Translations under genes and position numbers: made by a program | Assembly (NCBI GenBank): GCA_902782835.1 | Contig: CACZOQ010000113.1 | Span: 1-44,384, forward strand | Reading direction: 5' to 3' | DNA from: an uncultured Erysipelotrichaceae bacterium | GTDB lineage: Bacteria > Bacillota_I > Bacilli_A > RF39 > UBA660 | Length of the DNA: 44,384 nucleotides | Shown: in pieces, positions 1 through 44,384 of the stretch | Layout: every line of letters begins with the position of its first letter | How positions within the stretch are numbered: position 1 is the stretch's first letter | The notes under the pieces: generated by a model | The model's input: only the letters and a program-made list of their open reading frames with translations | Told to the model about the DNA's origin: nothing | Database searches by the model: none

Positions 1-543
1 ATTGGTTTCTTAGCTCGTAAAAATGAAGTTGCTATGAAGAATGCTATGTTAAAGATGAATGAAATGATAAAAAAACTTCATACATTATATGAGGAATTAA
101 ATGATATTGAAATTACAAATTATTTGTCAGAAGTTAGCGAATCTGCAAGTATTTATGATTTATTTATGGCATCTTTACGTTCTTTTGCATTTTTGGAGAA
201 ATCATTTTTACAACAAGAGGCTTTTCAAGAAGTTCCTTTCAAGTCTGTTATTGATGATTATTTAAAATTCTTATATAACCCTAATAATACAATTTTAAGA
301 AAAATCAATGTATTTACAGACTATGATATTGTTAGTATCGTTGCTGAAAAATATCGTTTGTTGAACTTAAAAGTTACGAATGATATGATTGGAGTAGATG
401 CTATTGATACTACTTTAGATTCTGTTCAATTTATTAATTTAATTCAAAATATTAGTCGTAGTCATATTACTCTTCATGATATAGAAAATATTTGTAGGAT
501 GAGAGAATTATGCGATTATCAAGAGGAAGAAGAGACTGAATAG
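1..543 (+). CDS. hypothetical cytoplasmic protein, possibly 5'-truncated at the window edge
   Basis: Frame 1 is open from nt 1, with no stop before the first ATG at 34. It ends at TAG 541-543. No TM helix or recognisable motif; acidic C-terminus (QEEEETE). Confidence 0.6.
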   Translation: MGFLARKNEVAMKNAMLKMNEMIKKLHTLYEELNDIEITNYLSEVSESASIYDLFMASLRSFAFLEKSFLQQEAFQEVPFKSVIDDYLKFLYNPNNTILRKINVFTDYDIVSIVAEKYRLLNLKVTNDMIGVDAIDTTLDSVQFINLIQNISRSHITLHDIENICRMRELCDYQEEEETE

Positions 544-623
544 GGCCCTTTTTTCTTCTTTTGTTTTTCTTGAAAAAAAATTCCTTTTTATCTATAAAAA
601 AACTTTTATAGTTTTTTTTTCTA

Positions 624-632
624 TGCTATAAT
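624..632 (+). promoter_or_regulatory. candidate extended -10 promoter element (TGcTATAAT) upstream of the first SipW gene
   Basis: TGCTATAAT at 624-632, about 17 nt upstream of the TTG/GTG start cluster at 649-655. No good -35. Such matches arise by chance in AT-rich DNA. Confidence 0.35.
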
Positions 633-648
633 GTAATATGAGAATAGA

Positions 649-1980
649 TTGGTGGTGACTGAAGTGCAAAAAGCTAAGAACATTATAAAATATATTGCAA
701 CTGCTTTTTTAGTTCTTTTAGTTTCATTATGTATTTATACCTTTATCGTTACGGATATTATGAAAAAAGATTACGTAAATGTTTTTGGTTATACTTATTT
801 TGTTGTTGCTACTGGATCTATGTCTGGAACGATTGAAGTGGATGATATTATTTTTGTTCGTATTACGAAGAATGTTAAGGAAAATGACATTATTACTTTC
901 AAAAATAAAGATGGAGATATTATTACTCATCGTTTGATTCGTAAGGATGGTAGTCATTATATTACCAAAGGTGATGTTAATAATGTAGCAGATGAATCCA
1001 TTTCGAAAGGACAAATTATAGGTAAAGTTAAATGGATTGTTTCTCCTAGTTTTATATTGAAATCTATTGCTATTTTCTTAATTGTCTTCATATTATTAGC
1101 ATTAGTAAATTTTGATAATATTGTTAAAAAGTATATTATTCGAGATAATTCAAAGAAAGAAAAAGATGATAGCTCTAGCACAGAGGAAGAAAAGGAGAAT
1201 ACTAAGAATACAGAAACTTCTGTTGCTACGAAGATTTCTGGTAGTTCGACTACAGTGCCTGATGAAATATTTCATAATCCTAAGAAACATTATGATGAAC
1301 CTTCTAGTGGTATGACAGTAACAATTGCTTTTGATGCTATGGAAGCATTGGAAAGAGCACATGCTAAAGAGGTTGAACGAGATGAAAGGGTTGAAGTATT
1401 AGAAGATTATGATGAATTTGTATTTTCTTATGAACCTATGAAAAAGAAAAATAAAGATTCGAAAGAAAAAGAAACGATTGATTTTCTTGTATCTATTTTA
1501 AAATGTAAAAGTAATAATACAGCTAAATCTAGAATGAATAAGAAATGGTTAGAAAAATACCGTTATGTTTATAAATTATGTTATTTATTATTAGAAAATG
1601 ATACAGAACGTTTTCGTGAAGAAGTAGAAAATCCTCCTTTCCGAGAAATCTATGATTATGATTTGGATCGAGTAGGGTTGACACAATCTATTCGTAATCG
1701 TCTTTATGATATGCCTGTTTATGTATTTTTAAGAATTCTTACTTATGCAATTTTATACAATGATGATGAACTATTTGATGGAGTATACAAAATATTAAAA
1801 TATAAAACGGCTATTGATCCAACGGGTGATTTTATTCAATTAAGTCGTTATGATCAGGATGCTTCTAAACAAGTTCGTACATTAGTTGCGTTTATGAAAA
1901 AAGTTCCTAATAAATTTGATAATAAACACGTATTTGAATTAGATAAAGTTGAGAGAATGGTAAAAATTGGAAAGTATTAA
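649..1980 (+). CDS. sipW: SipW-type (S26B, ER/archaeal-type) signal peptidase I with a roughly 280-aa C-terminal extension
   Basis: N-terminal TM helix, then FVVATGSMSGT (catalytic Ser), ITHRLI (His) and TKGDVNNVAD (Asp pair), then a second TM helix (IAIFLIVFILLALV). These line up with B. subtilis SipW motifs LSGSMEP / VTHRI / KGDNNAAAD. An acidic/Ser-rich linker and a helical domain of unknown function follow. Non-ATG start (TTG 649, or GTG 652/655). Confidence 0.8.
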   Translation: MVVTEVQKAKNIIKYIATAFLVLLVSLCIYTFIVTDIMKKDYVNVFGYTYFVVATGSMSGTIEVDDIIFVRITKNVKENDIITFKNKDGDIITHRLIRKDGSHYITKGDVNNVADESISKGQIIGKVKWIVSPSFILKSIAIFLIVFILLALVNFDNIVKKYIIRDNSKKEKDDSSSTEEEKENTKNTETSVATKISGSSTTVPDEIFHNPKKHYDEPSSGMTVTIAFDAMEALERAHAKEVERDERVEVLEDYDEFVFSYEPMKKKNKDSKEKETIDFLVSILKCKSNNTAKSRMNKKWLEKYRYVYKLCYLLLENDTERFREEVENPPFREIYDYDLDRVGLTQSIRNRLYDMPVYVFLRILTYAILYNDDELFDGVYKILKYKTAIDPTGDFIQLSRYDQDASKQVRTLVAFMKKVPNKFDNKHVFELDKVERMVKIGKY

Positions 1981-1994
1981 AAGGAAGTGAGAGT

Positions 1995-4900
1995 ATGAAA
2001 CAGAATAATATTGATACCAAAAAAGTATTTATTGTTTTTGTTGCAGCTCTTTTTCTTTTGATTGGATCCTTTTCTATTTATACTTTAATAACTGCTGTTT
2101 TCTCTTATAGTGAATTGGAAGAAAAATGGGATGGTGTTACAGTTGCTACTTCTTTTTCTGGCGGAAATGGAAGTGCTGAAAATCCATATGTTATTAAAGA
2201 TGCTTCTGAATTTGTTTATTTTCAGTCTTTAATTGAAGGGGAATCTTATGAGGCTTATCAAGATAAGTATTACATATTAGGTAATGATATTGATTTTAAT
2301 GGTCATACTCTTACTCCAATTGGAGCTCGATATGGTGGTAAGCGTATATTTAATGTTGAGGATCATGATGATGACAATTTCCTAGATGTTGTTGATAATG
2401 ATACTTCGGATGTTGTTGATGATAATACTTCGGATGATGTTGATGATAATCAAGCAGATGAAGATGAACCATTAGATGATAAAGAAGATGAAGAAAGATT
2501 CTTTAAAGGCCATTTTAATGGAGATGGTTTTTCTCTTAGTCATTTTGTTATTAAACAACCTGATGTTATTGATGATGTGTCATATTATTCTTTATTTTCT
2601 AAGACAGTTGATGCTGAAATCGTTCATTTAAATATGGAAGATGTGACGATTTGTCCTGAAGAAAATGAAATTATAAAAGATGATGAAGAAGATGAAAAAA
2701 TCGTGGTATCTCTTCTAGTTGGGCACAGTAGTTCTACAGAAGAACATAAAGCGCTATTTGCTGATTTTTCTGTATCTAATCTTAAATTAGACATTCATAA
2801 TGTTACTAGTGAAGGAACAATTTTCCGCCCTTTCATTGGTACTATTTCTGATGAGATTGAAATTCAAAAAGTTTTCATAGCTGGAGAAATGATTGGAAAC
2901 GTATTTGAAAATGATATTTCATTTATTCCATCTGAATATAAAACAAGTGTTTCCTATGTAATTGATGGCATTAAACTTACAGATATTCGAAAAGAAAATC
3001 TTTATATGGAAGGTATTTCTTATTATTACTCTTTAATTGGAGGAGAGTTCTATATTAATGGTGATATTGTTCCATTAGATAGTGTTTTAGAAGTATTTAA
3101 TGAAAATACAGTTGCTGATTATTATTGGGAATTTAAGGATGATAAGATTTCTATTCATAAGTTTAAACCTGTTCAATTGAAAGAAATTCCTGCTCTTTCG
3201 CAAGCATTTTCTTTTTCAATTCGTCGTTCTGGAGCGATCCCTCTTCATAATACAGGAGTAGAGGGAACGAATGTTTATGTTAATGATTTGACAAGTGATT
3301 ATAATTATTATATGGGACTTAATTATGTAACTTCCCCAAATGAAACGTTACCTACGAGAGAAAATAAGGGATTGTATGGAGCTAGTAATTTGGCTAAAGT
3401 TTATATTCATTATTCTAGTGCAGATTATAGTGATGATACTGTTTTTGGTAGAGTAAGTGTTGCAGATAATTATACAGATTTCTATTATTATAAGTATTAT
3501 CCTATCGTGGATGGGAAAGTAACTTTTGATTTAATTGATAATCCTTGGGCTAATCGTCCTAGTGGGAAATCATTTAATGGTTGGATTACGGATTATGAAG
3601 GTGCTGAAATTAGCATTGATATGGGACATTATGTTCGTAGTGTTACAATTCCTATTGTAGATGGTAATACAGATATTTCAATTGATTTTTATTCAGCATG
3701 GAAAGAGGAAACTCTTGTTACGGGGACTAATTTTAATGGTTTAGATTCTCCTGGAATGGTTATGTATGAACCTACTTATGAATATGATTATGGAGATGTT
3801 AGTTCTTATTATATCAAGAGAACTCAAGCAGCTTTCACAAACTATCCAACAGGAGCTGTTATTTATACTATGGCTGGAGTTCGTATTGGTGCTACACGTT
3901 GTACGACTTATCCAGGTGGTTGTGATTATTTAATTCAAAGTAATTCTGCTATTGCTGAACCTGGAGCAGAATACTATATTTTAACCTTCTCTGATCCTCC
4001 TGGACCTAACGCTATTAGTGTTACTCAGGTTCAGCCAACATTAACAATGTTTTCTCCTTTTAATGCTGGAGATTTAGTAGCTGGTAACTTTGAAAAAGTG
4101 ACGAAAACTAGAAACTCTAGTATAGAGGGATTATATAATTTTAATGGTGTTATGCAACATGGAAATTGTAATGCTAATACTTGTGAATTATATCAAATGG
4201 TTCAATTTTATAATGAATATGGAAATATAAATGAAGTTGATTTAAATAAGATTTATTATTATTTGGTAACACGTGATACTAATATTATGGTGCTTACTGG
4301 AAATGTTAATGGGTTTAATGTAACGAAACCTGTTACGATTACAAGTATTAATAATGGTGTGAATGGTAATCATACGATTACTGTTAATAGTAGTAATAAT
4401 GCTATGCGACTGGATGCTGATGCTAGGATCGAATATGTTAATTTAAATTCTAGTGCATCGGCAAGTAGTTCTTTGTATTCAAGTACTGGAAGTAGAGCAT
4501 CTAATTCTATTATTGGAAATTATCATAATTTAAAAATTGGTCGAGGAGTTATGACTACTAATACTAATAGACGTATCAATGTCTTTGGTGGTACAAGTAT
4601 GTCTAATACCGTTAGTTTAGGTAATAGTCAAACGGGAACTACTTATCCATTTTCTTTAATCATTGAGAGTGGAAGAATTAATAGTATCTATTTTACTGAA
4701 TCTAGAAGTGGAAAAGGTACTTTAGTTTTGGATGCTTTTTGTGTTATGGGTAGTGATTTAGATCGCGTTAAAGGAGTTGATACGAATCTAGATGTTTACT
4801 ATTCTTTCCAAGGAAATGCTGGTAACAATGTTTTGAGAACTTCGACTGATCATGGACGTGTTTATGATTTATATGTTAAAAGTGGGCGTTATGGTACTAG

Positions 4901-7900
4901 TAAAGCAGATATCTTTACGGGTATCTATGTTGGAGGACGTGGTGCTTCTGTTTTTGGTACTCGTGCTTTAACCATTGAAGGGGGATACATTTATTCAGTT
5001 ATCGGTGGATTGGGTTCTACTGAGGAACAGAAAAATTATAATGTTATTTATATCTATATGAAAGGTGGATCTGCGGACGCAGTCTTTGGTGGCTCTGGTT
5101 CGGGTGAAACTTATGGTAACCGTATTGTAAGTGTTACGGGTGGTACTGTTAATTATTCTGTCTTTGGTGGAAGTAATGGTTCAACTGTAGGTACTACAGG
5201 AGACTCTGGTATTTTGAATGGTGACTCTTATGTTTATGTAGGAGGATCGGCACATATTGGTGGAGGATCAGGACAACTCTTTAGAGCGGATGCTGGAAAT
5301 GTCTTTGGTGCTGGTGCTGGTAATACGAACCAAGATGGTTTAGGTTCTGTTAATAATTCTAATATTGTTATCAATGGAGATGCTATTATAGAAAAATCTG
5401 TCTATGGTGGAGGAAACTATGGTTCTGTAGGGGCTAAAAGTACTAGTAGTGTATCTACTACGAATGTATTAGTTCTTGGGGGGACTATTAAAGAATCTGT
5501 CTATGGTGGAGGAAACAATAATGGTAGTGGTACAAGTACTCGGGTTACAGCAACTTTAAATATTGATATTCAAGGTGGTTCAATTTCTCAATCTGTTTAC
5601 GGTGGTTCTCGTACTACTGGTGTTATTTACGGTGGAACCAATGTAACAATTAGTGGTGGAACGATTGCTGGAGACGTTTATGGTGGTGGAGAAGGTGGTT
5701 ACACAAATAACAATTCTCCAGGTACTTATGTTCGTGATTCTGTTAATGTAACTATTAATAATGGTACAATTTCTGGCTCTGTTTATGGTGGTAGTGCCTA
5801 TGGAATTGTTAATGCAGCAAATCGAAATACAAATACTTCTAATGCTACAACTACTGTTACAATTAATGGTGGAACCGTTACAAATAATGTCTTTGGAGGG
5901 GCTAAAGGTAGTAATTCTTATACCCCTAAAGTTGTTGGAAATATTACAGTTAATATGAACAATGGATCTGTTGGAAATGTCTTTGGAGGATTTGATGCTT
6001 CTGGAAAACCTGGCAGTGGAGATATTGTTTATCTGAATGGTGGTACTGTTGGAAATGCCTATGGTGGTGGAAATAATGCTGACCAAACTACATCAGATAT
6101 TCGTTTACAAGGAACTACAATTAATGGAAATTTATATGGTGGTTCGAATGAAACAGGAACTGTTACCAATTCTTATGTAACTGTTACAAGCGGTAGTGTT
6201 AGTGATATCTTTGGTGGTAATAACTTAGCTGGAACTACCGTGAATACTCATGTAACTATTACAAATGGAACGATTACTGGAGACGTTTATGGTGGTGGAA
6301 ATCAAGCTAATTCTACTAATACGAGTGTTAGTATCAATGGTGGAGATTTAAACGATGTCTATGGTGGAGGATTATCCGCTGGAGTAAGCAATTCAACTCA
6401 TGTAACGTTTAATAGTGGATCTGCTGATAATGTTTTTGGAGGAAGTAATACATTAGGAGCGGTAAATGACACAGTTGTTAACGTTAATAATACTTCTGGC
6501 TCAGGCATAGTAGCTGTCTATGGTGGTAATAACTTAGGTGGAACAACTGATACTTCTACTGTTACGATTTCTGATGGTACTATTGTTGAGGTCTATGGCG
6601 GAGGTAAAAAAGTTGGAATTAATTCTACAATTGTCAACGCTAATGGTGGAGAAATTGATAGTGTTTATGGTGGAAGTAATATTGAAGGAGATGTTACTAC
6701 TAGTCATGTTAATGTTGGAAACGTAGTAGGAAGTACTGTTACCATTGGAGATGTTTACGGAGGTAATAACGCTGGTGGAGTTACAACGGATACTAATGTT
6801 CATGTTTATTCTGGTACCATCACGAATGTTTTCGGTGGTGGAGAAAATGCTGACGTTGGAGCCACTAATGTTATTGTTGATGGTGGAATAATTACTGATG
6901 TCTATGGTGGTGGAAATGCTGCTGGCGTAGGTAATGATACTTCTTTAGATATTAATGGCGGAACGATTACTAATAATGTTTATGGTGGAGGTAATGAGGG
7001 TATTGTTCAAGGAAATACCAATGTTACGATTACAAATGCTGCTGTTCAAGGAAATGCTTTTGCTGGAGGTAATGGTAGTACTGCTGTTGTATATTTGAAT
7101 TCAGTTATTACAATTGATGGAACGACTGAAATTGGTACTAGTTCCTCTGAGGCACCAAATGATGGGTGTGTCTTTGGTTCTGGAAATGCAGCTTCTACTG
7201 GTCTTGAGAGTACTAACAATTCTAAAGCAATTGTTTATATAGCTGGTGGAATAATTCATGGTAATGTTTATGGCGGACCTAAGATGGCAGTTGTTTATGG
7301 AACTACAGAGGCAAATGTAGGTTTAAGTGCTGTTACATCTTCTGTTGCTAAACTTCAAGCAGAAGATGATGCTAATCAAGAAGTAGAATTATTTGTACCA
7401 GATGTAAATCCAGCATCTTTAACTGAAGGTAATATTGTTATTAGTGGTACTGTCTTCGGTGGTGGTGAAAGTAATGCTTCAGGTAGTACAACTTATGACT
7501 GGAACTTCGTTTCTGTTACTAAAGGTATTACTGTTACTGTTGATGGAACAGGTTATGAAAATCATTCTCATAATTTCGTTATAAATGGAAGTATATTTGG
7601 TTCTGGAAATGCTTCTACCTCTTCTGGAACATCTTTAATATATATTAAGAATTTGGGTACAACGGCTCACCCAAATAAAGGCATTTCGATTCAAAGAGCT
7701 AATTATTTGGAAATTGATCATACAGTCATTGAATTATCAGGAGCAACTGATAGAACGAACCAATTTGGAAACATTTTATATTCATTTAATATTATTGATA
7801 AAATGGTTATTAAAAATGATACGACTTTATTATTACAACATAATGCAAACTTGTTACAAGAACTTTATAGTGGTGTTGATTCTGGTAATACTTTAGTTCC

Positions 7901-10250
7901 TGCAACTGTTGATATTGATGATGATACTAAAACAGTTACTAAAAACGTCGATAATCGTATTTATATGATTCCTGGACAGAATTTGAATGTAACTATTAAC
8001 CAAGCTGCTACTGCTTATGGTAAGGTTACAGGTATGACGTTCTTTGGGATGTATAATTCATATGAAGGTGGAACGTATCGTTTTGGTTTATATGATGATG
8101 ATGTTAGTTATGGAGATACCGGAAATGCTAGTATGGCAATTGTTGGTGGTAGTTATGTTATTGGTTTACGGAATGATAATCATGATATAACGAAGGATGG
8201 ATTCTATTCAAATTATTTGGATGAAGAAACTTATACTGACATCTATACAGCTTATATTGATCCTACTCCTATTGGTAAGACTGGATATCGTTGGGTTATC
8301 GGTTTTGAAGCAATTAGTTATGAATTTACTTTACAAGCTTCTAGGTATTCTTCTTTGGGAACTTATGAATTACAATTGATTGACTTTGCTGAAGGAGATA
8401 CATCGTTTACTGTATTAGGATTTGATAGCAATGGTTTAAACCCTGAATTATCTTTAGTTGATTCTAATTTGGTACCAAGAGTTGGTGCTTCTGAGGAGGA
8501 AGCTAATAGTATCTTTGGTCTTTCTCTAAAAGTTGAGACTCAAGAGTGGACTGGTTATGGAACAACTAAATTATTGAGTAATGGTGGTGGCCAGACTACT
8601 GGGGATCAAGAGTATCGTACCGATAGTCGTCAGCTTCCACCTTCTATGATGTTCTATTTATATCATGCTAAAAATATTACTTGTTCAGGTAATTTAGGAA
8701 CGGTAGTTTTGACAATGCAAGGTGCTGTTCCAAAGAATGAGATTGATTATGAAATTAAATTCATTACTGTAACGATTCATTTAACTGCTATTAATGTAGA
8801 TGCTGATAGTTACGATGCTTCTATTACGTATGATAAGAAGTATGAATTACCTTCTTCTACAGATGTTAATATAACGAACCAAAGTCAATTTAGTGCTTAT
8901 TATTCTTTAACGACATTTAAAGATGATTTTTCAAAAGTATATGGAAATAATAATGATAATGTTCACGTATTAGTAACAAATTATCCACTTCCTGTTAATA
9001 CAATGATTACCATGCTTGATTATGGTACGAATCCTAATCGTCCTGAGTATTATTATTTCCGTATTAATCAATCTGTTTACAATGATTCTATTACACAGCT
9101 AAACCAGTATAATGAAATAACTTATCGTCTGAGTCAATTCATTAAAATGGATAGTACTAGTACAAATAATACATATAATGATGCATCGGCAAACTTATCG
9201 TATTATGATAATACTTCACATCTGGTCGATGAAGAGTTTATGTTTATATTTGACTTTAAAGAATGTACACAGGTTACAGGAGATCATTTGGGCAATACGA
9301 TGTTGTTTGAACTTCGAAACCCTGAGGATCGTACGATTTTTAACGTATTAGGTATTCGTGAATCAATCATGGTTTATAATACTTATGAAAGTAGTAATGT
9401 TGTTTTAAACCAAACAATTGCAGACACGGATTCTTACTTATACTATAATGTTGCAGATCAATTTAGTTATTCTACAGAAGTTCTATATAATGAAACTGAA
9501 AACCGTCAACCAGTTATTGATACTAATTATGAATCTAGTAAAATGGGATTAAATGTTGTATTTATCGATAAAGATGGAGAAAAAGTAAGTTCCAGTCTAT
9601 TAATTGGTACAAGTATTCATATTGGTACGCAAGAATACTTTGCTGATGGTGATGGTGTGTTCCGAATTAAGTTAGCAAATAAAGTTTCGAATTTAAATCG
9701 AGCGGCTAGCATTACGGTTAATAAAGACTTGCCTTCTGGACAGTATACTGTACAATACTATCTATTTGCTTCGGATGATGGTCTTCATAATTCTTATGTT
9801 GAAAACTCTGTAATGGAGGAGTTTACGGTAAATGTAGTTAGTGCTGATAATGCTATTATTGTAGATTGCGAGGATCCGATGAAAGTTGTAGATGGAACAA
9901 CTGGTCTAAATATGGATAATACAAATATCAATACTTATACGGTTAAGTATTATTCTCATCTTTCTAATCCAAACTTTAGAATTGAAGTATTTAAACGTGA
10001 TGTTTCAACTATTGACTCTACAACCTTTACTTCTGTTCCATTCAGTCAATTATTTACAAACAATCTTACTGTTGTACGAGGAAACGAAGTATCATTCTCA
10101 ATGGGTGGGGATGATGAAAAGGACTTTAATTTTGAACTTCAAAGAAATCTTACAAGTGGTACGTATCGAATTGTCTTCCGTCTATATGACAGTGATCAGT
10201 TAATTGATGAAGAGACTAAATACGTGATTGTTAAGAAAAAAACCTCATAA
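1995..10250 (+). CDS. giant (2751 aa) secreted or anchored beta-helix repeat surface protein, adhesin-like
   Basis: RBS AAGGAAGTGAG lies before ATG 1995. N-terminus is a Lys-rich region plus one TM helix followed by TAVFSYSE. It has a G-x-G-S-x-x-NPYVI motif and an F-x-G-H-F-N-G-D-G-F-S-L (GLUG-like) motif. About 30 copies of [VF][YF]GG[GSN] occur at roughly 20-25 aa spacing, giving a parallel beta-helix look. The long C-terminal region has no recognisable motif. Confidence 0.85.
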   Translation: MKQNNIDTKKVFIVFVAALFLLIGSFSIYTLITAVFSYSELEEKWDGVTVATSFSGGNGSAENPYVIKDASEFVYFQSLIEGESYEAYQDKYYILGNDIDFNGHTLTPIGARYGGKRIFNVEDHDDDNFLDVVDNDTSDVVDDNTSDDVDDNQADEDEPLDDKEDEERFFKGHFNGDGFSLSHFVIKQPDVIDDVSYYSLFSKTVDAEIVHLNMEDVTICPEENEIIKDDEEDEKIVVSLLVGHSSSTEEHKALFADFSVSNLKLDIHNVTSEGTIFRPFIGTISDEIEIQKVFIAGEMIGNVFENDISFIPSEYKTSVSYVIDGIKLTDIRKENLYMEGISYYYSLIGGEFYINGDIVPLDSVLEVFNENTVADYYWEFKDDKISIHKFKPVQLKEIPALSQAFSFSIRRSGAIPLHNTGVEGTNVYVNDLTSDYNYYMGLNYVTSPNETLPTRENKGLYGASNLAKVYIHYSSADYSDDTVFGRVSVADNYTDFYYYKYYPIVDGKVTFDLIDNPWANRPSGKSFNGWITDYEGAEISIDMGHYVRSVTIPIVDGNTDISIDFYSAWKEETLVTGTNFNGLDSPGMVMYEPTYEYDYGDVSSYYIKRTQAAFTNYPTGAVIYTMAGVRIGATRCTTYPGGCDYLIQSNSAIAEPGAEYYILTFSDPPGPNAISVTQVQPTLTMFSPFNAGDLVAGNFEKVTKTRNSSIEGLYNFNGVMQHGNCNANTCELYQMVQFYNEYGNINEVDLNKIYYYLVTRDTNIMVLTGNVNGFNVTKPVTITSINNGVNGNHTITVNSSNNAMRLDADARIEYVNLNSSASASSSLYSSTGSRASNSIIGNYHNLKIGRGVMTTNTNRRINVFGGTSMSNTVSLGNSQTGTTYPFSLIIESGRINSIYFTESRSGKGTLVLDAFCVMGSDLDRVKGVDTNLDVYYSFQGNAGNNVLRTSTDHGRVYDLYVKSGRYGTSKADIFTGIYVGGRGASVFGTRALTIEGGYIYSVIGGLGSTEEQKNYNVIYIYMKGGSADAVFGGSGSGETYGNRIVSVTGGTVNYSVFGGSNGSTVGTTGDSGILNGDSYVYVGGSAHIGGGSGQLFRADAGNVFGAGAGNTNQDGLGSVNNSNIVINGDAIIEKSVYGGGNYGSVGAKSTSSVSTTNVLVLGGTIKESVYGGGNNNGSGTSTRVTATLNIDIQGGSISQSVYGGSRTTGVIYGGTNVTISGGTIAGDVYGGGEGGYTNNNSPGTYVRDSVNVTINNGTISGSVYGGSAYGIVNAANRNTNTSNATTTVTINGGTVTNNVFGGAKGSNSYTPKVVGNITVNMNNGSVGNVFGGFDASGKPGSGDIVYLNGGTVGNAYGGGNNADQTTSDIRLQGTTINGNLYGGSNETGTVTNSYVTVTSGSVSDIFGGNNLAGTTVNTHVTITNGTITGDVYGGGNQANSTNTSVSINGGDLNDVYGGGLSAGVSNSTHVTFNSGSADNVFGGSNTLGAVNDTVVNVNNTSGSGIVAVYGGNNLGGTTDTSTVTISDGTIVEVYGGGKKVGINSTIVNANGGEIDSVYGGSNIEGDVTTSHVNVGNVVGSTVTIGDVYGGNNAGGVTTDTNVHVYSGTITNVFGGGENADVGATNVIVDGGIITDVYGGGNAAGVGNDTSLDINGGTITNNVYGGGNEGIVQGNTNVTITNAAVQGNAFAGGNGSTAVVYLNSVITIDGTTEIGTSSSEAPNDGCVFGSGNAASTGLESTNNSKAIVYIAGGIIHGNVYGGPKMAVVYGTTEANVGLSAVTSSVAKLQAEDDANQEVELFVPDVNPASLTEGNIVISGTVFGGGESNASGSTTYDWNFVSVTKGITVTVDGTGYENHSHNFVINGSIFGSGNASTSSGTSLIYIKNLGTTAHPNKGISIQRANYLEIDHTVIELSGATDRTNQFGNILYSFNIIDKMVIKNDTTLLLQHNANLLQELYSGVDSGNTLVPATVDIDDDTKTVTKNVDNRIYMIPGQNLNVTINQAATAYGKVTGMTFFGMYNSYEGGTYRFGLYDDDVSYGDTGNASMAIVGGSYVIGLRNDNHDITKDGFYSNYLDEETYTDIYTAYIDPTPIGKTGYRWVIGFEAISYEFTLQASRYSSLGTYELQLIDFAEGDTSFTVLGFDSNGLNPELSLVDSNLVPRVGASEEEANSIFGLSLKVETQEWTGYGTTKLLSNGGGQTTGDQEYRTDSRQLPPSMMFYLYHAKNITCSGNLGTVVLTMQGAVPKNEIDYEIKFITVTIHLTAINVDADSYDASITYDKKYELPSSTDVNITNQSQFSAYYSLTTFKDDFSKVYGNNNDNVHVLVTNYPLPVNTMITMLDYGTNPNRPEYYYFRINQSVYNDSITQLNQYNEITYRLSQFIKMDSTSTNNTYNDASANLSYYDNTSHLVDEEFMFIFDFKECTQVTGDHLGNTMLFELRNPEDRTIFNVLGIRESIMVYNTYESSNVVLNQTIADTDSYLYYNVADQFSYSTEVLYNETENRQPVIDTNYESSKMGLNVVFIDKDGEKVSSSLLIGTSIHIGTQEYFADGDGVFRIKLANKVSNLNRAASITVNKDLPSGQYTVQYYLFASDDGLHNSYVENSVMEEFTVNVVSADNAIIVDCEDPMKVVDGTTGLNMDNTNINTYTVKYYSHLSNPNFRIEVFKRDVSTIDSTTFTSVPFSQLFTNNLTVVRGNEVSFSMGGDDEKDFNFELQRNLTSGTYRIVFRLYDSDQLIDEETKYVIVKKKTS
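2385..2450 (+). repeat. imperfect 24-nt tandem repeat (about 2.75 units) encoding DVVDNDTS/DVVDDNTS/DDVDDN
   Basis: GATGTTGTTGATAATGATACTTCG (2385-2408), GATGTTGTTGATGATAATACTTCG (2409-2432) and a partial third unit (2433-2450). It sits inside an Asp/Glu-rich insert of the giant ORF. Confidence 0.85.
5050..7620 (+). repeat. degenerate coding repeat array ([VF][YF]GG[GSN] beta-helix rungs) within the giant ORF
   Basis: The translation shows about 30 rungs, e.g. SVYGGGNYG, DVYGGGNQA, NVFGGSNTL, DVYGGNNAG. The long spurious ORFs in other frames and on the opposite strand (5580-6086, 6534-6803) fit a biased repetitive composition. Confidence 0.8.
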
Positions 10251-10255
10251 ATGGT

Positions 10256-10284
10256 TTGAATTTATATTGATATTATGATAATAT
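10256..10284 (+). promoter_or_regulatory. candidate sigma-A-type promoter (TTGAAT-17-TGaTAATAT)
   Basis: TTGAAT at 10256-10261, a 17-nt spacer, TAATAT at 10279-10284 preceded by TG at 10276-10277. It lies between the giant ORF stop (10250) and ATG 10302. Confidence 0.35.
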
Positions 10285-10301
10285 TAGGATGGTGATAATA
10301 G

Positions 10302-11039
10302 ATGAGAAAGTTTTTACATTGGGTTTGGTCGTTTTTAGAAGTCTTTATTATTGTTTATGTTATTTTAATTACTTCTTTTATTCTTTGTCGTAATAAATAT
10401 GGATATACTCAGTTTGGAAATTATACTTTTCAAAATATTGATTTAATCGATGAAAGAAATATTCAAAATACGAAAAAGGGTGATTTATTAATTGTTAAGA
10501 ATAGTAATGATATTCATGTTGGTGATTTGATTTACTATTATGCAGCATATAATGAAACTTATATTATTCGTAGTGATTACGTTACAAAAATTGATAGTGA
10601 TGATTATAGTTCTCTCTATACTGTTCATAGAGGAGATGATGACATTACAATTTCAAGTACAAGACTTTTAGGAAAATATGCTAATACTTATGGAACTCTT
10701 GGTAGTGTTCTTCAAGTATTGGAGAGTCGTATTGGATTCTTATTCTTAGTATTACTTCCTATTATGATTGTTTTCATCTATCAAGTATATGAATTTATTG
10801 TGATTATCCGTTATGAAAAAGTGGAAGATATAGAAGATGAAGAAGATTCTAGTTCTAAACAAGAAGAAGTAAAGCCTGTTGCAAAGGAATCAAAAATTTC
10901 AACAGCAACTGTTGAAAAAGAAGAAACTTCATCAAGCGTTCCTGAAGAAAAAGTGGAAAAAAATGTTGATAAGTTCCAATTTTTCCAAGAGGAAGAACCA
11001 AAAAAAGAAGAATCTGAAGAAGAAATTGAAATTTTATAA
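10302..11039 (+). CDS. SipW-like pseudo-peptidase (catalytic Ser and His not conserved) with an acidic C-terminal tail
   Basis: Same architecture as the two SipW genes: N-terminal TM, beta-rich ectodomain, C-terminal TM (LFLVLLPIMIVFIY) and an acidic tail. The SGSM position reads FGNYTFQNID and the THR position reads YIIRSD. Only the RGDDD (GD) box is kept. RBS AGGATGGTGA. Confidence 0.7.
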   Translation: MRKFLHWVWSFLEVFIIVYVILITSFILCRNKYGYTQFGNYTFQNIDLIDERNIQNTKKGDLLIVKNSNDIHVGDLIYYYAAYNETYIIRSDYVTKIDSDDYSSLYTVHRGDDDITISSTRLLGKYANTYGTLGSVLQVLESRIGFLFLVLLPIMIVFIYQVYEFIVIIRYEKVEDIEDEEDSSSKQEEVKPVAKESKISTATVEKEETSSSVPEEKVEKNVDKFQFFQEEEPKKEESEEEIEIL

Positions 11040-11068
11040 AAGGATTATTGCTAAATAATCCTTTTTTT
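11040..11068 (+). terminator. rho-independent terminator-like hairpin
   Basis: AAGGATTATT (11040-11049), loop GCTA, AATAATCCTT (11054-11063), then a T-run to 11068. It lies directly after the stop at 11037-11039. Confidence 0.6.
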
Positions 11069-11069
11069 A

Positions 11070-11078
11070 TGTTATAAT
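11070..11078 (+). promoter_or_regulatory. candidate extended -10 element (TGtTATAAT)
   Basis: TGTTATAAT at 11070-11078, immediately after the terminator and 20 nt before ATG 11098. Confidence 0.35.
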
Positions 11079-11097
11079 GTTAATAATAGGAGGAAGT

Positions 11098-11718
11098 ATG
11101 AAAAATAAGTTCAATCCCAAAAATATTGTTTTTGTTTTGTTATTGATTTTAGGCGCTTGCTTCCTATATTGGGGGTCTAAGATTACTTATACCTCTTATG
11201 AGTCCATGATTGAAGGATCGGCTAGTAGCCATACGGCAGGAATAAAAATTAAAATTAATGGTGTTAACGTGCTTGATAGTTCTGCCGTTTTGGATGATCG
11301 TATTATTTTAGATAATACTACTTGGGTTTCTACACATACTAGGGCTGGGAAACTATCTCCAGGTAGTCGCGGAACAATTGATTTACAATTAGATCCAACG
11401 GGTAGTGAGGTAGCGATTCTTTATGAGTTCCAGTTTGTCGATAAAGTAATTGATGAAGATAAATTGATTAATTTTGATTCTATTACTTGTGATGATACAG
11501 GTTTTACTCGAACGGCTGTTGATACGTATAGTGGTATATTAACAATGAATGATGTTATGGACGGAAAAAAAGTAAATATTTCAGTGGACTTTTATTTTGA
11601 TTATTTAACCGATATTGAAGGTATTACAGAAGATAATCAGACGTTGGATGATTTATTTGAAATTCATTTTCATGCAATACAATATAATGGAGAAACATTA
11701 GTACCTTATTCAGGATAG
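11098..11718 (+). CDS. TasA/camelysin-like secreted protein with a SipW-cognate-type N-terminus (paralogue A)
   Basis: Strong RBS AGGAGGA precedes ATG 11098. The upstream ATG at 11077 sits inside the -10 box. Lys-rich n-region, one hydrophobic helix, then KITYTSYES. The beta-rich body has GKLSPGSRGTIDLQLDPTGSE and is clearly paralogous to 18656-19243 (VLAPGSTGHFDIVVNAED). Confidence 0.6.
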   Translation: MKNKFNPKNIVFVLLLILGACFLYWGSKITYTSYESMIEGSASSHTAGIKIKINGVNVLDSSAVLDDRIILDNTTWVSTHTRAGKLSPGSRGTIDLQLDPTGSEVAILYEFQFVDKVIDEDKLINFDSITCDDTGFTRTAVDTYSGILTMNDVMDGKKVNISVDFYFDYLTDIEGITEDNQTLDDLFEIHFHAIQYNGETLVPYSG

Positions 11719-11727
11719 AGGAGTTTT

Positions 11728-12339
11728 ATGAATATAATCAAGGATAAAATTAAGAATATAGAATATGTTGATGAGAAAATTCGTTTTCTTCTTTTTGTGT
11801 TCTTCTTATTTTTTGTTCTTTTCTTAGCTCGTTATTTATTAGGAATGGCTTATTCTCGATATGAGGTTCGTACTAAGATTAATTCTAATATTGATAAAGC
11901 TTTATATATTTTTGAAGATGAAAAGCTAAGTTTTAATTTGGAACCAGATGGTATCATTCCTAGCAATGAACCATATACTTATCGTTTTAGTATTTCTAAT
12001 CATAATGCTTCTAAGCAAAGTGATGTAGATATAGCTTATAATGTTAGTTTACGAACAACAACGAATTTACCAATTACGATTCAGTTATATCGTAATGAAT
12101 TGCCTAGTACTCCAGGAGCTTCTAATGTTTTACAAGGAGCTGTTACTGCACAAGATGAGGATAATGCATGGTATCGTATTTATAATTGTAATAGTCAATA
12201 TCAAATGAATTATGTAGATGAGGTTACGGATTATTATACGATTGTGATTCATTTTCCAGCATCTTATTCTTCTAATTTAAACTATGCAAATTATATTGAA
12301 AGTATTGAGGTAATTATAGATTCTAATCAAATTATTTAA
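11728..12339 (+). CDS. secreted protein with a SipW-cognate-type N-terminus, distant TasA-like (paralogue B)
   Basis: RBS AGAGGAG. TM helix followed by GMAYSRYEV. The body has IIPSNEPYTYRFSISNHNAS, analogous to the TasA KPGD...F.NNGS block. Confidence 0.45.
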   Translation: MNIIKDKIKNIEYVDEKIRFLLFVFFLFFVLFLARYLLGMAYSRYEVRTKINSNIDKALYIFEDEKLSFNLEPDGIIPSNEPYTYRFSISNHNASKQSDVDIAYNVSLRTTTNLPITIQLYRNELPSTPGASNVLQGAVTAQDEDNAWYRIYNCNSQYQMNYVDEVTDYYTIVIHFPASYSSNLNYANYIESIEVIIDSNQII

Positions 12340-12350
12340 GGAGGGATTTT

Positions 12351-13289
12351 ATGAAATTTGTAAGAAAACATAAGACGGCAAGCATTATTGTTATGGTTTT
12401 TTTCACTTTGTTTCTTACGATTGCGATTGCTTTTGGTCGTTATATAAAAAATATTCTTAATAATTATATATTAGAAACGAAATCTTTTTATTTTAATAGT
12501 AGTATTTTAAATATTAATGGAAAGAATTATGCTATTACGAACTGGGATGGTGTTAATTCTTATAGTTTAACCATCGATTTGAATAACCGCAAAAGTGAAG
12601 AACGTTATACTAAAACTGATATTTCTTATAATATTTTAGTTTCTTGTCCAACTACTGTTGTATGCACACTTAATAAAACAGCTGGAGTCATCCATCCTGA
12701 GGATGAGACAGATAGTTATATTATAACGGTTACACCTCAACAGAACTTCCATGAAGGAGATACCGTTGTTGTGCAAACATCCGTTACGTCGGTTTCTCCT
12801 TATCAAAAAACATTGAGTGCTACCTATACTATCGGAGTTGAGAAAAGTGATTTTTCTTATGATATTGTTGATAGTGTTAATGCTAAATTTTTAACAATGA
12901 ATTTTACGAATGCAATTTCTTTCTATCAAGTTGAAACTGCATTTGCAGGACATGCTGTAGGAGAACATATTAGTTTGGATGAATATAATGAATTGTCTAC
13001 GAATGATCGTAATAATTGTTTCTCTGCTATTGTTACGGTTCAGTATGATCCTCATGATTTGTTTGTTGATATGACAAATGAATTATTTATTAAACGGTTA
13101 TCGGGAAATGGTTATTATGCAGAAGAAACAATAGGTGGATTTGCTTACGTCAAGAAATTTACATTTAAAGTACCGGCTAGTTCAAGTAGCTCTATTATCT
13201 TTTATAAGGATGATGTAACTGAGAATTATACTTATCCGATTGTAAATAATACGTCTGCTATTCAAGTTTCTGTAAATCTTGCAAATTAG
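12351..13289 (+). CDS. secreted protein with a SipW-cognate-type N-terminus, larger TasA-like candidate (paralogue C)
   Basis: RBS AAGGAGGG. TM helix followed by AFGRYIKN. Beta-rich, Ser/Thr/Asn-rich body (SYSLTIDLNNRKSE). Confidence 0.4.
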   Translation: MKFVRKHKTASIIVMVFFTLFLTIAIAFGRYIKNILNNYILETKSFYFNSSILNINGKNYAITNWDGVNSYSLTIDLNNRKSEERYTKTDISYNILVSCPTTVVCTLNKTAGVIHPEDETDSYIITVTPQQNFHEGDTVVVQTSVTSVSPYQKTLSATYTIGVEKSDFSYDIVDSVNAKFLTMNFTNAISFYQVETAFAGHAVGEHISLDEYNELSTNDRNNCFSAIVTVQYDPHDLFVDMTNELFIKRLSGNGYYAEETIGGFAYVKKFTFKVPASSSSSIIFYKDDVTENYTYPIVNNTSAIQVSVNLAN

Positions 13290-13313
13290 TATATTCTTTT
13301 TGACAAATATCTA

Positions 13314-13322
13314 TGATATAAT
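13314..13322 (+). promoter_or_regulatory. candidate extended -10 element (TGaTATAAT)
   Basis: TGATATAAT at 13314-13322. TTGACA at 13300-13305 is only 11 nt upstream, so the spacing is non-canonical. It sits 17 nt before the GTG at 13339. Confidence 0.35.
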
Positions 13323-13338
13323 TTATTTGATAGGATAG

Positions 13339-14397
13339 GTGATTTATGTGGACAATTTAATTAACGTATATATGAATTATAAAATGAATCGCCTTACTGA
13401 GTACGGTGTTTTGCTATTTCAACAAGATACCGTTTTTATTCGACAAGTGATGGAAGGATATATTCGGACATATATCGATAATTGCTATTATGGAATATTT
13501 AATACAATTGATGATAGTCATTTTAATTTGAAAAATCTAAAACTTGAGTTTGATGGAATTATGGTTGAAATGCTTGAAGATTATCGGGTTTATGAATTAC
13601 AAGTTAGTAATCAAGAGTATACTGATAATCGAAAAATGATAGAGGACTTGAATCCATTTTGCTTAGAACTGATTAAAATTGATGATTTAGAAATTGATAA
13701 TAAGGATAGTATTCCAGCTAAAGTTGAAGAATTTATACATAAAAATAAATTTTTTTCTGATAAGAAAGAGGTTGTTTCTAAATTGATTTCTCTAGTGAGA
13801 GAAACTTTTGTTACTTCTAAAAAATTATTAGATTTTACTGATAATTATTATGTTTTATCTGAACGTAGTTTTGAAGGACAAAAAGATATTATATATTTGG
13901 AGATGGTTCCTAATATTAAATCTTTAGAGATGTATCGTTCTAGTTTAGTGCAGAAGGTATATCGTGATGATCGATTAGAAATATCTAAGATAGAATGTTT
14001 ATTACAAAAGGTATCGTTATTGTTACTTCGTAATGTTTTAAAACATGATAAATTGAATACTTATTTTATTCAATTTCCTGATGGAGTAATCAGTCGTGGT
14101 AAGATTCAACATTCCATTTTATCTTTGATGGATAATCCTATCATTCGTAAACATGTTATTGTAGGAGTTTCTTATAATACATATTTAAATCAAAAAATTG
14201 CATTTGTAGAAGATTACCAATTTGGTTGTATTCAAGATTTTACACATATTCATGATGTATATCAGAAGACAGATACAATCTATAAAGAAGGAATATTTAA
14301 TTATCTTCTTGTTTGGGATTGTAAATACCGTGATCGTGATTATTTCTTAGGATATAATCCAGAATCTATGAAAACATTGGTATTTGAGGAGGATTAA
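13339..14397 (+). CDS. hypothetical cytoplasmic protein (352 aa), first gene of the AAA+ cassette
   Basis: Long ORF with no TM helix or signal peptide. The start is uncertain (GTG 13339, GTG 13348 or ATG 13372). Its stop at 14395-14397 is 1 nt from the next ATG. Confidence 0.6.
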   Translation: MIYVDNLINVYMNYKMNRLTEYGVLLFQQDTVFIRQVMEGYIRTYIDNCYYGIFNTIDDSHFNLKNLKLEFDGIMVEMLEDYRVYELQVSNQEYTDNRKMIEDLNPFCLELIKIDDLEIDNKDSIPAKVEEFIHKNKFFSDKKEVVSKLISLVRETFVTSKKLLDFTDNYYVLSERSFEGQKDIIYLEMVPNIKSLEMYRSSLVQKVYRDDRLEISKIECLLQKVSLLLLRNVLKHDKLNTYFIQFPDGVISRGKIQHSILSLMDNPIIRKHVIVGVSYNTYLNQKIAFVEDYQFGCIQDFTHIHDVYQKTDTIYKEGIFNYLLVWDCKYRDRDYFLGYNPESMKTLVFEED

Positions 14398-14398
14398 T

Positions 14399-15931
14399 AT
14401 GAGTACGTATATTCGATTTTTATTTGAATTTATGTCGGTTTTCTTTAAGGGAATCGGAATGATTGTAGGAGGTTTCTTTAAAGGAATTCTACAATTGTTT
14501 AATATACAAGAATACATGTATGTTATTGAGTTTTATCGAAGTGATTTAAATGTTGCTGAATGGATATTAGTAGTGGTTGCTGTTATAATTATGTTTATTG
14601 TTTTAGCACTCATTATTTTATTAATTGTATTCTTTATTAGAAAATATATGAAATTTCGAAAAACTCTTGTAGAACAAGAGTCTATGCTTCAAGAAATAGG
14701 AGAATTAAATCGAGAAGTTGCTACTTTAGTTGAAGAAAAAGAAAAGATTTTAGCTATGAAGGTTTCTCAACTTGGATTGAAACCTGATGAAGAAGCTACT
14801 GTTACAGAAGAAGAGACTGAAAGTACTGAGACTCTTGATGGAGATTTGGATAGTTATCGATTTAGTAAACTTCATGCCATTGATTTACAATTTCGTGATT
14901 ATAAGATTCAACAGTATAATAACACCTTTACTTTGGAAGAGTTAGTTGAATCATTTAGAAATTTCTGTGCTTCTAAGTTAAAACTTTATTATACGACAAA
15001 CTTAATACGTTTATTTATCTCTGGTTTATCAGCTACTAAATTGGTTATCTTACAAGGTATTTCTGGTACTGGTAAAACTTCCTTAGCTTATGCTTGGGGT
15101 AAATTTATTCGAAATGATGCTATTATTGCTTCTGTTCAACCATCTTGGCGTGATCGTACCGAGTTATTTGGTTATTTCAACGAGTTCACAAAAAAGTTTA
15201 ATGAAACAGAAGTTTTAAAGGGATTATATTTAGCTGGTTATACAGATGATGTTTATGTTACTGTACTAGATGAAATGAACATCGCTCGTGTTGAGTACTA
15301 TTTCGCTGAAATGTTATCTATTCTAGAAATGCCTTCTAGAGATGAGTGGATTGTAGAACTTGTTCCAAGTGCTTGGGATAATGACCCTAAGATGTTAAAT
15401 TCTGGAAAACTTCAAATCCCTGGAAATATGTGGTATGTTGGTACAATCAATAACGATGATTCTACGTTTGCTGTTACTGATAAAGTGTACGACCGTGCTA
15501 TGCCAATTGATATTAATGATAAAGGACAACCTTTTGAACCTATTGATACCGATTCTATGAATATTAATAGTTCTTATTTGGAAGGTTTGTTTGCAGAAGC
15601 TAAACAAAAACATCCTCTATCTAGTGAGATGGAAAATAAGATTAATGAGATGGATGATTATGTTATTAAACATTTCCGTATTGCTTTTGGTAACCGTATT
15701 GTTAAACAAATGAAAGATTTTGTCGCAACTTATATTGAATGTGGTGGTACTGAAGTTGATGGTGTTGATTATTATATTGCTCGAAAGATATTGCGTAAGT
15801 TTGAACAATTAAACCTAGCTTATATTCGTGATGAAATCGATCCATTTATTGAATTTTTAGATAAGATGTTTGGAAAAGATAATTTTAATGAGTGCAAAGA
15901 ATATCTAACAAGACTTAAGAAACTTGTATAG
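14399..15931 (+). CDS. membrane-anchored McrB-like AAA+ NTPase (GTPase-type)
   Basis: RBS GAGGAGGA precedes ATG 14399. N-terminal hydrophobic helices (WILVVVAVIIMFIVLALIILLIVFFI), a coiled-coil, then an acidic linker. Walker A is GISGTGKTS and Walker B is VTVLDEMN. The McrB-type segment MNIARVEYYFAEMLSILE and GTINNDDSTFAVTDKVYDRA compare with E. coli McrB DEINRANLSKVFGEVMMLME and GLMNTADRSLAVVDYALRRRF. Confidence 0.75.
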   Translation: MSTYIRFLFEFMSVFFKGIGMIVGGFFKGILQLFNIQEYMYVIEFYRSDLNVAEWILVVVAVIIMFIVLALIILLIVFFIRKYMKFRKTLVEQESMLQEIGELNREVATLVEEKEKILAMKVSQLGLKPDEEATVTEEETESTETLDGDLDSYRFSKLHAIDLQFRDYKIQQYNNTFTLEELVESFRNFCASKLKLYYTTNLIRLFISGLSATKLVILQGISGTGKTSLAYAWGKFIRNDAIIASVQPSWRDRTELFGYFNEFTKKFNETEVLKGLYLAGYTDDVYVTVLDEMNIARVEYYFAEMLSILEMPSRDEWIVELVPSAWDNDPKMLNSGKLQIPGNMWYVGTINNDDSTFAVTDKVYDRAMPIDINDKGQPFEPIDTDSMNINSSYLEGLFAEAKQKHPLSSEMENKINEMDDYVIKHFRIAFGNRIVKQMKDFVATYIECGGTEVDGVDYYIARKILRKFEQLNLAYIRDEIDPFIEFLDKMFGKDNFNECKEYLTRLKKLV

Positions 15932-15945
15932 TAGGAGGTGAGTAG

Positions 15946-17061
15946 ATGGATACTCTTGAAAAGGAAGAGGTATTAGATGATGATGAGTTATTTCTTCATA
16001 ATTTGAATTCAACCTTACATGTAAAAAAAGATTATGACATGAAAGACTTTGACTATGAGTGGTTGACTATTATTGAAGATGTTCTTCCTTACCTTGATAA
16101 TATTTTGAAAAATCCTAAGCGATTTATTATCAATGAAGAAGAAGTAGTTAAAGTTGAACTTGCTCGTAGAGTTACAGTTGAATCTGTTATTCATCTATCT
16201 CAGCATACTAATTTAATTCAAAAAATTGAAGATAATGGTGATGTTAAACCTTCTAAGATTTTAAATATTAATAAAGAAGAAAGTATGGATACTTATGAAA
16301 ACCGTTTTATATTTACTTTATTAAGTAATTTGAGGTATTTCTTTGAACAAAGAGTATCTGTTACTTCGGGGGCTAGCTATTGTTTAGATAAAAACTTATT
16401 GAAGTATGAAGCTAATACAAAAGTTTATGGAGAAGATTTGAAGATTAGTATTGATGTTAATGATATTACTAAAAATATCAAAGAACATTCTGGTGATCGT
16501 GGTAATATGACTTTTGAAGATCGTATTCGTAAGGCTAAAACACAAATTGATGGTTTTTTTGGAACAGAATTAATGCAAAATTTAGCGAAACTTCATTTTG
16601 ATCCTGTGCGTAGTCCTATTAAAAAGACAAATGTTATTTTGAAAAATCCTAATTTCCGTAAGGCTGAAGAATTATGGAATTATATTCAGTCTTTTGAAAG
16701 TAAAGATAAAAGAGAAAAAGAAAAAAGAGAATTCTTTGATAAGGGAATTTTAAAGAATGAATATGATCAAGCTTTCTTAATGGCTTTTATTGCAAATAAG
16801 AATTTTATTAGTAGTAGTACTAATACAACGGAGTCTAATATTATTAATCAAATGATTCAAAGATTAGTAGAGAATTTATTAGATACTGATTCTGAACTAA
16901 CGGAAGATAAAATTGCGGAAGCATTTGGAAAGCAAATACAAATTATAAAAGAAAAAAATGCAACTCGTGCTGATACTATTTATGGTGTTTTAAAAGATCG
17001 CCTTGATCGAGAGAATAACGCGATGAATGACGTATTGTTGTATTTCCAGAAAGAGGCGTAA
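15946..17061 (+). CDS. McrC/DUF2357-like partner protein without an obvious nuclease domain
   Basis: RBS AGGAGG. The motif DTYENRFIFTLLSNL resembles the conserved x-ENRF helix I recall from McrC-like/DUF2357 proteins encoded next to McrB-like ATPases. It is only 371 aa and the C-terminal half is helical, with no clear PD-(D/E)xK block. A weak LD...EDLK candidate is present. Confidence 0.45.
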   Translation: MDTLEKEEVLDDDELFLHNLNSTLHVKKDYDMKDFDYEWLTIIEDVLPYLDNILKNPKRFIINEEEVVKVELARRVTVESVIHLSQHTNLIQKIEDNGDVKPSKILNINKEESMDTYENRFIFTLLSNLRYFFEQRVSVTSGASYCLDKNLLKYEANTKVYGEDLKISIDVNDITKNIKEHSGDRGNMTFEDRIRKAKTQIDGFFGTELMQNLAKLHFDPVRSPIKKTNVILKNPNFRKAEELWNYIQSFESKDKREKEKREFFDKGILKNEYDQAFLMAFIANKNFISSSTNTTESNIINQMIQRLVENLLDTDSELTEDKIAEAFGKQIQIIKEKNATRADTIYGVLKDRLDRENNAMNDVLLYFQKEA

Positions 17062-17062
17062 A

Positions 17063-17878
17063 ATGAAAGGAATTGTTGATAATAAAATTTTTCGGATTTT
17101 ATTTGGAATTATAAAAGGTTTTTTTATAACAATTATTGTTATTTATTTATTGTTTATTTTATTTCAAAGATTATCTGGAAACCGTAGTTTATTTGGATAT
17201 CGTATGTTTACAGTTGCGTCTGGTTCCATGGCTGGTGTTTATGAAATCAATGATGTTATTGCTGTTAGAGATTATGATATTAAGAAATTAAAAATAGGGG
17301 ATGACATTGCTTACCGTGGAGTTCGTGGTGGTTTAGAAGGAATGCTTGTAACCCACCGAATCATTCGAATTGAGAATGGGACGAATGGTGAGAGAATATT
17401 TGTTACACGAGGAGTGAATGCACCTGCTGAGGACCCTTCTGTTTTAGAAAATCAGATTATGGGAAAAGTTGTTGGAGTTGTTCCAATTATATCTCCTTTA
17501 AATCATGCTGTTAAAAGTCAATTAGGATTTTTCTTACTTATCTTTTGCCCACTTGTAATTGTTATTGTTTTAGAAGTATTACAGACCATTACGGATATAC
17601 AATTGGAAAAAAATGAAATACAAGAAATTCACAAAGAAAGTACAAAATCTAAAAAGAAATTTAAACAAGATAATAATCATGTTGAAGAAAATAAACAGGA
17701 AGAAGATTCAAGTGAAAAATTTACTTTTACAGAAGAAGAATCTTCTAAGGAAAAACAAAATGAATCCCGTGATGAGATTCAGGTTAGTGAACATGAAAAA
17801 AGAGAAAGTGAAACGTACATTGAAGTACCAGAAGTTGTAGAAATGAAAGAAGAACGAGAAAAAATAGAAATCATATAG
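17063..17878 (+). CDS. sipW: SipW-type (S26B) signal peptidase I with an acidic/Lys-rich C-terminal tail
   Basis: RBS AAGAGG at 17051-17056. ATG 17063 lies 1 nt after the previous stop. N-terminal TM, FTVASGSMAGV (Ser), VTHRIIRI (His), TRGVNAPAED (first Asp of the GDxN box is Val, second Asp kept), C-terminal TM, then a charged tail. Confidence 0.8.
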   Translation: MKGIVDNKIFRILFGIIKGFFITIIVIYLLFILFQRLSGNRSLFGYRMFTVASGSMAGVYEINDVIAVRDYDIKKLKIGDDIAYRGVRGGLEGMLVTHRIIRIENGTNGERIFVTRGVNAPAEDPSVLENQIMGKVVGVVPIISPLNHAVKSQLGFFLLIFCPLVIVIVLEVLQTITDIQLEKNEIQEIHKESTKSKKKFKQDNNHVEENKQEEDSSEKFTFTEEESSKEKQNESRDEIQVSEHEKRESETYIEVPEVVEMKEEREKIEII

Positions 17879-17886
17879 GAGAAAAT

Positions 17887-18633
17887 ATGGGAAAGCAAAT
17901 AGACAGAGAAAAGTTAGCTGCTTTAAATGTTAAGTTTAGGAAGCATAAATATCTTAGTATCTTACTAGCACTTTTTACGTTAGGTGTTAATATTTTCGCT
18001 TGGTTTGCTTTTTCTTCTAGTGCTGGTCTTCAGCTAGATGCAACAGTTGCATCTTGGGATGTTGAATTTAAAGATAATGGTGTAGTTTCTCGTAATATTT
18101 ATATCGAGATTACTAAGATGAAACCTGGTATGACTACTTATGAAAAAACTGTTGAAGTTGATAATAATAGTGAGGTACCAGCTACTTTCCGTTATGAAGT
18201 TATTTCTGTTACTCTTTTAGGAAATACTTTAGATCTTACTCAGTATAGTAATATTGATACACACTTACGACAGTTCTATCCGTTTTCGATTCAATATGCT
18301 GCTAATAAAACATCATTAGCTGGTAATGATAGCCTTGAGTTTAATGTACAAGTATCTTGGCCTTATGAGTCTAATACTCCACAATATTTTTCTCAAGATG
18401 ATGTTGTTTATGATTTTAATGAGTCTTTCATTTATTATTTAAAGAATGGAACAAATTATGAAGAGACAACGATAGCGAATGAGACTGCTTTTACGAATCA
18501 GAAAAGTAATTTATATTTAATAAAAGATGATGCTGACAGTTATTTTGGTATGGCTTGTGGTAGTTATGAGAAAGCTACAGGAGAACCATGCTTGACTATG
18601 AATATGAGATTATATGTTGAACAAGTTAATTAG
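17887..18633 (+). CDS. TasA/camelysin-like secreted protein (paralogue D, closest to TasA)
   Basis: One TM helix, then DATVASWDVEF, KMKPGMTTYEKTVEVDNNSEVPATFRYEV. These align by eye with TasA DATFASGTLDL, NLKPGDKLTKDFQFENNGS. Confidence 0.65.
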   Translation: MGKQIDREKLAALNVKFRKHKYLSILLALFTLGVNIFAWFAFSSSAGLQLDATVASWDVEFKDNGVVSRNIYIEITKMKPGMTTYEKTVEVDNNSEVPATFRYEVISVTLLGNTLDLTQYSNIDTHLRQFYPFSIQYAANKTSLAGNDSLEFNVQVSWPYESNTPQYFSQDDVVYDFNESFIYYLKNGTNYEETTIANETAFTNQKSNLYLIKDDADSYFGMACGSYEKATGEPCLTMNMRLYVEQVN

Positions 18634-18641
18634 AAAAATAA

Positions 18642-18669
18642 AAATGCCTAAGTGATTAGGCATTTTTTT
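18642..18669. terminator. bidirectional rho-independent terminator between convergent genes
   Basis: AAATGCCTAA (18642-18651), loop GTGA, TTAGGCATTT (18656-18665). An A-run lies upstream and a T-run downstream. The hairpin contains the minus-strand stop codon (18656-18658). Confidence 0.75.
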
Positions 18670-19243
18670 GTGTGAATTTAATGGATACTTTCATTTTTGT
18701 TTCTTCGTTTGCTTCATCAATTGCATATTCTGTATCTGCTTGATTGTTCATTTGATTGGTTGCATCATCATTCCATTTAAAGAATACTCTAAATGTTGTA
18801 TCTGTACTATTTTTTGTTAACTCTCCTGTTATTTTTCCTGTTTGTGTAAAATTATAATTCGTATCATTAATTGTGTATCGTGTAAAGACTAAATCTAATA
18901 GAGGAGTGCTATCATCTACAACACATGTTATTTCATAATTAAAATCAACATCTACATCTTCAGCATTTACTACTATATCAAAGTGGCCTGTACTTCCTGG
19001 AGCAAGGACTCCATCATTTACATACTCATTTACATCAAATACAGGTGTAATTGTGTTGGTTAATTGAGTTTTATTGCTAATATCTTCATCATTAACCTTT
19101 ATATTCCAACTAGCTATTCTAGCCTGCATTTCACCTTTTACTTGTTTTCTATATTTTGCATAGGATGTCTGAAATAAGTATAAGAGTGATAATGTCAGGA
19201 GTAATACAAAAAGAATTAAAAATCGTCTGTCGTTTTTTTTCAT
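18656..19243 (-). CDS. TasA/camelysin-like secreted protein (paralogue E)
   Basis: MKKNDRRF plus a hydrophobic helix, then TSYAKYRKQ...ARIASWNIKVN, then VLAPGSTGHFDIVVNAEDVDVDFNYEI. Paralogous to 11098-11718 and 17887-18633. Confidence 0.6.
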   Translation of the reverse strand: MKKNDRRFLILFVLLLTLSLLYLFQTSYAKYRKQVKGEMQARIASWNIKVNDEDISNKTQLTNTITPVFDVNEYVNDGVLAPGSTGHFDIVVNAEDVDVDFNYEITCVVDDSTPLLDLVFTRYTINDTNYNFTQTGKITGELTKNSTDTTFRVFFKWNDDATNQMNNQADTEYAIDEANEETKMKVSIKFTQKNA

Positions 19244-19254
19244 TTCTATTCCCT

Positions 19255-20313
19255 CTATCTATTTTCGTAAATTTCTATCCAACTTCCAACCCAACCACCT
19301 TCATCATTAAAGACTTGTCCAGTTACTGCTTGAAAGGTTGAATCTGTCATTCTTCTTAACTCAAACCACTTTCTACTGCCACAGGTATTGGCTACAAATG
19401 TTTGGTCATTACTTGGATCATATCCTACTAATGATACCCAATGAGCATGAGGGCCACCATTATCAAATACATCCCCAAAATTGTTATTTATTTTTTCAGC
19501 TTCTCTTAGGTCTATTACTACGGTGTGATTTTTTTCTAAAGCTTCTCTTATTTCATTATAATATGCATCGGCTGTTTGTGGTAGGGAAGATTTTGGATGT
19601 GTTCTCACTTTTACTGTTTTTGACAGTTTTCCCTGTTTTTGTAGATTTTTGATTGCTGTTTCATGAGATTCTACACTTACATCTGAGCCAGCCTGATTCA
19701 CTTCAACAGGATCTCCTTTATAACCATAAGCACTTAATGCGGAGGTCAATGTTGTAGGACCACATCCTCCTGTTGAAAATGATCTACCATCTCTTAGTGT
19801 AGCTTGTGAAAAAGAAGCTTCATTCTGTCCATATACTTCATATGTTGTATCTCCAAATGTGATTCGAAAATGGTCTCCTCCTACGTCTTGTACTTGGGTA
19901 GAACTAACACCATTATATGATAGGTCTTCTTTATTTTGAATTTGATTTCCTTTTTGATAGTCATCTCCACCGATTATTTTTTTTGAATCTTGTTCTCCTT
20001 GATATGATGTTGCTTGTTGTATGGATGATTTTTTTAAATTCCAGCATTCACTAAATGTATTTTTATTTCCGGTAGCATTTATAAAAACATTTATAAACAT
20101 TGGTATAAAAAATACTAAGACAGCTGCGATAAAGGAATTTCTAATTCTTGGAAATAATTTTTTATTCTCTGGATCTTTTAACATCTTTGTAAGATTAATC
20201 ATCGACATCAATATTAGTATTATAGGTACTATTGTTTGTATGAGTGTTACTATTCTTTTGGCGATGATGATAAATGTTCCTACTGAACCGGAACATTCCA
20301 ATATCTCTATCAT
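19255..20313 (-). CDS. membrane-anchored papain-like (Peptidase_C39_2-like) cysteine peptidase with a shared N-terminal two-helix module
   Basis: ATG at 20313 is preceded by AAGGTG. The GTG at 20322 lies within the RBS. The N-terminal roughly 125 aa are paralogous to 34812-35825. The C-terminal domain has GGCGPTTLTSALSAYG (Cys) and HAHWVSLVGYD (His). Confidence 0.65.
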   Translation of the reverse strand: MIEILECSGSVGTFIIIAKRIVTLIQTIVPIILILMSMINLTKMLKDPENKKLFPRIRNSFIAAVLVFFIPMFINVFINATGNKNTFSECWNLKKSSIQQATSYQGEQDSKKIIGGDDYQKGNQIQNKEDLSYNGVSSTQVQDVGGDHFRITFGDTTYEVYGQNEASFSQATLRDGRSFSTGGCGPTTLTSALSAYGYKGDPVEVNQAGSDVSVESHETAIKNLQKQGKLSKTVKVRTHPKSSLPQTADAYYNEIREALEKNHTVVIDLREAEKINNNFGDVFDNGGPHAHWVSLVGYDPSNDQTFVANTCGSRKWFELRRMTDSTFQAVTGQVFNDEGGWVGSWIEIYENR

Positions 20314-20404
20314 ATTTATCACCTTATTTTTATTCTATCATATTATTTATTTTTTGAATAGCATTTTCTTATTTTGTGGTAAGATAAAAATAGGTGATTT
20401 TAAT

Positions 20405-20701
20405 ATGGAAGAATTAGAAAATCAATTTCGTTATTTAGTAGGTGGATATTATGGTGTTGCCATTATGGATGAATATCCTCTAAAGGAATATGTATTGAAA
20501 GATATTGAAAATTATATTCGTGATTTTGTTGAAGTGAATCCTATTCCTTCTTTTGCTTATAAAGATGAGGCTTTAAAGGTAAAAGAATCCCTTTCTAATA
20601 AAACAAAATTACAAGATGCTTTAATTGTTTTAACAAAGATGAATGGACCAATGGATTTAGTATTTCTAATTAAACAACGTTTAAAACAATATTCTAAATA
20701 A
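20405..20701 (+). CDS. small hypothetical cytoplasmic protein (98 aa)
   Basis: ATG 20405 is preceded by AGGTGA. The upstream part of the 20021-20701 ORF is the antisense shadow of the minus-strand gene. Confidence 0.5.
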   Translation: MEELENQFRYLVGGYYGVAIMDEYPLKEYVLKDIENYIRDFVEVNPIPSFAYKDEALKVKESLSNKTKLQDALIVLTKMNGPMDLVFLIKQRLKQYSK

Positions 20702-20709
20702 GAATAAAT

Positions 20710-20737
20710 TTACAAAGATTTATTTTCATATTATAAT
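20710..20737 (+). promoter_or_regulatory. candidate sigma-A-type promoter (TTACAA-16-TATAAT)
   Basis: TTACAA at 20710-20715, a 16-nt spacer, TATAAT at 20732-20737, 22 nt upstream of ATG 20759. Confidence 0.4.
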
Positions 20738-20758
20738 AATTTGTTAAGAGGTGTTATT

Positions 20759-21607
20759 ATGGGGATATTTGGTTGGATTTTTTATTTCATTTTAGGAATT
20801 GTATTTTTCTTTATTTTATTAGTTTTTCAAAATAAATATTCTATTACAAATATGGAAAAATTACTTTTATCTATTATTTTATTAATGATCTCAGCCGGTA
20901 TCTGTTATCAATTGGCGATTCCATATACGGATAATCTTTTTCTTGTTTTTGTTTTTTTAATGATAGTGGATGTTATTTATAGTAGTTATTTTATAGAAAG
21001 AGATTTTTTTAATAAAAATGATCGAAATATTACGTATTATATTGTATTAGTATTAATAGGGTTTTATATTAATCAAGAATTTATTAATCAGGTATCTCGT
21101 GTTTTTTTAACTGGAGAAGATTTAAGAATTATTTTATGGACAGGGGCTTTTCTATTTCTTTATTATTTTTGCCGAAATCGTGGTGTTTTTGCAAATGTAT
21201 CTTCTTTTAAAGAGAAGGGAATGAATCAAGAAAGTATTCTAATACAATATGCTAAACTGAAATGTCAATATTATGATGAATGTAATGTTAAAGATCGGGA
21301 TCTTTCCAATTTATTATATGCGATTATGATTTTTGAAAATCATCGTAGGAATTCTTTCTTACGAAAGTATGATTATTTTGTGTTCCGTTTGAATGGAAAT
21401 AAAGCAAAATTAGGTATTATGCAAGTAGAGAGTTCTAAGTATATTACTGATAGTGAAAGTATTGAAATCGTATCTAAGAAATTGCAGAAAATTGCTGAAA
21501 AGAAGAATAGTAAGAAGAAAATAACGGTAGAAGAAATTATTGAAAACTATGATAAAAATAATGCTAAAGAGATTCAATTTATATTTGACATTATTAAAAA
21601 ATTCTAG
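20759..21607 (+). CDS. polytopic membrane protein with a C-terminal soluble domain (possible lytic-transglycosylase-like motif)
   Basis: RBS AGAGGTG precedes ATG 20759. About 5-6 hydrophobic helices. The C-terminal domain contains IMIFENHRRNS...KLGIMQVES, reminiscent of the SLT E...G-[LI]-M-Q pattern. Function is tentative. Confidence 0.4.
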   Translation: MGIFGWIFYFILGIVFFFILLVFQNKYSITNMEKLLLSIILLMISAGICYQLAIPYTDNLFLVFVFLMIVDVIYSSYFIERDFFNKNDRNITYYIVLVLIGFYINQEFINQVSRVFLTGEDLRIILWTGAFLFLYYFCRNRGVFANVSSFKEKGMNQESILIQYAKLKCQYYDECNVKDRDLSNLLYAIMIFENHRRNSFLRKYDYFVFRLNGNKAKLGIMQVESSKYITDSESIEIVSKKLQKIAEKKNSKKKITVEEIIENYDKNNAKEIQFIFDIIKKF

Positions 21608-21658
21608 TTTTCTTTCTTCTTTTTTTATGGTATATTTTATTTAAAGGTAGTGATTAAT

Positions 21659-22498
21659 ATGAAGATTAAAAAATGGGGAAAAATGTTATTTCTTTTGTTT
21701 GTTGTTTGTTTTGCATGTTGTGGTTGCAATGGAACGATTACGAGAAATATTCGTCATGCAGGGTTTACTGTTGGAGATACTTTTGTATGTGATCCTTTTT
21801 ATCCAAAGGATAAAGAAGATACTCATTATGAAAGGGTTAAATATTTTACTGGAAGTCATTTGATTAATTCAGAGGGTAAGATTTATGAATTGGCTCTATC
21901 TCAGCCATATGCTAATGGTCAAAATTGTCGTGAGGCTCAAACCACTCTTCGTGAGAAAGCAATTTTAGATAATCGTATCATCAAGGCAGAAGACAATAAG
22001 TATTATTACTTAGTAAGTCAAAATAATGTGGCAAGTTATAGTGAAGTTCCACAAACAGATAACAATTATACGATTTATGATATTTTATTAAGAGATGAAG
22101 ATGTTATAAAAGTTATGACAGCTGATAATAGTAAAGGGGTTTATTATGTTTTGAAGCAAGATGGAAATATTTATGCAAATGTTATTCAAAAGCCTGATCG
22201 TAATGGACCATTTGTTTTAACTAGTACACAAGTTATTTTTGATAAGACTGAGTATCTTGCTAATATTATTGATTTTAACTATGTTGGCAATTCTTTAAAT
22301 ACTTATGTTAAAACTGAAAATAAGATGTTTAGAATGCGTATGAAGAATGCTGAACGTTGTCAGAAATATGCTGATGTAGTATGTGAATTTGAATTAAAAG
22401 AAGATACTATGTTTGAGACATATAAAGATCATATCATTTTATATAATGGTAATATGTTAGTTACGGATTATAAACAAATATTTACAGTAGAAAAATAA
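21659..22498 (+). CDS. putative lipoprotein or secreted protein
   Basis: MKIKKWGKMLFLLFVVCFACCGCNG has a signal peptide with a Cys cluster at the predicted lipobox position. RBS AAAGGTAGTG. Confidence 0.55.
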   Translation: MKIKKWGKMLFLLFVVCFACCGCNGTITRNIRHAGFTVGDTFVCDPFYPKDKEDTHYERVKYFTGSHLINSEGKIYELALSQPYANGQNCREAQTTLREKAILDNRIIKAEDNKYYYLVSQNNVASYSEVPQTDNNYTIYDILLRDEDVIKVMTADNSKGVYYVLKQDGNIYANVIQKPDRNGPFVLTSTQVIFDKTEYLANIIDFNYVGNSLNTYVKTENKMFRMRMKNAERCQKYADVVCEFELKEDTMFETYKDHIILYNGNMLVTDYKQIFTVEK

Positions 22499-22500
22499 GA

Positions 22501-22524
22501 AAAGAAAAGATGCTTTTCTTTTTT
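22501..22524 (+). terminator. weak AT-rich terminator-like hairpin
   Basis: AAAGAAAAG (22501-22509), loop ATG, CTTTTCTTT (22513-22521), then a T-run. Only two G-C pairs. Confidence 0.35.
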
Positions 22525-22552
22525 ATGATACAATAAAGTAGGATGTGATAAT

Positions 22553-23290
22553 TTGGAACTATTATTGAATATATTTTGGCCATTTGTTTTAATGCTTTTG
22601 GTGGTGTTATTGATGCTTGCTTTTTTAAAAACTAGGAAAGGTGCAGACACTAATAATATTGATTTAAGTCATATTAATCAAGATTCTTTTCAGAATTATG
22701 CAAAGTTTTATGGAAATATTATTCCTACTGATGCTAATTTTGATCAAAAAATGAATCAAATCTATTTATTAATTACAGAGAAACATTTAACAGATATTCA
22801 AGTCATTGCCAAAGAATCTGATTGTACATTACCAGAATGTATTTTGAAAATTCGATATTTAAAGAATAAACGGTTATTAGGGGATATTTATATTGATTCT
22901 CAAAATATGATTTTATTTCCTTGTAGTGAAGAAGATGAAAAATTATTGGATCGATATAAACCATTTATATATGGTAGTCATTCTCAAGTAAATGAAATTG
23001 CTAATGTGATTTCGAATCCTAATCGATTAGATATTCAATCTTTAAGAAAAGAAATATTAAATGATTTGAAACGATTAGATAGTAAGGGTTTAATTAATGG
23101 ATTGAAGATTGATGATATTGATGGAAAAATTATTTATTATACAATAGAAAAAAAGAAAATTCATAATAATTATGAGACTGTTCATTGCCCAAATTGTGGG
23201 GCTTTAAATGATGTAGAAATCAATAGTAAGGCTCGTTGTGGATATTGTCAAACAATTATAATAGGAAGAGATTATACGGATTCTATTTAG
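22553..23290 (+). CDS. membrane-anchored protein with a C-terminal zinc-ribbon
   Basis: TTG start preceded by AGGATGTGA. N-terminal TM helix. The C-terminus has CPNCG-x16-CGYCQ (four Cys). Confidence 0.5.
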   Translation: MELLLNIFWPFVLMLLVVLLMLAFLKTRKGADTNNIDLSHINQDSFQNYAKFYGNIIPTDANFDQKMNQIYLLITEKHLTDIQVIAKESDCTLPECILKIRYLKNKRLLGDIYIDSQNMILFPCSEEDEKLLDRYKPFIYGSHSQVNEIANVISNPNRLDIQSLRKEILNDLKRLDSKGLINGLKIDDIDGKIIYYTIEKKKIHNNYETVHCPNCGALNDVEINSKARCGYCQTIIIGRDYTDSI

Positions 23291-23345
23291 GAATAATCTC
23301 TTTTTTTCTTTTAGCTTACATGTTATACTATGAAAGAAGCGAGGG

Positions 23346-24227
23346 ATGTATGTGTTGCTAGCAAATCAATGGAAAGAATATGAGTGTTTGGATGCCTCTT
23401 TAGGGATGAAATATGAAAGATGGGGAGATATATTTTTACTTAGACCTGATCCTCAAGTTATTTGGGACCATGGAGATCTAGAAAAGAAATATGAAGGGAA
23501 AATTGATGCTATTTATCATCGCAGTAATAAAGGCGGAGGACAGTGGGAAAATTTAAAAAAGGTTCCTGCCTCTTGGCTGATTCATTATAAAGAATTATCT
23601 TTTCATATTAAACAAATGGGATTTAAACATACAGGTTTATTTCCAGAACAGGCTGTCAATTGGGATTTTATGATGAATAAGATTCTATCTAGTAATCGTA
23701 AAATTCGAGTTTTAAATTTATTTGCTTATACAGGTGGTGCTACGGTTGCGTGTTTGGCTGCCGGAGCTCATGTTACTCATGTTGATTCTTCAAAAGGTAT
23801 GGTTGATTGGTGTAAAGAAAATGTCTTAACTAGTGGCCATCAGGGAGAAAACATTCGTTATATTGTTGATGATGTTGTAAAATTTGTGCAAAGAGAAATA
23901 AGACGTGGTAATCATTATGATGCTATTATTATGGATCCACCTAGTTATGGTCGAGGCACTAATGGTGAAGTATGGGATATTGAGAAAAGTCTATTTTATT
24001 TAGTTTCTGTTTGCCAAGAATTACTAAGTGATGATCCTTTGTTCTTTTTAATTAATTCTTATACAACAGGGATGTCTTTAACAGTACTTGAAAATATTTT
24101 AGTTATGACGGTTGGAAATCAATATAAAGGAAAGATTTCTTGTGGAGAAGTAGGACTTCCTATTACAAATTCTCCACAATTAGTATTACCTTGTGGTATT
24201 TATGGAAGATGGGAAAAAGATGAATAA
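23346..24227 (+). CDS. class I SAM-dependent methyltransferase (RlmI/YccW-type, likely rRNA methyltransferase)
   Basis: VLNLFAYTGGATVACLAAGA (motif I), VTHVDSS and IIMDPPSYGRG (motif IV DPP) are typical of the Methyltrans_SAM (PF10672)-like family. The start may be GTG 23352 rather than ATG 23346, because GAGGG abuts 23346. Confidence 0.7.
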   Translation: MYVLLANQWKEYECLDASLGMKYERWGDIFLLRPDPQVIWDHGDLEKKYEGKIDAIYHRSNKGGGQWENLKKVPASWLIHYKELSFHIKQMGFKHTGLFPEQAVNWDFMMNKILSSNRKIRVLNLFAYTGGATVACLAAGAHVTHVDSSKGMVDWCKENVLTSGHQGENIRYIVDDVVKFVQREIRRGNHYDAIIMDPPSYGRGTNGEVWDIEKSLFYLVSVCQELLSDDPLFFLINSYTTGMSLTVLENILVMTVGNQYKGKISCGEVGLPITNSPQLVLPCGIYGRWEKDE

Positions 24228-24879
24228 GTTAAAAGTATTATATGAAGATAATCATTTGATTGTGGTAATAAAACCATTCAATGTTCTTAGTCAAGGAGAC
24301 AGTACTGGTGATTTATCTATTATGGATCAAGTAAAGGCTTATATTAAGGAAAAGTATCATAAGCCAGGAAATGTATATTTAGGATTAGTACATCGTTTGG
24401 ATCGCCCGGTTGGTGGTATTATGGTTTTTGCACGTAGTAGTAAGGCTGCTTCTCGTTTATGTAAGTGTTTTAATGAACATCAAATATCGAAAAAATATTT
24501 GGCGATTGTTCATGGAAAAATGGAATCTGAAAAGGGAGAATGGAAGGACTTATTAGAAAAAGGAAAAGATGGAAATACTCATGTTTCTCCTCATGGAAAA
24601 GAAGCAATTTTAGAATATGAAGTATTGGATTACAATAAACAGGAGAATTGTAGTCTTGTTTCTGTCAACTTAAAGACTGGCAGACATCATCAAATTCGTG
24701 TTCAGTTTGCTAGCAGAGGACATTATTTATTAGGAGATCAACGATATGGCGTATTAGACCATACACAAATATCGTTGTTTGCTTATCAACTTTGTTTTCC
24801 TCATCCGATTACGAAAGAAGAATTGTTTTTTCAAACATTTCCAGAGAAAAAAAATCATTGGACAAAATTTACACTGTAA
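24220..24879 (+). CDS. RluA-family RNA pseudouridine synthase
   Basis: HRLDRPVGGIMVFARS (catalytic Asp motif) and GRHHQIRVQ (conserved R/HQIR motif). ATG 24220 overlaps the upstream stop by 8 nt. Confidence 0.8.
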   Translation: MNKLKVLYEDNHLIVVIKPFNVLSQGDSTGDLSIMDQVKAYIKEKYHKPGNVYLGLVHRLDRPVGGIMVFARSSKAASRLCKCFNEHQISKKYLAIVHGKMESEKGEWKDLLEKGKDGNTHVSPHGKEAILEYEVLDYNKQENCSLVSVNLKTGRHHQIRVQFASRGHYLLGDQRYGVLDHTQISLFAYQLCFPHPITKEELFFQTFPEKKNHWTKFTL

Positions 24880-24897
24880 ATAAAATGTACAAAAAAT

Positions 24898-24925
24898 AAA
24901 ATGTTTGCAATTACATTTTTTTTTT
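24898..24925 (+). terminator. terminator-like hairpin with a long T-run
   Basis: AAAATGT (24898-24904), 8-nt loop, ACATTTT (24913-24919), T-run to 24925. AT-rich stem. Confidence 0.4.
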
Positions 24926-24969
24926 GTTATCATGGTAATAGATTATAAGAATAGAGGGAGTAGATTTAA

Positions 24970-25989
24970 ATGAATTTTGATTTATCATGGTTTTCAACAA
25001 TACCTGGATTATTAATTACAGGTGGAGTTATTTTATTAATTATTGCTTTGATATTATTACTATTTGGTAGAAAGAAATCAAAGAAAGCTAAAGAAGGAGC
25101 TCAAGTACCTGCACCTGCAGATTCTAATGTAGTGGCTTCACCTGCAGCTAATCCTGCAGAGGTTGCTGTTGCACCTGCTGATCCAATGGCAGCTGTTGCT
25201 GTTACACCTGTTGATCCAATGGCAGCTGTTGCTGTTACGCCTGTTGCGGTAGCAGATTCTACGATTCAACCAGTAATGCCTGAACCTGTTGCTGTTACGC
25301 CTGGCACACCAGATATTACTATAACTCCAGTTCCAGCAATGCCTGAGGCTGCTGTTGCACCAGCTCCAGTTACACCAGAGGTTGCTCCTGCACCAATGCC
25401 AGAAATGGCTCCTGTTGTGCCTGCAACTCCTGAAGTTGCAACTCCTCCAGCAATGCCTGAAGTTGCTGCTGCTCCAGTTGTTGATCCTGTTGCCGTAGCA
25501 CCAGAATCTGTTGTACCAGTTCCTGCTACACCAGAGGTTGCCCCTGCACCAATGCCAGAGGTAGCTCCTGTTATACCTGTGACTCCAGAACCTGTAGCAC
25601 CAGCAATGCCAGAAGTACCTACAGTTTCTGAACCAATTACATCAGAGGTTGCACCAGTTCCTGCTACACCAGAAGTAGCACCTGCTGTTGCTACTGCTAG
25701 TCCAGAACCTGTTATTTATGGTGGAGCTAGTCCAGCTGTTACAGATATTAATATTAATCAAGATAATCATCAAATATATGGTGGAGCTGATCCATTGCAA
25801 AATACGCAAACAATTCCAGCTGTTGCTCCAATTGCACCTGCTGTAGATCCAGTAGTTGCTGCTCCTCAACCTGCTGAAGTTGCTCCAGTTGTTATGCCAA
25901 CTCCAGAAGTTGCTCCTGCACCAATGCCTGAGGTAGCTCCTGTTGCCCCAGTTGCACCGGTTGCTCCTGCAAGTCCAGTTCAACAATAA
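24970..25989 (+). CDS. membrane-anchored Pro/Ala/Val-rich repeat protein (low complexity)
   Basis: RBS AGAGGGAG. N-terminal TM (IPGLLITGGVILLIIALILLLFG) plus KKSKKAKE, then about 290 aa of P/A/V/E repeats (TPEVAPAPMPEVAPV three times). Two YGGA[SD]P motifs occur near the C-terminus. Confidence 0.8.
   Translation: MNFDLSWFSTIPGLLITGGVILLIIALILLLFGRKKSKKAKEGAQVPAPADSNVVASPAANPAEVAVAPADPMAAVAVTPVDPMAAVAVTPVAVADSTIQPVMPEPVAVTPGTPDITITPVPAMPEAAVAPAPVTPEVAPAPMPEMAPVVPATPEVATPPAMPEVAAAPVVDPVAVAPESVVPVPATPEVAPAPMPEVAPVIPVTPEPVAPAMPEVPTVSEPITSEVAPVPATPEVAPAVATASPEPVIYGGASPAVTDININQDNHQIYGGADPLQNTQTIPAVAPIAPAVDPVVAAPQPAEVAPVVMPTPEVAPAPMPEVAPVAPVAPVAPASPVQQ
25180..25245 (+). repeat. 33-nt tandem duplication (two units, one mismatch) encoding DPMAAVAVTPV
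   Basis: GATCCAATGGCAGCTGTTGCTGTTACACCTGTT (25180-25212) is repeated at 25213-25245 with A->G. Dispersed copies of ACCAGAGGTTGCyCCTGCACCAATGCCAGA lie near 25371, 25526 and 25900. Confidence 0.85.
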
Positions 25990-26014
25990 AAGCATTGATT
26001 AATGCTTTTTTTTT
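25989..26014 (+). terminator. rho-independent terminator
   Basis: AAAGCATT (25989-25996), loop GATT, AATGCTTT (26001-26008), T-run to 26014. Confidence 0.6.
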
Positions 26015-26025
26015 GTATTTTTCAA

Positions 26026-26034
26026 TGTTATAAT
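26026..26034 (+). promoter_or_regulatory. candidate extended -10 element (TGtTATAAT)
   Basis: TGTTATAAT at 26026-26034, 17 nt before ATG 26052 (RBS AAGGTGG). Confidence 0.35.
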
Positions 26035-26051
26035 CAATATAAGGTGGTATT

Positions 26052-35888: not shown

Positions 35889-37256
35889 ATGGCAAAAAAG
35901 AAGACAAAAAAAACACGTAAAAAACATGTTTTAAGTAAATTTGAATTTCTATTTAACTTCTTTAGTTTAGTCATTGTAATAGGAATAGGATTTTATTTTG
36001 GGTATAGAAGTTTATATTATTATAGTAAACAAAATTTAAAAATAAAGGAAGAATCTCAAACTCTTAATGGACTTGTTATTCGTAATAATACTGTGGTACA
36101 AGGAGATGAAGAAGGTCTTCATCAGGATTCTTTAGGGTATTTTTTTAAAGGAAAAGTTCATAATAATTATGTTATGTTTGATCATAAAGTATTTCGAATT
36201 ATCCGGGTGAATAAAGATAATACAGTAAAGGTTATTGCGGAAGACTATGTGGCTTCTTTTCCATTTGGAAATACTAGTAGTTATCAAACTTCTAATGTTC
36301 GAAATTGGTTAGAGAAGACGGAAATGGATTATTCAGGTGTTTATTATCGTACCTTATCTAATCCATCTCAATATCTTGAGAAAACAGAGTATCAAGAAGA
36401 TATTTTGAAAGGAAATGAAGTTGTTTCTGCTGATCAATCTTTCCAAGATTTTATTTCTACTTTAACTATTAAAGATTATATTATGGCTAATGGAAAGAGT
36501 AGTTTTCTGAATAATGGTAAAATGTTCTTTTTGCTAGGTTTAAGTGAAGATAAAGAAAATATATATGTAGAAGAAGATGGAAGTATTCAAAGTTGTGATT
36601 CTTTAAGTGGTTTTGGAATTCGTCCAGTTATTACCTTTAAAAAGAATTCTATTGTGACAGGTGGAGATGGAACAAAAGGAAATCCTTATGTGATATCTCA
36701 AAGTGATAATAGTTATATTGATACATATGTAAGACTTGGGGAAGATACTTGGAGAGTATTTGAAGATCAAAATGATAAATTAAAATTATATACGTATGGA
36801 TATCTTAAAATGCAAGGACAAGAAGTCTTTCGGAATTATAGTACAACTAATAGCATTTTCAATCTTGAAGATAAGGATAATATTGCTTATTTTTTAAATA
36901 CTACGTATTTGAATAGCTTGACATTTGTTGGCTATTTGGTTGATAATGATTATTATGTTGGTGAAATTAGTGATGATGTTGGTTATTCTTTTACCAATAT
37001 TTATTCAAGTAAGGTTACTTGTAAAGTAGGTCTTTTGAATATATTTGATTATAATTCTAATAATTATTTTGATGATTATTTCCATTTGAATTTAACTTCA
37101 AATGTTGGTAGTATGCAATATAATATTTATATGAATGGTCTGTTAGAAGAGGCAGATGTTCGTGAAGAAAAACATATTGCGCCGGTTGTTTCTATTTTAA
37201 AAAGTAGTATTAAAGGTGGAACAGGAACGGTAGAAGACCCTTATGTTGTGGAGTGA
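35889..37256 (+). CDS. membrane-anchored extracellular protein with two DUF6273-like modules
   Basis: Lys-rich N-terminus plus a TM helix. Two modules end in GFGIRPVITFKKNS / GGDGTKGNPYVI and KHIAPVVSILKSS / GGTGTVEDPYVV. The G-x-G-T-x-x-[ND]-P-Y-V motif is shared with the giant ORF N-terminus. Confidence 0.5.
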   Translation: MAKKKTKKTRKKHVLSKFEFLFNFFSLVIVIGIGFYFGYRSLYYYSKQNLKIKEESQTLNGLVIRNNTVVQGDEEGLHQDSLGYFFKGKVHNNYVMFDHKVFRIIRVNKDNTVKVIAEDYVASFPFGNTSSYQTSNVRNWLEKTEMDYSGVYYRTLSNPSQYLEKTEYQEDILKGNEVVSADQSFQDFISTLTIKDYIMANGKSSFLNNGKMFFLLGLSEDKENIYVEEDGSIQSCDSLSGFGIRPVITFKKNSIVTGGDGTKGNPYVISQSDNSYIDTYVRLGEDTWRVFEDQNDKLKLYTYGYLKMQGQEVFRNYSTTNSIFNLEDKDNIAYFLNTTYLNSLTFVGYLVDNDYYVGEISDDVGYSFTNIYSSKVTCKVGLLNIFDYNSNNYFDDYFHLNLTSNVGSMQYNIYMNGLLEEADVREEKHIAPVVSILKSSIKGGTGTVEDPYVVE

Positions 37257-38341
37257 TGTTTGTGGCAAAAATACGAAAGAAAAAACTTAGACTGAGACGT
37301 ATAAGCAAATTTACCATTCTAATTTTATTATTAGATATTCTTGTTATAGATGGTCTTATTATCATTCATAATGATGATTTTAAAGCTTTTTGGATTCCAA
37401 CAGCAATGACTACAATGTCTCATAAATATTTAGCATATACATTATATGATGAAGATACTGTTAATAAAGTTATGAGTGAAAATTATATTGAAAAAAGTTC
37501 AGAAGAGATTCGATTGGATGAAATTACGATTGGTAATACAAAAGAGAAAACTCATTATACGAATAAGTATGAAAAAGAATTATTTACTCGTGATGAGGGA
37601 AATGATGTTTATAAGACAATTCGAATTATAGAACCAAAATATAAAGGATGGTTAATAGCAATTTATGATCCTAGCGATGTAACTTTAGCTGTTTCTTCTA
37701 AGTTAGGAAAAAGTGGACAATCTGTTAATACTTTAGTTAAGAATAATAATGGACTTGTTGGTATTAATGGCGGAGGATTTGAGGATTTAGATGGCTGGGG
37801 TAATGGATCTGTTCCTTATGGTTCTATTATCAAAGATAGAAAATTAATTTGGACTCATGCTGGTGGATCTGGTGGTTTAATTGGTTTTACAGATGAGCAC
37901 AAAATGTATTTAACGTATAAATCTCCAGAAGAAGCTATTCAAGATGGAATGATTGAAGCTGTTGATTTTGGGCCTTTCCTAATTGTAAATGGAAAAACGA
38001 GTAAAATTCATGGTGATGGTGGTTGGGGAACAGCACCAAGAAGTGTGATTGCTCAAAGAAAAGATGGGGTTGTATTATTCCTTATTATTGAGGGAAGACT
38101 TCCAGGTTATAGTACTGGTGCTACGATGAATGATGTCATTGATGTATTATTACGTTATAAGGCTTATAATGCTGCTAACTTAGATGGTGGTGCTTCTAGT
38201 ACGATGAGTATTGAAGGAAAACTTTGGAATAGACCTAGTGCTGGTGCTGAGTATGGTGGAAGAACCGTATCGAATGCTTGGATTGTTACGAATGCTCAGA
38301 ATAAACCAGCTTTAGCTCCTAATAAAAATAATTATAAATAG
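37256..38341 (+). CDS. phosphodiester glycosidase family protein (DUF2233/NAGPA-like), second paralogue
   Basis: ATG 37256 overlaps TGA 37254-37256. N-terminal TM, then GINGGGF, PRSVIAQRKDGVVLFLIIEGR and AANLDGGASS. Collinear with 33768-34790. Confidence 0.75.
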   Translation: MFVAKIRKKKLRLRRISKFTILILLLDILVIDGLIIIHNDDFKAFWIPTAMTTMSHKYLAYTLYDEDTVNKVMSENYIEKSSEEIRLDEITIGNTKEKTHYTNKYEKELFTRDEGNDVYKTIRIIEPKYKGWLIAIYDPSDVTLAVSSKLGKSGQSVNTLVKNNNGLVGINGGGFEDLDGWGNGSVPYGSIIKDRKLIWTHAGGSGGLIGFTDEHKMYLTYKSPEEAIQDGMIEAVDFGPFLIVNGKTSKIHGDGGWGTAPRSVIAQRKDGVVLFLIIEGRLPGYSTGATMNDVIDVLLRYKAYNAANLDGGASSTMSIEGKLWNRPSAGAEYGGRTVSNAWIVTNAQNKPALAPNKNNYK

Positions 38342-38363
38342 AGGGAATTCTCTCTATTTTTTT
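38338..38363 (+). terminator. rho-independent terminator
   Basis: ATAGAGGG (38338-38345), loop AATT, CTCTCTAT (38350-38357; one G-U), T-run to 38363. Confidence 0.55.
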
Positions 38364-38384
38364 GTGGCTTGTATTTTTTGATTA

Positions 38385-38393
38385 TGCTATAAT
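38385..38393 (+). promoter_or_regulatory. candidate extended -10 element (TGcTATAAT)
   Basis: TGCTATAAT at 38385-38393, 15 nt upstream of ATG 38409. Confidence 0.35.
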
Positions 38394-38408
38394 GAAAGTG
38401 GTGAGGGT

Positions 38409-39569
38409 ATGAATAAAACTACCATTGGATTATTTAATGATTCTTTTATGCCAATGACAGATGGAGTCGGAATGGTTGTCGATAATTATGCTAGACGACT
38501 TTGTAAAAAGTGTAACGTGATTGTTTTTGTTCCGAATTATCGAGAAAAATTTGATGATCAAAAATTGCCCTATAAAATAATACGGTGTCGTAGTATAAAA
38601 ATTCCTTTTTTAGATTATTCTTTACCGTTACCATTTTTGGATTCTCATTTTCGAAAAGAAGTTAAGAATAGCCATTTGGATTTGATTCATATTCATTCCC
38701 CTTTTTCTATCGGAAAATATGCAGTTCGCTTTGGAAAGAAGAATAAGATTCCTGTTATTGGAACAATACATAGCCAATACAAACAAGATTTTTTGCGGGC
38801 TGTCCGAATAAAATGGTTTGCATCTTTATTAACAAAAAGAGTTGTTCATCTGTTTGATCAATGTACAAAATGTTTTGCAGTTAATTCTGGAATGGCGGAA
38901 TTATATTATCGGGAATATGGGACAAAAGAGAAACCATCTGTATTGGGTAATGCTACAGAGATGGTTTATCAAGATCATATTTCTGAATCTTGTCGGAGAA
39001 TTAATCAATTATGGAATCTTTCACCCAAAGACAAAGTTTTTTTATTCGTAGGTAGAATCAATCGATTGAAGAATATATTCTATTTAGTAGATTGCCTATA
39101 TTTATTAAATCAAAGAAAATTGAATTATACTTATAAAATGCTTTTTGTTGGTGATGGACAAGATTTTACTGAATTAAAACATTATATATATAAAAAGAAA
39201 ATGACTGATTCTATTATTTTATGTGGCGGTGTAAAAGATAGAGAACTATTAAGAGATTATTATGTAAGAAGCGATTTGTTCTTATTTCCTTCGAACTATG
39301 ATGCTTCTAGTATTGTGCAGATTGAAGCGGCTAGTCAAAAAGTTCCTACAATCTTTTTAAAAGGATCTATTACTAGTTCGGATGTTGTTTCTATGAAAAA
39401 TGGTGTTATTGCTAATGGAAAAAAGGATTTTGCTGATAAAATTGATCAGTTAATGAACAATCCAAAGTTATATAAAACAATTAAGGAAGGGGCTTATCAA
39501 GATATTTATAGAAATTGGGACATGGTTGTTGATGATGTATTTTCTATTTATCTTGAAATGATTCATTAG
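38409..39569 (+). CDS. GT4-family glycosyltransferase, glycolipid (MGlcDAG/DGlcDAG) synthase-like
   Basis: The N-terminus IGLFNDSFMPMTDGVGMVVDNYARRL is typical of the lipid glycosyltransferase GT4 subgroup. The C-terminal half has FVGRINRLKN...PSNYDASSIVQIEAAS. Confidence 0.65.
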   Translation: MNKTTIGLFNDSFMPMTDGVGMVVDNYARRLCKKCNVIVFVPNYREKFDDQKLPYKIIRCRSIKIPFLDYSLPLPFLDSHFRKEVKNSHLDLIHIHSPFSIGKYAVRFGKKNKIPVIGTIHSQYKQDFLRAVRIKWFASLLTKRVVHLFDQCTKCFAVNSGMAELYYREYGTKEKPSVLGNATEMVYQDHISESCRRINQLWNLSPKDKVFLFVGRINRLKNIFYLVDCLYLLNQRKLNYTYKMLFVGDGQDFTELKHYIYKKKMTDSIILCGGVKDRELLRDYYVRSDLFLFPSNYDASSIVQIEAASQKVPTIFLKGSITSSDVVSMKNGVIANGKKDFADKIDQLMNNPKLYKTIKEGAYQDIYRNWDMVVDDVFSIYLEMIH

Positions 39570-39576
39570 GTGTAAT

Positions 39577-40428
39577 ATGGGATTATTTAATAAAAATCGA
39601 AGAGATGGAAGACTTGTAAAACCTGAGGGTGCTATTGCAGTGTTGTTTCCTTATATTTTTCCTCGCAGAACAGATGCTGAGGTATCTACTACGATTGAAT
39701 TTGATTTGGAAGAGTTGTGTAAGTATGTTGATCGCTATAATAAAAGTGGTAAGTTGGAATATAAAATGACTTATTTTCATGCGATTATGGCATGTTTTGG
39801 TGTTGTTTTTTTCAATCGTAAAAAATTAAATCGTTTTATTCAGAATAAACGAGTATATGAAAGAGATTCTATTATTTTTTCTTTTATTGCGAAAGATAAA
39901 ATGTCTGATGATGCAGATGAAAAAATAATTTGTTTGGAATTAGATCCTAATGATAATGCTTTAGATATGAGTAGAAAAATGGCGATTGATGTATTTCAGT
40001 CTAAACAGGAAGGAAAAAATGATTTTGATGATACTTTATCTATTTTTACGAAGATGCCTAGTTGGATGTTAAGCTTAGTTGTTTCTTTTGTTAAGTTTTT
40101 AGATAAGCATGGTTGGAATCCTAAAGCTTTAACAGAGGGTGATACCAATTATTCCACGGTAATTTTTAGTAATTTAGGAAGTATACATTCTAATTCTTGC
40201 TATCATCATTTGAATGAATATGGTACAAATTCCATTGTTATTACGATTGGCACAATTAAAGAAGTAAAAGGTAGAAGAATTGTAGATCTTACATTTACAT
40301 TGGATGAGAGAATTGCAGATGGTTTTTATTTTGCCAAAAGTGTGAATATGGCGCAAGAGGTTGCTAATCATCCAGAAGTATTAGATGAAAAATTGAGTCA
40401 AGTGTTTCCGTTTGAAGAAGATGAATAG
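39577..40428 (+). CDS. 2-oxoacid dehydrogenase E2/CAT-fold acyltransferase-like protein with a variant active-site motif (DER instead of DHR)
   Basis: The C-terminal VDLTFTLDERIADGFYFAKSV...HPEVL matches the E2 catalytic-domain signature (s-x-DHR-x-x-DG-x-x-x-a-x-F...P), but Glu (GAG, 40307-40309) replaces the catalytic His. Confidence 0.5.
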   Translation: MGLFNKNRRDGRLVKPEGAIAVLFPYIFPRRTDAEVSTTIEFDLEELCKYVDRYNKSGKLEYKMTYFHAIMACFGVVFFNRKKLNRFIQNKRVYERDSIIFSFIAKDKMSDDADEKIICLELDPNDNALDMSRKMAIDVFQSKQEGKNDFDDTLSIFTKMPSWMLSLVVSFVKFLDKHGWNPKALTEGDTNYSTVIFSNLGSIHSNSCYHHLNEYGTNSIVITIGTIKEVKGRRIVDLTFTLDERIADGFYFAKSVNMAQEVANHPEVLDEKLSQVFPFEEDE

Positions 40429-40439
40429 TCTTCTTTTTT
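40414..40439 (+). terminator. terminator-like hairpin overlapping the stop codon
   Basis: GAAGAAGA (40414-40421), loop TGAATAG, TCTTCTT(T) (40429-40436), T-run to 40439. Confidence 0.4.
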
Positions 40440-40513
40440 GCTTACTGTTGTTTTCTTGTTTGAAAAATGATAGAATAAAACTAGAGTGTAAATAAGAGGT
40501 GAAGGTCGTTTAT

Positions 40514-42124
40514 ATGAAAAAAAAGAAACAGAAAAATAGTTCTTCTTGGGTTATCGGTTTTATCATTGTTGTTATTTGTTGGAGCATCTTTTCTTCTTTA
40601 ATGGAAGATAATGAACCCATTGAAAATTATCAATATTCTTCGAAGACTTTTAATTTAATTTCTAGTTCTGAGAATAAAATATTTGATTCGGAAATACAAA
40701 AGTTTGCTGCTAAAGAAGGATTCTCTATTCATATTGAGTATGATGATACTTTAAAAATTATCAAGAGATTGAATAAGGGAGAATTATATGATGCTGTATG
40801 GTTATCTAATTCTATTTGGATGTATTCTGTAGATACTTCTAAAGTGAAAATATCTGATACAAAATTTACAAGTATTAATCCTATTGTTTTTGCAATTCGT
40901 AAATCGAAAGCAGATGAACTTGGTTTTGTAGATAAAACTTTGTATACGCAAGATATTGTGAATGCTGTACAAGATGGAAAGTTAAAGTTTAGCATGTCCA
41001 ATCCGGTTACTACTAATAGTGGTGCTAGTGCTTATTTAGGCCTTCTAACAACATTGGCTGGAAATCCTGAAGTATTAACCAGTGATATGTTACAGGAAGA
41101 ATCTTTAAAAGAAAAATTAAAAGAATTCTTTAAAGGTGTTGAACGTTCTTCTGGTAATGAAGATTATTTAGAGGAATTATTTGTTAAAGGTGATTATGAA
41201 GCTGTTTTTACTTATGAATCATCTATTATTAATATTAACAAGTCTTTAGCAAAGAAAAATAAAGAGTCATTATATGCTTTATATCCCGTTGATGGTGTAT
41301 CCATTTCTGATAGTCCAATTGGTTATATTGATCAGAAGGATGAACGCAAAAAAGAAAATTATGATAAATTAGTAGAGTTTTTAGCAGGTAAAAAAGGGCA
41401 GGCCTTATTAGCAAAATATGGCCGTAGAACTTGGTATGGTGGAATTACAGAATCTGCTGACTTAAAAGTGTTTAATCCAGAGTGGGGGATTGATACTAAA
41501 CATTATATTTCCCCATTGAAGTATCCTTCTACTTCTGTTATTAAAGAAGCTTTAGCTTTATATCAGAGTAGTATTCGTAAACCTGTTCATGTTGTTTTCT
41601 GTCTAGATTATTCTGGTAGTATGGCAGGTTCTAGAATTAAAGAATTACGAGATGCAATGGATTATATTTTGACAGATCGGGCACAAGATGAATTATTACA
41701 ATTTACTGGTGAAGATATTGTGGAAATTGTTCCTTTCTCTTTTGAGTATGAAGAAGTATGGCATTCTAATAGTGAAGAAGGAATGAAAGAATTATTGAGA
41801 AAAATTAATGCAAAAAATCCAAATGGGGCAACGGCTCTTTATCCAGCAGTGGAAAGAGGAATTTGGTTATTAGCTCCTGAAGATAGAGAACGATATAATA
41901 CTTCTATTATTGTTATGACGGATGGGGAAGGAAATATTGGAAGCTTTGATGAGTTGAAGAAAACATATAAGGAACTTCCTAATGATATTCCAATCTATTC
42001 AATTCAGTTTGGGGCTGCAAGCCGTAGACAATTAGACAAATTAGCCGATTTATCTAATGGAAAAGTATTTGATGGAACTACCAATTTAATTGATGCATTC
42101 ATGGAAGTTCGTGGATATAATTAG
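40514..42124 (+). CDS. membrane-anchored solute-binding-like (PBP-fold) domain fused to a von Willebrand factor A (vWA) domain
   Basis: ATG 40514 is preceded by GAAGG. The GTG at 40499 lies in the RBS. TM helix, then a PBP-like region (SMSNPVTTNSGASAYLGLL). The vWA MIDAS is VVFCLDYSGSMAG...GATALYPAV...IIVMTDGEGN. Confidence 0.7.
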   Translation: MKKKKQKNSSSWVIGFIIVVICWSIFSSLMEDNEPIENYQYSSKTFNLISSSENKIFDSEIQKFAAKEGFSIHIEYDDTLKIIKRLNKGELYDAVWLSNSIWMYSVDTSKVKISDTKFTSINPIVFAIRKSKADELGFVDKTLYTQDIVNAVQDGKLKFSMSNPVTTNSGASAYLGLLTTLAGNPEVLTSDMLQEESLKEKLKEFFKGVERSSGNEDYLEELFVKGDYEAVFTYESSIININKSLAKKNKESLYALYPVDGVSISDSPIGYIDQKDERKKENYDKLVEFLAGKKGQALLAKYGRRTWYGGITESADLKVFNPEWGIDTKHYISPLKYPSTSVIKEALALYQSSIRKPVHVVFCLDYSGSMAGSRIKELRDAMDYILTDRAQDELLQFTGEDIVEIVPFSFEYEEVWHSNSEEGMKELLRKINAKNPNGATALYPAVERGIWLLAPEDRERYNTSIIVMTDGEGNIGSFDELKKTYKELPNDIPIYSIQFGAASRRQLDKLADLSNGKVFDGTTNLIDAFMEVRGYN

Positions 42125-42134
42125 GAGGTAGTTT

Positions 42135-42761
42135 ATGAAGAATAAAGAAATTATTTCTGCTGGTTTAGGTGGAGTCTTCTTTGCCGTTCCTTATTTAGCT
42201 TTATCTATTCCTATTTGGCCGTCTTTACTGATAGGGGCAGCTGCTTTTGGGGCTGGTGAGTTAGTATTTGGAGAGACAAAATTGACACTTAGAGATACGA
42301 ATCGTAGTTTATATGATATGTTAGAAAAATCTAAAAAGCAGAATAAACATATTATTGATATGATTCCTTTGATTGAAGATGAAAAGATACGAAAACAATT
42401 AAATGAAATCCATGATTCTGTATCTAAAATTATAAATACTATTTCAAAAAATCCAGAAAAAGCAAAAATGGCTGATAACTTTTTTGATTATTATCTTCCA
42501 ATAACGATTAAATTAATTGATCGATATGATGAAATTGAAAATCAAAAATTAACTTCGGAAGAAAGTAATGCGTTTTTTCGTTCTACTAATAAGATGATTG
42601 GTGAAATTAATAAAGCTTATAAAAAAATATTAGATAATTTATATCGAAAAGAAATTGTGGATATGGATGCTGAAATGAAAGTATTTGATTCATTGCTGAA
42701 GGCAGATGGATTTAATGATGCGGAATTTCCAGTAAAGAAGGAGGAAGAAAAACATGAATAA
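42135..42761 (+). CDS. XpaC-like (5-bromo-4-chloroindolyl phosphate hydrolysis family) membrane protein
   Basis: RBS AGGAGG. Two N-terminal TM helices plus a helical cytoplasmic domain of about 150 aa. Its size, architecture and location beside a TelA/YaaN-like gene mirror B. subtilis xpaC-yaaN. Sequence-level assignment is not verified. Confidence 0.45.
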   Translation: MKNKEIISAGLGGVFFAVPYLALSIPIWPSLLIGAAAFGAGELVFGETKLTLRDTNRSLYDMLEKSKKQNKHIIDMIPLIEDEKIRKQLNEIHDSVSKIINTISKNPEKAKMADNFFDYYLPITIKLIDRYDEIENQKLTSEESNAFFRSTNKMIGEINKAYKKILDNLYRKEIVDMDAEMKVFDSLLKADGFNDAEFPVKKEEEKHE

Positions 42762-43956
42762 AAAGAAAATTACCGGTATTGTTATTTTTGTAGTACTTGT
42801 TTTAGTGATTGTTGGTATCAAAGTTTTTTCGAATTATCGAGGTGGAGAAACGATTAAAGGTCTTACGACTGTTTACGTTGCCACTGGTGGAGGAAAAGAA
42901 GACTTTCTAGCGGATGAAGAAGTACTTAAGATATTACGAAAAAAATATAAATTAAATGTGGTCTTTGATAGTTGGAGTAATGGAAAAACAGTTCAACTTC
43001 CATTGATTCGTGAGTCTGTTGGTCTAGGAAATGAATCCATTGCGAATGATATCACAAGTGGCAATGATACGTATACCATTCATTCTTCTGGCGTTTCTAC
43101 TTATGATGCATTATTTACTTCTGACCAAAGATTTTATGATTATTATAAATTATGGCCAGATAAAGAGAAAAATGAAGCAGATCGTTATAATGTCAAAGGT
43201 GGTAGTTTAACTTTAAATACTCCAATTGTTATTTATAGTTGGCAAAAAGTAGTGGATGCTTTAAAGAATGAGGGAATTGTTACTGAAACGGATGGTATTT
43301 CTTATATTAGCGATATGAATAAGTTAATGGATTATATCTTAGAAGGAAAGAAATGGTCAGATTTAGGACTTCCTGAATTATATGGAAAAGTAAATATTGC
43401 TTCTACTGATCCTGTTACTTCCTCACCGGGTGCTACTTATTATGGATTGTTACTTTCAACATTAACGGAAGGTCAAGTAACTGATGAAAATCTTCATGAT
43501 AATTTACCAAAATTGAAACAATTTTATATACAATCTGGATATATGAATAATACTCCAGCAGATTTATTTGAAAGATATTTAAAAACCGGTATGGGTGGTC
43601 AACCTATGATTGTGGATTATGAAAAGAGTATTATTGATTTTGCTAATTCCAATCCTGATGGTTTTGAACAAGTAAAAAATGATATTCGAATCTTATATCC
43701 TTCCCCAACGATTTGGAATTCACACTGTTATGCTTATTTTACCGATAAAGGTAAAAAACTATATGAAGCGTTTGATGATAAAAATATTCAGCAAATTGCT
43801 TGGGAAAAATATGGGTTCCGTACAGGTATCACAGGAGGAAGTTATGATGTTTCTTCTGTTGGAATCGGAGTCCCACAAACTATTAGTAGTACAGTATCCA
43901 GCTTAAAAATGGATATTTATAATCAATTAATCGATTATTTAGGAAATGGAGAGTAA
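42754..43956 (+). CDS. membrane-anchored solute-binding-like (PBP-fold) protein, paralogue of the N-terminal half of 40514-42124
   Basis: N-terminal TM. IASTDPVTSSPGATYYGLLLSTLTEG parallels SMSNPVTTNSGASAYLGLLTTLAG in the vWA fusion protein. It overlaps the upstream gene by 8 nt. Confidence 0.6.
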   Translation: MNKKKITGIVIFVVLVLVIVGIKVFSNYRGGETIKGLTTVYVATGGGKEDFLADEEVLKILRKKYKLNVVFDSWSNGKTVQLPLIRESVGLGNESIANDITSGNDTYTIHSSGVSTYDALFTSDQRFYDYYKLWPDKEKNEADRYNVKGGSLTLNTPIVIYSWQKVVDALKNEGIVTETDGISYISDMNKLMDYILEGKKWSDLGLPELYGKVNIASTDPVTSSPGATYYGLLLSTLTEGQVTDENLHDNLPKLKQFYIQSGYMNNTPADLFERYLKTGMGGQPMIVDYEKSIIDFANSNPDGFEQVKNDIRILYPSPTIWNSHCYAYFTDKGKKLYEAFDDKNIQQIAWEKYGFRTGITGGSYDVSSVGIGVPQTISSTVSSLKMDIYNQLIDYLGNGE

Positions 43957-43959
43957 AGT

Positions 43960-44349
43960 ATGAATGGATTAGAATTAAAATTAGAAAGTGCAAAAGTAGA
44001 AAAAAAAGTTGAAGATTTAGCGACTAGTACTGAAAAAGTCACAGAAAAGAAAGTAGAGGAATCTCTAAATTATGATTTATTGAGTTCTGAAGAGAAAAAA
44101 GCAATTGATGAATTTGTAGAAAAAATTGATGTGTTTGATTCTACGCAAGTTCTTCAGTTTGGTGCTTCTTCTCAAGCTAAAATATCTGAGTTCTCTGATT
44201 CTGTGTTAGAAGATGTTAAAACGAAAAATACAGGTGCTGTTGGAGATTTATTAGCTGATTTGGTTGCTCAAATAAAGTCATTTGATGGAGATGTCGCAAA
44301 AGAGCCTAAAGGACTTGGAAAGCTTTTCTCAAATGCCAAAAAAGAATAA
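43960..44349 (+). CDS. TelA/YaaN-family (toxic anion resistance) protein, N-terminal part ending at an in-frame TAA. Homology continues after the stop, so it may be a pseudogene or a sequencing error.
   Basis: LSSEEKKAIDEFVEKID...QVLQFGASSQAKISEFSDSVLEDVKTKNTGAVGDLLADLV aligns by eye with B. subtilis YaaN (LPEENQQRAMQLAEQID...[39 protein letters not shown]). After TAA 44347-44349 the same frame reads DKIIAKYSKIE, matching YaaN LQEVLSKYQKTSVQID. Confidence 0.65.
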   Translation: MNGLELKLESAKVEKKVEDLATSTEKVTEKKVEESLNYDLLSSEEKKAIDEFVEKIDVFDSTQVLQFGASSQAKISEFSDSVLEDVKTKNTGAVGDLLADLVAQIKSFDGDVAKEPKGLGKLFSNAKKE

Positions 44350-44384
44350 GATAAGATTATTGCTAAATATTCTAAAATTGAAAA

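Follow-up and report, generated by a model that had tools for sequence, protein, structure and literature searches.

A conserved twelve-gene locus of uncultured gut bacteria joins a putative SipW/TasA-like surface fibre to an McrB-type GTPase pair

What might a row of SipW-type signal peptidases and leader-bearing proteins build, and do all the genes in the row belong to the same system? The window, meaning the whole stretch of 44,384 nucleotides that was analysed, holds a conserved locus of 12 genes from uncultured gut bacteria that, judged from sequence, encodes a putative surface-fibre system. All ORFs claimed by the initial annotation were found where it had placed them, and its motifs were recovered in full: TGSMSG and ITHRL in A, SGSMAG and VTHRI in J, ITYTSYES, MAYSRYEV, AFGRYIKN, DATVASWDVEF, SYAKYRKQ..ARIASWNIKV, three x-P-G-x blocks and LITAVFSYSE. 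Its start sites for D (11098; longest ORF from 11077) and J (17063; longest ORF from 17027) agree with those of relatives. Missing from its account were three ORFs inside the same span (13339-14397, 14384-15931 and 15946-17061; here G, H and I), and with them the best-conserved portion of the locus, an McrB-type GTPase and DUF2357 pair. The features are as follows.

up, 34..543, + strand: gene truncated at the left end of the window; the 3' part present encodes the last 169 aa of a ~545-aa protein
A, 649..1980, + strand: 443 aa, predicted active SipW-type (S26B) signal peptidase with a C-terminal domain
B, 1995..10250, + strand: 2751-aa putative surface protein
C, 10302..11039, + strand: SipW-family pseudo-peptidase
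D, 11098..11718, + strand: leader-bearing paralogue of L, putative fibre subunit
E, 11728..12339, + strand: leader-bearing, predicted secreted protein; body without recognised fold
F, 12351..13289, + strand: leader-bearing, predicted secreted protein of 312 aa without recognised fold
G, 13339..14397, + strand: leaderless protein, predicted cytoplasmic
H, 14384..15931, + strand: two transmembrane (TM) helices, coiled coil and McrB-family AAA+ GTPase
I, 15946..17061, + strand: McrC-like partner with DUF2357
J, 17063..17878, + strand: SipW-type signal peptidase, predicted active; acidic tail on the cytoplasmic side
K, 17887..18633, + strand: leader-bearing beta-sandwich protein
hairpin, 18640..18667, no strand: palindrome between K and L, with an A-run on one side and a T-run on the other
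L, 18656..19243, - strand: leader-bearing jelly-roll protein, paralogue of D

Genes A-K form a tightly packed, co-directional series of 11, and L is always convergent with K; by pattern match, the hairpin between them is likely a bidirectional terminator ending both transcription units. The 'up' gene had no match in a Pfam search. It precedes A in all relatives and so is possibly part of the system, and a 535-aa 'up'-like protein is linked to the module in the distant locus L049 too. The locus probably extends a few genes past the window's left edge.

The peptidases are two rather than three. A and J exceed the cut-off (51.85 bits) of TIGR02228, the archaeal/ER-type signal peptidase model, at 52.9 and 67.6 bits, bearing out the S26B assignment. 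In A, the peptidase part spans aa 1-160 with TM helices at both ends, followed by a ~280-aa domain with no assigned fold that is predicted to be cytoplasmic; 32 orthologues retain GSMS, THR and GDxNN, and the adjacency of A and B is conserved. The catalytic Ser and His of J are conserved among its relatives, some of which carry J-K fusions (L090 8219-9589, P0175 and P0181). C is truly homologous to J (hhalign 98.8%) and keeps both TM helices and the acidic tail, and scores only 20.6 bits against TIGR02228. It lacks the SGSM and THR motifs, and every sampled relative has other residues in place of the catalytic Ser and His; C is therefore a conserved pseudo-peptidase. The three proposed SipW paralogues are thus all homologous, but the redundancy of three peptidases falls away, with only A and J appearing catalytically intact.

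As proposed, the operon of these peptidases also encodes several secreted proteins with leaders. D, E, F, K, L and, in part, B combine a Lys-rich n-region and one hydrophobic helix with a TasA-like site pattern. In the five small proteins the leader ends in [T/S/A]-[Y/F/W]-[A/S/T/G]↓x-[Y/F] (↓, cleavage point), the same pattern as at the known SipW cleavage site of TasA; the reference was the mature TasA N-terminus (AFND...) visible in chain 8AUR. D reads T-Y-T↓S-Y, and the E pattern, A-Y-A/S↓R-Y, is conserved. Leaders and motifs persist over 36-51 orthologues per family and are therefore not chance features. A scan that required [STAGVI][YFW][ATSG]x[YF] after a hydrophobic helix picked 8 of the 42 window ORFs: the five small proteins, B, C (through a chance GYTQF right after its TM helix) and an ORF at 42754, outside the locus. 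Profile searches for the TasA (Peptidase_M73) family and its signal, which the initial annotation had recommended, turned out otherwise: no leader protein matched PF12389 or TIGR04088, nor did any of 45 distant K relatives.

Five TasA-like subunits had been claimed. All five carry the leader pattern, but only D, K and L appear to form one homologous family, E and F sharing the leader alone. By hhalign, D matches L at 99.7% (99.2% for the mature parts) and the K superfamily matches L at 90-95%; across the family the values are 99.7%, 90.8% and 95%, and 99.2% and 89.6% after leader removal. The link to TasA itself looks weak though in register, sub-threshold to moderate over sequence and model comparisons. 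Against a 50-sequence PF12389 profile, the K superfamily reaches 71% (E 3.6e-5, 86 columns), or 64% over 48 columns for mature parts only (reversed control 0.1%), and the C-termini of D and D+L reach 21-52% with the C-terminal strands of TasA, in register (D: 64 columns), all below the usual 90-95% confidence level; L alone gives ~1%. K is the founder of a family of 456 clusters, and its first ~50 mature residues lie in register with the donor strand, PG and N.G motifs of TasA. Sequence searches of the PDB with the K-family and D+L profiles found nothing.

Structural modelling gave a divided answer. The AF2 model of L is a jelly roll (pLDDT 80.8) for which Foldseek lists the TasA fibre 8aur_A tenth (prob 0.98, TMq 0.34, 211 columns), with a score close to the best (lambda gpJ, 0.35) and the longest alignment among near-query-sized matches; TM-scores are low throughout (0.3 or less to 0.34), and many unrelated jelly rolls are similar. 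For the K model, the Foldseek top 50 contained no TasA. The segment just after the leader has pLDDT <50 in both models (L aa 31-45 disordered), as expected of a donor strand.

In B, the leader, ending in x-[F/Y]-[G/S/A], is followed by an acidic region, ~25 Gly/Asn/Ser/Thr-rich 'hYGG' repeats of ~25 aa (aa 1030-1662), which we infer to be a beta-solenoid, and a non-repeat C-terminal region. B has no match in Pfam, NCBIfam or the PDB. The giant protein had been taken as a partner of the system; it is often present but not universal, being absent beside the module in L047 and L090. No robust relationship emerged between the body of E and D, K, L or TasA, and E is possibly a minor subunit or initiator. 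Among the leader proteins F is conserved best, and a profile search of the PDB gave no match for it.

Are the leaders cut at all? D, E, F, K, L and B could instead keep them as signal anchors in a membrane-anchored surface layer or envelope complex, with the SipW paralogues processing a subset or acting as scaffold. The AF2 N-termini, long continuous helices (aa 3-45 in K, aa 3-35 in L), would fit, as would the missing TIGR04088 match, a paralogue (C) that is already non-catalytic, and B, whose leader has no P2' aromatic residue and which has no LPXTG motif or other anchor. We nevertheless consider this unlikely: two peptidases retain intact, strongly conserved catalytic residues, all five small families carry the small-aromatic-small↓x-aromatic pattern of TasA's proven site, and the monomer models are disordered just past the helix.

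The GTPase pair raises the second half of our question. H combines two TM helices and a heptad (FtsB/FtsL-like) coiled coil, with a weak FtsL match, with an McrB-family AAA+ GTPase domain (Walker A GISGTGKTS, Walker B VLDEMN, signature TINNDDS with NxD and a further D). I carries DUF2357, the McrC N-terminal domain (PF09823, 48.4 bits; cut-off 23.3), to which a GTPase-activating role is ascribed (PMC11090510); its C-terminal half is helical and K/E-rich, and it had no match in the PDB. Several results would suit two unrelated neighbouring systems, with G-H-I an McrBC-derived anti-phage module of PDC-M26/CoCoNuT-like type lodged inside a SipW/TasA-like operon. The AAA core of H alone matches the candidate defence model PDC-M26A of PADLOC (2.4e-34), its closest annotated plasmid relatives are pairs of a CoCoNuT-like ATPase and DUF2357 in defence-type contexts, and McrB structures are its sole PDB matches (8.8e-5).

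Conservation and linkage make such an intrusion highly improbable. Defence genes are usually patchy and fast-evolving. H, in contrast, is the best-conserved gene, with 78-89% identity over ~40 species (53-61% in distant lineages) versus 70-79% for the rRNA methyltransferase, and sits at the same position in every locus. The neighbourhood is conserved across related genomes, as had been claimed: in 46 loci from ~40 species, a set that includes mutual duplicates (L001/L002, L003/L004/L017), the genes stand in the order B-C-D-E-F-G-H-I-J-K-(L) as far as each contig extends. Because the whole chromosome region is syntenic in the close clade, only four distant loci count as independent linkage evidence; the module moves as a unit into lineages with different flanks, as in L047, L049, L090 and L092. 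Distant lineages also carry fusions of SipW to K and of SipW to G, the latter in L049, where G is joined to the C-terminus of an A-like peptidase. G/H and I/J overlap or abut, which points to co-translation. In place of a DNA-reader domain, H carries TM helices and a coiled coil, and a domain search detected no nuclease in I. A-L thus appear to be one system, not chance neighbours.

The entire locus could still be a conflict or defence device, in which a SipW-built surface structure senses or blocks phage and its state is coupled to the GTPase. The AAA core of H is related to PDC-M26A and to CoCoNuT-type ATPases, so a conflict-related role is possible, and, within type IV restriction, CoCoPALM GTPases branch inside the CoCoNuT-like NxD clade (PMC11090510). 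Yet within the clade the locus is universal, fixed in position and conserved to a very high degree, searches detected neither a nuclease nor another effector domain, and McrB proteins have been exapted to housekeeping before, as in PcdA (PMC10602043). We regard a dedicated defence role as quite improbable.

Our favoured reading, held with somewhat better than even confidence, is a CoCoPALM-class system whose 'pilus' part is a SipW/TasA-like surface fibre; the assignment to this published class follows from the McrB-type GTPase and DUF2357 pair. Leader proteins would be exported and held in the membrane by the leader helix until A and/or J cleave at its outer end. Once freed, the flexible N-terminus of the D/L/K proteins could serve as donor strand, polymerizing a TasA-like surface fibre, with E and F as minor, initiator or anchor subunits and B, where present, as an adhesin associated with the fibre or anchored in the membrane. 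C, the dead peptidase, would most likely bind leaders without cutting, as an anchor or platform. Beneath the membrane, a hexamer of H activated by I, acting with G and with the tails that A, C and J extend into the cytoplasm, might gate or power a step in export or assembly; of all parts of the model, this GTPase step has the least support. Clusters of TasA/BsaA paralogues with signal peptidases, and extreme sequence divergence in the family, have precedents (PMC11580942; PMC9245690).

Among known systems, type IV filaments offer an analogy of plan: one locus supplies N-terminal hydrophobic-helix subunits, a membrane peptidase devoted to them and a cytoplasmic NTPase hexamer. All parts are unrelated, however: the peptidase here is an S26B enzyme predicted to cut at the outer face, the subunits are rich in beta structure (the L model resembling a jelly roll), the putative motor is an McrB-type AAA+ GTPase, and no platform protein is recognisable. 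McrBC and CoCoNuT systems share an AAA+ GTPase core of the McrB family, with both Walker motifs (A and B) and the Nx(x)D signature, and the adjacent DUF2357 activator; here a TM segment and coiled coil replace the DNA/RNA-reader domain, no PD-(D/E)xK or HEPN nuclease was detected, and conservation is housekeeping-like.

Bacillus subtilis tapA-sipW-tasA likewise places a dedicated ER/archaeal-type signal peptidase gene beside its substrates, and TasA shares the small-aromatic-small↓x-aromatic leader end, the PG and N.G motifs past the donor strand, a C-terminal F.F.A.Q-type strand and the jelly-roll fold of the L model. The present layout is far larger, as the initial annotation held (twelve genes versus three), with a pseudo-peptidase and a GTPase/McrC-like pair, no recognisable TapA, and no PF12389, TIGR04088 or SipW-equivalog match. 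To our knowledge, TasA assembly needs no NTPase. Clostridium perfringens sipW-bsaA-bsaB-bsaC resembles the locus in uniting SipW with several very divergent TasA-family paralogues in one operon (PMC11580942). Most members of the BsaA/TasA family are missed by the camelysin profile (Kivimaki et al., PMC11580942), and a heteropolymer formed through donor-strand exchange has been proposed for BsaA (PMC11580942). Export in BsaA systems is also tied to an NTPase-driven machine (PMC11580942), there a separately encoded type IV pilus system and here an McrB-type GTPase within the operon.

CoCoPALM, a class named by Bell et al. 2024 and described in one paragraph without characterization (PMC11090510), shares an NxD-type McrB GTPase fused to an FtsB-like TM and coiled-coil segment, a neighbouring DUF2357 McrC homologue, and the placement of this pair in an operon with signal-peptidase-family proteins. 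The published description gives no anatomy for the 'pilus' part, which the present locus resolves gene by gene: S26B/SipW-type peptidases (two seemingly active, one dead), a trio of related, distantly TasA-like leader proteins (one with a jelly-roll model) and two further ones, the cytoplasmic G and, often, a repeat protein of 2.7-3 kaa.

Every gene that the initial annotation listed in this locus (A to F, J, K and L) was borne out by the ORF map, and all the peptide motifs it quoted were found in the translated ORFs. The same map placed three ORFs absent from that list, G, H and I, inside the span. Overall, the annotation's observation was confirmed and its interpretation supported in part.

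Genes of the locus in the window
A: 649-1980, + strand, SipW-family protein
B: 1995-10250, + strand, giant protein of 2751 aa
C: 10302-11039, + strand, SipW-family protein
D: true start 11098, + strand, small leader protein
E: 11728-12339, + strand, small leader protein
F: 12351-13289, + strand, small leader protein
G: 13339-14397, + strand, protein without a leader
H: 14384-15931, + strand, McrB-type GTPase
I: 15946-17061, + strand, McrC-like DUF2357 protein
J: true start 17063, + strand, SipW-family protein
K: 17887-18633, + strand, small leader protein
L: 18656-19243, - strand, small leader protein

Genes A to K run in the same direction with intergenic gaps of 8-51 nt or overlaps, and a palindromic hairpin with A and T runs on its sides (18640-18667) lies where K and L converge. 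The window has a G+C content of ~29% and contains no RNA genes; a promoter scan was no better than shuffles (110 sites against 113 expected).

Over aa 208-379, the H profile matched the AAA+ domain of McrB in 6hz4, 6ut6 and 7vsr (E 9e-5 to 2e-4), and H matched NF008457 McrB at 5.5e-6. Three motifs are invariant in H: Walker A GISGTGKTS, Walker B VLDEMN and TINNDDS. The last of these reads N-N-D then D, and when aligned by HMMER to E. coli McrB (NTAD) it can also be read as NxxD (N356..D359). Two hydrophobic helices (aa ~10-38 and 60-85) are N-terminal in H; after them come RKYMKFRK, a stop-transfer with positive charge, and a region of heptad pattern (aa 88-130). This predicted architecture, a TM and coiled-coil segment fused to a GTPase, is as in CoCoPALM, with FtsB/FtsL homology sub-threshold (PF04999 (FtsL), E 0.031). 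Directly 3' of H in all loci, gene I encodes a DUF2357 protein (PF09823, 48.4 bits, cut-off 23.3) whose C-terminal half is rich in K and E, looks helical and gives weak heptad scores (0.45-0.55); DUF2357 is the N-terminal, GTPase-activating domain of McrC (PMC11090510). G had no match in any search.

CoCoPALM was named in a McrBC survey by Bell et al. (eLife 2024), where one paragraph sets out a large clade of GTPases that have an NxD motif, carry a fused FtsB-like TM/coiled-coil domain and have McrC homologues as partners, and leaves the details to a forthcoming paper (PMC11090510). In that class D or E usually comes after the NxD, the McrC homologue has a coiled coil too, and the operons include proteins of the signal peptidase family. 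We found no follow-up paper, and the supplementary text of the CoCoNuT paper is silent on CoCoPALM. Our locus matches the class in its McrB-family AAA+ GTPase, TM and coiled-coil fusion, adjacent DUF2357 McrC homologue and signal peptidases, with the signal-peptidase-family genes A, C and J lying within one operon. On these sequence features, it is best filed under this named but uncharacterised class, with a SipW/TasA-like 'pilus' part. The closest annotated plasmid relatives of H are CoCoNuT-like ATPase/DUF2357 pairs, and its AAA core matches the candidate defence family PDC-M26A, both of which fit CoCoPALM ancestry. The same relatives might be taken to mean that the whole locus is a conflict system; we consider this improbable, and neither I (no nuclease Pfam match, no PDB match) nor G gave a nuclease match.

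Conservation of the gene neighbourhood, a check named in the initial annotation, was found both in close relatives and in distant loci. K homologues came from uncultured rumen and gut 'Bacilli/Erysipelotrichaceae/Tenericutes' MAGs, and the order B-C-D-E-F-G-H-I-J-K-(L) was invariant as far as contigs reach (46 loci, ~40 species). Within the close clade, H is 78-89% identical, more conserved than the adjoining housekeeping genes (rRNA methyltransferase 70-79%, pseudouridine synthase 59-79%), and the identity of K and D falls to about 31-35%. Because the downstream housekeeping genes are also syntenic, the close clade alone is no proof of linkage. A profile search over 1.84 billion representatives gave 456 K-like clusters, and contigs were taken for five distant ones. 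The module was present with different flanks in 4 of these 5 loci (L047, L049, L090 and L092), the flanks including cytidylate kinase/S1/BipA in one and L21/L27/Obg in another, and H was 53-61% identical to the window's H in the two compared (L047, L049); the fifth, L091, is cut just upstream with I-J-K still visible. Gene order is shuffled in distant loci (C-D-A-E-F-G-H-I-J-K-L in L047 and L090, where B is not adjacent to the module), and J comes right after I in every locus, distant ones included. Fusions join an A-like SipW domain to a G domain (L049 4570-6597) and J to K (L090 8219-9589, and the distant K relatives P0175 and P0181). Since the module is kept among different flanks and its members are fused, the core H-I-J-K-(L), together with C, D, E, F and G, is one system. 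That a defence module came to lie within SipW/TasA-like genes by chance is thus very improbable. Throughout a whole lineage of Bacilli, uncultured and from rumen and gut, probably TasA-like genes and a McrBC-type pair share an operon.

On the S26B model TIGR02228 (archaeal/ER-type signal peptidase I, cut-off 51.85), A (52.9 bits) and J (67.6 bits) scored above the cut-off and C (20.6 bits) below it. In every orthologue examined, A and J retain the catalytic Ser (GSM) and His (THR), with TM helices on both flanks; by score, residues and helices both are ER/archaeal-type signal peptidase I (S26B), and C falls short in score and catalytic residues. All three are far below the cut-off of the Bacillus SipW equivalog NF046067 (190 bits; A 48.8, J 75.7, C 18.4), so A and J are SipW-like S26B enzymes but not SipW orthologues. 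The guide row in the peptidase alignment is a sequence that we take to be Bacillus SipW. C is a genuine homologue of J (hhalign 98.8%) with a Ser box reading DERNI, AEKNV or similar and its His also replaced in all members aligned, which marks it as a conserved pseudo-peptidase that retains both TM helices. The three-fold peptidase redundancy seen by the initial annotation is consequently wrong: only A and J are intact. A fourth SipW-family paralogue of 170-176 aa, also missing the catalytic Ser and His, lies between the n4 and GT1 genes in six relatives (L026, L032, L037, L041, L042 and L046; e.g. L046 18213-18734). A's C-terminal domain shows no relation to any of G, H and I, and the SipW and G fusion of L049 was therefore rejected as an explanation of A's extension.

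Orthologue alignments (36-51 sequences per family) gave the small proteins a leader with an n-region rich in Lys/Arg, a single hydrophobic helix, followed by a site pattern that is strongly conserved: T-Y-T↓S/A-Y in D, S-Y-A↓K-Y in L, A-Y-A/S↓R-Y in E, T/V/A-F/Y-G/A↓R/K-Y in F and I/A-F-A↓W-F in K. TasA, whose sequence we checked against 8AUR and whose cut position is known because that fibre chain begins AFND, reads T-W-A↓A-F, so that T/S/A-aromatic-small↓x-Y/F is common to all five families and TasA. In B orthologues (x-F/Y-G/S/A↓E/S/N), the P2' aromatic residue is missing. The leader proteins would be Sec-inserted with the N-terminus inside, and A and/or J would cleave them at the leader helix's outer end, just past the small residue. 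The leader helices might instead be uncleaved signal anchors forming a surface layer; beside the site pattern held in common with TasA and two intact peptidases, we regard this as unlikely. Outside the locus, a 400-aa ORF (42754-43956) has a KVFSNY leader that fits small-aromatic-small↓x-aromatic and may encode a further SipW-type substrate. Two or three extra 400-440-aa proteins with K-type leaders follow L or K in L049 (12872-15608) and L091 (2609-5749); their weak matches to the K-family profile are confined to the N-terminus, and they suggest variable subunit repertoires in distant lineages.

The initial annotation had called all five small proteins TasA-like. None of these five matched the TasA/camelysin family PF12389 at E<=0.1, and none of 45 distant K relatives did so at E<=0.01. 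Pfam and NCBIfam scans of all locus proteins and those relatives returned no TasA, camelysin or TIGR04088, the SipW-cognate signal model, whose HMM matched no protein in the window; the profile check put forward by the annotation thus found nothing for its five subunits. Cluster look-up gave no names for the distant K relatives, and PDB sequence searches with K, L, and the K, D+L, F, G and I profiles gave nothing useful. D and L are clear paralogues (hhalign 99.7%; 99.2% after leader removal), and K or the broadened K-superfamily aligned with L over near full length (90.8%, 95% and, without leaders, 89.6%). As hhalign with a single TasA was uninformative, we built a profile of 50 PF12389 sequences from verified TasA homologues. 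Against it, the K-superfamily reached 71% (E 3.6e-5, 86 columns) and, with the leader removed, 64% over 48 columns comprising the donor strand, PG turn and N.G motif; the reversed-profile control for the mature K-superfamily gave 0.1%, and the A1 profile alone 22.8%. For D or D+L, the C-terminal ~64 columns lined up in register with the final strands of TasA (F.F.A.Q.G), at 21-52% (D+L 26%); L alone scored ~1% and E and F <1%.

Modelled singly, L forms a jelly roll (pLDDT 80.8) with the TasA fibre 8aur_A at Foldseek rank 10 (prob 0.98), and K, a beta-sandwich with extra helices (pLDDT 89.7), drew only generic Ig/PapD-like matches with TasA absent from the best 50. The query TM-score of 8aur_A against L (0.34) is essentially top of the list and its 211 columns are the longest among near-query-sized matches, yet these values are weak. 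In both models the segment just past the leader is disordered, the look that would be expected of a donor strand in a monomer, and the models appear to agree in direction with the profile comparisons on TasA likeness. Together, D, K and L are probably remote TasA-superfamily proteins, but E and F appear from their sequences to have only the leader in common with them. A link between E and the K-superfamily (81%) was rejected because it vanished after leader removal.

B contains about 25 'hYGG' repeats of ~25 aa each (aa 1030-1662) and no LPXTG motif; its description as a beta-helix rests on that repeat pattern, with no match in PDB, Pfam or NCBIfam. The window starts inside a gene: ORF 34-543 encodes the last 169 aa of a ~545-aa protein, which lies 5' of A in 16/16 long metagenome loci. 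Beyond it on the 5' side, the same loci encode a ~240-aa TM protein and one of 335-338 aa whose SipW-type leader, LTASTYAWFTAN, is near-canonical (15.3 bits on TIGR04088, cut-off 19). In the relatives L059 and L069 these genes 5' of A lie at 3314-6873 and 1684-5248. Distant L049 has, downstream of L, a 535-aa protein resembling the ~545-aa one. Given these conserved genes, the system probably extends beyond the window's left edge.

Elsewhere in the window, two proteins (19255-20322, - strand; 34812-35825, + strand) have an N-terminal T4SS_pilin-like membrane domain. The former, directly upstream of L in a position not conserved in relatives, has a fused Peptidase_C39_2-like domain and matches TM proteins of Mycoplasma ICEs weakly. 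At 28530-32555 (+ strand), a giant protein of 1341 aa, type IV pilin-like, bears a prepilin-type N-terminal cleavage/methylation motif (PF07963, TIGR02532), and relatives keep it downstream at 1000-1570 aa. Other products are two NAGPA (phosphodiester glycosidase) proteins (33768-34790 and 37253-38341) and a solute-binding-protein and VWA fusion (40499-42124). Local G+C rises to 0.39, against ~0.29 elsewhere, at 24001-26000, which covers the gene for the pseudouridine synthase and an ORF of 339 aa without a Pfam match; no RNA gene was detected in this stretch.

TasA-type fibres are thought to self-assemble extracellularly with no energy source, and McrBC is the textbook GTP-driven restriction enzyme. 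We tentatively propose, as a possibility well short of even confidence, that CoCoPALM is a new NTP-dependent surface-filament pathway of monoderm bacteria, with TasA-type donor-strand subunits, SipW-type release and a membrane-tethered McrB GTPase that gates or powers it. What the analysis itself establishes is the list of parts, which peptidases are catalytically intact, the family relations and the linkage. Beyond these, in the mechanism that we favour, D, K and L would form a heteropolymeric fibre by donor-strand exchange, with E and F as minor or initiator subunits and B as an adhesin-like passenger or anchored surface protein. C would hold a leader without cutting it, the dead peptidase serving as a leader-binding platform. 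The GTPase would be a hexamer with a nuclease-less McrC activator, and this cytoplasmic H6-I GTPase would gate or power export or assembly together with G and with the tails of A, C and J, which are cytoplasmic and long or acidic.

The main interest is that a connection of a McrB-type GTPase with the biogenesis of TasA-type fibres becomes directly testable. CoCoPALM, named but undescribed, gains a concrete parts list: active and dead SipW paralogues, a site pattern, the D/K/L family, G and fusions. Should the GTPase really work on the export or assembly of fibres, filaments would be built here on a new principle, and the locus would be a clear example of a defence motor co-opted for making the cell surface; S. 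aureus PcdA is a precedent for McrB taken into a non-defence role (PMC10602043). Classical McrBC carries an N-terminal DNA-reader domain on McrB, where H has TM helices and a coiled coil, and a PD-(D/E)xK nuclease on McrC, whereas none was detected in I. Were the NTP-dependent pathway real, a restriction-enzyme motor would have been exapted for protein assembly, and CoCoPALM would be a functionally convergent analogue of type IV filament machines.

Follow-up and report, generated by a model that had tools for sequence, protein, structure and literature searches.

A membrane-anchored McrB-like NTPase and its nuclease-less McrC-like partner in a SipW-linked surface-protein cluster

The gene cluster

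The window analysed here, the whole 44,384-nucleotide contig CACZOQ010000113.1 of an uncultured Erysipelotrichaceae bacterium (GCA_902782835.1), carries a cluster of roughly 17 kb that is syntenic over its whole length in close relatives and is flanked by housekeeping genes, namely an rRNA methyltransferase, a pseudouridine synthase and glycosyltransferases. Its features are as follows, with the evidence in brackets.

649..1980, + strand: SipW-type signal peptidase paralogue, 443 aa (Peptidase_S24 match, phmmer, motif alignment)
1995..10250, + strand: giant surface protein, 2751 aa (ORF, transmembrane segment, orthologue position)
10302..11039, + strand: pseudo-signal-peptidase, a SipW paralogue (weak TIGR02228 and SipW matches, phmmer, alignment)
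11077..13289, + strand: three small secreted or anchored proteins of 213, 203 and 312 aa, putative fibre subunits (ORFs, transmembrane segments, conserved positions)
13339..14397, + strand: cytoplasmic 349/352-aa protein (g352), helical plus degenerate EAL-like domain (AF2, Foldseek, fusion proteins)
14399..15931, + strand: membrane-anchored McrB-like (NxD-clade) AAA+ NTPase (PDB phmmer, NCBIfam, homologue alignment)
15946..17061, + strand: McrC-like partner with DUF2357 and no nuclease (Pfam, AF2, 117 orthologues)
17063..17878, + strand: SipW-type signal peptidase I with ASGSM and THRII motifs (TIGR02228, alignment)
17887..18633, + strand: secreted 248-aa protein with a signal-anchor, the final gene of the + strand operon
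18640..18667, no strand assigned: terminator-like A-run, GC hairpin and T-run between the convergent genes (sequence AAAAATGCCTAATCACTTAGGCATTTTT)
18656..19243, − strand: convergent secreted 195-aa protein, paralogue of the 213-aa protein (phmmer, synteny)

A preliminary description of this DNA had singled out the three ORFs between 13339 and 17061 as tightly coupled to each other and to a SipW gene, and all three are present with every junction as claimed: g352 ends in TAA at 14395-14397, one base before the ATG at 14399 and with GGAGG upstream; the NTPase gene ends in TAG at 15929-15931, followed by a 14-nt gap containing AGGAGGTG and the ATG at 15946; and the McrC-like gene ends in TAA at 17059-17061, one base before the ATG at 17063. 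The database gene caller places the start of g352 at GTG 13348, giving 349 aa instead of the 352 aa read from 13339, and the TGaTATAAT box ascribed to this gene finds no support in a consensus promoter scan, which gave nothing beyond a 9/12 site at 13327-13356; shuffled sequence yields more promoter-like sites than the real one. The hairpin at 18640..18667 is symmetric and terminator-like on both strands; the scan listed it for the − strand.

The NTPase and its McrC-like partner

The NTPase belongs to the McrB family, as the preliminary description had proposed. Residues 150-372 match E. coli McrB structures (phmmer against the PDB, E 6e-6), the NCBIfam McrB model is matched at 5e-6, and the translation holds the motifs GISGTGKTS, VLDEMN, IARVEYYFAEMLSILE and GTINNDDS...DKVYDRA. 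Across the homologue alignment G220, K226, T227, D291, N294, R297, N351, D353 and R366 are invariant, and the protein retains every catalytic AAA+ and McrB motif. The signature is G-T-x-N-x-D-[DE]-S-T, with N351 and D353 invariant, which by sequence places the domain in the NxD sub-clade and not with canonical NxxD McrB, in agreement with the definition of that clade in PMC11090510.

At the N-terminus, residues 1-35 form a conserved helix, hydrophobic or amphipathic in character, ahead of a single strong transmembrane segment (Kyte-Doolittle window 47-87, score 3.76). Behind that segment come a basic patch, a heptad-like coiled-coil stretch, an acidic linker, the AAA+ core and a C-terminal helical domain. 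The N-terminal architecture is kept in 15 homologues, down to 32% identity. The NTPase is tethered to the membrane, the DNA-binding N-domain of McrB having been replaced, as had been noted, by these elements.

Its partner keeps just the McrB-activating DUF2357 domain. The Pfam DUF2357 match, limited to residues 17-135, reaches 48.4 bits where 23.3 is the cut-off, and the TYENRF motif is present; conservation among 117 orthologues is confined to residues 39-135 and 217-246, the domain being split by a variable insert and followed by a non-conserved helical or coiled-coil tail. The AF2 model, of low confidence (pLDDT 60.7), is mostly helical with one hairpin. The protein matches neither PDB sequences nor PADLOC models, and Pfam, PDB sequences and orthologue conservation reveal no nuclease or other effector, which bears out the earlier reading of a short, nuclease-less partner. 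In E. coli, the DUF2357 N-domain of McrC inserts into the McrB ring and stimulates GTP hydrolysis.

The comparison with E. coli McrBC (PDB 6UT6, 6HZ4) extends to the AAA+ core, Walker A and B, the Asn/Asp signature, about 220 alignable residues and the DUF2357 N-domain of McrC. Here, however, the signature is shortened to NxD, a transmembrane segment and coiled coil replace the DNA-binding domain, the partner has no PD-(D/E)xK nuclease, and the context is surface-protein biogenesis rather than restriction-modification or defence.

Distribution and conservation

Relatives occur in at least 595 GTDB species representatives. In 56 of 56 species-level loci, these being the loci with enough flank and spanning two classes, from Bacilli to Clostridia, the NTPase gene precedes the McrC-like gene and a SipW-like gene is found no more than 6 kb away; over all loci surveyed the SipW-like gene lies within that distance in 85 of 96, and the McrC-like gene follows the NTPase in every locus with room for it. 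Relatives of about 745 aa with coiled coils lack the SipW linkage, and viral contigs yielded only 15 distant, core-only relatives, the clade itself being absent.

Between the window and nine loci the NTPase is 57-89% identical, the McrC-like protein 30-82%, the surface proteins 24-70% and g352 20-51%. No other gene of the cluster is as conserved as that of the NTPase, and these identities show the pattern of a cytoplasmic engine at the core whose exposed parts evolve fast. The cassette had been described as welded into the operon; the NTPase and McrC-like pair is instead the invariant, slowly evolving and ancestral core of this cluster of gut Firmicutes, not an insertion.

In a sister variant of 13 loci a giant cadherin-like protein accompanies the module and SipW is missing. 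Together with the 11 of 96 loci that lack a SipW-like gene within 6 kb, this variant suggests that the constant partner may be a giant surface protein and not SipW.

SipW paralogues, surface proteins and g352

The window holds three SipW paralogues, one of them a pseudo-peptidase. The peptidase encoded at 17063-17878, predicted earlier and probably co-operonic with the NTPase pair, passes TIGR02228 (signal peptidase I, archaeal/SipW type) at 67.8 against a cut-off of 51.85. The paralogue at 649..1980 has intact ATGSM, THRLI and TKGD motifs, two transmembrane segments and a C-terminal extension (Pfam Peptidase_S24, 6e-6; phmmer against SipW2, 3e-15). That at 10302..11039 matches TIGR02228 and SipW weakly (phmmer against SipW2, 7e-9) and has lost the catalytic Ser and His, DLIDE replacing SGSM and RSDYV replacing THRII, a loss also seen on alignment in orthologues at two other loci (L005 and L029). 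It resembles SipA/LepA, a protein of signal-peptidase fold without catalytic residues encoded in the Streptococcus pyogenes pilus cluster; the pili of S. pyogenes are sortase-assembled, whereas no sortase or LPXTG protein was seen at this locus.

The 2751-aa protein has an N-terminal signal-anchor (transmembrane residues 5-38) and Gly-rich repeats, matches no Pfam family, and is the conserved first gene of the cluster, with orthologues of 2850-3025 aa in the same position. The 213-, 203- and 312-aa proteins each carry a hydrophobic segment at the N-terminus and, after it, an aromatic-small-x-Tyr motif; their positions are conserved across related loci, and their families share the N-terminal region only (hhalign 86%). 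The 195-aa convergent protein, whose position is also conserved, is related to the 213-aa protein (phmmer 2e-11). The neighbours had been called TasA; none of the three small proteins matches TasA or another family, and no TasA likeness was detectable by sequence or profile, a test that is insensitive.

For g352, AF2 gives a confident fold (pLDDT 91.4, pTM 0.86), modelled as an N-terminal helical domain and a C-terminal degenerate EAL-like alpha/beta domain. The best Foldseek matches are EAL domains, that of FimX among them (prob 0.9-1.0), a likeness that is modest and at the level of fold (E 3e-3 and above, TM about 0.3-0.4). No family and no EAL signal were found at sequence level, and little is left of the canonical EAL motifs for ligand binding and catalysis, with IQDF(S/T)H instead of DDFGTG. 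About 20 sister-lineage loci encode, directly upstream of the NTPase, a fusion in which a SipW whose Ser and His motifs are intact continues through a second transmembrane segment and a charged linker into a g352-like domain of full length (HMM 3-320 of 333, E about 1e-45); the domain there forms the cytoplasmic tail of an apparently active SipW. Clostridial loci keep the NTPase, McrC-like protein and SipW without g352, from which it follows that the core function has no need of it.

Relation to known systems

An arrangement of exactly this kind, thought at first to be undescribed, was named CoCoPALM by Bell et al. (eLife 2024; PMC11090510), in a single paragraph without gene-level analysis: an NxD-clade McrB with a transmembrane and coiled-coil N-domain, called FtsB-like, linked to signal-peptidase-family genes. 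The window shares the GTPase type, the N-domain, the signal-peptidase association, Firmicute hosts and a nuclease-less McrC homologue with helical or coiled-coil parts; the cassette is CoCoPALM-type, nothing contradicts membership, and the arrangement is not known to have been studied further. The present analysis adds to the published account an EAL-like partner that in sister lineages is fused to SipW, a SipW paralogue that is a pseudo-peptidase, the constant presence of a giant adhesin next to the module, and the cadherin-linked variant without SipW.

The CoCoNuTs and the PADLOC candidate PDC-M26 share the NxD GTPase clade and coiled coils, and McrC homologues there often lack an active nuclease (PMC11090510). 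In CoCoNuTs the coiled coils are long and soluble, and nucleases, HEPN domains or helicases are added, whereas the module here has a membrane anchor, a SipW linkage and no effector genes.

The SipW-TasA-TapA system of Bacillus and the AbpA archaeal bundling pili likewise set an archaeal/ER-type signal peptidase beside small secreted proteins, which here plausibly form fibres. Those systems, however, have no NTPase, and the cluster here has in addition three SipW paralogues, one inactive, and the 2751-aa protein.

An envelope-biogenesis role and its alternatives

We consider it probable, with some reserve, that this CoCoPALM-type module is a McrBC derivative taken over for envelope biogenesis instead of restriction, driving or gating from the cytoplasm the assembly of fibres and adhesin that depends on SipW. 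A role of this kind in fibre export or assembly, one of two put forward in the preliminary description, fits the unbroken species-level SipW linkage, the conservation of the NTPase, the highest in the cluster, the absence of the clade from viral contigs and the housekeeping flanks, and agrees with the name and reading given in PMC11090510. The sister-lineage fusion of the g352-like domain to SipW, a Rosetta-stone link, and the confident EAL-like fold of g352 also speak for it. Six NTPase subunits, anchored through their N-terminal hairpins and coiled coils, would form a ring on the cytoplasmic side of the membrane, and the McrC-like subunit would plug this ring and stimulate GTP hydrolysis, as McrC does. 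Its variable helical tail, with g352, might then transmit conformational work to the SipW peptidase, such that nucleotide hydrolysis would power or gate the cleavage, release and polymerization of anchored fibre subunits and the giant adhesin. Pili or adhesins would in this way be assembled by a machine that needs no sortase, and the degenerate EAL-like domain may render the powered or gated step signal-dependent. Counting against this reading, the small proteins have no demonstrated TasA-like or pilin identity, the McrC-like model is of low confidence, the EAL likeness of g352 is one of fold only, some loci have no SipW-like gene nearby, and PADLOC's nearest model describes a candidate defence protein. 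A motor is also not obviously needed, because B. subtilis TasA and archaeal bundling pili polymerize by donor-strand exchange without an NTPase (PMC9674648 and PMC9245690).

That TasA-type fibres need no motor speaks for a regulatory switch, which we hold to be rather unlikely. The ring and McrC-like protein would then act as a slow GTPase timer or checkpoint, and the EAL-like protein would respond to a signal in the cytoplasm, such as a cyclic dinucleotide, and toggle the external SipW by inside-out signalling, without mechanical work on substrates. The style would be that of two known circuits with degenerate EAL-domain proteins: FimX is coupled to a hexameric assembly ATPase of the type IV pilus (FimX-PilZ-PilB), and LapD governs a protease outside the cytoplasm whose substrate is a giant adhesin (LapD-LapG-LapA). 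The FimX-like fold of g352, the SipW fusion and the ever-adjacent giant adhesin are in keeping with such a circuit. The likeness is one of analogy only: neither ATPase nor protease is homologous, PilB being of a different fold class and LapG a Cys protease, and c-di-GMP binding by g352, whose motifs are degenerate, is hypothetical. The loss of EAL motifs, the want of an EAL signal in sequence, the lack of a c-di-GMP riboswitch or other Rfam element within the window and the absence of g352 from Clostridial loci all weigh against a switch, and 57-89% identity in a hexameric AAA+ exceeds the conservation usual for one.

The second earlier suggestion, a membrane-associated anti-phage or abortive-infection module residing in or guarding the fibre operon, for example by sensing phage DNA at a pilus receptor, is very improbable. 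McrBC descent, the predicted defence role of the NxD-clade CoCoNuTs (PMC11090510) and a best PADLOC match to the candidate defence protein PDC-M26A (2.3e-34) argue for it, but that match covers the GTPase core only, being full-length solely in an 837-aa coiled-coil relative, and the partner offers no effector. The locus is not a variable island: position and neighbours are fixed in the 56 species loci across both classes, the flanks are housekeeping genes and viral contigs lack the clade. Defence genes are typically patchy and turn over fast, quite unlike an NTPase gene that is the best conserved of its cluster.

Least probable of all is a general envelope or cell-division factor in incidental linkage with the fibre genes, a reading prompted by the FtsB-like label of Bell et al. 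and consistent with the FtsB/DivIC-type transmembrane and coiled-coil N-terminus (PMC11090510) and core-gene-like conservation, since Pfam detects no DivIC/FtsB domain at E <= 0.1, no division genes lie nearby, the module stays linked to genes for SipW-like and for secreted or giant proteins in very distant lineages and under rearranged gene orders, and the g352-SipW fusion points to a functional tie to the peptidase.

The NTPase and its McrC-like partner

The window has a low GC content, about 30%, and nearly all of its genes are on the + strand, including the three ORFs of the preliminary description, which are present as it described them:

13339-14397, + strand: g352, a protein of 352 aa (the database gene call begins at GTG 13348 and gives 349 aa)
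14399-15931, + strand: the NTPase, 510 aa
15946-17061, + strand: the McrC-like protein, 371 aa

Their junctions also stand as first read: the stop of g352 at 14397 is followed after one base by ATG 14399, with a GGAGG box; a 14-nt gap containing AGGAGGTG lies ahead of 15946; and the stop of the McrC-like gene at 17061 is one base away from ATG 17063 of a SipW-type peptidase gene. There is no + strand terminator-like site from 9.5 kb to a symmetric hairpin at 18640-18667, and Rfam and tRNA scans detect no riboswitch or RNA gene in the window. The promoter claimed upstream of 13339 receives no support from a promoter scan.

The NTPase carries a Walker A motif, GISGTGKTS, and a Walker B motif, VLDEMN, and its residues 150-372 match the E. 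coli McrB structures 6UT6, 7VSR and 6HZ4 (phmmer, E 6e-6); the NCBIfam McrB model PRK11331 also matches, at 5e-6, with a score far under its equivalog cut-off. In an alignment of 15 homologues, with identity down to 32%, the invariant residues are G220, G223, G225, K226 and T227 of Walker A, D291 and N294 of Walker B, and also R297 and R366. The signature of the family is G-T-x-N-x-D-[DE]-S-T, with N351 and D353 invariant in the same alignment, and is therefore NxD rather than the canonical NxxD, corresponding to the NxD clade of PMC11090510. Membership of the McrB family, as first proposed, is thus borne out by the Walker motifs, the match to McrB structures and the Nx(x)D signature alike.

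Neither a DNA-binding family nor an McrB-type specificity domain was found in the N-terminal 150 residues, which consist, in order, of a conserved hydrophobic or amphipathic helix, an acidic loop, a transmembrane (TM) segment, a basic cluster, a heptad-like stretch and a variable acidic linker. The single TM segment is very strong (Kyte-Doolittle 3.76) and is followed by the basic cluster RKYMKFRK; from the positive-inside rule we infer a hairpin with both ends inside (N-in/C-in), which would put the AAA+ domain on the cytoplasmic side. At the level of sequence, these features mark the NTPase as a catalytically intact, membrane-tethered ring protein of the McrB type.

The McrC-like protein contains the Pfam domain DUF2357 (PF09823; 48.4 bits against a cut-off of 23.3), at residues 17-135 only, and the rest of the protein has no Pfam or PDB sequence match; searched whole, it matches no PDB sequence and no PADLOC model. 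Its AlphaFold2 model, built from 36 homologues, is poor (pLDDT 60.7). At this low confidence it consists of helices, among them long ones towards the C-terminus (mixed confidence at 235-370), and a single beta-hairpin at 152-171; it has no alpha/beta nuclease core. Foldseek returned no significant match; its coiled-coil and stalk matches are insignificant, and the model is too poor to interpret. Beside this model, 117 orthologues of 334-874 aa provide an independent test: only residues about 39-135, where YENR is invariant, and about 217-246 are conserved among them. The last 120 residues show no conservation and no shared D...(D/E)xK, and the longer Clostridial orthologues gain a coiled coil, not a nuclease, one of them (locus L084) having many coiled-coil Pfam matches. 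The suggestion that 15946-17061 is nuclease-less therefore holds by Pfam, PDB search, AlphaFold2, Foldseek and conservation; a PD-(D/E)xK nuclease is absent, leaving an activator-only McrC.

Conservation of the cluster

The three proteins differ sharply in homologue number and conservation. For the NTPase, databases contain over 8000 close relatives, of which the top 120 share 81-91% identity with it; for the McrC-like protein there are 2731 (71-84%) and for g352 only 53 (40-60%). Among representatives clustered at 50% identity, an exhaustive search gives 765 NTPase clusters at E < 1e-30, with N-termini that are short-TM, as in the window, multi-TM or a long coiled coil. Relatives of the NTPase occupy at least 595 loci in GTDB species representatives, the best 80 of which lie in Bacilli, ‘Tenericutes’ and Erysipelotrichaceae MAGs (60-89% identity) and in Clostridia (Acutalibacteraceae, Ruminococcus and Oscillospiraceae; 51-58%).

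When ORFs of these loci were searched with the window proteins, a McrC-like gene followed the AAA+ gene in every locus with room for one, and a SipW profile found a SipW-like gene no more than 6 kb away in all 56 genome loci with adequate flanks, an obligate linkage to SipW-type and surface proteins. In Bacilli the whole cluster is syntenic, in the order giant protein, SipW paralogues, three small signal-anchored proteins, 350-aa protein, NTPase, McrC-like protein, SipW, small protein and convergent small protein. Between the window and nine of the loci, identity falls in a clear order, being 57-89% for the NTPase, 30-82% for the McrC-like protein, 24-70% for the surface proteins and 20-51% for g352. 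The cluster is flanked by housekeeping genes, and 2.9 million viral contigs yielded only 15 distant matches, to the core only. This conservation, fixed linkage, housekeeping setting and viral scarcity are unlike the behaviour of defence cassettes. The cassette had been described as welded into the surface-protein operon; by these comparisons the NTPase and McrC-like pair is instead an ancestral core of the cluster and not an insertion.

In one close relative (L003:14270-15510) an IS element, with rve and HTH transposase genes, sits between the last + strand cluster gene and the convergent small-protein gene, the rest being intact. The first ORF of the window, 34-543 (169 aa), has relatives of about 500-550 aa (L022, L029, L037, L040 and others) regularly near the giant protein and often just upstream of it; none has a Pfam family, and they may be a further cluster component.

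Signal peptidases and surface proteins

The window encodes three SipW-type paralogues:

649-1980, + strand: SipW-type paralogue, Peptidase_S24-like, with ATGSM, THRLI and TKGD kept
10302-11039, + strand: predicted pseudo-peptidase, with DLIDE and RSDYV at the catalytic motif positions
17063-17878, + strand: SipW-type peptidase, with ASGSM and THRII kept

The third scores 67.8 against the TIGR02228 cut-off of 51.85 and falls short of the equivalog cut-off for Bacillus SipW (75.9, with 190 required). The second neither reaches the family score nor has the catalytic Ser and His, and its orthologues have the same replacements, marking it as a conserved pseudo-peptidase. Streptococci have a pilus chaperone, SipA/LepA, which the pseudo-peptidase recalls by analogy only.

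As read from their translations, five small proteins and the giant protein (1995-10250) all have a basic region at the N-terminus, a hydrophobic segment and the motif aromatic-small-x-Tyr, with type-I cleavage sites that look plausible; hhalign gives 86%, confined to the N-terminal region of the surface proteins. For the small proteins, Pfam and NCBIfam give no match and PDB profile searches are empty. Comparison with mature TasA returned a probability of 0.2% in a single-sequence hhalign test, which is insensitive, since a test of the same type missed the fold-supported EAL relation of g352; the small proteins may or may not be TasA-like.

An EAL-like domain that can belong to the peptidase

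Pfam, PADLOC, NCBIfam and a PDB profile search assign g352 to no sequence family. Its AlphaFold2 model, from 42 homologues, is confident (pLDDT 91.4, pTM 0.86) and has two parts, an N-domain of six helices (1-161) and a C-domain of the alpha/beta type (168-346). Against the PDB, 22 of the 25 top Foldseek matches are EAL domains (Bd1971, FimX, RocR, MorA and others), with modest scores (prob 0.75-1.0, E 3e-3 to 0.2, TM about 0.2-0.4). In the family alignment the strands and helices follow an EAL-like order; the motifs are degraded, IQDF(S/T)H standing in the place of DDFGTG, and the C-domain stops short of the last EAL strands. By sequence, g352 falls outside the EAL family on its catalytic motifs (EAL, DDFGTG and EGVE); Pfam EAL matches none of 36 family members, a PDB profile search with the family finds nothing relevant, and hhalign against the EAL consensus gives 0.1%. 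The C-domain is thus predicted to be a degenerate EAL-like domain at the level of fold only.

More informative about g352 than these fold matches is a gene fusion. A first, uncontrolled iterative HMM search drifted into the SipW family (37, 203 and then 295 matches) and was discarded; the profile was rebuilt from adjacent-upstream ORFs of 280-420 aa only and was then stable. In 71 loci this controlled profile matches the gene that immediately precedes the NTPase gene; in about 20 of these the g352-like domain forms the C-terminal part of a larger protein, of 620-756 aa (HMM positions 3-320 of 333, E about 1e-45). The N-terminal part of these proteins is a SipW peptidase in which the QTGSM, THR and GD motifs are intact; after it come a second TM segment and a charged linker. 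The topology of SipW places the domain in the cytoplasm, joined to the peptidase and beside the NTPase, an adaptor that can belong to SipW itself. The Clostridial loci are without the g352 domain, yet in them, too, the NTPase is directly preceded by a SipW that is apparently active.

Variants of the module

Two variants depart from the arrangement of the window (L-numbers denote homologous loci in other genomes or metagenomes):

L093-L107, L135, L137-138, L144, L146, L148, L154-155, L159-161: NTPase of about 607 aa (about 600-625 aa), with SipW-like motifs ASNSM, IHRII and TRGD
L128:1-10918, L092, L115, L119-121, L127, L130, L131, L133, L143, L149, L156: cadherin-linked variant, 13 loci

In the first, the NTPase has a longer N-terminus and its start is overlapped by a 340-aa SipW-like gene; a phmmer search with the window McrC-like protein mostly finds no such gene downstream, and the matches in L137, L154 and L155 are very weak (E 2e-5 to 4e-4). 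The cadherin-linked variant, from metagenomic loci, has an NTPase of about 500 aa and keeps the TM hairpin and a McrC-like partner of 600 aa. Upstream is a cadherin-like giant protein with a C-terminal TM anchor, about 2000 aa in the one complete example, and a gene for a 419-aa single-TM protein overlaps the NTPase start; no SipW-like gene occurs within the available flanks, up to 8 kb per side. By eye the 419-aa protein, which occupies the slot of g352, looks like a degenerate GGDEF-EAL protein of the LapD type, which Pfam and hhalign do not confirm. Homology between it and g352 received no support (hhalign 0.1%, nothing in Pfam).

Among coiled-coil relatives, no SipW linkage was found for those of about 745 aa. 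SipW is accordingly the usual but not universal partner of the module, and across these variants the broadest common denominator is a giant surface protein together with a membrane protein encoded in translational coupling with the NTPase.

Relationship to CoCoPALM and possible function

Bell et al. (eLife 2024, PMC11090510) surveyed McrBC systems and named a class, CoCoPALM, that they left to a future paper. The window has two traits of that class, an NxD-clade GTPase with a TM and coiled-coil N-domain, described as FtsB-like, and a link to genes of the signal-peptidase family, three of which it contains; a third trait, a coiled coil on the McrC homologue, may be present in the long helices at 235-370. 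Pfam detects no homology to FtsB at E <= 0.1, so that for the N-domain it is the architecture alone that is confirmed. The system thus belongs to a class that is named but uncharacterized. In a full-text search the term occurs only in that paper and its preprint, and a literature search found no later work joining McrB, pilus and signal peptidase; from these searches, the arrangement is known by name only. The preliminary description had made a real observation and read it well; its interpretation was half right. This analysis adds the pseudo-peptidase, the gradient of conservation, the variant linked to a cadherin-like protein and the EAL-like adaptor with its fusion to SipW.

We think it probable that the explanation lies in envelope assembly. 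The ring and its McrC-like plug would hydrolyse GTP at the inner membrane face; via the McrC tail and the EAL-like domain, they would act on the peptidase or its substrates; and this would power or license the steps by which signal-anchored subunits are released and polymerize and the giant adhesin is displayed. A more specific version, which we offer tentatively, is that CoCoPALM represents a class, not recognized before, of NTP-driven machines that build sortase-independent pili and giant adhesins in Firmicutes. An exapted McrBC ring at the inner membrane face would be physically coupled to a SipW-type peptidase by an EAL-like adaptor, in some lineages the peptidase's own tail, and would power or license cleavage and polymerization of membrane-anchored subunits, possibly under second-messenger control.

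The main weakness of a motor is that, to our knowledge, TasA-type fibres need none. That the module is a pure regulatory switch strikes us as unlikely. A role in defence, the other reading first offered, has in its favour descent from McrBC, the textbook GTP-dependent restriction enzyme, and the top match of the NTPase overall, which is a PADLOC candidate, PDC-M26A (2.3e-34). That match covers only the GTPase core, profile positions 302-436 of 724, and a single relative, a coiled-coil protein of 837 aa, matches PDC-M26A along its length; searches of PubMed Central and bioRxiv for PDC-M26 found nothing. The McrC-like protein and g352 match no PADLOC model, no effector is present, the locus has a fixed position and high conservation in a housekeeping context that is not a defence island, and the clade is absent from viruses; we regard defence as very improbable. 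A division or envelope role unrelated to fibres is the least credible alternative.

Should the envelope-assembly reading be right, this widespread, strongly conserved, nuclease-less and membrane-anchored McrBC derivative, tied to genes for surface fibres, would clearly exemplify the recruitment of a defence motor for building the cell envelope. Many of the species that carry it are abundant gut and rumen Firmicutes. In uncultured gut bacteria, some fibres and giant adhesins that depend on SipW would then, unlike TasA, require a cytoplasmic machine that consumes energy. The SipW-adaptor fusion offers a testable wiring of NTPase, McrC-like protein, EAL-like domain and peptidase.

Other genes of the region

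Three further ORFs have similarity to pilins:

19255-20322, - strand: 355-aa membrane protein with a T4SS_pilin (VirB2/TrbC-like) N-terminus and Peptidase_C39_2, both at about 7e-7 and above the Pfam cut-offs
28530-32555, + strand: 1341-aa protein with an N-terminal prepilin-type methylation motif (Pfam N_methyl, 2.9e-8)
34812-35825, + strand: second T4SS_pilin-like ORF, a weak match (5.7e-4)

The first directly adjoins the fibre cluster and is absent from some syntenic relatives. An isolated GC spike at 24970-25989 (0.47 against about 0.30, with negative GC skew) overlaps a 339-aa ORF that has no Pfam family; the site has no rRNA, tRNA or Rfam element. The 1341-aa protein would be a giant type IV pilin-like protein; its gene follows three glycosyltransferase genes, an arrangement that is kept in relatives (L001, 1425 aa).
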